The notes beneath the pieces are model-generated. The model did not search any database, had not been told where the DNA came from, and saw only the letters and a list, made by a program, of their open reading frames with translations. A stretch of 64,000 nucleotides of DNA from Bilabrum cf. latius (Eukaryota): the NCBI GenBank assembly GCA_965178125.1, contig OZ237742.1, positions 186,001-250,000 of the forward strand, written 5' to 3'. Below, piece after piece: positions 1-64,000 of the stretch. The translations under genes and the position numbers were made by a program. Numbering within the stretch: the stretch's first letter is position 1; each line of letters opens with the position of its first letter.

Positions 1-1788
1 TAGCAGAACAGAGTGTTTTCGTGTGCCAAAGGGCATACTGGACCGCTGTGTGCCGTGTGTGACTAGGCTCTGAACTATGGCGCCAGCTCAACCCCTGGAG
101 AGTGCGTTCCGTGCTACTCCGACGGTGCCAACTGGACTCTCGTCGGCCTTGGAGTGGTTGCTCTTGTGCTTGGTCTGCTGTATGTTGCAGTGCTCCAGCA
201 GCCCGACAAGAATAATAGGCTCGGTATCTTGTTCCGCATTGGAATGAATTATGTCACGGCTCTTGGAACTCTTGGTCTCTACAAGGCGAAGGGCACCGAG
301 ACCTTTCGTTTGTTGTTCGGGTGGACCGAGACAGCAGGCACAAGCCTTTTTGCAGGGAGTCCGCTTCAGTGCGCGGCGCGCCCATCTTTCGCAACTGTGT
401 TTCTTACAGCTGTGGCATTCCCTTTCGTGATCAGTGCGGTCGCCATTCTCCTGAACCTACTTGTGTTTGCTCTCGAGTCATGCACGGGGACCTTGATCCG
501 GCGAAGGGGGTTCGAGGGGTTGATGAATCTTTGTCGCTGCTGCAAAGGTAGGGCGAACGGCAAGAGTCAACCTTAGATAGCTTCTGCAACTGGAAGTGGC
601 AACTCGATGATGATATCGTCTAATCCAATATTCTCCGAAGAAGGCGGGCGCGCAGGCCGGCTCAGGTTCCAGCAAAAGCTTGATACCTCTACGCCCTCCC
701 CTTTGATAGCCCGAGGTCAAAGAGAAGCCCCGAACCTTGAGAGCGGCGGCTCAACAAGCCAGGATACAGTTGGTTCGTGTAATGCTTACAATCAGGGCGT
801 TAATCGAAGCGCCTGTTCCCGAATGGTCGACTACTTTGTGCACTTGCGGTTCCTTGGCACTGCGATCTTGGTGGTATGCCTGTCCTACGCAGTCGTGTCC
901 TCGATGGCTCTCTCGGTGTTCGATTGCCTGCCGGATGCTATCGGTGGTAAGGTGTACCTTAAGAAAGACCTCCGCGTTGAATGCAACACCGGCGGGCATA
1001 TCGCGTTGCAGGTTGGGGCTGGCCTGGTCCTGGTGATTCTCGGGCTTGGGCTTCCGATAGGCGTTGCGTACATGCTCAGAGCTGCGCCCACGGAGCGCCT
1101 AGAGAATGATGAGCTCTTTTTTGAGTAGTATGGTTTCCTGTATAAGGGCTATGACATTGCGCGCGGATTGCATTGGTGGGAAGCCATCGGGATGGTTCGT
1201 AAAGTGGCGATAGTGGCGATTGGCTCGCTCATCAAGGAGCCTTACAACGCCGTGCTGTTCTCCATCTCTGTCTCGGTGTTGGCGCTAGTGCTGCACGCAC
1301 AGTGGCAACCGTTCAGCGAGAGCGTCTTCAACAGGGTTGAGACAGTTTGCCTGGTCGCCATCGTGATCACCCAGATCCTATCGGTGTTATACTTGCGAAG
1401 CGAAGACAATGCCCTCCAAGAGGAGAGAGAGCTAGATGCACGCGCTGACAGTGAGCCGGCTAGAGTTGTCGTAGGAGGGCCTCGTATGCCTGATGGCGCT
1501 TTGAATACCACGTCTGACAGCATTTCGAGCAGAATCCAAGCCTTGCGCGACGGCACTGGATCTACAGATGCTGCTGTGACTGCCATACTGTGCCTTGTCA
1601 ACTTCGTGGCCATGATTACCCTACTGGCAGCAATGTGGGCGGTCAAAACGACCGACAAGTAGCGTGAGCAGCTGAGGAGCAGCGGCATGAAGCAACATCA
1701 ACTGGGACGTACGTAGTAGCTTGGGCAACAGCCCAAACTTGCACCGAGCCTGCACACACTGCGGCGCACATCCCCACCACAGGGTTAA
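1..1788 (+). CDS. 3' part of a Cys-rich multipass membrane protein of a common protist type (TAG=Gln)
   Basis: Frame +1 is open from the window edge to TAA at 1786-1788 if TAG is sense. It has the motif 'CAKGHTGPLCAVC', several hydrophobic segments and 'E(TAG)YGFLYKGY...WWEAIGMVRK'. Confidence 0.75.
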
Positions 1789-1799
1789 GTGTAGGCTGT

Positions 1800-3110
1800 G
1801 TCCCCCCACTGCTTCAATGAACATCCCTTGGGATCACAGGCGAGCAGAAATGTAGTACTGGATAATGAGAGAGAGTTGCGAGAAGACGCAATTCTTCCAT
1901 GCAAGGGGCCAGCAGCACGCGAGGCCCTTCCCTATTTGGATTGCAACGCATGGACGACCGTTTGTAGGGGCACGCGGCTACGTGGCTCGTAGTGCTTTGG
2001 CTCGGCTGAAATCACGTTTCACGCTCAGGTTATTGCTTGAGCCACACGTACCAGCACCTCGACGCGGTGGAGCAGGTCGAGTGCCCCGAGCCCATCTGGA
2101 ATACCTTGTACGAGCACGACTCTTTCACGCTGGCGGACATACTAGACCAGATTCCTCGCCTACAACATTGACAGCGACTTCCTGGGCGCATGCATTCCAG
2201 GCGCTGGCAGCAAGTTCGAGTTCGGGCTGAACGCAGCGATCGCCAGGTTCGCAGTCTACTTGGGCGAGGGCACGCCCATCTCAGGTGCAACCATCGGCAC
2301 GAATAGTCGCAACGAGTTCCATATCATCGTCGACTCCGAGGGAGCCTGTGGCATCTGCACGTCCAGCCAGCTCGACGCCATCCTGCGATATACGGCAAGG
2401 CTTCACTCACCACGCAGCGCCTCCATCGGTCGTCCGCACCGTTGCAAGCCATCTTACGATGCCTCACAGCAGCTGTAACCGACCCCAAGCAGCACGCAGC
2501 ACATGCAGCGATCGGGCTGTGCTTCAGCGGAGGACTACGACTCGGTGAACTCATCGGTGCCTCCCGACGCCACCACGGCCTCAAATGGCACCAAGTCGAC
2601 CTCAACGCACGAGCAGGGAAGATCTACGGCGTTGCAGTCCGCCTAGGTCTGCGCAAGGCAGATGCACCAGCAAGGTTCACTATCACGGCAGCCTCCCCCA
2701 TCAGCGTCTTGGAGAAAGCAGGGCGCTGGCGCATCAACGGCACCCAGTTCTGCGGCGTCAGGGCGTTTTGGCGTGGGCAGCAGCAGCAGTCATCCCAGCC
2801 CCGACAGCCGCAGGTGCCCCGACGCGGCAGCCGGCGCTCAGCTGCCCCAAGCAAGGGCCGGTCTTCGTGGCAGGGCAGCGGCCGCTGCTCCGTGGCCACT
2901 GCCACTTCGGCAAGGCCGAAGCAGTACACAGCCACTCCATTCGCATCGCTGCCGTGATGGGCCTGGACCGTGCCGGTGTCGCCTTCGAGACTATCTTTTC
3001 AGGCGATTCGGGCGGTGGAAGTCAGCTAGCTCGTGTTGGGTGTACCTGCGTTCAGTCAGAGAGGGCCTTGCCCCTCTTATGCTCCGTGGGACGGACCTCT
3101 AGTTGAAGCA
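1800..3110 (+). pseudogene. Decayed, frameshifted tyrosine-recombinase (DIRS/Ngaro-like) remnant
   Basis: Recombinase motifs are spread over three frames: 'LCFSGGLRLGEL' (Arg-I, about 2520-2550), 'HSHSIRIAA' (HxxR, about 2930-2950) and 'RFGRWKSASSCWVYLR' (W and catalytic Y, about 3005-3050). Boundaries are uncertain. Confidence 0.65.
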
Positions 3111-3461
3111 GCCAGCATGGGTGCTGGCGCGCGCTCTTCTGCTCGCGGTGACGTGATTCACCCGGGCAGAGGCGCACAAAGACATGGCAGGGAAAGATTT
3201 GGCGGAGTGTTGCAGTGGCTCGGCTCGGACCTGGATGAACAGGCCTAGAGCAGCGCCATCCTGCACAGCTATGTCAAGGGCTTGCCATGTCTGCTTGATT
3301 GGGAGACTAGTCTGTGCTATCATCACGAGTATCAGAGCATCAACGGTGCGACCAAGACAATCGGTAAAGATGAAGATCAATAACAGATTTCCGTTCGATT
3401 ACACAGCGCGCCTTACTTCCAGGGGTTGCTCCTGTTTCGAGGCAGTTGAATCAAAGAAATC

Positions 3462-6400
3462 ATGTCACTTAATGATATATCTGAGCATCCAGCGATTGAT
3501 TGGGTCAATACGTATACCGTGGATGTGGAAGAGCGGTACAAACGAAGGGCCATGCAAGCACCGAGAGGCGCCCGAATGACGGGCAAACCCGCTTTAAACC
3601 AATACACGCGGTAGTTTGATCCTTCTGTAAGGGCATCATCCCTGGCAACACCCGGGCCGGGGTCGTACGAGTGGACGTCAGGCGTTGACGCAACGGCATT
3701 CAAGAGACCAACTACTGCGGTGCTGCCGCCGCGACAAGCGGCCAGATTCTCGGAAGGAACTCACGTGAAAGAGTTGAATGGTTTACCTGGTCCTGGCTCC
3801 TACGACCCCTATCGCCAAGTTCGATCGCAGCCGTCTGTGGTGAAGCGGTGAGGCAGACCAAAGCGGCCTCGGGAGCTCGAAAATATTACCGCGCACGTTT
3901 TATCTTCCAGATGCACACATATATTCATCTTATTGGAAATTTGCGCAGCTAGGTTGATTCCAAGCGCGGCCGATCGCGGGCTGGGATTCGGTTCCACGGC
4001 GGAAACAAGCGCCGGCTCGCGCCTCGCCGCAGAGAAGAAATCGACGGCTGGCCGGCTCCAGGCTCGTATAACCCCAAGGCAGTGGGCGCCCGGAGCCAAG
4101 AGACGCACAGTTTCAGCAAGTCCCCTCGCGACAAGGACGCGGACCGCTTGGCCGGCCGGCATCCCCAGGACCGCATGGCCGGGCTGCTGGCCAGGGCGTC
4201 TGCGGGCGCGAGGGGCGCCGCCATGATGAAGAGTGCAGCGGCAGGTGCTGGCGCGGGTGTGGGCAATGGGACAGGCCGGGCCGACGGGCACGGGCGCGGG
4301 CTGACTGCGGCCGCCCTGCGCGATGAGTTCGCCAAGCCCGCCGTGCCCGGGGGCAGCCTCCGCCCCGTGTCCCCAGGAGGGGGTGGCTACTCCTTCTCGG
4401 GGGCGGGGAGGTTCTCCCCCGCGACGGGGGGTGTCCGGGGGTACTTTGCGTCCATGCACCGGCGGCCCATCGCGGATCGCATCAGCAGCGGGGCGCTGTC
4501 GATGAGCCTCAGGAACGCTGCGGGTGTGACGAGTGCGGGCGGGTCTGGGTCTCCTCAACGGGCACTGGATAGTCCCAGCAAGGCAGCAGCATCCGTGTTA
4601 CCATCGCCCCGCCAGCGTGGCGCAAGCACCACCAGCGCCGCCGCCGACCACCCCCCGGCTGCTGCTGCCGCTGCCTCCTCATCCACCACTGCCGCAGCCG
4701 CTGCCCCGCGATTCGCCCCCGGGTCTATCGCCGCCAAGTTTTGGGAGGGTGTCCCCGAGCACCTGAGGAACAAGGGGGTGCGGGCGGTGGAGAAGGGAGC
4801 GAGGGCGAGGTCGGCCCAGTCCCGCAGGATGGGCGACAGGCAGTGGCAGAGGCTGGCAGGGGCCAAACCCACGTCTCCTCGGGCGCTGCTGATGGCCCAC
4901 CCCGAAGATCATCCGGAATCGAAACGCAGGGACACCCTCGATCGGCCGCCGACTGCGCCCGCCAGAGAAAGAGAGAGAGGTAACGGCAGGCGCAAGGGGG
5001 CGGCCCGGCTCGCGGCCCGGCTGCGCGCACAGGACGTTGTCCGGCCCTCGACGGCGACTCGCGCGGCCGCAGACCCGCTACAAGACGCTCTCAGCCGGGC
5101 GGGCATTCCGTCCAACCTGGTGGAAGAGGCCAAAGAGTCGCTCCATGCACGAGGCCGGGGGCGAATGCGAGACCAAGAAGGAGGGGACCGTCGGTGGTGG
5201 ACAGGCGCTCGAGCGGAGGCCGCCGGGCGCGTGCTGGCGTGGGGCAGAGACGAAGTCGTGGACACCGATGGGCAGGAACAGCTGACTGCGGAGACTGGGG
5301 CGGTATGGCAGCAGCACAGGGAACAGAGCGAGGGAACACAAGGAATGGGAGGAATGGGTGGGCGCGGCGGCGGCTTGAGCACTCGCATTGTGACTCCGGT
5401 TCCCCGAGCGGGTGTGGGGCTGCAGGGCACTGCAGCGCCGAGCCCGCTTCAAGGGGCGCCCAGGTCGATGGCGGGGAGGCTGGGTGGTGCCAGGCAGCGG
5501 CCCGGCACGGGGACCCGGCTGGGAGGTGCGAGGCTCTCTGCGGTCCGAGCGGGCGCAGCCGATGGCACCAGCTCCGGGTCTGGCTCCGGCGATGTTGCTC
5601 GTTACCCACGCATGCGGCCGCAGAGCTCCAGGGCACGGCTGGTGTCTGACGATGGCCCCGGGGTGGGGCCAGGTCGGGGAGCACCCCATGTATCTGCCGA
5701 GGGTCAGCATGCACTCTCGGACGGCAGGGTCGTGGGTCTCGAGAGCACGCGCGGAGATGGGGCCGAGGGGGGAGCCGAAGTGGACGTGCCCCAGCTGAGG
5801 CTGGACCGTCTGCTAGATGGAAGCATGGGAGGTGGGGCAGGCATCTGGGGCGCTGCTATGGATGGACGCGTGGATGGACATGAAGGTGGATCTGGCCCTG
5901 GGATCGACCACCAAGGGTACGAGTCGTTCGTGGTGAGGGCCCCCGGGGTGAGGGTCTCGACCAGGTCTGGGGAACAGTCGAGCCGGTTGGGGGGGAGCGG
6001 TGCCTTGCACTCGCCCCTGCGGCAGACGGGCATTGGCCCACAGTCGGCTCGCTCCACGTCGAGGGCCAGACCCACTAGCACGCTGGTGCGGTACAACCCC
6101 AAGCCCCCGGTGCCCCCGGTGGCCAAGCCGCTCCCTGGGACGACCGATCGCAAGATTGCCGCCTTTCGCGCCCGTCGAGCCGTGATGCAGGCAGTGCAGC
6201 GGCGCCAGCGCGAGGACATGCGCTTCGAGTACGAGCGGGCGGGAGCCAGGAAGCGAGCCCGCCTGTGGCTGCAGTTCGCGTGCCTCTTCGCGCGGGTGGG
6301 TCGGATGCACGAGGCCATTCGGCGCAGGCGCAGCGAGCGACTGGGCGCGAGCATGATGAAGGCCCTGGGCATGCACAAGCGGCGGATCTTCAACGCGTGG

Positions 6401-8326
6401 AGGGCGCTCACCAGGCGGTCCAAGCTCATCTGGGCGACCATCGTGTTCAAGCGCGTGCTGAAGCCAGCCGTGCGGAGGTTCAGGGAGGCCGTGCTGGCGG
6501 AACATGTGAGACGGATCACCGCCTTCCTGCGGTATGTGCGTGACATGAACGACGCCATCAAAACCTGCAGGGTGTTCTACGGACAGCTGCTCAAGCTGCA
6601 GCGATTCTGGATGGAGGTCAGGCACACCACGAGGGCGCAGCTGAGGGCCCTGGGGAGGCAGTGGGATAGGGCAGCGCTCACGATCCGTGCGAAGGGGCTC
6701 AAGCATAGGCTGCTGCGAGAGAGGCGGCGCTCGCAAGTGGGTCGCACGGTGATGGCCATCGCGAAGAAGCAGGCGGCAGACAGGCCCAGGACACCCACGG
6801 TGCAGGAGGCCCTGGATGCCACCGCCGAGCACCAGCAGCAGCAGCAGCACCGGGGCGGGTTCAGGCCCTCCGGGCACGGCTCCGGCAGTGGCTCATCTTC
6901 CCATAGGCGGCGGGGCGCCGCTGGAAGCGGGGGCACGCCCGGCAGCTCGAGGACCGGAACTAGGGGGGCGGGGGGCGGCCGCAGCAGCCGCTCGGGCCGC
7001 GACTCGAGGGGCGGGCGCGCCTCCCGTGGCAACTCCGGGTCTCGTGATGGCAGGTCCTCTGCGGCCACTGCTCCCGTGGCGCCCGAGTCTTTGGCCCGAC
7101 TGGGCAAAGCCGCGACTTCGACCGCGGGCGGGGGCGCGCTGGAGGACTCGTTCATCCGGGGAGACCCCGACTTCCACAAACCCTCGATCTAGATACGGCC
7201 CTCGGGGCGAATGTCCCCGGGGCAGGGGGGGCAGCAGGGGACTGGGCTGGGCGTGGCAGACCTGGGGTCGCTGTTGATTCGGAGGAACACAGCCACGGGT
7301 GGTGGGGGCGAGGACAGCGACAGCGACAGCGGCAGCGGAGGCGGGTCACCCTCGGGGCAGGGTGAAGGCATGTCGCCTCGAGCCGCAGCCCAGAGCTCGG
7401 ACGTCAGGGGAGACATAGAGGCGGCTCGTGAGAGGGCAGAGGTGGCGCTGGGAACAGACGAGGAGGGCGGGCAGATGCTCAAGGCGACCCATTCAATGGC
7501 CTCCATTGAGGGAGGCGATGGCAGCGGCGGTGGCGGTGACATGTTGCTGGCGGCAAACAGCCCCTTGCGGCGGCAGCAGCAGGCGCTGCCCCGCTTCAAG
7601 CGCCCCGAGGACGAGGAGAAGCACTGGGAATCCATCCTGCAGGGGCTGCTGCAGGACGCCGACAGGCAGGCGGGGAACAAGGGCGCCGTGGGGGCGGCTG
7701 CCGCAGGTGCCGTGATGCTATCGAGGAGTAGGACGGGCAGGCGCGCATCCGTGGATCGGGCGGGCAAGGCTGAGGGGGAAGTGGCTAGAAAGACACTGCA
7801 CGGTGTGGACCTGCAGGGCGGGCCCGGGCCCGGTAGCCACGAGCTGGATGTGGAGAGTCTGGCGAGGGGGGCTCGGCCGAGGGGCGGGCGGCGGCTGTCC
7901 GTGGAGATGCACTCCATGCAGCTGCAGACCATCATGGACTTCCCCGCCATCCCCTTGCCCCGTCGCACGGTGCTGCTACGCCACCTGCTGCACCAGCGCC
8001 GCACGGAGCACTCGCGCCGCGTGAAGGACTACAGGAAAAGGCTCCAGCAGTGGGAGGGGCAGCTGGATGAGGAGCTGGGGCTGGCCGAGGCCAGGATCGT
8101 GGCGATCAAGGGGGAGGTGTCCAAGGGAGAAAGGGCCATGCTGAGGGACTATATGCTGCAGCGGAAGCCCAGGAGGCCCGTGTGGACGCCCCTGCCCGCC
8201 TTCCGGTTCATGCTGGACGTGGTGGAGCACGAGCTGCTGCAGGAGAGGAAGAGGCAGGCGGCACTGCGAGCCGCGGGGCTGGCTTCGGAGGACGTCGAGG
8301 ACGCGGCGGACCTGCTCGGGAGCTGA
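3462..8326 (+). CDS. Large protein with N-terminal PGPGSY (SHIPPO/ODF3-like) repeats and a basic helical C-terminal region; possibly flagellar
   Basis: ATG at 3462, then 'TPGPGSY', 'LPGPGSY' and 'WPAPGSY'. Predicted intron 3848-3948 (GTGAGG...TGCGCAG) joins the 4082-7192 frame. TAG at 7190-7192 reads through in frame to TGA at 8324-8326. Confidence 0.7.
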
Positions 8327-8422
8327 TGTCTCGGAGCGGCTGTGTGGATCGGATCAAGAAGTTCTTCCGGTTTGTGAAGATGATGGGGCAAACCAATAGA
8401 TTATTCAAAATTTAGCGATTGA

Positions 8423-11400
8423 ATGAGTGCCCGAGCAGACCATGCACCAAAGCCCTTTGTTTAGCTACTTTTGCTCAGCACCAAGAGAGCACTGCAAGCA
8501 GAGGCTTCCCTGCAGTCCTACGGGCTGTCCAATTTCGATCGTATCGATCTCATTGCCAAGTTTACCAGCAGCAGCGAACGGGAATCTTACGATCGCCTGC
8601 GCAAGCGACTGAACCATTCAGCGCTTACTCTCTGGGACGAGGATGATCACGGCGGTTTCATGCGCTGCTTTGGTTCGGCAGTGCAAGCAGCTACGGTGGG
8701 CTTCGATCCGCAGAAAGTGGCTGCGTGGGGTAGAACAACACTGGTGGCATGCGACGACACGATTTGCACTGATCCAACGTTGCTTGTTGCGGGAATTGAG
8801 TCCCTCTCATTTGCACATGGTCGCGTGCCAGACGTGTTCCACGCCAAGCTGCATCCAGGCGTTCGAGCCAGTCATGTCGGGCGGAGTGCGGGCATCAGGC
8901 CGCCGCGACTGAGTCTTTGGGGTCGATGCAAATATGTACAGGGACAAACTAGGGTAGACAAGCCGGCGGATCAAGAGGGGTTTATCTTGCAGTGGCGTAA
9001 GACCCGCCCTAAAGACCCCGACACGGGCACTCACGACTGGGCCTATCCTTTCGACCTGTGCTCGTCAGCCTACCCAACCGAGCGCCTATTTCGGCTTATC
9101 CTTGCGTTTGGACGAGCATCGGATGCATAGGGGCTCGCTTCCCAGCCGAGCTCTGCCCGCGCAGTCAGCTCGAAGGCAGGGGCAGCGGCCCGGCCACCCA
9201 GCCCAGCGACTGGCACCTGCGCCGATGGTGCTCCTCAGGCGGCCCCAGAGGTCGACGCCAGCGGCTCGCCCGCGCTTCCTGGCGTTGACGAAGGTCATCT
9301 TGGCGCAGAGTACCTGGATCACCTACCGATCATCGGCCCCAACTAGCTAGAGTACCGAGTGAACGACATGCTCGACTCTGGTACATCCAATGGCAGGTCG
9401 CTGTGGAGGGCACTCGCAGGGGAAAGCCTTTTGACAATAGATCCCGAAGTTACTGGGCCTCGAACCAGCAGCGGCACAGCCGCGGTAGAAGGAGCCCCGT
9501 CGGCGGAAGCAAGATGGATGGAATCAGGAGAGAGACCTCCCCGGCCTCTAGTGCTGTCCTGCCCCTCCCACGCCGCGGTGGTGACGCCTACATTCAACCG
9601 GGTGCAGGACGAGATGAGCAACCCTATCTTTGGTCTCAGCAAGGCGGATAAAGCGGCCACGCAAGCCCAGATGGGCGAGCTAGGGAGGGTCAAAGCACCG
9701 GGACTGGAGAGCCTGGCTGCACAGGTGGCCGCCAGTTAGGCCCAAATGGGCGAGCTAGGGAGGGTCAAAGCACCGGGACTGGAGAGCCTGGCTGCACAGG
9801 TGGCCGCCAGTTAGGCCCAGATGGGCGAGCTAGGGAGGGTCAAAGCACCGGGACTGGAGAGCCTGGCTGCACAGGTGGCCGCCAGTTAGGCCCAAATGGG
9901 CGAGCTAGGGAGGGTCAAAGCACCGGGACTGGAGAGCCTGGCTGCACAGGTGGCCGCCAGTTAGGCCCAAATGGGCGAGCTAGGGAGGGTCAAAGCACCG
10001 GGACTGGAGAGCCTGGCTGCACAGGTGGCCGCCAGTTAGGCCCGCAGCAAGCCACGCGAGCCATCGCTAGGCATTTGCACGGGCACAGATGCCCTGTAGT
10101 AGCTGTACCTGGCGGGGGCAAATATGCACGCTAACGTGTACAGTGTGCCCGGATTGCAGCACTTCTCGGTACACGTGCCAGGTCTAGCTCTGTCAGGCTT
10201 GACCATCAATCGCGCAAAGGAAGCGTCAGAAGCTGCGGCCTGCCATGGCTCCACACCGTCCGATGCAGCAAAGCCAGGCGTTGCGCCGCTCGAGTTGCCC
10301 GCACCAGCAGGCTCGCACTCGCAAGCTGTGGGGGCCGCTGCCAGCTCGGGTGTGCCACCCAAAGAAGGTGCAGATACGCTGCCCGAGGCAGAGCACCCGA
10401 TCATTTCTGTTCTCATGCCAGTCCACAACGGTGAGCGCACGGTGAGGCGGGCCATTGACAGCATCGCGCGGCAGTCGGTGCTACGAATGGGGCCCGTTTA
10501 GCTGGTCGTCGTGGATGACGGCAGCACGGATGGCACTGCTGCCGTGCTCGAGGAGTGCAAGGCGGCGATTGGCGCTGCCACTGGCGGATATTGCCTCTCG
10601 ATCGACTTGATCACGCTGCCAAGCAAGCATGGCGTGGCAAGGGCGCTGAACGTCGGTCTGTAGGCATGTCGAGCCGAGCTGGTGGCGAGGCAGGACGCGG
10701 ACGATGTCTCTTTCTTGAGTCGGCTGGAGAAGCAGCTGGCTTTCATGCGGCGGCATGCATGCATCAGTGTCCTGGGCAGTGGAGCAGTAACGTTTGATCC
10801 TAGCAAGTGGAGCTAGCTCGCGGCAGAATCGGTAGCAGACACAGCAGCCCCATCCTCGTCGCATGCACCGCCTGTGTCGTGCTGCGGGCGGGTGGTTTCC
10901 ATGCAGCCTCACCCTGTGCTCATCCGTGCCATGCTGCCCACAGAGTGTCCCCTGCTGCACCCAACCGTCATGTTTCGAACGACTGCACTGGTGAGCAAGC
11001 AAGCCGAGGTAGCTGCGCTCCGTTGTCGTAGCAATGGCGATGGGAAGGAATGCGCAGGTGCGTCTGACCCACCCACTGATGTAGTCGGTCCAAAGTAGAT
11101 GGTTGGATCAGCTGTTGCCCCCTCCCCGCCTGAATTGTACCCCGAGGACGCCCCTGCCAGCGAGGATTATGCCCTCTGGTGTGAGGTGCTGGCAAACGGA
11201 GGCAGGCATCGCAGGAGGAATGGCGGATCCACCGAGTGTGAGGCCCCGCCAGGTACTAGTAGAAGTAGTGGTTAGGGTGATTCCGACGTATCCCCCCCCT
11301 TGCTGGCAGCCAACCTGGGGGAGCCGTTGGTGTATCTATCTGTGTCACCAACCAGCCACTCGAGGTCAGAGTCCATTGCGGCTTCGAGGAACAAGGGGAG

Positions 11401-11890
11401 GCACCTGGCGAGCGCGCGGTGCGTGGGGTGCGGGTGGGGCCCGGAGGAGGTGACCGACGGCGCACATATTGACGGCGTGTCCGCTGCCCTCGTGGGTCGG
11501 GTGCTGATGGAGCCTGCGTGCTGTTCCCCGGAGGGGCTCGCTGCCATGGGAGACGAGGGGCCGAAGGTGGTGCTAGTGGCGGCGGGGCGACTGAAGGACC
11601 ACCGCGACCGGGTGGTCGCAGAGTGCAAGGCGGTTCGGAAGAGGGTTGTTACAGAAGAGGCAATCGGTGATTCCAGCGGCACGCACGAACAAAGTCGGGG
11701 TCGCCAAAGTGTCGACGAGCCTGCCGGTGCGGTGGTAACAGTGCAGCAGCCGTCCACATGGCGCGTGTACAGCTCTGCTGTGCTTGCCCAAGAGGTCCGC
11801 AGGGGGTTCGAGCGGTTTCAGAGGGCGTGGGTTGCAGTGATGCTAGGCATGGGGCAGCGAGAAACAGCCATGAAGCTGCTCATGCTATGA
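8423..11890 (+). CDS. Glycosyltransferase family 2 protein with an extra N-terminal domain (probably a second GT-A-like domain) and a repeat linker
   Basis: One frame runs from ATG 8423 to TGA 11890 with only TAG interruptions. GT2 motifs: 'ISVLMPVHNGE', 'LVVVDDGSTDGT', 'GVARALNVGL', 'ARQDADD', 'HPTVMFR', 'EDYALW'. Confidence 0.85.
9665..10039 (+). repeat. Coding tandem repeat, 5 x 75 bp (25 aa: AQMGELGRVKAPGLESLAAQVAAS-TAG)
   Basis: Five near-identical 75-bp units, differing at CAG/CAA, each ending in an in-frame TAG. Confidence 0.95.
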
Positions 11891-12257
11891 TTTCCAGAGG
11901 GAGCTGGTCGGTATCGGCAGGGGGCCATCCGAGGAGGAAGACCCACATGGCGATCCCGTGATGCAATTGGCCTAGCGAGCAGTGGACATTGCGGCACGGC
12001 TTGGGGCACGTCCTTGGAACATGGCAGGCCCTACCTTCATAGCCAAGACTCAGCAGCCTTCGCGCATGGAGCCTACCGAACACGGAAAAACTGCTGCGAC
12101 CTTGCCACTTCCCGCGGCCTCGAAACGAACCTTCACGAATGCGGTAAAGTGGTGCGGGAAAGAAATCGGATCGAAGCTGCGATCATGGCCGTAGTGGCGA
12201 AGGGATTAGAACGTTCAAATGGGCCGACTACCTTGACGCTGAAACGGCTGGCATGGC
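11830..12257 (+). repeat. Dispersed direct duplication, copy 1 (internally deleted copy of 13942-14407)
   Basis: Near-identical sequence from 'ggttgc(a/g)gtgatgctaggcatggggcagcgagaaac' to 'gaaacggctggcatggc', with short deletions relative to copy 2. Confidence 0.9.
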
Positions 12258-12418
12258 TGCAGCGCGTGGGCCGCTCACACACGGCCACGGTGAGTTGCGA
12301 GTGATTTGAAAAGTCAGATTCGAGCCAGCGCGACGCTGAGCGCGTGCTCGCCTCCCTATATCTCACAGCAGCAGTCCCCCTTTCCGTCGAGACGCGGCGG
12401 CAAGTACACAGAAACAGT

Positions 12419-13207
12419 ATGTTCCTCTTAATTGCGACGTGTCTTGCAGCAGCTCTAACCTCGGTTCACGGCCGTCGCACGCGCAATCACGTTCTGCGCC
12501 AAGGCCAGAAGAGCCTCTAGCCGCCACCCTCTGCGCCCTCGGGCTCGGCAACGGAGCTATTCAATGGCGACCTAGAGTCGTACGATAGTGCAGATGGTTC
12601 CGCTTCAATTCGTGCGGGCCAGTGCCTGCGCTCGGGGGAGCATTTGATCAAGGACGTTGGCAAATTGCGCTCTGGCAGAAAGGGCAATGCTGATCACAGG
12701 TCGGTGTGGTTCACCAGGTACGAGCTGAGGATGCAGGATGACTGCAATGCAGTGCTTTACGAGCACAAGGCATTCGGAACCGCGGACGACAAGTACTTCG
12801 AGCACGACGAGCAAGGCCAAATTTCGCCAAACTACGACCAGAAGGAGGCGATAAATGGCTACAACCGGGGTCTGCGACGGACAGTTTGGTCAAGCGGCAC
12901 AGATGAACAAGGTGCTGGCTGCCAACTGGTGCTTCCCGAAGCGGGAGATGCCCCGAAGTAGTCGCTAGCAGTGGTAGCCGGCAATGGCACGATCGTGTGG
13001 TCCTCCGACGCAGAGCTGCAGTCATTCGAGATTTCGCCTTGTCTCAACAAAGAAGACCCCCGCATCCTCGCCACAGGGCCCGACGGCTCCCAGGTCGATG
13101 CTGTGCTGCCTGAAATCGAGGGGTGGAAGCCATACGGATGCGACAAGAAGTTCAAGCACAATGACGATTACCTGGGTCGGGGCGAGAACTGCCGGTACAT
13201 CGGTTAA
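12419..13207 (+). CDS. Secreted bulb-type (GNA/B-type) mannose-binding lectin domain protein
   Basis: ATG at 12419 with signal-peptide-like 'MFLLIATCLAAALTSVHG'. It has the QxDxNxVxY motif 'MQDDCNAVLY' plus 'VWSSGT' and 'IVWSS'. Two in-frame TAGs; ends at TAA 13205-13207. Confidence 0.75.
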
Positions 13208-13941
13208 TCAGGCAGAAGGCCAGCGGGGCCGCTGCCCCGGTTGTGCCAGCCGGTATGTAATAATCAGTGTGCACCTGACTCTCAATGCATCAACCAATCC
13301 CAAGGATCTGCTCAGCAATGCAACAACACAAGCGTACTATCGTGATTCGCTCGCACGCGCTGCACATCGCCAATAGCGACCCCCTCCCACCCTTAATCCA
13401 TACCCGAGGTCTTGTTCCCGCCCACCTGCGACCCATTGCACATGGACTCAAATCCTCGTCCCGCCTCGCGCCACGAGGCGCAGTGGCGCGAGGCGCACAT
13501 GGACTGGGACCGAAGCGCGGCCCCTATGGAGAGACGGCCACGGCCACACGCAGCAGCGCTCCCACCACCACGTCCCCGATCCAGTGACAGCCAAAGTATA
13601 CCCGGCCTAAAGCGACAAGTGGGGTGACGGTCTACAGCCACCACGTTTCAGTGTGCCATGCTACGGCTACAGGACCGCTTGCCGATGCGGCAGTGTCGCC
13701 GCTCGGAAATTGCTCGTTCCATACACCTCATGTCTGGGGGAGGGCAGATCGAGCCACCGATGGCCGTCTGCACAGCGTTCAAGAATCCACTCAGTTCCTG
13801 CCGTTGCGCCCCCTCCTTGATCCTCTGCACCACCTACCTCATCTTTGGAATTGCTGCTCCCTTGGATGACCAAAACAGAGGGCGCTGTGTGCGCTGCATT
13901 GTCGTACCGTCACCGGCGAACATGAATCTCTACAAGCCGTC

Positions 13942-14407
13942 GGTTGCGGTGATGCTAGGCATGGGGCAGCGAGAAACAGCCATGAAGCTGCTCATGCTAT
14001 GATTTCCAGAGGGAGCTGGTCGGTATCGGCAGGGGGCCATCCGAGGAGGAAGACCCACATGGCGATCCCGTGATGCTATGGCCCTTGCGAGCAGTGGACA
14101 TTGCGGCACGGCTTGGGGCACGTCCTTGGAACATGGCAGGTCCCAGCTTCATAGCCAAGACTCAGCAGCCTTCGCGCACGGAGCCTACCGGACACGGAAA
14201 AACTGCTGCGACCTTGCCACTTCCCGCGGCCTCGAAACGAACCTTCACGAATGCGGTAAAGTGGTGCGGGAAAGAAATCGGATCGAAGCGGCGGCTCGAT
14301 CACTTCAAAAGACATATCATGGCTGTAGTGGCCAAGGGGTTAGAGCGTCTAGAAGGAGGGAGGGACAAATGGGCCGACTACCTTGACGCTGAAACGGCTG
14401 GCATGGC
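13942..14407 (+). repeat. Dispersed direct duplication, copy 2 (covers the upstream/5' region of the ABCG gene)
   Basis: Matches 11830-12257. Confidence 0.9.
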
Positions 14408-17400
14408 AACAGCACGGCCTCGGGTGGAGGTACAGCTCGACAAGGCGTCCGTAGTGCTTACCACAACAAAGGCAGCCGGGGCCCCGGACGGCCTCCTTGG
14501 CTTTTTTGGTCGTACTCTTACGTGCGGATTGACAACATCGGACGAGTTTCAGTTTCCGGCCATTGCTTCGACAACGAGTGAGTGCCACGGATCGCATCAG
14601 CAGCACGATTGTGCCCTCCATGAACTCCAGCATCGAATAAACGACTTCTGACAGGCACAACCATTGTTTAAGTTAGTCTTGAATTTAAATTCTTGACTAC
14701 GACAGCGCATAGTAGCACCGGTGTACTGCGCACCAACTGCAACGTCACCCTATTATTCCGCCACGTCGCGCAGTGAAGCTTCGTCCTGGGACCATGACGT
14801 TGGTTCTTGCGAACCCCGGAGGCGGGTCTACTACTCTTTTGAAGCTTCTCTCTGCAAGGGCATCTCCTAGCAAAGGTGCGGTCAAATTCAACGGGACCGC
14901 CGTGGATGAGCTGGGCGCGCAAGGCGTTGATGCCAGGAGAGTAGCGGCATACATCGATCAGTCTGATGTGCACGAGCCTCTCTTTACTGTCAGAGAAACA
15001 TTCGAAGTAAGTTTATCACCAAACCTTGGTTATGGTTATCATCTGCGTCTGCAACCTGGTATCATCCAGCATCAGGTTCCGCGAGGTGTTGCGAGCAGAT
15101 CCACCACACTTATTTGCCTTTTGCTGCCTCCTCTCGGGCCGCAGTTTGCCGCAAACTCTTCGTTCGGAGGCTCAGTGACCGCCAAGGGAGCTCCTTCCCA
15201 GGATTTCACCTCGGCACCGAACCGTGCCGAGGCGATGGCCAGGCTCCTCGATTTGGAGACGTGCGCCGACACGGTCGTGGGCGACTAGAATGTGCGCGGC
15301 ATCAGCGGGGGCCAGAAGAGGCGCACCTCCATTGGAGAGATCCTGCTGACGGAGCCGAGGGTCCTCTGCGGAGACGAGATCACCGCGGGTCTGGACGCCG
15401 CTGTCGCCGAGGAGATCACACGCAGGATGCAGCAGTACGCCCGCCGCACCGATGCCACAGTTGTTCTCTCTCTCAAGCAGGCCACGCCCGAGACGTACAA
15501 TCTCTTCGACGACGTCGTGCTCCTCAGCGACGGGCACGTCATCTACCACGGGCCCAGGGAGGAGCTCGAGGACAACCTCGCGAGGAGGGGCTTCCCTGCA
15601 CCAGAGGAGGGCGACTTCGCCGACTGGCTGGCCGCACTCGTCACAGATCCCACCCTGGCGCTGCCCCCGAACTACACCGGGCAAGTTCCCACGGGCGAGG
15701 CCATGTCCACGGGCCCCAACGGCTGGTACTCCTCCGAGGCCTTCACGACGGCCATGGGACGCAAGCCCCCTGCCCGGTCCTCGGTCAACCAGGGCCTCAA
15801 CCGACCCGGGGAACAGAGGGAGGAATACGACGATCTGCCCGCTTTTCTGGACAGCAGTGAGTACCTTAAGGTGCGCTTCGGCTCCGGATCGGACTATGGG
15901 GGCCTGTCACGGTTCGGCTCGATGCTGAACAGACAGTTCAACCTGACCATCCGCAACCCGGTGCTGACGTTCGTGCGCTTCCAGCAGGCCATCTTCCTCG
16001 GGCTGCTCTTCGGCGGAACGTTCTTCCAACCCGACGTGGACGAGTTCGCACCTCGCCTTGGCGTGGCCATCTTTGTGTCGATCAACGTCAGTTTCGGGAA
16101 TTTCCCAGAGCTCCAGTCCACCATGGCGGGGCGAGCCACCGCCTACAAGCTCTCCAGGGCCGGTCTCTTCGACGAGTTTTCGTACGTAGCATCTGTGTGG
16201 CTGGTGCACGCCCCCTTCGCCATCCTCAACTCGCTGGTGCTATCGCTGAGCATTTACTTTATGGTGGACTTCACCAACGAGGCCAGCCGCTTCTTCTTCT
16301 TCTGGCTCATCGTCGCTGGCGTGGAGCTCGCCATGTCGGGCTGGTTCCGATTCGTGACGTACGCGAGCCCCCGGCAGGAGCTGGCCCAAACCCTGGCGGG
16401 CGCCTCCACCGGCGTGTTCTTGCTCATGGCGGGCTTCTTGGTGACCCGGACCAACATCCCCGAGTTCATGCGCTGGCTCTACTACATCTCCCCGTTCAGC
16501 TGGGCCGTCCGCTCCCTCGCCCTCAACGAGTTCTTCGCGGACCGTTACGACGAGCCCCTGGAGGTCGCGGGCGGCGGGCCACCCATGGGCAACAACATGA
16601 CTGGCGGGATGACCGCGCCTGCCGATCCCCCGCTCAAGCGCAACGCTTTCCTGGATGTGTTCGAGATCCAGCGGGACCCCAAGGATGCGTGGCAGTGGGG
16701 CACCGTGGGCGTGCTGTACGGCTACTGGATCCTCTTCGCGGTAGTCCTCTCGGGCCTCGCCGTGACCTACTGCAAGTACGACTCGAGGCCGGGCACGCAG
16801 CGCATCCACGACGAGGAGGCGCGCAAGGAGATGTCCAAGCAGCGCACGCTGAGCCGGAGGTCGCCATCGCCTGGGCCCGGCAAGATGGCCGCACGTGCGC
16901 AGGACGAGGAGGGCGGGCCCGCTGCCTCTCCTTCAGGCGTATCTCCGGCGCAGGATGCTCCCGAGGACCCTCCCAAGCGCACGTCCAGCCTGGCCGCTGC
17001 AGCGTCTAGGTTTGAAGCAGCCACCCTGAGCTTCTAGAACATCCGCTACTCGGTGACGGTCCCCTCGGAGGGCGCCTTCATGGACAAGGCCAAGCGCGAG
17101 GTGCAGCAGTTCGAGGCCTTCAACAAGAAGAGGACAGAGGCCGGCTTCAAGGTGCCAGACACGGAGGACTCGGTGCCCAAGGAGCCAGAGGTGAACAACG
17201 GGACCATCGAGCTCAAGCTGCTGCGAGGAATCTCGGGCGTGGCACAGCCCAGGCGGATGATCTGCCTCATGGGCGCCTCGGGCGCTGGCAAGACCACGCT
17301 CATGGACGTGCTGGCGGGCCGCAAGACCCAGGGCAAGGAGAGCGGGGAGGTCCTGGTGAACGGCAAGGTCATGTCCAAGGACGAGCGCTCGAGCCTCATC

Positions 17401-19300
17401 GCCTACTGCGAGCAGACGGACGAGCACCTGCCCACCAACACGGTCGAGGAGTCGCTGGAATTCTCGGCGCAGCTGAGGCTGGACGCCGACATGGCCAACG
17501 ATTCGGAGCTGAGGGCTGCCTTTGTCCAGGAAATCATGAGGCTGCTGGAGCTGGACTCGATCCGGGGCAGGCCCGCGGGATCGCTTGCAATGGGTGAGGC
17601 CAAGCGCCTGACCATCGGCTGCGAGCTGGCGGCCAACCCGAGCCTGCTCTTCCTGGACGAGCCCACCACGGGGCTGGACGCCAGGTCGGCGGCCCAGGTC
17701 ATGCGCGTGCTGCGGAACGTGTCCGACACGGGCCGCACCGTGGTGTGCACGATCCATCAGCCGAGCTATGACGTGTTTGCGGCCTTCGACGACCTGCTGC
17801 TGCTGGCCCAGGGCGGGCGGCAGGTGTACTTTGGTCCCATCGGAGAGAACTGCGCAACGTTCTCGCAGTATCTGCAGGGCGCGCCCACCGTGTCAAAGCT
17901 GCCGCACCGAGTGAACCCCGCCACCTGGATGCTCACCGAGCTTGACGACGAGCTCGCGCGCATGAGGCGCATCGCCGCCGGCACTTCCTCCCCCACGAGT
18001 GGATCTAAACCAGCCGAGAAGGCCAGCAATGGGGCCAGCGGTGCGTCAGCTGCAGCGGCTGCCGTCAGCCCGGGCGATTCGGAGGAGAAGACGAGCGGGG
18101 CTGCGGCGGCCGGGGGAGCGGAGGCCGCTGACGCCGAGGCGCTGCAGCTGCGGCACCCGCTTTTGTTCGAGCGCTTCAGCCAGTCCGAGGCTGCCGAGCA
18201 GGCGCAGCAGCTCGTTTCTCGGGAGAAGGCTCGCGGCGAGGCGGATGGGGCCCGCAAGGTCTAGGGGAGGGAGAAGGTGGGCGGGCTCGTGCGGTTCTGG
18301 GCGGTGCTGTACCGCACCTTCGCCGACAACTACAGGAACACGTCGTTCAACGGCGCTCGTTTCGTGACCCTCGCAGTGCTTGCAGCCATCTTCGGGCTCA
18401 TGTTCTTCGACCTGGACGTGAACAAGGACCAGGGCTCCGTGCTGTCCATGCTGGGAGTGCTGCAGGCCGCCGCTGGGTTCGGCGGGATCATCTCCTTCAC
18501 CACCCAGGTGCCCCTACTGTTCGACATGCGGCCCGTGTTCTACAGGGAGCGGTCCGCAGGGCTGTACTCTGCCTCGAACTACTTCGTGGCCATGTCGATC
18601 AAGGAGGTGCTCTACCTGGCGCTGCTGTCTCTCGTCTTCACCCCCATCGTGTACTCGCTCGTGGACTTGCGCTGGGACGAGACGAGCGTGTTCTGGGAGA
18701 CAGTCGCGTCCGTGTACGTGACGGCCATCTGGCTCTCGTGGCTGGCGCAGTTCTTCGTGACCGCCTTCCCCTCGGCGCAGGTGGCGCAGATCCTCGTGGG
18801 CGTGCTGCTCAACAACGGTGAGAATGAGATTGAGAATGCACTGGTCGTTCGTTCGTGGACTGCACCGCATGCAAGCCGGCCTCTCATTCTTCGAACTGCC
18901 TTCACCCTGCGTGTTCACTCTTCTTTTGTTTCCCGCAGTCAACCTGTTCAACGGAATCTTTGTGTCCGGGGTCAAGAACTACAGCGACGTGTTCCGCTGG
19001 ATTACGTACATCAACCCTCTGTTCCTGGTGAACGTGCCTCTGGCCCTCACCCAGGCTCACTGCTTCGAGGCAGGGGAGGGTGCGAGCGAGCAGGAGCGGA
19101 TCGCCGCCGGGTGCCCCACGATTGAGGTACTCAGGGACGGCGTGGCGCGCGTTGAGACGGTGGAGGCGTACATCGAGGACTTTGTAGACGCCAAGTACGA
19201 AGACAGGTGGATCTACTACGTGGCCATCCTGGCGGTGGCCGTGTTTTTCCAGCTCGTCGCCCAGCTGCTTGGAACGTACGTGAACTACCAAAAGCGCTGA
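14133..19300 (+). CDS. Full-size ABCG / pleiotropic drug resistance (PDR-type) transporter, NBD-TMD-NBD-TMD
   Basis: Motifs 'PRVEVQ', 'RGISGGQKRR', 'DEITAGLD', TMD1, 'GASGAGKTTLMDVLAGRK', 'LFLDEPTTGLD', 'CTIHQPS', 'VFYRERSAGLY'. Predicted introns 14578-14773, 15007-15144 and 18818-18938. In-frame TAGs at 15286, 17035 and 18262; stop TGA 19298-19300. Start is uncertain (ATG 14073, 14133 or 14319). Confidence 0.93.
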
Positions 19301-19849
19301 ATCGCCAAGTGCTTCATGGAGGACGCAGGAGGCAGGGTTGAAGATGGGGAGGTTGAACAGTTGACTGACTGCAATGATCGTGGATTGACACGAACTTTTT
19401 GACCAAGCCAAGCGTTTCGGCTGTCTGAATCCACCCGCCGGTCGAGCACTCGGCAAGCCTCGCTACTTTCAAGAATGGTATCTATTCAATTGGATCCGAG
19501 GTTGACAGGAGCAGCCGATGAGGACTAGGACCCCGGGGTGGAGCGGCTGGCGTACGAGAACCTGAAGGTGCAGCGGGCGAAGTTTAGAATTGGTCGTCCA
19601 TGATGTCCTCCAGCACACCCTCGTGCTTCTAGCGCCATAAGACGCAGTTGTGGGACGACTATAAAACGTTGCACTTGTAGCGGGACGTCCACGCGCCGCC
19701 CTGAGGCGAGAGGCATAGGCTGTGCCGCACAGCCACCAGAAAAAATACATTGTTGGGTAAAGATTCCGTAAGCACCCAGATGCACCGTCGCCCCCGAAGG
19801 AGTTTGGGTGATCACCTAGATCCATAGGAGCCCTAAAACAAGGACTACA

Positions 19850-22800
19850 AGACCCCCGACCCTTTCAGGCCAAAGGCCCCCCAATCTCAGCCTACACCGC
19901 CGAGTCCCCTTTATTCGCCATCAATGTGGTCCCCCACAAGCCCTCAGCCTGATACCTTCACAGGGAGAAAGCATACAGGTGCGGAGCATGTGCCCGGCAC
20001 AAAGCGCGGTCCAGTCCCACATCAGGGTCCCCTGCCGGGACCCACCATTTCCTCCTCCATGACCGTCTCTGCGTCTCACGATCCTTCAGAGAGGCTAGCA
20101 TGCACGCGCTCATGCCTTTGGCCCATTGCCTCTCTATGTCCCTTAGCAAGCCGTGGGGCTTAAACATCCGTCGCTGTAGCCGAGCGTTCGCATTGGTTGC
20201 CGCTATCAGCTCTTGCGTGGCCGTGGCGGCAAGAGCAGCCGCCGCATCGCCTCGCATCCACTGCCTGCACGTCAGCTACTCCTGCTAGCGCAGCTGGTTC
20301 CTGATCACCTGCACCACTCGGTTGGCCAGCTCCTTGACAGCTGTCCGTTCCGATGACCGCGCAATCGTACGCTCTATCCGAGTGAGTGCGTCTTCGACGA
20401 TTGGCTTGGCCCTGCTGGTGCGCTCCAGCTTCTCGTCCCAAGGGTCCTGAGCGAGAGCTGTCTTCGCCCATGCTTTCCGGAGGGAGGCAGGGGACCTCCC
20501 TCTATTCTGATCCGCATCATCGGGTTGCCACGGTCTCGTTCCGGCATGATGGTCATGCTCGGCCCGCTCCATCTGCTCTACCGCGGTGCCCATCACTTGA
20601 AGGTTGGGCGTGCCCTGTTGCGGGTATTGTCCAGCTCGGATGCGCAGAATTCGTCTTCCTTGGTGGCCGTATTCCTGCACCACCGCTGCTGTTGGCATGG
20701 CTCCTGGTCCGAAGGCATACCGTCCCTTCGTTGCGTACCGGTTAAGCATGACCACTCCGAGCGCAGCTCTCTCCCGGTCCCAATCCGACAGTGCCGGATC
20801 GTGCGAGCATCCCAGGCTCAGGCTTGTGAACGATCGGTCAGCAGCTCCGGATTTGGATTTCCTCCACTTTGTGACTTTTTTTGCAGTCTCCTGGCATCCC
20901 AGCCAGTCCTTCGCGTCATCGATCCGGTGGGTCCACCCTGCCATCTTGATCCTGAATCCCAGTGCCAGCGCGGCCCCGAGTGGGCCTGTCTGTACTGGTG
21001 GTCCCTGCAGGAATCGGCCCTGGTGGATGAACCTGGCCGCAACATCAAGGCCCTTCTTCGAGGGACACTCGATCAGGTCCAGCAGGCCCATAGCAACACG
21101 CCCTGCTGCCGATGCCGTCAGCAGCTCAGTGTCCATCGCAAGGTTTGGCACGTATCGACCGCCCATGGTGAAGGGCCTTACCTGTGTCGATCCGCTGACA
21201 ATCATCCAGCGCGTATCCAGCAGGAATTTGTCCAGCATCTTGAGGACTTCCAGGTTCAGTTCCATCCCGTAGAAAACTTGGGAACCATATCCTAATCCTG
21301 ACAAGGTGTCCCATCCTGTTGCACATGCCGCTGCCTCTGCTCCGTAGAATGCACTCGTGATTGCTCCTGCATGGAGCAGCTGGGCGTGCAGGGAGACCGC
21401 CCAGTTGCCGTTCACCGCCGCTCGTGTGATGTCCCTGGCCGCCCGGTACGCCATCGCAATCCTCCTGCGTACGTGGGGTGCCATATCAATTACCCAGATG
21501 TCTCTCGCCTGCGTCAGCCCAGCTACTTCATCTGGGCTGATCCGTACTGGTTGGGTCGAAATGAGTAGACCGAGGTACAGGTAGGATGAGGCAAGTGGGA
21601 TGGTCCACTCCCCATCCGTCTCTCCCGCGTCCGCTGCTCTGCATGCGACGCCCTCTGGCATGTCCCCAGGAATTGAGTCCCGAGCGTAGCCAAAGGCCAT
21701 GATCGCTGTCTTGGTTCCCTGGCCCGATGCTGTCAGGGGCTTGATTCCCAGCTACATGCCCGCAAGTGCAAACAGGCTCTTGACTAGCTTCATGACCGCC
21801 ACTGCTTCGTTCCAGTTCGACGTCAGTGCCACGTAGTCGTCTGCGTACCCGACTTGTCCACATTCAACGTATCGTCCGGTGTCGGTCACGATCCTTTGAT
21901 GGTGCCCGTGCTGGAGCCTCTCTTTCCGCAGCGTTTCCAGGAGAACCCCCATCAGTACCAGGAAGATGGTGGGAGACAGAATCTCGCCCTAGGGGGTGCC
22001 CGCCGTCTTCTGCACTCTGGTAGAGACCCTCCTGGTGAGTGGGTCTCGAACGCGGATGGCCACCTGCATGCGGGCCATGAGAAAGCGGACCGTCTGGCGT
22101 CCCCATCCTTGCTCCGTCATGATGGCCTCGATGATGTTCCACTTGCAACTGTCAAATGCTCCTTTGATGTCAAAGAATACCAGAAAACCTCCAGCACCCC
22201 TTCGTTGGGTAATCCATTCCATCACCGCTGAGTAGGCCTGCTGGCAGTTCTTGCCGATGCGAAATCCGGCCTAATCCTGGCCGAAGAGTCCGTGGTTTTC
22301 GCAGTACCACACGACCTTCTGGTTTGTGATGGTGCTTACGACCTTCGAGAGAGCCGAGGTCCAGCATATTGGCCTGAGTTCGTCGACTCCTGTGACTCCT
22401 GTGCCCTGCTTGCGCTTGGAGACCGGCCGCATGAACCCCTCCTGAAAGGCCTCAGGCTGAATCCCCGAGAAGAGTGTGAGATTATAAATGGCCCTGAGGA
22501 GGTCCAACAGAGCGTCACTTCGCCGCAGACACCCGTCCTCCTCAGAGCATGGCTAGCATTTGGTCAGCAATTCCGCCCTGATCCCATCAGGTCCCACAGC
22601 TTTGTTGTGCTTGAGCTTGTCCAGTGCTTGATCCACCTCTGCGTTCGACCTGCAGAATAGGTTGAGCGGTGTCGCTGCCCTGGGCATGTGCGGCGCAATC
22701 CTGGCCATAAATCCGCCCACATCCGCACTTCCATTCCCACCTGCGCGAGAGAGCTGCTGTGCGTGTGCCTCTAGGATATCCTCGACGGCCGTAAGCACCT

Positions 22801-23610
22801 CTCCGCCTAGGTTCGTGATTGGTTCCAGTCCTGGTGCAGCTCGTTGCCTTCTAGAGATTGCATCAGCGATCTATCGGTGGGCTTCCCTCGGACTTGCTGT
22901 TCCCAGCATGTTCCGCAGTGCGTGGCCCGTCCTGCGTGCCCCTCGCTCGGTGGTCTCGAAGACAGCCCGTCGATCATGGTCCAGGTTGGCAAGGAGCATC
23001 GTCCAGTACTCCTGTCCCTCATGGGCCTACTGGTTCACCTCTGTGCTCCCCCAGAGTGTTGCCTGCATCCGTCCATCTAGCCCCCGCTGTCGCCCTTCGA
23101 GGCGCAGGCTGGCTCGGCGATGTGCAGCCAAGCATGTTCTGGCCTCTGAAAGAGCTTGTTCCGTGGTTGGTCCCGCGATAAGGGCCTTGAGGCTGGCATG
23201 GGCTTTTCCCCACGTTTCAGCCCATCTCGTCCGTGCCGCCCAGGTCCTGCGGTGGCGCTTGCGTGACGCTTCCACGTGCCCGGCCTGGCCGGTGTTTGCC
23301 ATTTGTCGGCCTGTAACAGTCTCGGCTGCTGCCGTGAAACATCCTTGCAGGAGCAGTTTGACGGAGGACACGGCCTGCGTAACCGCTTGCCCTGCAGCCT
23401 CTCGGTCAGCCGAGGTTCCCGTCGAGCTTTTGAGGTCGCGAATTGCGTCGAGCACACAATGAGTGATGTCGCGGACTGCACTTGTAGCCTACCCGAATTC
23501 CTTGACGTAATAGTCCCAAACCAGGCGTTCTTGCTGCACATGCATGTCGGACACCCGTGAGTACGCTGCCCTGAAGGGGGCGTCATCGTCCTGCTCGCCA
23601 CCTCTTGCGA
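19850..23610 (-). mobile_element. 5'-truncated non-LTR (LINE-like) retrotransposon
   Basis: Long minus-strand RT frame followed by a short 3' region with AATAAA (about 19910-19915). No start codon or endonuclease domain seen upstream. Ends are approximate. Confidence 0.8.
19958..23610 (-). CDS. Non-LTR retrotransposon reverse transcriptase ORF (5'-truncated, TAG=Gln)
   Basis: 'KAVGPDGI', 'LRPICWTS', 'D(TAG)AGFR', 'FFDIKGAFDS', 'GTP(TAG)GEILSP', 'GYADDY' and 'YLYLGL' all lie in one frame that ends at TGA 19960-19958. Confidence 0.9.
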
Positions 23611-23688
23611 GCGAGGTTGCGTGCGAATTGAGAGTTTCACGAGAAAAATCGCAAAACTACGGGAGATATTTCCTTTTGTTGCAAAGGT

Positions 23689-26641
23689 ATGTCCGAGCAG
23701 GAGGGTGGAGACCCAGTATATGTGACCAATAAAGTAAAGTTCTTTGCAGGCGATGAGGTTCTGATCAAAGCAGATGGAGAAGAAGTGAGGTATCGGACAT
23801 TTTCGATTTGCAGGCAACTTCTTCTCGTACCTATCTGGACTTCATCAGCCAGGCATGTGCCTAGTTCGCAGGGAGAGTTCGTAGGAACATTAGGGAAGAA
23901 GGATGATGGCGAAGATGTCGAGATTTATTGGTTTTATAAGTACGATGGTGAGACCGAGCAAGCGTCAGCACACATGTGTGCTTGGAGCGCCGAGTAGTCA
24001 TCTCAGGTCGCGTTTACTCCTATTTGATGCCGCAGACATATTGGGGCCAAAGTTTTTCCTGCATGAGCAAGAGCTTGGGAAGTCAATGCATTATCCTGAC
24101 AGAATCCCCGGCCCGAGCATCAACGGGCGAGTACACGTAGCTCAATTGGATAGCGCGGCTGAATCAGTCAGCAAGTAGTTTTTGGACAACTGCGACTACT
24201 TTTTTCGGTTTACTGTTGCAAAATCGCCTAGTCTGCGCCGGCGCCTGTATCTGAATGGGGCGAAGGGCAGGTGCTTTTGTGGATTGCCAGATTCATTGGC
24301 ACCCAAAGGGATGGTGGCGTGCGTTCCGCGTGATCAGAAGCGATGTCCGCACGTAATGCACTCTCAGTGCGCTCGGATATTGCAGCTAGGGTTTCACGCC
24401 GCTTAGATTCGCTCCGGGCTGCGCACAGCCGACTCGGATGCCTGGATCGGCAAGCGCCTGGACACCCCCCTCACCAAGAAGGAATTGGCTCGGCTGAGGC
24501 CGCAGGGCGTCGCATTTGGCGGAGAATTTATGTGTCCCGAGTGTGCGGCGAGGCATGAGGCCGCAGGAGGCAGGGCGGGAAAGGGGAAGGGGAAGGGGAA
24601 GGGGCACGCCCGGGCCGGCGGTGGGATGTCGTCCAGCTCGAAGGAGAGGGCGGATGGGGCGGCTGCCGGTGCCGCGGCTGTGGCGGCCGCCGCTGCCTCC
24701 TCGCCCATGCTTGCAGCTGCTGCCCCGAGGCTCCGCAGGTCTCCCCGCTCTGCCTCCAGTGCTGGATCCAGCGCCGTGTCGGAGGGAGACGGGGCGGGCG
24801 CTGGAGCTGCGGAGGGGGGGTTGGATCCCAGTGACCCCGGCGCGTGGCCCTCGGAGCGTACGATGCGCAAGGCCATGCTTGATGAACTCAAGGTGCTGCG
24901 CAGAATCGAAGCTCAGAAGAGGAACAGGGACATGCAGACAGGATCGAAGGGCGAGGGCAGGGGCAGGGCCACGGCAGCCTCTTCCTCGGCCCCAGTGTGC
25001 GCGGCGGAGGCGCCGACCGAGCGTCCGAGTGATGCGTCCTCGGCTGGACCGACGCCGGCCAGCTCGCTGCCGAGCGGAAGCAGTGAGGAGTCACAGACCG
25101 ATGCGCTCCTGTTCGCGGGGCTGCAGGGCGATGCCGCCAATGCCGCGCGCTCGCGTGCGCCCTCGCAGGACCCGGCAGCGGGCGGCAGCGCTCCCTCATC
25201 TTCTGCCGCAGCCGTATCTTCGTCCTCTTCGGCATCGTCAGCTGGTGCCGCCCATTCCAGTTCCAGTCCACCCAGTTCCACCCCAGTAGACGACACCAAG
25301 GCGCTGGCAGCGCTCGGAGTCAGGATGAACCCGGACGAGTCGGGGGCGAAGGAGCTGGGGGAGGCCATCGCGAAGGCCCAGGCCAAGTCGCAGGGCGCCG
25401 GGGCGGCGAGTAAGGCAGGAGATGCAGCCGCACTTGGCAGCAAGCGAGCGAGGGGTACCACAACGCCTGCATCGACATCGACATCGACATCGACATCGAC
25501 AGGCAGTGAGCAAGCAGAAGAAGAGGCTACTGCACCCGCCAAGAGGAGACGCACGGACGACAACAGTAACGGTAGCAGCAGGGCTCAGGCAAGCAAGGCC
25601 ACGAGCAAGAGCGCTTCCAAGACGTCTGGGCAGCCGCCGTCGAGGTCTGCAGGCCTGCCATCGGCAAGCAGCGGAGAGGACAGGCGGGTCCTGGGCACAG
25701 GCAGCCTGGCCTACGCCTCCAACGGCAGCATCCCTCCCCTGCTGCCGGTGGCACCGCCGGCGAACTCCCCCGCAGCTGGCGCGGGCAGTGCAGACAGCAC
25801 CTCGACGCTGGGCCTGCTGGCTGAGACAGCCTTCAGTCGGCCAATGGCGCAGGACGCTACATTCCCTGCATCCTCTCCGCAAGCAGAGTACCAGATTGCC
25901 GGCACGCCAGCGTCCCGGCTGCACGGCGCGCTTCCAAGCAGTGGGCACAGCCCCGGTGCTGCACCGCTGCAAGCCTTTCAGGTGTAGGCAGTCGGGTAGC
26001 AGCCCGTGGTGCACGGCGCGGGCGTGTACGCCGTGTCGCCGACAGGCGCCGGAACGGACTACTACACAATGCAGATGCCCCCGAGCGCGGGCCATGGCGG
26101 CGGCGGCATAGTCTATGCCGCGCAAGGGCCTTTCATTCACGCCTACTAGTAGTACGGTGGCGGTGGCGTGGGCGTGAGCCCCCAGGTGTTCATGGCGCTG
26201 CAGTCCATGCAGCCGGCGCAGGCCGCCATGGGGCACGTTGCCCCAGGGGGGATAGGAATGCCCGCCATGCACTAGTATGCCGTCATGCAAGCGGGGCAGG
26301 CTGTACCCCAGATGGGCGTGTCGCCGTGGGCTTAGGCCCAGGCGGGTGCGGGTGCGGGTGCGGGTGCGGGCGGGCACTTCGTGGTGCAAGCGCAGCCGCA
26401 GTACCACTCCGTGGGGCAGTACCCGTATTCCTACCAGCAGCCTGCGAGTGCCGAGTCTGTGACCGGGGGTACCTCGATGTACGGACTGGCGCCGAACTAC
26501 GGAATGGCCAGCGCCTAGCTTCCCTTCTCAAGCGACGGGGGGGCGCAGGTGTTTGGCAGCGAGGATCAGGCTGCCAAGGGCGCCTCTGCAAAACAGGATG
26601 GGACAAGCGATAGTGGGCTACCAGAGATTCCATCCACGTGA
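23689..26641 (+). CDS. BAH-domain plus PHD-finger-like chromatin protein with a long low-complexity, Gln/Tyr/Gly-rich tail
   Basis: BAH-like 'GDEVLI...VEIYWFY...EQELGKSMHYPDRIPGPSINGRVHV' and Cys/His pattern 'CFC...C...CPHVMHSQC...CPEC'. Predicted introns 23785-23871 and 23948-24035. Many TAGs in the Gln-rich tail; stop TGA 26639-26641. Confidence 0.7.
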
Positions 26642-26778
26642 TTCTGGGGCAGTCTCCGTGGGAAAAGCTACCATGTGTGGCGGCTGGGTGCTGCAGTGGT
26701 TGCAGTGCATTGAGCTGTTGTTGTCGACACGCCGTGCTTTGCTCATTTCAAGATGCAGTACGCCTGGTATGGCTGAAT

Positions 26779-27571
26779 ATGCAAGCTGGTCATATTATTT
26801 TACACTTGGATGTTAACGCATGCTACGCATAGATGGAACGGGTGCGCCTTGGACTACCGGAAGGTACGCCAATCGCAGTGTCGCAGTGGGGAGGGCTGAT
26901 AGCTGTCTCCTACGCTGCCCGAGCATTCGGTATCAGCCGACACGACAACGCAAAGGAAGCTAAGAGAAAATGCCCTCATATTGTTATCCCGCATGTCGAA
27001 CTAGTGGACGATAGTGGTAACGTTGTGGACAATCCCGGAGCAGCAGACAAGGATAGGTATAAAGTTAGTCTTTCTCGGTATAGGAAGGCGTCGAAGCGCC
27101 TATTAGAGGAATTTGTAGCTGTAGTTGGCCAAGAGTAGTGCGAGAAGGCGTCAATCGACGAAGCTTATCTGGACGTCACGTCCTTGTGCAGACTTGCAGT
27201 CGAGAGTGGCCAGATCCCATAGTGCACTAATGGGGATGGGTGCCAAGGAGCTCAGGAGGCGAAATCTAGCGCTTCTGATAGCGCGAGAGGCTCGAAAGGC
27301 AGCGCAGGAGGCTTCAATGTATGCGTGGACGCTGCCGAACGCATACGCCAAATCATCCAAACTGCGGAAGCAGAGCTTGGCCCAGACTGCTTTTTCGAAG
27401 TATCCAGGATCTCATTGGATAAAAAAGGCTCATTGTCTGCTCGCGTGGATGATGCGACTGGCCCATCTGGTCCGAAATTTGCCGCGGCAGTAGCGCTTGG
27501 TGGTGATGTAGCTGCTGCTGCCTCTGCTGGTTGCAGCAGTGATACCAACCATGGCGCAGGCGCTGGCAAAC

Positions 27572-27622
<51 letters not shown>

Positions 27623-29241
27623 GCGGTATTTCAGATCCGAGTGGCCGTGGCCTGCTGCTCCTGGACGCCCTCCAGTCGGGCGATCTGCAGCCCTCGCTGC
27701 GCCAGAGCGACGCCATGCTCCTCGCGGGGGCAGTCATCGCCAAGCGGATCCGGTCCAGGGTCGCCGCGAACCTCGGGTACACACTGAGCGCGGGCATCGC
27801 CCACAACAAGCCGCTCGCAAAGATCGCCAGCGACTCCCGGAAGCCCAACAAGCAGACGGCAGTCCCCACTTCAGCGGCGCCGTACCTCATGCGGTCGCTG
27901 CGAGTGCAAGACGTGCCATCGCTCGGTGGCAAGTGGGGGCAGCAGGTTGTGGCTGCGTGTGGGACCGACTCGGTAGCTCAGATCTTGGACTCGGGAAGGG
28001 ACAGGGTGCGAGCGGCGCTGGGGTAGGAGCAGGCAGGCTCGGTGGTGAGGGCACTGGAGGGGCATGGGGACTATGTCGTGCGGCCCCGCACGCTGACCAA
28101 GCAGCTGATGAGCGCCAAGTCCTTCAAACCTGTGTCGTCCCTCTCTCAGTGCGACCGCTGGATCCGCGTGCTTGCCAACGAGCTGGCCCCCCGGATCCTC
28201 GAGGACTCCTAGGAGAATGAGCGCTGGCCCAGGGGGCTCGCACTCATGTACAGGCACGTCTCGGTGCGCTCGCAGGCCATGCGCAGCAAGCAAGGGCCCA
28301 TGCCGGCGATCGACATCGCGCCCACTGGCAGTCATGTGAAAACAGGGGCAGGGCAGCAGCATCCACAGGGTGGTTCACGTGCGGCAATTTCTGCACGTGC
28401 AGGCGATGATGAGAGTCGACAGGACAGTGGGGCTGTGGTGGCATCGGGCTCCTCATCACAGGCCGCCTCCAAGAAAAGACCCGCATCCAATGATGATGTT
28501 TCAGGTGCAACTAGCTCTGCCGCTGGTTCTACTGGTCTTGATCGTGGTGCGGAACCTGGAGATTGTCCGCCGGCTGCGCTTAGACCCAGCGATCGGCTCG
28601 CTGCGGCTGCGATGTCACTGCTGCGGCAGGTGCCAGCCGCTGATCTCCTGCCGTGCAACCGCATAGCGCTCGTTGCCAACTCTTTCATCCCTCGCGACGC
28701 GGGCACAGACCTGAGCAACTACTTCGGAGGTCGCGCGGGAGGCACCACTGGGCGATCGGCTGCGACCCAACGACCCTCAATTATGGCATCGAGGCTTGGG
28801 GCTGGGGGCGGCTTGCTGGGCAAGGGTAAAGGGAGAGGCAGAAGCAGAGGGGTCCCATCACGGCCAGGGGCTGGGTCTTCGATCGTCTCGATGCTCACCT
28901 CCATGCAGGCGATTGGCAGCAAGCGAGCGCGGGATCTAGACCCGGCCGCCGGTCGTGGAGCAGTGCAGGCGGCGGCTGCAGGCCCGAGCAGGTCAGGATT
29001 CGGGAACGGGGCCGCAAAGCGCAGTCGAGCCGCGGCGACTGGCATGCTTGGATTCTTGTAGTCTACCCGAGGGCAGGCAGACACAGGGTCGGGCCGTGGT
29101 CCGGCACGACAAGTGGGACAGGATCCGTCGGTGGGACACAGCAGCCGGCCGCCTGCGACGGGGCAAGGGGCGCAGGGAGGCAAAACCGTTTAGGCTGTGG
29201 ACGAGGTGGTCAACTTGCTGAGCGACAGCGACAGTGACTGA
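26779..29241 (+). CDS. POLH: DNA polymerase eta (Y-family translesion polymerase)
   Basis: 'IILHLDVNACYA(TAG)ME', 'SQWGGLIAVSYAAR', 'KVSLSRYRKAS', 'CEKASIDEAYLD', 'SAGIAHNKPLAKIAS...KPNKQT', 'SLGGKWG'. Stop TGA 29239-29241. Confidence 0.92.
27573..27621 (+). repeat. (AGC)n microsatellite encoding poly-Ser within Pol eta
   Basis: Uninterrupted agc run seen in the sequence. Confidence 0.9.
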
Positions 29242-29367
29242 CTGACATGCATGAAAGTACGATTTGTAAGTCCCTACTGAGTACAGGAGGCAGCTTGAAT
29301 CCTGAGTCTTGACCAGCCTCGATGTGCCACGCCAAGCTGTTCACTAGCATCAGTGCATCATGATCAG

Positions 29368-32300
29368 TCAGTCCGTCCCGAGGCTGAACCGCGCCACCCG
29401 CACACCGCGGTTCGACACGCGAGCATGCAGCTTGTGCGCGGCAACCACCATAAAGTCTGCCGTGCCTTCTCCACGCCGGTGTGGGTCCTCATTCCCACCT
29501 CCTGTCGTCCCAACCGCCCCGTCCACTGGGACGTCAGAGCCTGCGCTGGCACCATCCTTGGCCCCGGCAGCCTCTCCTGTGGCATCCCCATCGCCGCGCG
29601 GCACCACCAGTCCCTTGTGCAGCGCCACGTCCAGCAGCTCGGGGCGAGGCATGCACAGGTCCTCCCGCCCCGGTGAGCCCCCGGGCAGCACGGAACCCCT
29701 CGCAGCCAGGAAGCTAGCCAGCACCACCGCCCTCTCCTGGCCACCGATGGCCTCAGCCGTGGCAGTCCGCCAAGCGAGCGAGTAGGAGGGATCCAGCTCG
29801 CCCCGGTCCGCGGGCCGGTGTCCTTCTCCGTGGCTGAGCCCTAGGGAGTCGCCGATCCCCGCGCCTGCCTCCAGCAGATCGCTGGTCGTGCCGCTGCCGC
29901 CGTCAATCCCGGATGCCGCGGTCCCCTCAGAGCCTGGTTTGCCCCGTCCTTCCTTGGTTCCACCCGACTGAGGGCGATCTCTGAATCTCCAAGGCTGCAG
30001 CAGCACGGTGTCCTCGCTCTCGTCTGCAAGCACCCCTTGCAGCGCAGATGCCACCTGCCCGAGAGCATCTCCCGACCGTCTTGACACGCGTATCTTGGCC
30101 TCTGGTGGCACGTCCGCGCACTCGATCTGCCGACTGGCCCGCTGCTGCCTAGTAGGCGTGGCTCCACCCCCCGAATGGGGGCAATACTCTGCCAGTGGGC
30201 AGCACAGCCTGAACGCAAGTCGAGCGGTGGCGAAGGCCAGCGGAGGCATGGAGGCCACAAGCCCGCGCTCCTATCGGGTCTGCTCGCCTCCCGTCTCATC
30301 AACACTGCCTGCAGGGCCACTTTCCTCCGGGGCGGCCTCTGCCCTGCCCCTGCTGCCATCTGCAACGCCATCGCCACACCCTGGAGGCAGCAACGCGCCA
30401 AACACCTCCACAATCCTCCCGCACAGCGTCTCTGCGTCCTCCATGGCAACGATCAGCCGAGCGAAACACTCCCGCACGGCCGACCTCCCTGCCTCTTCCG
30501 CCCCCTAGTGCACCTGCCTCCTGGCCAGGTCGGGCGACCCCCCAGCCGCCCTGCTTACGGCAGAGGCCATCGCGGTCGCCGCCTCACCGCCCACCCCCCG
30601 TGAGGCCAGGCTGCGCCTGAGACCCGCGTCTGCGAGACTAGCCGCTGTGACGAGTGCGGCGGAGGCTCGGTGCAGACGGGATCGGATCGGTGACGCGGGC
30701 ACGTCATTTGGGCCTAGCGGCTCCGCCTCCTGCGCCATGGGTCCCTGCGCCGCAAGCCAGTCCTCTGCTGCCAGCAGGGCGGGCACTCTGTGCTCCAGAG
30801 AGTGCAGCCCTGCTGCGGCTAGTGCTGAGGCCAGCCCCTGCAGCAGCCTACCGAGCGGCAGCGTCTCGAGATCCACGAGAGCAGTCTCGGCTTCTCTCTC
30901 ATCGTTCGTCATCGGGCGCTGCTCGTCCGCTGCCAGTGGGCTGCACTCTCCCCACAGCACCTGCCAGGACCTGGGCCCTGTGCTGGGCGCACCACCTGGT
31001 GCTGTTGCGTCTTGCATGCGCTCTGACAGGTGGCCCTTCACCACAGCGGTCGAAGTGCCGGTCTTGGCCTCTGGCACAGCTGGAGGGCTTGCGCCAGAAG
31101 GAGCGGGCGTGCCAGCGGAGAGCGGGCCGCTTCTTGGCGCCGATTGGTTCGCGTCCATTGTGGAGTCAGTCGCGCCGCTCTCTCCCGCGACCCCACTCAA
31201 GGGCCGAGCGCTGGGCTCTGGTTCAACTTCCGTCCCACTCTCGCGGGTTTTGTCATTTCCGCCATCATCCCCATCGTCACTGACGACCACGACTTCGTCC
31301 TCATCCCCATCCTCGTCGTCGTCCTGGATCCAGTCCCTTGGGCTATGCCACCGCACGAAATCTTCGAACGTGCAGCCGGGATTGGCGGCTTGAAACGCCT
31401 GCATGTCGTTGGCCAGTCGCTGCTCCGATCGAATGGCCCTCGATGAGGCATCCATGCTTAGAAATAGGGACTGCTCCTCGGCCAGTCGATCGTCGCTGTG
31501 TAGGGCCGCCGGCTGCACCCTTGGCCTGTGCATCGCACTGCCGCTCATGAGGTACATCCCGGGGATTGGACCCAAGGATCCCCTCCTGGGGGGGTTTCCA
31601 GTAGCACCTCTGCTTGGCCCCGCGGTGGACAGGCCAGCTTGAGAATCGCCCCCAGATTCAGCAGCTTGACCACTGGCAGCAGCCGACCCTGCCTCCCCAG
31701 CTGTGGACTCGCAACTCTACCTCTTGGCTCGGGCCAGCTTCCTCAAGATTGTCGCCTGCACCACAGTAAGCTTCTGGTACAGCAGGCTATCACTTATGTT
31801 GACTTCGAGACCGTCGGCGGGGTCTGTTGCCGAGCCGTTGTCGCCGCTCGTGGCGCTGGCCTGTGGCATTCCAAGGGGAGGCCCCAGCGCGCCACCGCGC
31901 CCGCCGGGCATGAAGGGCAGTGGGATACAGCTCTCGTAGTACCACCGCACCTCGGCTGCAATGAGAGACCACATGGCACTCATTCCCCTGGGCCCACGCA
32001 TGCGGCTGCACATGGCGGCCGCCAGGGCGAGAAGGCTCCCCGCAGGACAGGTGCCTCTACTCATTGACTCTCCATTGGACGTCACGGACGGATCGCACGG
32101 GGATCCACGCGCAAACAGGCCGTGCAGACACGCCTTCAGCTCGGCAGGCGTGGGGAGTGCGGCATCGAGACCTCTGGCCTCGTTCTCAAGCCCGTCGCTG
32201 CCCGAGGACGACATGGAGGACCCGGCGCTCCAGTGCCCGCGCATGGTGACGGCCTGATTCAGGCCAGACGTCAGAACACGAAGGCCGGACAGCCGCTCTT

Positions 32301-34773
32301 CGTGCCTCTTCAACTCCCGGGGGTTCGTTGGACAGTTGCCGGGGAGGGACAGGGACCAGCCCGCGAAGGGGTCGGGGCCCATACGGGTGTCCCTGTCTGC
32401 ACCAGCGCCGAACCTGGGCCCCCCGATGCCGCTGCGCCTGGCCCGCTGCTCTGCTTCATTCCTCGCCTCTTGTACCTTGCGGGCAAATTGTCGCTCCGCC
32501 GCACGGATAGACTGCCTGCCTACATCCCCCGCAGGCTCAGCGCCGAACCCCGCCGATTCACTCGCGGATGACGCGCGCCAGAGCCGCTGCACAGAGGCCG
32601 CTAGAGGGCTGTATGCGCGCGCCAGTTTCAGCGCGTAGTCCACGAGCGTGGAGGAGGGCGGTCGTTCTGTCGGGTCCAGAATCGCCGATTCGGGCAGCGA
32701 GTCGGCAGGACTGCTGTCAGCCGTTGTGCTGTCGACTGCTGCTCCCGCTGACGGTGGATCTGCCTGTCCTACCGTTGGGGCCCCCGCAACGGGACCCGAT
32801 CCAGCACCGCTAGCAGCAGCAGTTTGATGCAAATGCCCTTTCAAGCAGCAGCCCGGCTTTGATACAATTCTCCGAAGAATCCGCTCAAATGCCTGCGGGG
32901 AGGGAAGCCAGGCAGGCGCCGAGCCTTGATCCGACTTGGCTGAACCCAGCGCTGCCCTCTGGACAACTGCTTGAGCACCTAGCCTGTGCACATTAAAGTG
33001 CTTCTGAACCGCATCAATCGCGGTGTTAGCCAGCCTCAGCATCTGCACCTGGCCCCTGTGCCTGCGGCTGCACCGGAGAGCGAGCTGCGGCAGGACCCAC
33101 GATGGCTAACTGCTGCCATCCTATCCGGGAGGGCCTCCCGCATGCCGCCAATCCGACTTAAGGGAGGTAGGCGCCTGGTTCCAGCCTTGCGATGGTGGGC
33201 TATACAGGCCCTGGTCAGCCGTGCCTGCACCCGTGGCCATTGGACTACTGCTCACAGCCCCGATGGCGCCCAGCGCCGCTCGAGCCGCCCTCACGTGACT
33301 GCCGTTCTCGCTCGCAGCGCAGGAGGACGACCGAGCAAACCTGGCCTATAGGAAGACTCTGCGGGCTTGACCCACGTGTCCACCTGTTGGGTTGAGCTGC
33401 GAGTCGCCGTGCGCTGCGATGCCTGCGTCCAGCGCGGCTCTCTGTTCCGCTGACAGCGAGTATGACCCCAGCCCGTCCGATGCCGGCGTGTCGTCCGTCT
33501 CCAGCAGAGCGGCACACATGGGCCCCCAGCAGGACCTCAGGCCCAGAGACTGCACGGCCCGCTTTCCTCTCCTCGGGCCCCAGCACGGACCCGGCCCCGC
33601 AGCTCGCACCAGGGCTGGTACCTCCTCTGATCCCGATAGGGCTGATGTACCGCCTCCTGATGGTGCGGCTGCAGTACCGGTGCTGGTGCTGGTGCTGGTG
33701 CTGGTTTCACTCGCGCCCACGCACAGGGCCATTGAGTCCAGCAGAACAGCTCCCCTCCGCAGCTGTGGATTAACAGGGGTCCAGAGGAGACATCTGTCCA
33801 GAGCCAGGGCAGCCTCGCGAGCCGCCAGGTCAACCTCGGGGAAGTGTGCCTGCCGATGGTGCTGTGCAGGTAGAGCGAGGGGCGGGGCGGCCCCCGCCAG
33901 TGATTTGGGAGTTGCGCTCGGCTGCGATGCACACCGCCGGAGGGCCGCCCCCAGGGCCGAGGAGGCCAGCGCCAGGGGCCTCCCGCCGCCCTCGAGGCAG
34001 AGGGAGGCCTGGGGCACCCAGTGCCAGGCGGCCTGCACTGAGGCGTAAGGGGCGATCGATGTGGAGCTGCGCGCGGTCTGTCTGGTAAGACGGGCAAGTG
34101 GTCGCTCAGGGGTGGCTCGGCAGTGCCACCTAAACAGCTGCAACATGCCACGGAGGGATTCCAGCCGAGGGTTTGCCCCATCCGAATGGTCCTCAATCCG
34201 AAGCATCCCTTGCGCAACGACACCTGAACAATGGGGCTTTGCCGCATCTTGTTTGCGCTATGGTCGAGTGCAATGACTGTGCATGAATCCATTGATGATA
34301 TTGCCTGTCTGCGTCTCTACAGAGACTGCTACAGCTGCTGCAAGATACTTCAGGCCAGCCTTTGGGATTGCCTCATCCAGCGCTAGCCTGAGAGCAGAGA
34401 GAAGCTTGTTTCTCGTGTCTGCTTGCTTCTCATATGAAGTACCATGAGCATGAAGCATGATCAGAACGTCTACTCCCGAAGGAGCTAGAGCTTGCAAACC
34501 ATGATCACCACCAAAATCTGATGCGAACGAAAGCAGTGGCAGACCCCGAGTCGCTCCAACCTTACTGAACCGCAAGCGAAGCTACAATCCATCAATTTGA
34601 AAGGTGCCAGCTTGAGATTCTGTCAAGTAATCCCCTGGTGTGCCAGATTCTGCAAGCATAACAGTGAGCGATTGGGCAAAGCCTGCCACCAGCTTCTCCC
34701 AAGCGGTTGACTGCGAAAAATCCCACCAAACGTAGTCTTTGCTAACACCATGTAGTATCGCTGCCGAGGACAT
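29368..34773 (-). CDS. RAB3GAP1: Rab3 GTPase-activating protein catalytic subunit
   Basis: Seven listed ORFs share one frame and join across TAGs. Motifs 'WDFSQSTAWEKLV', 'SLLYQKL', 'DMQAFQAANPGCTFEDFVRWHSPRDW', 'GHLSERM'. Stop TGA at 29370-29368. Confidence 0.9.
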
Positions 34774-34953
34774 GCGAGGCTTTATTGCAGGGCCACTAAT
34801 GACGGCTCAATGCAAATTTAGGGTTTGACCGGAACGCGTGATGAGTGGGGTGCCGATACTCTACGGCAGGCGACAAAAATGTGCACCGTGTAACATAAAT
34901 ACTAGCACGAGTGTGCTGGCTTGCCGAATTACCCGGCTGCCCCGCCCTCCCGC

Positions 34954-37900
34954 TCAGCCCTCGGTCAGACCAGAGGACCCGCTGCTCTGTCCCCTCTTGC
35001 GCTTCCTCCCCCGACTGGCTGCTGCGTGCTCCTTCAGCCACACGAATGCGTCGCACCTCGCCCTGGCATCCCCAACCCTGCCGTCCGGCTTCGAGCACAC
35101 GTAGAAGCGCTTCCCCTTGTTTGGGCCCGGCTTGAGCACCGTCCGCTCCACGCACGGCATCGGAGGCTTGCATCTGCACAAGGGGGGTGGCAGCGGGCCG
35201 CCCAGCACGCCCGCCCAGCTAGCGGCTGACGAAGAGGCAGGTCTTTCGGCAGTTGATCCTGCACCTGCACCTGCACCTGCACCTGCACCTGCACCTGCAC
35301 CTGCACCTGCACCTGCACCTGCACCTGCACCTGCACCTGCACCTGCACCTGCACCTGCACCTGCACCTGCACCTGCACCTGCACCTGCACCTGCACCTGC
35401 ACCTGCACCTGCACCTGCACCTGCGCACAATAGACCTATTGCAGGGGCGCCCTTGTCAAGCTAGCCCGATCCAGATCCTGTCACCAATTTGTCTGTTGGT
35501 TTGGCTGGGGCGGTGGCCCGAACAGGCCTACCCAGCATGGTGGCCAGACTGGCCTGTCGCGGGCCTGTGCCGCTCCGTGCAAGTCCTCTCTGCAGGAGGG
35601 TGCCCCCTCTAGTCCGCGCTCCTGCCCTTGCTCGCGATTGTGCCCTTGCCCTTGCTATCACCCCCAATCCCAATCCCGGGCCCATCTTGATCTAGCCCTG
35701 GCGAGTCCAGGTCGCGGTTTCGACCCGAGGCCGCTTGCTGGGCTTGTCTGCATTAGTGTCGCTGTCACAGTCACTGTCACTCAGCAAGTCCACCACCACG
35801 TCGCCAGATAGAGGTGTCTCAGCTGCGGGTTTGCTTGTGAATTCATGTGCCTGTGATGAGGCTTCGCCAGTGCCTACCTCACCATCAACACCTGCACCAG
35901 CAGCTAGACCATCATCCAGGCCTTCGCCTCCGTTCATGTTGCCTTGTGTAACCCTAGACACTGCAGCCCCACCAGCACTAGCCCCTCCCTGGGGCGAGGA
36001 CGAGGAAGAGAAGAAAGAACTGATCGTTTGCTGTCTCGCTCGGAGACTGGCCCAGCTCGCGGTGCACAAGGGGTCCTGTTTGGGGTCATACGGCTCCATC
36101 TGACCGTTAGCCGAGGAGGAGGACGAGGATGAGGATGAGGACGAAGATGAAACCGCGGAGGTACCGCCGTATGCTGGTGCGTCCGCATGCGCAGCACTCA
36201 TACCCAGCGGGAAGGGCACGGCAAACGCGGCCCACACGGGGCAGTGATCCGATCCCTGGACCCCCGGCCACTGCCCTGCTCCCCGCAGGCTCTCGGCCAG
36301 CCCCGGAGTGGCGAGCAAGTAGTCGATGCGCGTGCCGCTGTTGGTTTCCCGGGCACCGGTGGTCTGGCACCAGCACGTGTAGGCACCGTGCACGAGAGGG
36401 TGGAATGCCCGGAAGCAGTCCACCATGCGAGGGCTGCCACACAGGGCGTCCTTACCGCTAGAGGAGGAAGTGCTACTGCTTGCAACTGCACGGTCGCCAT
36501 GCGGCACGCGCTGCTTCTTGGGAACCTCCACGGCACCGTTGGCCTGGTTGCTACCTTTGTCCTTTGCGCTCGATATGCCCGCGGGAGCGCCTGCTCCTCT
36601 TGCAAGTTGGACCCCCCACGACTGCACCGTGCGCCGGATGGCATCGGCAGCTGCAGTAGGCCTGCTGAGACCATCGGCGCCCGTGTCCCGGCAGAGCGCC
36701 ACCATGGCCTACAGGGCGCCTTCGCCGGCTTCTTTACCGACGCACAGAGCGGCAGCCGCCTGATCTTGCGGTGAAGCCGCCACCAAAAGCTACCCTTTGC
36801 CAAACCGCCCGTTGCTTGGGGAGCACGCATCCAGCCCATGCTCTCGGCGTGACGATGGGGACGAGTGGGCTTCGTGGTTTCCTCCGGCGCTGCTACCGCC
36901 ACACATGATGAATCCCGCACTGCGCTTTGCAGCGGAGTGCGGCGAGTCTCCTGCATTCGGTTCTTCTTCCTATTGACTGCTTGCGGCACCGGCAGAGCCT
37001 GCTGCATCACGATGATCGAATGCTGAGGACTATCCGCCCGAGAGGCAATCGGGTGCACCAGTGCTGCAAGTGCCCGTGCCCGTGCCAGTGCCAGTGCCAG
37101 TGCCAGTGCCAGTGCCGAAGCCGTTTCGATTCATGTTGTTCGCATGAAATCCCGATGGAGCGGCCGTTTGCTCCAGACCCGGCCAGCGCTTCCCGCTGTG
37201 GATCACCGCAGCCACGGCCGGATGCCTGGGCTCGTTGGCGCCGAGCATCCACCGCATCCACCGCCCCATGTCGCGGCCGGCCAGCGCGTCAGCCGGCCGC
37301 ACCGCCCCGTCGCCCACCCACGACGGGTCGCACAGATCAATCAGCCGGAAGGAGAGGTTGAGGTCGCCCCCCAGCAGAACCTCGCGGCTGCCTCCTCCTC
37401 CTGGCAGCGAGCCGGACATGGAGCTTCGCACGAATGCAGCCAGAAGACCATGGAATGCTACTTTCTCTTCTGCACGCTACGGCGTGCCATCACTGCATGG
37501 TGCGTAAGCATTCGCTACTATTCCGATGCCTGCAAGCTCAACTGCAATAAATCTACCTTGGCTGCAGACTGCTCGGACCGCTGCTGCACCGGCTGCCGGC
37601 ATAGATCGCTACATTTCCGCGCCTGGTCGTGCGGACGGAATCATGGGCGTGCTGTCGCCATCGACTATAATTTCTGCTTTGGACAACTGCTCCAAATACT
37701 AGCTGTCAAAGCTGCGGGCGATAGAAAACTACGACGACACGTAGATTGCTACCCCGCTGTAGCCTCCCGACATTCGGCCATCGCGGTTGAACGAGAAGTA
37801 CGATGCATATGAATGACCATCGATGTTTATAAAAGCTATATCCGGTGTGATGTCAGACCTTTGCGCCTTGGTTTCTTGAACCAAAAGAATGCTGGGATAA

Positions 37901-38007
37901 TTGAATCGCCTAAAAACTGCTTGCAAGCCGTCATCCTGGTCCTGCATCCTACGAATACCCCGTAAACCAATATTCCAATTCACAATCTTCAACGAAACAT
38001 GATCCAT
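34954..38007 (-). CDS. APEX2: AP endonuclease 2 (ExoIII/EEP domain, PIP box, C-terminal GRF zinc finger)
   Basis: 'LKIVNWNI', 'LVQETK', 'GYSGVA', 'GDLN', 'YTCW...ARETNSGTRIDY', 'GSDHCPV', PIP-like 'QQTISSFF' and GRF finger 'PLCRC...KPGPNKGKRFYVC...RCDAFVW'. One frame with TAG=Gln; stop TGA. Confidence 0.92.
35258..35424. repeat. (GCACCT)n hexamer microsatellite, about 28 units, encoding (Gly-Ala)n in APE2
   Basis: Perfect hexamer run seen in the sequence. Confidence 0.95.
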
Positions 38008-38158
38008 GCGGCTCCATAGGGTCGTTCTTCGTGCAGTTGCACGCCACAAACTGCACTGGTTTTCCTATCCTTGTTGCGTGCACCTTTCGGAGCGGAGCGC
38101 GATTGAGCCGTTGGGCTTCGGGGCGAGCCCCAGTTACAAATAGCAAGCAGCGCGTTCC

Positions 38159-41100
38159 ATGGACAGCCCCGATACAGTCAATCCAGCTGTTTTAAAGCTT
38201 CCTGAAAGCCCAGAGGACCAGTGCAAGGTGATGGGATCTCCAGGATCAAGCGTCGCCGGTTCGCCTGCGCCAAGGGCAACTGCTGCATCCCCCCTCGCCC
38301 CCGCAAAAGGAGAAGACGAGCAGGAAGAGACCAATGCTGACGCTTTAGATGAAAAGGTTAAAGCAAATGTAGCTACAGAACGGAAGGTTCGGCAATTCGA
38401 ACACGAGGTTGAAGCGCTGTCCTTGCTGCTCGAGGCGCAAGATGAGCGATCTCTGTCCGAGAGAGCCGAATCATTGTTCGGGTCTCGAACCATATCCGCA
38501 GCTATGAGTGACTCAGTGGCATCGTCCTCCTCGCGGCAAGCCATTCGATACCACGCCACCAGCCAGGGCTTGAAACTGAGTCAGGGATGCGCCGCGGCGC
38601 TCGAGCTGATTGAGGCCTCCAGGAGAATACTGAAAGAGAAAGGCGAAGCAATCCAGCTTAGAGCTAGCTTAAGAGCGACCGAGCAGCTTGTAAGAACTTG
38701 CCAGGGTTTCATGTCATGGCCTAGTAGCGTGTCTACCACGACCCGAAGGTCCCAGTTTCTACCTACCAATATCCCCGCAGATCGAGAAGGCAGCACGCGC
38801 TGCTCTGCGATATACTATGCTGCGTATCCGCTTGCTTCTGTCCGACCGCGTGAGTTCAGACACACAGGCACGTTGAAGCATACCTGAACCCTCGCCTTTG
38901 CCCACTGCTCGCCTCACTGTTGCTTGTGACCACTGGCCATTGCTATCGCTCGCGCAGCTAGGCAACCGAATGAACGAAGCATGGAATGCATACGAGTAGA
39001 TGAATGGGATGTTGCTGTTCTGCGACACGCACGCAGATGCCATGGGCGACATCCGTTAGGCGCTGTGGAACGCCAAATCCGTCGAGGCAATCTCCGTCGA
39101 GACCAAAATGAAGCGGGCAAAAGAGGCAGCAAATTCAATAAAGTTTGACATGACTAGGGCCTAGTTCATGGTCGACTGCTTCTTGGGACACCGCGCGGAG
39201 GTGTCTGTGCCCAAGCAGCTGCTCTCCAGGACCGTGCTGGAAGTGAGCACGAGCATCAAAGAGGCTCGCCTGCCAGTCAGCATTTCCACCACGCGCAAAG
39301 AAGTGGCGTCGGTCGTGCGGAAGCTAGGGATTGTATTCGAGCAGGTGAGCGAGCTCCACGTCAGGGCCAGGACAGCTGTCTCCAAGCGGCGCTCGGCGCA
39401 GAGTCGCAGGGCCACTGCCGGGGCAAGCATGCTGCGACGCCCGTCCGTCGGTGCCTTCGAGGCGAGCTTGCTCTCGGTTCCAGCAGAAAGCGACTTTGTT
39501 CAGCTAGCTGACACCCTGCACGGCTCTATTCGGCCGCCGTAGGCTGATGTCGATCACGACCCGCAAGCGGCGGCCGCGCCGGAGGGGCCCGGAGTGCAAG
39601 CCAGACCGACAGGTGGTAACACGTCAGAAGACGGTGGTGTCGCAGATGACCTGAGGCTCCGATCCCCGGGCCCTGACGGAGGCACGAGCGGTAGATCTCC
39701 TGTCGAACCGGGCCTCGCGTCTCCCGCCGCAGCAGCGAGAAGAACTACCAGCACCACAGATGAGGAGCTGCTGGTGTCGCTGGACGAGGTGGCTAGGGCA
39801 AGCCCCTCCAAATTCAGGGCGGCTTCCCCCCGCGAAGCTGCAGGGGACACACATTTCTCTGGCGCTCCCATCATGATAAGCTCGCATCGTGGTGCGACGG
39901 CCACGAGTTCCGCGGCCGGGGGCGCTGCTCTGTTCTCCCCGATGAGGCCGGCATCATCATCATCCTCATTGGCATCACCCAGACCTAACGAACTCGACTA
40001 GGGGCGCGGCGGCGAGTCTGTAGAGGGTCAGCCGCCCACTCGCCGCTCCTCCGTGTGGGAGCGCAAGGAATCCACCATGGACGGGAGGGCTCGCATGCGG
40101 GGAACACTGGCTGGGACGGCTGTGCGCCGCCGCGAAGCCAGACAGAGGGCCCGGGGCAGGCAGTCGAGGGCGAGGGAGGCCGAGTTCGACCGCATCCCTG
40201 AGGAGGAGCGGGCGGACAAGGTCTGGAACCGGGTGCTGGGGCAGGAGGCGGGCACGGTGGTGGATGTGGGCGGGGCCCAGCAATCCAAGTGGGTCTCTTG
40301 GCTGAGACACGACACGCACCACCCCTCCCACCGGATCGAAGAGCCGGCTCGCCGTAGACAAGATGAAGCGCATCGCCGGGCAATGGCGCGAAGCAAGATG
40401 TCTCCGAAGCCGAGGAGGAGGCAAGGGTTGCCAGCGAGCCACGAGTCAAAGGAGGAACCAGCGGAACAGGGCGAGCAAACAGGTGCTGGAGCAGGCGAGA
40501 CGAGGCCAAGGCCTGGCTCGCGGGTCCATCTGGCCAGACTCCGCCGCACCCACAGCCGCAGCCGCAGCCGCATCCGGGCTGGCAGGCGCGGTGCGAGGAG
40601 CAGGACCAGCGAGGAGGCCCATCGATCCGAGTCTCCGGCTCGATCTGCGGCCCGGTAGACGAGCCAGACGAGCTGGGGGGCTGTGTTCGAGGGTAAGACC
40701 GCGGCAAGGCAGACCTAGGCTGGCAATGGTCAGCAGCAGCAAGAACAGCAGCAGTAGCAGCAGCAAGAACAGAAGCAGGAGCAGGAGCAGGAGCGTGGCC
40801 GTAAGGGTGAAACGACTCAACGAGACATCCCAGTGCCGCCCCTGAGTCCCCAGACATCCCAACCACAGACCAAGCAGGATCTGGGGCCAGATGCCACGCA
40901 ACAACAGCAACAGCAGCAGTAGCAGCAGCAGCAGCACACAGCTTCTGTCGGCAGCAAGTAGCCGTCTGCTGTCGATGCGATCAAGCAGAGGCTGGCAGAG
41001 GCTGCCAAGAGCCGGGCAAAAGGAGCAGACCGAGAGTCCCACTTGGCCAGGGGACGCGACTCAGATCAAGCCAATCAGAATGAGGACCAGTCAGCAGGGA

Positions 41101-41660
41101 GAAAAGAAGAGCCTGCCGCGGAGAGCGAGCAAGGGGATACCACCGCAGCAGCCAGCGCGGGTGTGGCTGCAGCAGGGGAGCGGGACGCGCCAACTGGCCT
41201 TGCTGCCGAAGCAACTCTAGGTGCTCCCCCGGGCAGCACTGGTACCTTGGGGCAGGCCCGTTGCGACTTCATGCAGCGCACGGTGACATCTGGCGGGTGG
41301 GGGGTGAGCTCCCCAGAGGCCAGGGACTCCCTGCTGTCGAGTGCTCCGGGGAGCCCAGCAGCAGGCTAGGATGGTGATGTACCTTCCAGTGCCGGCGCGT
41401 CTGCAGTGCTTGCCTTAGAGGTGCAGATGGCGGCGATGTAGTCCAAGCACAAGGCAGCCGTGAGGAGGCACACGAGGCTGCTGGAGCAGAGGGCCAAGTT
41501 CAGCAAGATCACGGGACGGGCGCTGAAGGAGCAATAGCGGGAGCGGATGTCCAAGCGGGCCGCGGCCAAGCGGCACCTGCAGGACAGGAAGAGGCAGTGG
41601 CAGCACATCCTGACCGAGGCAGAGGCAGGGACAGGAAGAGGCAGTGGCAGCACATCCTGA
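38159..41660 (+). CDS. Hypothetical coiled-coil/low-complexity protein with poly-Gln tracts
   Basis: ATG at 38159. Predicted introns 38690-38780 and 38850-38957 give a continuous frame through the ORFs at 39168, 39594, 40053 and 41043. The poly-Gln tracts contain TAG. Ends at TGA inside a tandem repeat. Confidence 0.65.
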
Positions 41661-41722
41661 CCGAGGCAGAGGCAGGGACAGGAAGAGGCAGTGGCAGCAC
41701 ATCCTGACCGAGGCAGAGGCAG
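41582..41722 (+). repeat. Tandem repeat, 3 x 47 bp
   Basis: Unit ggacaggaagaggcagtggcagcacatcctgaccgaggcagaggcag occurs three times. Confidence 0.92.
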
Positions 41723-41905
41723 GGACAGGGATGCGCACGGCGGCTGGGTCTCGGATGGGGCGGGGGAGATGAGCGTGCCCATCCGCTTTCAACACTATTC
41801 GAGCAGATATGCAAATGATTATGAAGAGACATGCGCATGGTTGTGTTTCGTCGATTTGATGGTTGGGTGTGTCAGGCCATTCACCATGTGCCCGCGAAGT
41901 TGAGC

Positions 41906-42802
41906 TCATGAACTCCCCCCGGCTCCTGCCCCAGCCTTATCATCTGATCCTCCACTCGCAGCCCCGTCTCCCCCCCCGTCTCCGTCGCCTCCGCTTGCAG
42001 CTCCCTTGCCCTGGCCCGGGGCCTTGGATTCCGGGCCACACAGCAACTGCCGCCCCCCGTCCACCACCAGAACAGAGCCAGTGGTCCACGGGCTGCTAGC
42101 GAGGAACATGATTGCATCTGCGATCTCTTCAGGGGTGCCCACCCGCCCGAGAGGGTGCCGCCCCGTCGGGTCCTTGTAGTACTCTGTTGCCACCTCGGCT
42201 GGCATGCCAGCCCGCACGTGGAACTCGGTTGATATGGTGCCCGGGGCCACGGCGTTAACGCGAACGCCGAACTTCGTGAATTCATTTGCCTGGCAGCGAG
42301 TCAGGTGCTCCACGGCCGCTTTTGCGATGCAGTACGGGGCCAGCCCGTGCATCACTTGCGAGGCCGCGATGGACGACAGGTTCACGACAACCCCTTTCGC
42401 CTTGATCAGCGCGTCGCGGCAACCGGATACCATTAGGTAGCACGGCCGCACATTCAAGCCAAAGTGCCAAATGAAATCGTCATCGGTAGCTTTGTCAATC
42501 GAGCAGCCCAGCCGAGCGCCTCCAACGTTGTTGACCAGCAAGTCCAAGGATCCACCGCACGCTTTCAAAGCCTCTTCGCAAGCTTTCGTGCAGCCCTCTG
42601 GCGTCGATAAATCTGCACCCACGAAGCATATGCTCTTGCGCTGCTCGTCAGTAAGATCATCACCGCTGAACTCTTTCAACAAGCGTTCAGAATCGCGCGC
42701 CACTACGACGACGTGCTTTGCTCCACCGCGGATACAGCGAAGGGCAGTCTCCTTGCCAATTCCCGCACTTGCACCTGTTACTAGGCACGACTTTCCTTCC
42801 AT
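41906..42802 (-). CDS. Classical short-chain dehydrogenase/reductase
   Basis: 'LVTGASAGIG', 'LLVNNVG', 'NLSS', 'YCIAK', 'GVRVNAVAPG', 'PLGRVGTPEEIA'. No in-frame TAG; stop TGA. Confidence 0.92.
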   Translation of the reverse strand: MEGKSCLVTGASAGIGKETALRCIRGGAKHVVVVARDSERLLKEFSGDDLTDEQRKSICFVGADLSTPEGCTKACEEALKACGGSLDLLVNNVGGARLGCSIDKATDDDFIWHFGLNVRPCYLMVSGCRDALIKAKGVVVNLSSIAASQVMHGLAPYCIAKAAVEHLTRCQANEFTKFGVRVNAVAPGTISTEFHVRAGMPAEVATEYYKDPTGRHPLGRVGTPEEIADAIMFLASSPWTTGSVLVVDGGRQLLCGPESKAPGQGKGAASGGDGDGGGDGAASGGSDDKAGAGAGGSS

Positions 42803-43098
42803 TTTGTACTTGATGCGTGCGAAGAGGCGCAGTTGTGGTCCGATTTGCGTGGACTCGGATCGCGCGCTCAAGTGCAACTGGTGCGACCGTATCACTGGCT
42901 TAGCAAGGGCAAGCTGGTTGGCTTCGCCCAACAGAGTTCACACAGTATCAATCTAGATACGAATCTTTATCTGTTTTCGAACGCACCATCTGTCGTCTGC
43001 TTCACGTTGCTTCATATTGGGAATAGCTCGGTGGAAGAAGATACGAACTAGCTTTGCGCGCAGCACGAAAATATTCTCGCGACCAACTTGAAGCTGCG

Positions 43099-44817
43099 AT
43101 GAGTTTGAATCATGGACACAAGTCTAGCGATGCCTTGGGCTCGGTCAAAGAGCCCTTGATCGCGGCGGCAGCGGCCGCAGTGACCCAACAGGTGGAACAC
43201 GGCGTTGACTTGGACAAGGAAAACATGCGGTATTTGTGGACACCCCCGACCCTCTTTCAAGATTGGGATGAAGAGTATGAAGAGCGGACCGGGGCTTGGT
43301 GGGAACTTTTCGTTGACCTGGTCTTTGTGGCGGCCTGCTCGAACATTGCAGACGGCTTTAAGGAGGATCCTACGTCGGCCGGCTTTGGGTTGTTTGCATT
43401 GCAGCTAATGGTGTACTAGACGCTGTGGAATCAGTACGTTGGGTACTCCTCTCGCTTTCGCGACGATTCTCTCGGCCACTCGGTGCTGCTATTCATCTAC
43501 ATCGCGGGCGCAGCGTGCATGGTGGTGCACAGCGGTGCGAAGGACCCCGCCGATATCCTGGGGTTCTCCGTCGGCATGATCCTGCAGAAGGGTGCGATGC
43601 TGCTCATGCAAGCCATTGTGTACATATGGATCCCCCGTGCCCGGGTCATGACCGGCATCATGCTGGCTGAGTCTGTGGTGTTCTTCGTGTGCATCGGGGC
43701 GGCGGCTGGATTCCCTGACTACGCCGGCGGGAATCTGGCGCTGGCGATGTGGGGCACCGTGCTCGTGACTGAGCAGATTTTCCGGCTTGGGTTTGGCCTC
43801 ACGTGTGGGAAGCAGATCCTCCCGATCAACATCGACCATTTCACCGACCGGATGGGCTGCTGCGTCATGGTGATCCTGGGGGAGAGCATCGTGTCCGAGT
43901 CCATCAGCTACAGGGCGCTGCCACAGCACGCGAGGACCACCCAGTACTACGGAGCTGCACTCCTTGGGCTCTTGATGACCTTCGGCATCGCACTGATCTA
44001 TTTTCACCTGCAGCCGCTCCGCGAGAGGCACGCCTTCCGAGTGAGCAGGTACAGGGGCATGCTCCTCGAGTACGGGCAGCGGAGCCTTGGGGTGGCTCTG
44101 CTGGCCGTGGGGGTGGGCATCAAGTTCGCTATGGCTGCAGTGGTGGGGGAGGAGGGTGAAGGTGAGGGACAGAATGGTACACCCACAGGGCAGGGGTCCG
44201 TCAATGGGGGGAACCTAGAGCAGGAGCGGGCAGGTGGGGTGGGGGGCCTGTCTCGCTGCGACCCATCGATGATGTCCCCTCTACGCGTGTGGGTGTTGCT
44301 CGGCGCGCTCTCTTGCGTGATGGCCAGCCTATTTGTGCAAAGGCTGGCACACTACGGCGGCGTGGAGCCGAGGTCGAGCGATGCCACTGGTGTGTACCGC
44401 CTCAAGATGTTGTGGTGGCTGCTAGTGGGCTCCAACTGCATCCCACCGCTGGTGGCGGCCGGTGTGCTGACTGGGGGCAGCATCACGGACGGCTGCACCC
44501 CAGTGGACGATGCCCGAGGAATCATGGGCGAAGCGCCCGAGCCGGGGACTCATGATGCGGGGCTGGGGACCCATCCGCTGACTGCGCTGGCGGCGGGGGC
44601 CGGCTGCACGGTGGGGGTGGTGTGCCTCGAGTCCATCGTGACTCACATTCTCAAGGACACAGTGCTGGTGGCAAGGGCCAGGCGGGCGGGTGGTGGGACC
44701 GTCTCGGGTGACCTGATCGCCGAGTGGCTCGTGGAGCCGGATGGAGGGAGCTTGAGGAAGCCTGAGGGCGGGGGCGGGGGCGATGAGCAGGAAGGAGGGG
44801 ATGAGCTAAGCGCTTGA
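43099..44817 (+). CDS. LtrA (low temperature requirement A)-family membrane protein
   Basis: 'WWELFVDLVFVAA' and 'HFTDRMGCCVMVILGESIV' with multiple TM segments. One in-frame TAG at 43417-43419; stop TGA. Confidence 0.82.
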
Positions 44818-44977
44818 TGGTGCCTCGGAGTTTGCCGCTGACGCATGGCATCATGTCTTTTCCGATTCAGTGGCGTGTGCCGCAGTGAGTGGTGTGCCGC
44901 TGAAGTAACGTGCCACTGGCCTAGTGCGGTGTTCCGAATAGTCGTTTAAATTCTAGCCGTGCAACTCTAATTCTGCG

Positions 44978-47900
44978 ATGGAAGGAGATGAGCCTAGCAG
45001 CGCCTAGCTGGTGCTAGAGTACATTGCATCAGTTGGGTGGCGTCAGAGGCTGGAACTTGTCGAATGCTTGCATGACAACGCGGGCAGCGGCAACAGCCAA
45101 GAATCGAGCGCATTGCCTGGGATGGATGCGTCTGTTCGACTCGACTTGTCCCCGTCATCCCCCCAAATTTGGATGGTGATTACAAATATGATATGCGCCG
45201 AAAAGAACGTCGCTGTTCTCGCTGCAATAGTTAAGCTTGCGAGACGAATCGCTGAATCCGACCCGAAAGCTACTGGTCTGTGGAACAGAGCTTCCTCACA
45301 GCATTTGGGGCTAATCCTGCAACCCTCGACCCTCCTCCCTCTAATCAAGAACAATACATTTATGCGACGGGGGTCAGGAGATGCAGTGCAAGATCTGATT
45401 CAGCTCGTGGGGCACGTCTGGGCTGCCGCCATCCACGGGCTCGGGGGTCGGAGCGGCGGGGGGATCGCGAAGCTTCTCATGCAAGCGCTGCTCACGTCGG
45501 ATTCCAGAACCATCAACAAATTTGGTAGGACTGGCAAGCTGACAGCTGTACGAGACAGCTCGGGACGCGCATTTTTTCCTTGTGCCGCGGCGTGCTGCGC
45601 TTTGGTTCTGGGCCGCTCCGGCAACTCCCACCTGCTGTCGGCATGGCTCCCCGGCCTGCGGAAGGCGATCGCCGCCGCCCTCTCCTCTCGCCTCTTTGAT
45701 CCGGAGCTCACAGTGGCCGCCTCAATCTGCAGGGGAGCCCTGATTCTGGGTGAGACTGGGGAGGGCGGCGGCGGCGGAGCAGGTGCTTCTGGTGCGAGCA
45801 AGCCAAGCAAGAGCGGGGGCGCGGGGGCCGCTGGCGATCGCCCTGCAGTAGGCCTTGCCTCCATTGACCGCTGCGTGGCCGGTGGTATTCTGAGGACCGT
45901 GCTTACTGGTCACGACCCGAGCTCGCCACCAGCAGGCGGCTCCACGCTTCACTTCGTGTTGGCAGCGACCGCCGGACTCAGCACCGAGGAGAGGTCAGCG
46001 CCCGATGGCCCCGCTGCTGGCTCCAGCACCCAGGCCGGCTCTGACTCCCTCCCCCTGTCCCTGCCTTTGCCTTTGCCTGCCCTGGAGCCGCCCCTCGAGG
46101 AGGACGAGAGAGACGCGAGCATGGACCCAGCCGATGCCCGCATGGCGTATCCCGCAGCAGTCGCCGGTGGGACGCGGGCCGGCGGGGCGCGGGCCGGCGG
46201 GTGGATGCACGTCGGGAGTGCACCATGGGCCGCGGTCCGTTCTAAGATGCCTTGCGTCGCAGCTCTGGTGACGTTGTATGCCTCGGAGGAGCACAGGAGG
46301 CTGCTGCGCGAGGCGTGGGAGCTGAGGCTCTTCCAACAGCGGGCGCAAGGTATTTGCAGATCGGATGGGCTGGCTGCGGGCAAGGCTGGCGCAGGGTATG
46401 CAGGTGCAGGGCATGCAGGTGCAGGGCATGCAGGTGCAGGCTCCTCTGCCCGGGCACGGGACCATGCCCCTTCTCTCTCCTCCTTCCTGCAAGACTCCCG
46501 GGGCGATGCTGCGCTGCCTCAAGGCCAGGAAAACCAGAGATCGCCGCCCAGGAGCCCCCCGCTGCGGGCCAGGAGCGGCCGGCTGGCCTCTTCTCCCCCC
46601 CACGGGGGTGTGCAGGCGCAGGGGCGGGCCACCAGGGGGGGCGCTGTGGCCCCGCGGCCGGCCCGGCTGGCGAGGAGACAGGCACCGCGGCAGCCATCGC
46701 ACCCCTCGCGTGGGGTGGCGATGGATGAACCGGACGCCCCTCAATTCGACAAGGAAGAAGACGACGACGATGAACCGCTGAGCTCAGCCGAGTGGGCGGC
46801 TCGACTGACCGTGGACAGGGCCATCGAGGTCCTATCCGTTGACTTCGCCGAGGACGAGGCCCTGCAGCACCTGGTCCGAGTGGCCGCCCCAGTAGCGAGG
46901 AGCGAGGCGGAGGAGGTGGCTGCACTGCACGGCGGTGTGCTCTCCAACAGAGCGATGGAGGCCATTTCCCAGGGCACGCGAGCGGAGGCACTCGCCCGAG
47001 GTGCTGGTGACCCTGCCGGCACGGTGGGCGTGGCAAGTAGGCACGGCCAGGACCAGGGCCAGGACCAGGGCCACGGACAGGAAGGGGGCGCGGAGGCTGT
47101 CGCTGTAGATGACGCGGATGACCTGATCACGCGGGCGATGGGGTACGACCACAGAGGCCACGTGGTCTCAGAGATGGACGAGGGCTTCGCTGACTTTGCG
47201 CTGCGGGGCTGGCCAGCCGACGCGCCCAACGCTTGGTCCCAGCGGCGCATGATGCAGCGGCGCGTGTTCAAGCTGGCGGGGCTGCTCGCCGCCGTCACGG
47301 AGCGGCTGGAGCGGCTTACTCTGGCCATGGCGGCGGCGAAAAGGAAAGCCGCATCCGGGTCTCACGGCGGCATCGGGGCTGCGTCCGGGGCAGGGGCCGA
47401 CGGCCCCGGTGCGGCGGTGCCAGACGAAGCGCAATCCTAGGCCCTCGCCTCCCTCAGGACCCCGTTCACGAAGGGTCGCCCCGCCTTCTTGGCCTTGCTG
47501 CGGTCGTGCGTGTCCAAGTCTACCAGCAGCGTGGCGGTGAAGCGGGCGGCCCTGCAGACATTCTATGCTCTCCTGTGCTCCCCGGTGGCGGTGAGCAAGG
47601 GCGAGCTGGCCGCGCTCGCCACCCCGGTTGTGGTGGATGCCGCGGCGGACGGTGCGTCCAGCCTGAACGAGCCCATCCTGCGGTGCCTCCTCGCCGCTGC
47701 GGCGCCCTCACGGCTGGGGCCAAGCGCCGTCCTGCGGATCGCATCCACGGGCATCGACGGCGCAGTGGTCACCAGGGCCGGGCGCAGGCAGCTGGGCTCG
47801 TTGGGCGCGCAACCCCCGAACAGGCAGTTCCGCTCGATCGAATTCTGCCGCGTGCTACTTGAGCGTGCGAGCGGCCGAACCATCCACCCCGTGGTGCGCC

Positions 47901-49591
47901 GGCGCCTTGTGGAGGCGCTGGTTGCAGCGCTGCAGTCGAGGAGCGCGGCGGTGCGTGACCTCGCCGCCGGCTGCCTGAGCGAGGCCCTGGATCTGTCCGA
48001 GACCGAGGGCGACGACGTGGAGCTGTCCAAGCTCATGCGGGGCGTGGATCTTCTCAAAGCGGCGAGCCTCGCGGGCAAGGCCCCTGCCAGCATGCGCGGG
48101 CACGAGGCCGTCGGCCCGATGGGTGGGGCTCGGCATGAGGGCGCCGAGGGCGAGTCGCCTTTTTTGGGCAGGAACGCGATGCCCAGGAGCGTGCGGGCGG
48201 CGGGGCTCAGCGTCGCAAAGCTGGGCAGGGTAGCAGAGGGCGTGGCGCAGGTAACGCTCGGCGTACCGAGGCTGCCTTCGCTTCGGCGTCTGGCTGAGAG
48301 AAGGCTGCAGGAGCTGCTGATGAGCTCGGGGGATGGCACTGCCGGGATGAGCGGCACAGGGGAGGTGACCGATGTCCGGAATCAGACACAGGGGGGTAGT
48401 GTTGCGCGTGCTGGCAGTGCGGATGCTGGCGGTGCGAATGCTACTGCTGCTAGTGCAGCCGCCGCTGCACACCGGGATACGGAGGGAAACGAAGGAGAAG
48501 AAGAAGACGCCGGTGCCATCGTGCGGGTGCGCCGGCTGCTGGGCCAGATCTCCCGGATTGGTGTGCTGCAGCAGAGGGCGGGAGGGGCGGACGAAGAGGA
48601 TCTGTGGAACGCCATCTACCTGCTTGAAGCCGCAATGACGTTCAAGGCCTACCGGCTGCAGGTGAGCTGCGTGCTGTTCCTCAAGGCCCACTCGCGCGCG
48701 CTCATTCGGAACCGGGTCTTGTCCTAGGCGCCGAAGGAGGTCGTGGATCTGCTGCGGAGGCACAACATCCCGTCCAAGGCCAGCTCGCAGTCTGTGCGCG
48801 ACTTCAGACGGGCCATGGTGCGGGCAGCGCAGGGCGAGCTGGCAGTGGGCACCTTCGTGAGGTCGGTCAAGCAGATGTGGCCCGTCGCGAGGACTCGGCC
48901 GAGGCTGGCCAAGTTCCTCTGCTCGTCGTGGAGACAGGTGCTGGATGCTGCGGGCCAGAGGCTGGCTGCCAGTGGTGCTGGCCGACAGGGCACGGGCGAT
49001 GAGCCGCAGGATGACGATGACGATGACGATGAGGATGTCGAGAGGGCGGTGCAGTCAGGCAGCGGAGCAGGAGCATCTGCCGGGGGTGCTGCTTCATCAC
49101 CACCTGCAGCAGGAGCAGCGAGAGCATCATCCCCATTCTCCTCCTCATCTCCTGCCGGTAGTGATACTGCTCCACCGCCGGTGCCTGGAGCGCTGCCTTT
49201 GGATGCGAGGCACGTCCCCCTCGGTCTACTGCAGGCCGCCATGGAAATCAGCGACCAGTGGAGGCCCGCTCCTACTACTACTAGTGCGGCAGACACTGGC
49301 AGCGGGGAGGGCGGAGCAAAAGAGGGCAGGAGACTCGCCGGTGGGATGTTGAGGCTGTCAGCAGACGACCGGATGCAGCTGCTGGCTGCCTGGGCTGCTC
49401 CGGTGGAGGAGGGTCGCGCCGGGGTGTTTCTCGATGAAATAGTCATGCGTACGCTGCTGGCAAAGCGAGTGAGGCTGCAAGAGGTGTCTCTGCAGGTACT
49501 CAAGGCGGTGCGCATGCAAGCTCCTACGGTGTTTGCGCTGCTGGACGCGAAGGGTGTGTTTGATCGGCTGTGGGGGCAGTTGCTGAAATGA
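44978..49591 (+). CDS. Large hypothetical protein, probably alpha-helical (ARM/HEAT-like segments with low-complexity inserts)
   Basis: ATG at 44978. ORFs 45011-47440, 47489-48727 and 48743-49591 are in one frame, joined by TAGs; stop TGA. Confidence 0.7.
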
Positions 49592-49884
49592 GTCTGATAC
49601 TACATGACTGGATGTGGCAAGGCCTTTGGTGTCGCAGGCAATCTCAAGAAGCACATCAAAATAATGTATCAAGAACGCACACAGGCAGTCCCTGTGGGAC
49701 GGGGCTGCGTCTAAGTCGAGACGAGAGTCTGCAACTTGGAGGGGCCCCTGTCTACCAAGGGTACGCCCGTGAGATCCGGATTCTGGATTCCGGATAGTGC
49801 CTGTGTGGTATCATGGTAGCTGAAATCGCAATTGTGCTGTGTCACTTGTGCACAGCCACGAGTACTCCACAGGCCGACTCCCAA

Positions 49885-52831
49885 TCACGCTGGATGGACC
49901 TTTCTGGTGCCCCCAACAGGGAGAACTCCGACCGACTTGGCGCGTCCCACTGTAGATGCATGGTTGTCACTATCCTCACCGGCACTTTTGGAATGATAGG
50001 CACGTGTCCTCGTGGATTGAGAGGACTGGAGCTGTCCTCCTCTCGGAGACAAGCCGCCAGCAGGTTCGCCGTCGTCCATTCTATGTGTTGTATCCATCCC
50101 CCCGGGCCCCTCCGGTAGAGCGTGCTGCTACTCATCATCGTGTCCAGTCTTTGAGCGCTACCCAGCTGCCTCTTTTGCCGCCTCTGCTGCAATGCGGCTG
50201 TTTCTGCTCCGCATCCTCACACTCTGCTGCAGCTGCTTGGCCATCTGGTCGTCCTGCACCACACGGGCGTCCGCGTACATCTCGACCTCGTGCATCCTGC
50301 GCACCGCAGGAGCCGGCCGGACCCTGCCCCTACCACGCCCTCTCCCCCCATCACGACCACGTCCTCGTCCTCGTCCGCGCCCTCTCCACCCCGGGGCATG
50401 CCTGCCACCCGAAGCGCCGATCGCCCCTTGTGTCCCCTCCTTAGCCACCCTCGCCTCTGCCACCACAGGGCCCCCGAGTGGGTACTGGTGATCCCCGCGG
50501 TACTGCCCTCCGCGGGAGCCCACGCTCGTCACGTTCCGAGAGAACTCTCCCGGCCACTTCTGCCCTGCGCCGCGGCTGTGCTGCCTCAGGAGTCGCCCCC
50601 GGAGCCTCGCCCTCTGCTTGGCCTTGAACGCCTGCTGCGCGAGGGCAAACTGCAGGGCAGTGGTGGCTCCGGGCGCGATCACAAAGGACGGGGGCTTAAC
50701 CATCATCCGGCTGCGGTGATGCGTTGCTGCGCCAGCCTAACTCCCTTGCGTCGGTCTTGCCGCCATCTCTGGGTTGGACGCGGCTCGAAACAGCGGGGCT
50801 GCGCCTTCGCCAGCCTGATCTGCTGGACCCCCCGCATCCTTGGTTCTCCCCTTTTCGCCTGCATCGCCATCGTCGCTCTCTTCTCCTTCTTCGTCCACGC
50901 TCTCGAGCCGCATGCTGCCAGTCAGCGACCGAAGGGACGCCCCTCTGGTGCGCGGCATACTGCCGGACTACCCCTCGGGAACTGGAGTGGCCCGCAGCAA
51001 GTTCCGCAGGGAGCCCATCATGCTGAATCCTGGCAGTGCTGCCATGGAGGCGGAGGCTGACCGTGGGAGGTACCTCCCTTCGCCTGTTCCTTTTGAGGAC
51101 ATGCCTCCTCCTTCTTCCCCTTGCCCCTTCGACTCGGTTGGTGCTGCTCCTGCCTTCGTGTCGGCACTTCCACTCCACTCTCGTCCTTCCTCATCGTCAT
51201 AGTAATCGTAATCGTAGTCCTCCTATTCCCCTCCCCACCCATCCCCATCCATGTCTCCCGCATCAAAGTCCGTCTCATCGAAGAGCTTCACCAGGGCCAT
51301 CCCGTGCTCCACCTCGTCTAGCCCGATCCTCTCGTCCTCCTCGGGCACGCGGATGCCACCGCAGCACCAATCCCAGCTACCGAACGATACAAGCCCGACG
51401 AGCACAGCAAACGCGGTAACCACACCGACGGTAGCCAGCTGCGCCCCGATTAGATCGAGCTTCCCCGTGCGCAGGAGACCTGCCTCAGGGCCGAGCAGCC
51501 CAGCCAGCAGCAGGCCCACCGCCCCGACGCCTCCGTGGAGCCCAGAGGCCTGCGCGGGGTCGTCAACGCCCAGATGCACGAGCATCTCGCCGAAGAAGAT
51601 CGCAGCGGGTCCTCCGATGCACCCGCACAGGAAGGCCTCCCACGCGTCAAACAGATCAGCCCCCGCTGTAATGGCCACTAGACCTCCCAGCGTGCCTCCC
51701 GCGAGATCCACCACGTCTAGGGTCGTGTTCCCTGACTTCCAGTAGCCGTACACGATGGAGGCGACCACGCCGCCACCCGCCCCGAGGGCCGTGTTCATGG
51801 CGACTTTGCCTGCGAGGGAGGAGACCCCGTTGGAGATGCCCAGCGTGGAGCCGGCGTTGAAAGCGAGCCATCCGGCCAGAAGCAGGAAAGTTCCGAATAA
51901 TACGTTTGTACTAGACGAGCGGGTGGGCCAGTAGCGCCTGTCCTTGCCGGTGCCCGTGAACACCCCGATGCGCGGGCCGAGCATCACTGTACCGACTAAT
52001 CCTTGAATCCCCCCCACCATATGCACGGCCGAGCATCCTGCAAGGTCGTGGGCTCCGAGCGAGTTGAGGAAACCGTCTTCGTGCCAGATCCACCGGGCTG
52101 CGAGAGGGTATGCGAGCCCTGTGCTCACGAAGGCGATCCAGAGGTACGCCTTGAACACCAAACGCTCGGCCACAGACCCGCTAATTATGGTCGTGCTTGT
52201 TGCCGCGAACGCGAATCCAAAAACCCACAACGGATAGTCGGCGCCCCCGAGCTTGAGAGCGAACATGTCTGCGGGATCAAACCCGATAAAGCCGGACACT
52301 GGGCCGCCCGATGCGCTCTGAAGCGTCCACCCAAAGCACAAGAAGGCTGCAGCACTGATGCCAATGTCGGCTGCGTTCTTCGATATGACATTACCAGATG
52401 AACGCATCTGCGTGTCAAAATGGGGTGTACAGTAGAAGCGCTTGGTACAAGTCAGCGAGCATCCCGCAGTGGCAGTAGAAGCTCACCGACACCAATCCTG
52501 ACTCGAGCATGGCAAATCCTGATTGCATCTGCGCGCTAATCTTGATCATACTGGGGTGCAAGTTGACGTCAGTGAATGCAGAGCGCAGCAAGTCAAGACC
52601 ACAACAAGCAACGTGCGGCCTCACACACAGAACTACAAAGGCGCATGCAAGCATCCACCCGACGTCAGAATCAATGTTTGATTGTAGGATATCCGCATGA
52701 GCTTGCTGCACCTCATCTTCGAGCTTGTGTATGTACTTCGCTACAGTGTCATTGGCGTTGAACTGGCCACCAATCAGGCCTTCGATGGTATGCAGTCGAT
52801 GGTCAAGTGCGTCAATTTGTGACTGTGACAT
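49885..52831 (-). CDS. amt: Ammonium transporter (Amt family) with a long low-complexity C-terminal tail
   Basis: 'MQSGFAMLESG', 'TTIISGSVAER', 'HDLAGCSAVHMVGG', 'LGPRIG', 'WLAFNAGST', 'LGGLVAITAG', 'VDDP...LHG', 'RVPEEDERIGLD'. Predicted introns 52529-52624 and 52408-52486. Reads through several TAGs to TGA at 49887-49885. Confidence 0.9.
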
Positions 52832-52895
52832 TTAACTTGATACAAGAGTGCAGACTTGCAGCAAACAATGCTGGCGAGTCGAGCTCGGGAGGAGC

Positions 52896-53053
52896 TCATG
52901 ATTCAATGGCACCCCTACTGACGAATACAGAGCATCCATGTACAGTGATGTTTGGGCCGATAGTGGTATACTGATCGGATCAATTCCGAGTACGAGCTGA
53001 GCGAGACCAGCGCTCTCACTTAGGGGAATTCAGAAGAAGATAAAGGAAATAAT
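52896..53053 (+). repeat. Split direct repeat A1
   Basis: Identical by eye to 59222-59379. Confidence 0.95.
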
Positions 53054-55240
53054 GCTCAGCCAGCAGAGTGCGCAATGGAAGCAAAGCAGGGCGATCGTGG
53101 CGCGAATGACCACTCGTATGGCCCCGACGGTGAGGCGGAGGGTGAACGCTGTGGGTGGTGTTTTCGATGTGTTTCAAGGTATGGCTGTTGAACACATGTC
53201 GAGCTTCTCGGAGCCTGTCGTACGCGAGGCTGTGAACATGCTAAACAAAGAAGGGGCAGATGCGCAGCGGGCTCTGTTGGGCAGCTGCGTACGCGGCCAC
53301 ACGCCGGTCGCTTCCCTGGGCGCAGCGGCTGCCGTTATGGGCGTGTTCAAACCGACCACGACGCCAGACGTGGAATCGGGCCTGCGTAGCGCTCTGGAGG
53401 CGGCAGCAGGGTTCTCAAAGGACGATCTGATGCCCGAGGACCATGTTCGTCGGCGAGCGCGGCGACGGGTGGAAACTCAGGCCAAGATGCGACGGGCAGC
53501 AATGGGGTGCCCCCACTCTGGGGAGCACCGGTGATCCCGGTACCATCCGGGGCATCAACAACAGCACCATTCACGGGGTCAAGGCCTGAACGTGTAGCCG
53601 GGGGGCCGATGGGAGCGCACTCACTGGGCCGGGGCATCATGGACGGTGGCGGGTTTGGGTGGAAACTGCCTGCCCCAAGCGGGGGGGCCGGTGCAGGGGC
53701 GACTGCTACCTCAGGCCATCCGCCGAGCGAGCTGGGCCTCTTTGATTTTGGGGGCGGATTCAGCCATGGTGGAGTGACTGCGGCCGATGCTGGGGCGGGT
53801 GGCAAACCAGCGGGAGGTCCAACGGCAAGCCGCGGTGCCAGCGCGGTGTTTGGGGCACAGGCGTCGATGGGCACCATCTCGGGCGCAACGCTGGGAAAAA
53901 GGGGGAGAGCGGAAGAGGGGGGGGAAGCACAAGCTCCCTGGGAGGCCATTGTGGCGGATTCGGAACGTCGCACCAAGGCGGCAAGGCGCGAGCAAGAGGT
54001 CGAGGGAGCATCCGCGGGAGCAGGAGAGGCGACCGCGAGTGACGCGATCGACAAGCGAATTCAACAGGCGGTTGCGGCCATGGCATCGGGTGAGCCCAAT
54101 GGTACGTTGTAGTTGCTCCGTGCCCTTGCGCTTGAGTTAAATGCCCGGCCCGAGCACTCCACCCAGGCGATTAAGTCGTCAGCCGGCGCCTGCAAGAAGT
54201 CACCATACCAGGGCCAGGTCGGAGCAGACGATGGAGACGGCGCCAAGGAAGTGCATAATTCCATTCCCACGGCGAAGGGAGTTGACTCTTTGTTCTACGA
54301 CACCGTACGGTCTTAGGAGGTGCTTCAATTTAGGGACAGTGCACGGTATTTGGCCGAACTCGGGGAGGAAGGCGAGAGAGCTAAGGACTTGGCCTCAGTG
54401 GCGCTGACGAGTGCGGACAAGGCAAAGATTTCGTTGCTTCGGATTGAACGCCCCGCGCAGATAATGTTCGCTTCTATGGCGAGTGCGGCTGGTTTTCGCC
54501 GGGAGTCAGGATCTGGCCGCAGCTTTCATGTGGCACCGGTGCTGGAGGAGGCGGGTGATTTGCTCATGCCGGACGGGATCAGGCAATTTGCGAGTAAGTG
54601 CGGGTAGCACGTGTTGTCGGGAGTGGCAGAACTGGAACAAGGCAACATTTTTCGATTACCCACGATATTGACCAGATCGGTGTGTGGGGCGCTCGAGTGG
54701 GTCGTGGCAGGGAGCACGTCGTTGCTGAAGGTGGTTATCAAACTTGCGACACTGCTGCACCAGGATAAGCATGCGGAAGCCAGGGCAGTAATGAGCAAGC
54801 TTCACGAGGCGTTGGAGATTGCAGTGCGAAGAATGTTCTTGGGCTTAGGGATGGTCCTTCATGCGGCAGCAGTCCGCACGGCAGGTTGAGGCAACGGGGA
54901 CACAGCCAATACGGGTCAGCATTTCGTGTTAGCAACTGCTCTGCGCATGATTTTGATACATAGGGTGGCACCAGTGGGGAGAATGGATACTCCTGCGGTG
55001 CTTCGACTGTGGTAGTTGCGGAGCGAGAACGAGACCCCGCTGCGGATGACGCAGACTCAGGTGGGGCCCACGTGGGAATTACTGGGACTGAATCCGGCAG
55101 GCAACCATAGCGCTATGGCGTGGGAGGATGTGACAGCCGCGATAGACAAGTCAGCATTGGAGCGAGCAAAGCGGGTGGCAAAGGAGCATGGGGCCGCAGC
55201 TGGAGGAGCGGGGGCAGCGGCAAAACGGTAGTCAGCGAAG

Positions 55241-55271
<31 letters not shown>

Positions 55272-55400
55272 CGAGTGCGGGTGGACAAGAGTCGCAGCAG
55301 GAGTCAGAGCGCCACAAAGGGACGACATCGGGGCCCAAAACGTAGGCGGAGCACCGTACCTCCCCAAGACGAAGTGGCCGACTAGCGGGGAATGGGTGAC
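53052..55400 (+). pseudogene. ORF1 (gag-like position) of the Ngaro element, apparently disrupted
   Basis: ATG at 53052 at the end of A1. There is an apparent frame change near 53440-53510 and an in-frame TGA at 54887-54889, after which the same frame continues. Identity is inferred from position only. Confidence 0.55.
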
Positions 55401-57791
55401 GCGGCCCGAGCCAGGGGAAGGGCTGCAGTAGTGTAGGCATGTGCACTATCTTCGGAAGCAGCGCAAAAAATCCTGGCTCAGCAGAAGACTCCGACCCTAC
55501 AGCGTGGTGAGCCGAGCCTGCGGACACTGGATGGGCGGTGCATTGTGACGGACATCATGGAACACGCGGACGAATTGTTGGACTAGGTTGCATCTGCAGG
55601 CCCCTCGAGACGATGGCACGAGGTGCAGATGGAAGCAGCCGGCTATTCTGTGGACAATGACGGTGATGCGGGAGCGGGGATGACTGGGGATGCGCCGTCA
55701 GCATTGGGTGCGGACGGGATGTGGTAGGCTTGGGCACGATGCCTGGCAAAGCGGGACAAGATTGACTTGCGGTCATTCCCACCGGGCTAGGCACCATCAT
55801 CTGCTTTGGACGTCTGGTATGGAACGTTGTCACACTGGGAGCGTAGGGGCGAACTGCAGCAGGGGGAGCGATGGGCAGCGCGCTAGCCGTGTACGCTGTC
55901 ACCTCGTGGAGCATGGCAGGCACATTTGGCTCGTTGTCGACGCTGCGGGGCGCGGGGCGCAGTGGAGCCCGATTGTGTAGCGGGCCGGGGGTTTGTTGGA
56001 CTGGCACGACATGGGCTTCGGGCGGAGGCAGTCTTGAAGGTGTTGGGGGCGCAGCCGGTACGGGCTGACCCGAAGGACTTGCCGGCGGACGAGGAGGATG
56101 TAGTCCCGTTCGTGGAAGCAGCAGCGAGTGCAGGCAAGATTCGACCGGTGGAGGGCGCCGCGGTCTAGGTGACGCCTATGTTCGTTGCCAAGAGGACCGC
56201 AATCGAGGTACAGCAGCGGGAGGGTCAGACACCACGCTTGGTGCAGCGGGAGGACACGACTGGCAAGCAGCGCCTAGTCACGGATATGAAGCGCTCGGGC
56301 GCGAACGAGGCATTTCTTGACTTGCGTTTCCGGTATGGTGATTTTGCTCGGCATTTAGCAGAGCGCGTGGGACGTGACAGGCACGAATGGGGGGCAGCCT
56401 TCGATTTCAAGGCGGCATATCATAGTATAGCGCTGGCACCGGGGCTGCAGCGATGGATGGCAGTTCGCGGAGTGGGTGGCAGCATGTTTTAGTTTGTGGT
56501 CTTGTCGTTTGGTTGCAGAATGGGCTGTTTTGTCGCATCAGTAGTGTTGGCAGAGTGTCTAGCGGGGGTGCGACTGCGCACCGCACATTGGGCTTTTGGG
56601 TACATTGATGATGGCTTTCTGTCAGCACGTACGGAGGCCCGCACTATGTAGTTGTTGTGGTGTGCCGTGCTTGTAGCGCGGGGGATTGGCATGAGGATAT
56701 AGCCTAGCAAACTTACCTTTCCAACATAGGTGATTGAGTTCCTTGGGCTAAAGATTACCCTGGGAGCCCACTTGAAGGTGACACTGCGCTCGGATCGATG
56801 GCCACGGATCCACGCAGTGCTGAGGACCGTTGAGCGAATGCGAGCTTTCAACATGCTAGCAACGAGTGCGCTGGCGGTCAAGGCTGTGGAGAAACTGGCA
56901 GGACAGTTGGGCGCGGCTGCGGCAGTAATCCCCCACGCTTCGCAGCACGTGTTTGCGATATACTAGGCGGCTGCAAAGGCTCGCAAAGGTGGTAGGCACA
57001 TCTGGACGGCAGAGTTCAACGAGGAATTTGAGTGGTGGCTGACATGTAGGGACCGCGGTATCTTGACAGCGGCAGCAGCTGCACCGATATACCCGTTGCC
57101 GGAGGGGAGAGCATCCGTGTTTTGTGCTGACGCGTCAGCCCATGGACTGGGTGCAATGTGGCGCCGAGGCAATGGTGATTCTGGCTTGATGCAAATGGGT
57201 TTCCACGAGGACATGCAGTTACTATCCAGTACGGCACGCGAACTAGCATCACTACGAGCTTTTTTGTCAGGACCAGGCTAGTTGGCGAGGAGCCAGACTT
57301 GCCCAGAGGCGCTCTTCGTGCTGTCAGACAATCAAGCCCTGCCAAATTTGCTGCGGAAGGGCGGCTCGATGAAGGCTGGGTAGCGAGATGAGCTGCGAGA
57401 GATTGGAAGGCTGGCTGAGAACTTGGGATACGTTATCTTCCCCGTGTGGTAGCGGCGAAGTACACCGATCATGGTGGCATGCGATAGATTGAGCAGGGTG
57501 GAGGACGGTGCTGGTCAACTGGTGTAGACGGCGGGGCAGCGCGTGGGCAAAACGGGGTTTGTCTCGGCGGCAAGGGCGACATCTGACTCAACTTTTCATG
57601 CACCATTTCATCTTCGCAGGACCATTTGGGGAGCTGATCCCAGTGACTGGACGAGCAGGCTCAAGTGCTGCGGCACAACGGCGAGCAGCGGTGGCGGCGA
57701 CTAGGACCCTGATGCTGTAGGAGAGTCAGCAGCTCGGCAAGGGAGCTCTGGACGCGCGCAGGCGGAATCTGACCATGCAGGCGGAACTTGA
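55188..57791 (+). CDS. Ngaro/DIRS reverse transcriptase-RNase H ORF (TAG=Gln)
   Basis: 'PMFVAKR...GKQRLVTDMK', 'FDFKAAYHSI', 'F(TAG)FVVLSFG', 'GYIDDG', 'IEFLGL'; RNase H 'ADASAHGLG', 'STARELAS', 'LSDNQ', 'CDRLSR'. Stop TGA 57789-57791; start uncertain. Confidence 0.88.
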
Positions 57792-58836
57792 GGTCGTGGA
57801 TCCGGTGGAGGCCATGTGGGCTTTGCTGACGGAGTAGTGCGCCGCCGGGTTGAAGTATGCCACAGTGTTGCGATTGTTCCAAGCGCAAACGGCGTGGTTC
57901 AGGTCAGCGGAGTTCCCGCGTACCCCACTCGCAGACGTGGAGTACAGGCAGGTCAAACTGGCCCTGCTCGGCTACAAGCGTAGATGTGCCGGGGCGACGG
58001 ATCCGGACGCGGTACGTGCCCTACGTGTCCTGGTGGACAACCCTGTAACGTTGCGAGCACTAGTGATGATGGCCTGGTAGCTGCAGGCAGAGTGGGATTC
58101 GATGTGGCAAGGCCCAGCTGCGCTGGCCCGTGCGGACTACAACTCAACACCAGCGGTTCTCGATACATTTATGTGCTGCTATGTGGGGACATTCTGTGGC
58201 TTGGCCCGGTGGCCAGATCTGGTGCATCTGGCAATAGGGGAGATAGAGTGGACTGCAGCGTCTGATGACAACGAGGTTGTTCCCGTGGCACTGATTGGGT
58301 GGCAGCGGTACAAGTCGCGGGTGCTCGGCGGCAACCCCGAGCAGCGCCCGCCAGCGGTCATTCCATGCTTGCCGGATGGATTCGAGGAGTTGTGCCCGTA
58401 TCGGTGGCTGAAGTGGTGGGTATCAGTTCGGTAGCCAACACAAGGGCAGCGCGGGGAAGTATTCGCCTCTCGAACACGGGCTGCGCACAGTGCCACGCTG
58501 CAGTGGATAACAGCGCAAGGGATTCCTGTGCACCGCAAGGGGGAGGGTGTGTACGCCTTCAAGAGTGCGGGAGTGTCAGCATTGCGCCAGACGGACCCAA
58601 CCAAGGACGAGAAGTACGTGCACGGCCAGGCTGGGTGGTCTCTGCCCAACATGCCAGCGGTGTATGATCGTTACTCATTGATGGAAGCGGCAAGGGTTAC
58701 GAGGAGTGGGATTCTTCGGGCTATGGTGGGAGCTGGCTCCATCCCAGAACTTCTGAAGATTTGGGAATCCCAACGCAGGGAGCTTTACCGGAGCCCAGTG
58801 AGCAGTGGTGGGGGTGAACGGGATTCAGGGCTCTAA
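57598..58836 (+). CDS. Tyrosine recombinase of the Ngaro element (TAG=Gln)
   Basis: 'GTFCGLARWPDL' (Arg-I), 'RYKSR' (Lys), 'LCPYRWL', 'GVYAFKSAG', 'AGWS...MPAVYDR' (catalytic Tyr). Overlaps the RT ORF; stop TAA 58834-58836. Confidence 0.8.
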
Positions 58837-58844
58837 CTGGGCCA

Positions 58845-59224
58845 GTGGGTGTTCCTTGCGGCGTTCGATGGGCGAACAGCCAAAAGGGGGGCCCAGTGTA
58901 GATCCCGTGGCCAGTGGCAGGTAGTCCCCATAGCGGCTTGAAAGGTCCGTGCCGCCTGCCCAGTGCCCGGGGAAGCACCAGCCAAAACCAAAGCGCCACG
59001 GAAGGAGGAGATTACGAGGAGCAGGTACTAGGTACGAGAGTGGAAGCTGAGGGCAGGACAAAGCGGCCAGCCGGGCCTAGGCGGCACGGAGACGGCCGTG
59101 CTAGCGACAGACGAGTGGGCGACGGTGGGTAGCGGCGCACGAGTGGCGCGTGGCGGGAGAGGGAGAGTGCTGGGGGAGCGAAGCATTGAGCGGTTGATCG
59201 ACAGATCCACATTACCAACCATCA
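58845..59224 (+). repeat. Split direct repeat B1
   Basis: Identical by eye to 60664-61043. Confidence 0.95.
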
Positions 59225-59379
59225 TGATTCAATGGCACCCCTACTGACGAATACAGAGCATCCATGTACAGTGATGTTTGGGCCGATAGTGGTATACTGA
59301 TCGGATCAATTCCGAGTACGAGCTGAGCGAGACCAGCGCTCTCACTTAGGGGAATTCAGAAGAAGATAAAGGAAATAAT
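59222..59379 (+). repeat. Split direct repeat A2 (abuts B1, sharing TCA)
   Basis: Copy of 52896-53053. Confidence 0.95.
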
Positions 59380-60663
59380 TTTTACTTTTTATGGAATTGT
59401 TTCTTGTCTTGTTGGCCCCATTTCCTTCGGATATGGATGGGGCGGCATCGCGGCGGAGGCCGGGAGGTGAGGGGGGACCAGTAGTTGGCGGACAACAGAG
59501 GGGCCTACAGCTGAAGGGAGGGGTGCCAGGCGGATAAGGTTTACTCAGCGAGACAGGGCGTCTTAGGGGCGGGTAAGTGTGTGTGTGTCACTGCTGCCAG
59601 GTAGTGTGTGTAATATTCTCTTGGGAGGGGGGCGGAGGCAGACCGCTCCTCCTCCCTCCGCACTCAGTACCAGCATGAACCAGCCCTCTTTTCTGTTCAT
59701 GTGGACCCCCTGACAACGGGGGGACCACGTGGCACCCACGCAGGATGGCGACGCAGATTCGGAGGGTACCAACACTCATACCTAGCTACCAACATTTAAG
59801 CGTTGCGGAGGGCAACGGAACGGGGCCAGGGAAGCTGCGTGCGTCTAGCCATCTAGAACACGTGGATGAACTGGTGGTGGCCTTTGCCACCATCCCATTT
59901 CACCAACCAGATGAGGCTCCGTGGTCGCATCTGGTGCCGATGGCCACTGTTAGCAGGACCGTTGGTGGGTGGCTTGGGGGGCCAGGGACTTGGCTGAGTC
60001 AAGTAGGCGTGGGAGTAGGGGTGGGTGCGGTCAGTATGAGGTCCGTGCCTCATGTTGATCGCTGTAAATCCGGCTATAGGTCGGAAGCAACCCACCCTCC
60101 CGGTTGCAACAGTGGGGACGGGTGTGAGGTGGCCACGCGTGAGATGGTCATGAGACTGGGAGCAGAGGTGTGGTCCGTGCCGTAAAATCCCCCATGTGGA
60201 GCACCTCTGTTTTTCTGGAAGCACAAAGAACCGCGTTGCGGGCCCAGGAAACTTCTGTCCTTTGGATGGCTCCGTGGCCGAAGGGGGACAGAGTGACCTG
60301 CACAGCCGAGAGGAGAGCCTGAATCTCGGATCGACCCTGGGACAGTCGCACCGGCGACACCCACCGAGAGAGCGAGGCGAGATCCTGCACAGCGTACGCT
60401 GCAGTGGAGGACCACTGTGGTGCTGCAAGAGGCACGGCAACGTGCGGACAGCAGCCGGACCCCGTATCCTCACAGAGGGTAAGGCAATGGGAGCCTGAAT
60501 AGGAGCGGACCGGGTGACGACTGTGCTGGGGCTGCGGTGAGCATACAGGACCGTGTCGAGCGTGGTGGGCTGGGCGGGATGTGCGAGCGGTGATGCCCTA
60601 ACTCGATCGAGTTCAAGATTTTTTCTTCTTTTTGCGTGGTGGCGTCCCCTAGGTCGGGGCGGC

Positions 60664-61043
60664 GTGGGTGTTCCTTGCGGCGTTCGATGGGCGAACAGCC
60701 AAAAGGGGGGCCCAGTGTAGATCCCGTGGCCAGTGGCAGGTAGTCCCCATAGCGGCTTGAAAGGTCCGTGCCGCCTGCCCAGTGCCCGGGGAAGCACCAG
60801 CCAAAACCAAAGCGCCACGGAAGGAGGAGATTACGAGGAGCAGGTACTAGGTACGAGAGTGGAAGCTGAGGGCAGGACAAAGCGGCCAGCCGGGCCTAGG
60901 CGGCACGGAGACGGCCGTGCTAGCGACAGACGAGTGGGCGACGGTGGGTAGCGGCGCACGAGTGGCGCGTGGCGGGAGAGGGAGAGTGCTGGGGGAGCGA
61001 AGCATTGAGCGGTTGATCGACAGATCCACATTACCAACCATCA
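60664..61043 (+). repeat. Split direct repeat B2 (element 3' end)
   Basis: Copy of 58845-59224. Confidence 0.95.
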
Positions 61044-61171
61044 CCCTGAACGCGCACACTTCCGGTTTTCCTGACTTGGCAAGGGCCGAGCAAACATTGT
61101 CAATTTTGGCGCTACTGAATTGAAAATGACCCAAAAACCAACATCAAAAAGTTTTCATTGATGAACTCACG

Positions 61172-63667
61172 ATGAACGATTGCGCTTGTGCACAGTGTCA
61201 CGGCGCCAGACGACGACTATAGTCCCTTTTGTTCGTTTCGAGTAGTTTCGAGTCGTCACCTGGAGCAAGCCAAGCAGTATTAGCATGTAAATGTATGCTT
61301 AACGCCCACAATAAAGCTTTATTGGATCGTTGGGTTGGGAAAAGGGGACCTGAATGGGCTTTTCCGACGCCTTTCCTGAGGTTCAGATTGTCGGGCTAGC
61401 TGCCTTCGCCTCGTGGTGGCATCTCGAGCATCCACGCTGGCAGCCAGAGGGGTATCGTATTTGTCCTCGGGTGTGGAAGGTCAGGTACAACTGCAGTCGC
61501 GAGGTTCCTTGCGAGTGATGCGAATTCCGTCCACCTGAACGAGCCTCGAGCCCTGTGGATCCCGATCGAGAAATCGCTCGATGTGTGGTCCACGCTGAGC
61601 TGGTAGCGCCAGGGCAGGCTTGCGCGCAACCCACTTACCCGTACTCAGGCTAGTGCAATATCAGGCTATATCGCGCGCGAGGCGGATTGTATCCTGGCTG
61701 CCTAGCCCGACTCGGAGCGCTCACTGGCAGGCAGAGCAGCCTCGCGGACCGACGCCGTGGCCGGTGCCGTGGCCGGTGCCGGTGCTGGTGCCGGTGGTGA
61801 CACGTTAAGCGCTGCCAATGGCAGTGGATCGATGATTGGACCTAATAAGGGCACTAGCATGCGAAACGGCCCATTGATCGTGCACAAGATGCCCGAGGAT
61901 GCCTTCAGGATCCGGGCGCTGCTCCCTTTGGGTCACATGTTGGCTGTGGCGGCACAATCTCCAGATGGTGCGGGCAATGGACCTCCACTAGCATCGCCCG
62001 CACCGACAGCAGGAGGCGCACCAGGCCTGGATAATCAGCGTGGCACCATCGCCGGCTCGCAGGGCCCTCCCTGCCGAGTCGTGCTGGTGCATACCACTCG
62101 CTCTTTGCTGGGCATCGCCAAGTCGATCGGCAAGTTCTCCGCTCCTGCGTGGTTTGGGGAGCCCCCGACACCTGACGAGTGGGCTCGTAGGCTCAGAGAG
62201 CACAGGCAGAGCAAGCGAAAGGCACAGAAAGGAAAATCAAGGGAACAGGGGTCTGAAGTTGCGCGGCAATTCGGGCCAGGTGCAGAGTGCACCAGTGATG
62301 AATCGGTAATCAGAGGCTTGGCCACGCAGTCCGTTGGCATCGGCGACTTTCTATTGTCGCTGGAGATGTGCCGGGCGAGCAGCTCCGTCCGGGTGCTAGC
62401 CCGGAGGGGACCGAGACACGCCAAATGGGCGGCGCTCGGGCTGGCCGCGGCTTGCCTCGACCGCGAGTTGGGTGAGGTGCCGGGTCATGTACGCGAGGCA
62501 GTCCACCAGTGGAGTGCCGCAGAATTCAGCCATGTTGAAGCCCTCGGAAGGTGGAAGCAGGGCAAAATTTTGGCTGCGAGTAGTAGGCTAGACGGGGCAG
62601 GGGCAAAGCCACGGGCAGGGACAGCTGGGGGGACAGAGCAGGGCCAGGAGTCATCTGTCATGGGCAGGTCTGACGACGGCACAGTCTCGGTTGGTGGTCC
62701 TGGCTGCATGCTGCGCGCTTGGATTGCGGTCAGCGAGTTCTGCGCTTTGGTAGGCGGTGGCGGCACTGTCGCAGACACTGGCTCAATGATCGAGCGGGTG
62801 CGTCAAGAGGATGACGATGTTGGCTCAATCATGAGAGGTGTAGTGGAGTCGCGCGGTTTGACCAGTGGTGTTGCGAGCGCAAGTGACCGTCTGCAGGCCG
62901 CCATGCCACTGATGGCTGCGATTGAGAGGGCGGTGTCTATGGTTACTGCACGGCTGCACGCCCTGATGCTCCAGCAGGAAGGCAGGCTGCTCGTCTATGC
63001 ACTGAGGCCGCCTTCGACTGGACCGCAGCACGCCCAGCCCCTGTCGCCATCACTGCTGCCGGTCTGCGAGCTGCTCGGAGGACATACCGGTGGCGGCCAG
63101 TTCCGCCTCGCGCCGATCAGGCCGATCAAGCCCTGGGAGGACACTGATAGCCCAAGCTCCAGCTCCAGCTCCAGCTCATCATCGTCTGCTGCGACCGGGG
63201 ACGGGGACATTTCTGATTCCGGATTGCTCACACCCGTGCTGCTTGAGGTCGACCACAGTACATTTGTGGCAGACCCTGCGCGGCTGTATGGGGTCGTGCG
63301 GCTCCTCTAGCAGCAATTGCAGCAGCAGCAGCAGCAGCAGCGCGGGGGTGTCCTATTGGGCTCGACCGTGCTGGACGCGCCTCTGCCCCCTCTCCCTCCC
63401 GAGGTGCGGCGGGCCTGCGAGGGCGTGCTGGCCTTCGGGAAAAGGCGCGGGATGACTAGGAGTCGGGCTGTCGGACCACTGTGCGATGCCGAGGGGTGTC
63501 ATCCCGCAGAGGGATCGGCTACTCGACCTCGACCTCGGTGCAGTCGTCCATCCCTGGTGTGGGCGGGCATCGTCTCTCGGCTGCCCGCCGTGATGGTGCT
63601 CGTGATGTGGGGCACCGTTTCTGGGTGCCATCATTGGAGCACTGGCAGGCAGGGTGGCGTCGGGTGA
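61172..63667 (+). CDS. Sulfotransferase-family protein with a long C-terminal extension
   Basis: PAPS-binding loop 'IVFVLGCGRSGTT' (about 61454-61495), 'HLNEPRALW', 'IVHKMPEDAFRI', 'VLVHTTR'. One frame with TAG=Gln to TGA 63665-63667. Start is 61172 or 61295. Confidence 0.72.
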
Positions 63668-63844
63668 TGGCAGATCTCTCGGTGGCTGGTACGACCGCAT
63701 CATCGTCGTTGTGTTGCATTGCCACACACATGCATGTCGACCACCACGCACTCATCACAGCTTTTTGCGGAACCGCGCGGCGGCCCAGGATTCCGGAAGG
63801 ATCGGCCCGTCAGCTGGCCGTCACCTATCTATCAAGGAGCAAAC

Positions 63845-63991
63845 ATGGCTGCAAGTGGAGTTTCAGCTAAGGAGCTGTTCGAAACCGACCCTATTACACT
63901 CACGCGATGGCTACTTAGCGAGCAAGCTCGCCATAAGGGAGCTACGGGTGACTTCACACTCCTCATGCAGTCAATTCAGCTGGCAAGCAAG
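63845..63991 (+). CDS. fbp: Fructose-1,6-bisphosphatase class I, first exon (continues beyond the window)
   Basis: 'MAASGVSAKELFETDPITLTRWLLSEQARHKGATGDFTLLMQSIQLASK' matches the FBPase N-terminus and is followed by a GTGAG donor at 63992. Confidence 0.82.
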
Positions 63992-64000
63992 GTGAGACCA

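Follow-up and report, generated by a model that had tools for sequence, protein, structure and literature searches.

In the 64-kb stretch of nuclear DNA analyzed here (the window), the codon UAG is read as sense, most likely as glutamine, with UAA and UGA retained as stops in a GC-rich, intron-poor genome. The variant code itself is real; it is of the UAG-only type already known and probably represents a new member. The window has a GC content of 62%, closely packed genes, spliceosomal introns and retrotransposons; together with one 6.9-kb contig (L001) it forms the basis of the whole analysis.

In-frame TAG codons and gene ends

It is well supported that TAG is a sense codon and that TAA and TGA are terminators. 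Within spans with homology on both sides, 46 TAG, no TAA and one TGA were counted in frame among 5,786 codons, the sole TGA being the conserved terminator of an ABC transporter gene. Given the triplet frequencies over all frames of the window (TAG 875 of 2,770 stops), 46 TAGs out of 46 have a probability of about 1e-23. With TAG as sense, 18 long frames are obtained, each with at least two in-frame TAGs; 15 end in TGA and three in TAA, and none requires TAG as terminator. In nine genes the Pfam domains continue across the in-frame TAGs. These results bear out an earlier sequence-only reading of the window, according to which nearly every gene is cut by TAG with homology resuming behind it, and every traced gene ends in TGA or TAA. 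The TAA ends it had given are found at 1786–1788, 13205–13207 and 58834–58836. The TAGs (written as x) to which it had pointed are likewise present in frame at 26830–26832 in the DNA polymerase eta gene (CYAxME), at 56490–56492 in a DIRS-like reverse transcriptase (FxFVVLSFG) and, on the minus strand, at 22273–22271 (DxAGFR) and 21991–21989 (GTPxG) in a non-LTR reverse transcriptase. In-frame TAA as common as TAG in conserved genes, which it had named as an argument against itself, was not observed (0 TAA vs 46 TAG).

UAA and UGA terminate translation. The 3' ends fixed independently are two: in a small gene (12305..13207, plus strand) TAA 13205–13207 is the only in-frame stop ahead of the poly(A) site at 13303, and in the ABC gene as in its L001 orthologue the reading frame closes with ...NYQ(K/R)R and then the same TGA. 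With TAA and TAG in the proportion of CAA to CAG (0.32), 14.7 TAAs should have been encountered in frame; none was observed. A UAR = Gln code (NCBI table 6 pattern) was rejected on this count and on the TAA that ends gene 12305–13207.

TAG accounts for about 0.75% of codons and about 16% of TAG, CAG and CAA together. ORF length alone is weak evidence, since reading TGA as sense also lengthens the frames: 19 frames of at least 500 amino acids result with TAG as sense, 23 with TGA as sense and five with the standard code. A noisy test on adjacent open segments gave TAG 16, TGA 6 and TAA 0 for segments of at least 150 codons, and TAG 27, TGA 24 and TAA 4 at 100 codons. The residues flanking TAG (Q enriched 1.24-fold, E 1.31-fold) are uninformative on its meaning. 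Two corrections apply to the TAGs: 14710 and 14713 are intronic, and 23882 and 23891 do not belong to the real frame.

Genes and retroelements of the window

On the plus strand, the 3' part of a multi-pass membrane protein gene without Pfam family (1..1788) carries seven TAGs ahead of its TAA, and a gene with a glycosyltransferase family 2 domain (8423..11890) carries 15 ahead of its TGA; the latter contains a 75-bp tandem repeat of 5.1 copies (9665..10043), each unit of which is closed by an in-frame TAG. The small gene named above has two TAGs (12518, 12959) on a polyadenylated contig. It is followed by the ABCG/PDR-type transporter gene (14320..19300), whose exons were seen at 14320–14577, 14774–15006, 15145–18816 and 18938–19300, with coding TAGs at 15286, 17035 and 18262 and the TGA conserved in L001. 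The last exon of a low-complexity gene without Pfam family (24035..26641) has nine in-frame TAGs; a spliced RNA-type contig covers seven of these with zero differences. The DNA polymerase eta gene (26773..29241) has seven, of which the one at 26830 falls on a Q/A column. Further TAGs in frame are found in a low-complexity ORF (38877..41660; 13, with 40755 and 40920 inside poly-Gln runs), an LtrA-family membrane protein gene (42814..44817; three), a large ORF whose sole match, HEAT-like, is weak (44909..49591; five) and an ORF with a weak sulfotransferase match (61130..63667; five). The minus strand encodes a protein like the Rab3 GTPase-activating protein catalytic subunit (29368..34806; eight TAGs), an APE2-like protein (34954..38133; 11 TAGs), in which one frame joins an N-terminal Exo_endo_phos nuclease domain to a C-terminal GRF zinc finger, and an ammonium transporter (49885..52482), in which the Pfam domain is free of TAGs and all five occur in the C-terminal tail. 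No tRNA gene was found in the window with ARAGORN, no Rfam match in the window or L001, and the eRF1 gene is absent from the 64 kb.

Two retroelements are present. A high-copy, transcribed non-LTR retrotransposon ORF (19958..23764, minus strand) carries ten TAGs, two of them at conserved reverse transcriptase Gln sites. Most differences between its copies (17 of 26) are synonymous; among proteins of 256–818 amino acids no other copy of the reverse transcriptase region was found at E ≤ 1e-20. The DIRS-like element (53192..58836, plus strand) consists of three overlapping or adjacent ORFs, the last ending in TAA, and its reverse transcriptase/RNase H ORF (55134–57791, plus strand; RVT_1) has 18 in-frame TAGs. 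Distant homologues of this element contain reverse transcriptase and RNase H, and one of the eight scanned a Dam-like methyltransferase; a recombinase domain was not found in 57493–58833.

TAG in RNA-type and DNA-type contigs

Five GT..AG joints occur in contigs of the runs X5, X6 and X7 and are missing from the DNA-type run X1, and a poly(A) end follows 13303 on an RNA-type contig; on these joints and this end the RNA nature of X5–X7 rests. The three runs belong to two studies separate from that of the DNA runs, giving three studies in all when X1 is included. Fifteen in-frame TAGs are unchanged on pieces from X5–X7 that show zero differences to the window, or one elsewhere at 15603: 12518, 12959, 15286, 17035, 18262, 24176, 24404, 25985, 25997, 26147, 26150, 26273, 28024, 28210 and 29059. 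For at least 11 of them the contig itself also shows splice joints or poly(A), and the same TAGs are found in contigs of the DNA-type run and of the three RNA-type runs. With TAG retained in spliced and polyadenylated contigs, assembly error and wholesale RNA editing are ruled out; contigs drop rare variants, and the retention thus bears on wholesale, not on partial, editing. The presence of TAG in spliced mRNA, proposed earlier as a check, is hereby confirmed at the contig level.

The amino acid read at TAG

The closest comparisons come from two relatives. The metagenome contig L001 contains an orthologue of the ABC gene with 78% identity over 1,222 aligned codons and four in-frame TAGs of its own, which face CAG three times and TCT once in the window. 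Seen from the window, three of 42 CAG codons are TAG in L001, compared to none of 77 GAG/GAA codons; the three TAGs of the window's ABC gene face CCC, TCC and GCC. A second relative, represented by Logan proteins with 83% identity over 1,090 residues, has ORFs that stop exactly at three window TAGs (10499, 10814, 29059). At five covered TAG sites it shows Q at 10661 and 28024 and E at 28210 and 11096, with D at one site next to a gap. Another of its ORFs ends opposite the window GAG at 8798, where the type of stop codon is not visible. The database proteins of the relatives are already split at TAGs, as standard-code annotation would do. The low-complexity C-terminus 25700–26641 could not be aligned reliably enough with the end of the upstream gene on L001, and this comparison was set aside.

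In total, Q stands opposite a TAG of the window or a relative in 5/12 covered comparisons, compared to 31/37 at CAG/CAA sites. At ordinary sites of the same alignments Gln and Glu do not interchange (0/37 Gln, 0/46 Glu). Leu was found opposite TAG in none of the close comparisons. A pooled likelihood over all close comparisons (BLOSUM62) is best for Q, with deficits of 11.3 (R), 16.6 (E), 17.2 (K) and 20.8 (S) natural-log units.

The transposons point in the same direction. Ten TAG columns of the DIRS-like element, compared with 12 related fragments (25 residues), show Q eight times in six columns, R and C five times each, and neither E nor S (0/25 each); in the column of PTxVIEFLG, Q occurs in 72 of 137 distant homologues. 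In the non-LTR reverse transcriptase, GTPxGEILSP aligns with GVKQGDPMSP in both matched solved R2 chains, and DxAGF with RQRGF in one of the two.

Distant homologues of host genes give a less uniform picture. The polymerase eta site at 26830 had been described as a strongly conserved Gln; across 99 homologues the column holds Q 40, A 56 and E 0, with Q in all six named chlorophyte rows. Three of five polymerase eta TAG columns are dominated by E (46/109, 51/97 and 52/109 rows), and in APE2, 6wcd_A has PER opposite PxR. Summed in the manner of Codetta, the distant profile columns give 0 for E, −0.3 for A and −2.2 for Q in natural-log units. Distant profiles are, however, unable to separate Gln from Glu, since E is also favored over Q at 8/12 columns of true CAG/CAA codons of polymerase eta. 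The earlier assignment of UAG to Gln is backed by the close comparisons, the DIRS copies and the reverse transcriptase Gln sites and is opposed by Glu at two of the five sites covered in the Logan relative; judged from these alignments, Gln would be the best-supported meaning of UAG.

Alternative explanations

An unchanged code, in which the TAGs are assembly errors, RNA editing sites or nonsense codons in pseudogenes and dead transposons, is hardly credible. Two TAG-rich frames are indeed transposons, and C-to-T decay of CAG would yield TAG at Gln sites. Against this stand the identical TAGs in DNA-type and three RNA-type runs, including spliced and polyadenylated contigs, the 46 TAGs in homology-bounded spans without internal TAA or TGA, the TAGs carried by orthologues of two relatives and the mostly synonymous differences between the reverse transcriptase copies. 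Among the sense readings, glutamate deserves more weight, even though we regard it as unlikely; UAR = Glu is known from Blastocrithidia and peritrich ciliates. On this reading, T-to-C transitions would have produced the Gln matches as exchanges between Q and E. The two E sites of the closest relative, its ORF ending opposite a window GAG, the E-dominated polymerase eta columns, the PER of APE2 and the distant-profile sum all fit such a reading. It is contradicted by the TAGs of L001, three of which face CAG and none any of the 77 Glu codons, by the absence of E in the DIRS fragments and in the CYAxME column, by Q at GTPxG in both R2 chains and by the likelihood deficit of E, and E-dominated columns are usual for true Gln codons as well.

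Somewhat less probable still is a sense codon without clean single assignment, that is, Gln together with Glu, context-dependent termination or another residue. Ciliates offer examples of ambiguous codes in which a sense codon also terminates in some contexts. Matches to both Q and E are far commoner at TAG sites than interchange is at ordinary Q or E positions, and TAG sites are far less conserved than Gln sites, which speaks for this possibility; on the other hand, none of the 18 frames needs a TAG terminator, and Ser, Leu and Lys fit poorly. For the E matches, GAG-to-TAG mutation at tolerant positions would be a simpler explanation than mixed decoding. The reading of UAG as Gln is retained as the preferred one.

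Relation to known codes and implications

The known cases are compared here as far as the covered parts of the respective papers describe them. Codes that split UAG from UAA are given there for Iotanema, a rhizarian, Scotinosphaera and few ciliates (PMC11687900, PMC8271138, PMC5304391). Closest is Iotanema spirale (Fornicata), a non-ciliate, as the window probably is, in which UAG alone is reassigned, to Gln as most likely here, and UAA and UGA are stops as in the window; a tRNA-Gln(CUA) was predicted for it. It differs in using UAA as primary terminator, whereas TGA ends 15 of 18 frames in the window, and in being known from a transcriptome only, in contrast to the genomic DNA available here (PMC5304391). 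Its authors left the responsible tRNA in Iotanema and the rhizarian to future genome sequences (PMC5304391). The latter, exLh, also has UAG alone reassigned and UAA and UGA as stops, but to Leu (PMC5304391), which does not occur opposite TAG in any of the close comparisons made here. In Protocruzia tuzeti and phyllopharyngean ciliates UAG alone is reassigned to Gln or Leu; there, as in the window, UAG and UAA no longer share a meaning, and Gln is among the outcomes (PMC11687900). The window differs in its closely spaced genes on DNA of 62% GC with spliceosomal introns and retrotransposons, and the sequence-only reading had judged the genome non-ciliate-looking. Ulvophycean green algae read UAR as Gln and differ from the window, where TAA is not sense; Scotinosphaera, with UAG = Ser and TAA as stop, resembles it in that TAG is sense while TAA and TGA terminate (PMC8271138). 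A Scotinosphaera-type code was rejected here as Ser fits the TAG sites poorly (2/12 in host-gene comparisons, 0/25 in DIRS, 20.8 natural-log units behind Q). Among the papers searched, none reports a GC-rich non-ciliate with UAG = Gln besides Iotanema.

The nearest named polymerase eta homologues belong to Viridiplantae (37–49% identity). In the polymerase eta tree the window has a long branch that falls outside a grouping of the sampled Viridiplantae with Galdieria and apart from Fungi, a placement that is not trusted. We tentatively propose, with slightly more doubt than confidence, that the window's organism and the Logan and metagenome relatives form a GC-rich non-ciliate clade outside the groups sampled for polymerase eta, in which UAG was reassigned to Gln with UAA and UGA as stops, by an origin that is independent of Iotanema and ciliates and has not been published. 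TAG sites in this clade would be replaced unusually fast and in part occupy ancestral Glu codons, a hint at a continuing influx through GAG-to-TAG mutation.

Mechanistically, cytoplasmic ribosomes would read UAG as sense, most likely as Gln, with UAA and UGA still terminating, and at least two related organisms would share the code. The components predicted for this are a Gln-charged tRNA bearing a CUA anticodon, whose probable origin is tRNA-Gln(CUG), and an eRF1 that has lost release activity at UAG. Nuclear codes giving UAG and UAA different meanings are very rare, and the present kind is rare outside ciliates. Since spliced RNA and at least two relatives are available besides the genomic DNA, the tRNA, eRF1 and the order of reassignment events become directly accessible to study; if the proposed clade is real, genomic DNA would directly reveal both the tRNA-Gln(CUA) that is predicted and the changes in eRF1. 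Annotation of this genome with the standard code would fragment nearly every gene.

Results and Discussion

With the standard code the window (62% G+C) contains five open frames of at least 500 aa, and with TAG as sense 19, the longest of 1,812 aa. Since, in DNA this rich in GC, reading TGA as sense also yields 23 frames of that size, frame length alone is a weak statistic, and the protein content of the TAG-spanning frames is the stronger evidence for TAG as sense. Pfam assigned to these frames a GT2 glycosyltransferase (8423..11890, plus strand), an ABCG/PDR transporter (ABC gene, 14320..19300, plus), a non-LTR reverse transcriptase (RT; 19958..23764, minus), DNA polymerase eta (Pol eta, 26773..29241, plus), an APE2-like nuclease with a C-terminal GRF zinc finger (34954..38133, minus), a DIRS-like RT (element 53192..58836, plus), an LtrA-family protein, an ammonium transporter and a Rab3GAP catalytic-subunit-like protein. 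The sites quoted in the sequence-only reading, which had proposed UAG alone as Gln, were all found at their positions.

Several local features were observed in these genes. The GT2 gene holds a 75-bp tandem repeat (9665-10043, 5.1 copies, 99% identity), each 25-codon unit of which is closed by an in-frame TAG, and in the APE2-like frame 27.8 copies of the hexanucleotide CCTGCA (35258-35424) encode a long Ala-Gly run. Pol eta ends in ...VVNLLSDSDSD (29190-29238), and a similar stretch, ...VVVDLLSDSDCDSD, lies in the APE2-like protein (about 35770-35810, minus strand). This hydrophobic-then-acidic motif is common to two repair proteins; in Pol eta, two TAGs lie upstream of it.

Stop triplets were counted in spans with homology on both sides, defined by Pfam envelopes or alignments to relatives (5,786 codons in total). 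These contain 46 in-frame TAGs and a single TGA, the ABC gene's own terminator. As TAG makes up 875 of the 2,770 stop triplets in all frames of the window, finding 46 of 46 as TAG under random or decaying frames has a probability near 1e-23. Over 18 long frames (17,426 codons) TAG occurs 131 times, CAG 512 and CAA 189 times. The DIRS-like RT/RNase H frame (55134-57791) is TAG-rich, with 18 in 885 codons (2.0%) vs 0.75% over the 18 frames. Were TAA to accompany TAG in the ratio of CAA to CAG (0.32), the homology-bounded spans should hold 14.7 in-frame TAAs; none was observed, which rules out the table-6 pattern (UAA and UAG = Gln). In the gene at 12305-13207 the frame runs to a TAA and meets no further stop in the 96 bases up to the poly(A) site; therefore TAA must terminate it. 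The ABC gene and its orthologue on L001, a 6.9-kb metagenome contig of a relative, both close with ...NYQ(K/R)R and a TGA in matching position. Both proposed stops, UAA and UGA, are thereby upheld.

A search for sequencing runs matching the stretch gave four DNA-type and three RNA-type runs, the latter from two further studies. Contigs of one DNA-type run (X1) and of the RNA-type runs (X5-X7) were aligned over 10100-30099. Five GT..AG introns (joints 14577>14774, 15006>15145, 18816>18938, 23784>23872 and 23946>24035) are skipped by X5-X7 contigs and kept in X1, and one X6 contig carries a terminal poly(A) stretch after 13303. Fifteen in-frame TAGs are covered by contig pieces with no difference, or with one elsewhere (15603), and several of them share contigs with splice joints or the poly(A) tail. 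Assembly error is therefore excluded, as is wholesale RNA editing, partial editing being compatible with these contigs. The joints also place the TAG pair 14710/14713 in an intron and TAGs 23882/23891 outside the true reading frame. In one X5 contig 12215 is followed directly by 14366 (CT..AC ends; 42 letters fit on either side), and gene 12305-13207 is skipped entirely; this could reflect a chimeric assembly or transcription of the minus strand.

Two relatives were available for comparison. A protein search with Pol eta led to the Logan protein P0001, and four further fragments match the GT2 gene; together these sequences of the Logan relative show 83% identity with the window across 1,090 residues. 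They stand in the database as standard-code fragments, and three stop exactly at window TAGs 29059, 10499 and 10814. L001 came from a metagenome scan with the ABC exon; its ABC orthologue shows 78% identity across 1,222 codons and itself contains four in-frame TAGs. These alignments argue that TAG as sense is common to the window organism and its relatives. At L001 2535-2690 (window 16108) the DNA alignment breaks and the reading frame shifts; an additional intron of about 156 bases, absent from the window, seems to be present in the relative. The window's ABC intron 15007-15144 (138 bases) is open in frame throughout. Upstream of the ABC gene, L001 2-505 carries a gene end with six in-frame TAGs in 167 codons, closing in ...LPST and TGA. 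It resembles the end of window gene 24035-26641 (...IPST and TGA), so gene order may differ between both organisms.

For the amino acid at TAG, the close comparisons favor Gln. The four L001 TAGs lie opposite window CAG three times, twice with identical flanks, and once opposite TCT; by window codon, 3 of 42 CAG and none of 77 Glu codons are TAG in L001. At two window TAG sites the Logan relative carries Q. The DIRS RT/RNase H part was searched against 1.84 billion representatives. Among the best 150 of 353 matches, 12 related fragments place 25 residues opposite ten TAG columns (Q 8, in six columns, R 5, C 5, E 0), and in the PTxVIEFLG column 72 of 137 distant homologues have Q. Gln in RT motif B is close to invariant. 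In the non-LTR RT, x of GTPxGEILSP aligns with Q in both solved R2 chains matched, and x of DxAGF in one of the two. This element is high-copy and transcribed, being covered by RNA-type contigs, and most differences among its copies are synonymous (17 of the 26 listed). It separates the ABC gene from the next gene; contig depth in a DNA-type run is 250-1,650 over 19438-23800 vs about 11 in its neighbors. Pfam found no endonuclease domain in its 1,268-aa frame. The Pol eta CYAxME column has Q 40, A 56 and E 0 in 99 rows, with Q in six of six named chlorophyte rows. Pooled over all close comparisons, the BLOSUM62 likelihood is highest for Q, followed by R (-11.3), E (-16.6), K (-17.2) and S (-20.8 natural-log units).

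Other observations count against Gln. In the Logan relative, two window TAG sites have E and one, beside a gap, has D, and one of its ORFs ends opposite a window GAG. Ordinary Gln and Glu positions show no interchange in these alignments (0 of 37 and 0 of 46), and the two E favor Glu as the meaning of UAG. Over covered host-gene TAG comparisons, Q stands at only 5 of 12 and E at 2, vs Q at 31 of 37 CAG/CAA sites. The window ABC gene's three TAGs lie opposite CCC, TCC and GCC in L001, the APE2 site PxR aligns with PER in 6wcd_A, and E dominates at three of the five TAG columns of Pol eta. Summed over columns of distant profiles in the manner of Codetta, the scores are E 0, A -0.3 and Q -2.2 natural-log units; true Pol eta Gln codons also favor E in 8 of 12 columns, so that E-dominated distant columns say little. 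Across the window and over L001 1559-5450, TAG sites turn over fast between relatives. We read them as fast-evolving, tolerant positions, some of which probably derived from GAG by a G-to-T change. The sites that admit no Glu, in RT motif B and the Pol eta Q/A column, speak for Gln. If TAG is taken as sense, we consider Gln the likely meaning; Glu is improbable in view of its absence from the L001 codon pairs, the DIRS fragments and the CYAxME column and of its likelihood, and the small remainder falls to another residue or mixed decoding. The proposed reading of UAG as Gln thus stands as the best fit in close comparisons, tempered by the two E of the Logan relative and by the distant profiles.

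The simplest route to such a code would be a mutated copy of tRNA-Gln(CUG) decoding UAG, presumably accompanied by an eRF1 blind to UAG. According to an argument in PMC5304391, CUA is the sole anticodon pairing with UAG but not UAA. No tRNA gene was found in the 64-kb window or in L001.

The nearest named Pol eta homologues belong to Viridiplantae (37-49% identity). In a quick ML tree (40 rows) the window forms a very long branch that falls outside the Viridiplantae and Galdieria sampled and apart from Fungi, and we regard the organism as unplaced. In the sources consulted, UAG alone is reported as Gln in Iotanema and Leu in a rhizarian (both PMC5304391), as Gln or Leu in Protocruzia and some phyllopharyngean ciliates (PMC11687900) and as Ser in Scotinosphaera (PMC8271138). 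The Ser and Leu readings fit the window TAG sites poorly. UAA is described in PMC5304391 as the primary terminator of Iotanema, whereas TGA ends 15 of 18 frames here; with 18 genes this difference is only a hint. The literature searched, supplements aside, holds no report matching the window's code.

Conclusion

The window follows a genuine variant of the nuclear code, of the UAG-only type already known elsewhere, in which UAG most likely means Gln. This code is common to a small group of related organisms and is probably a new addition to the known UAG-only codes.
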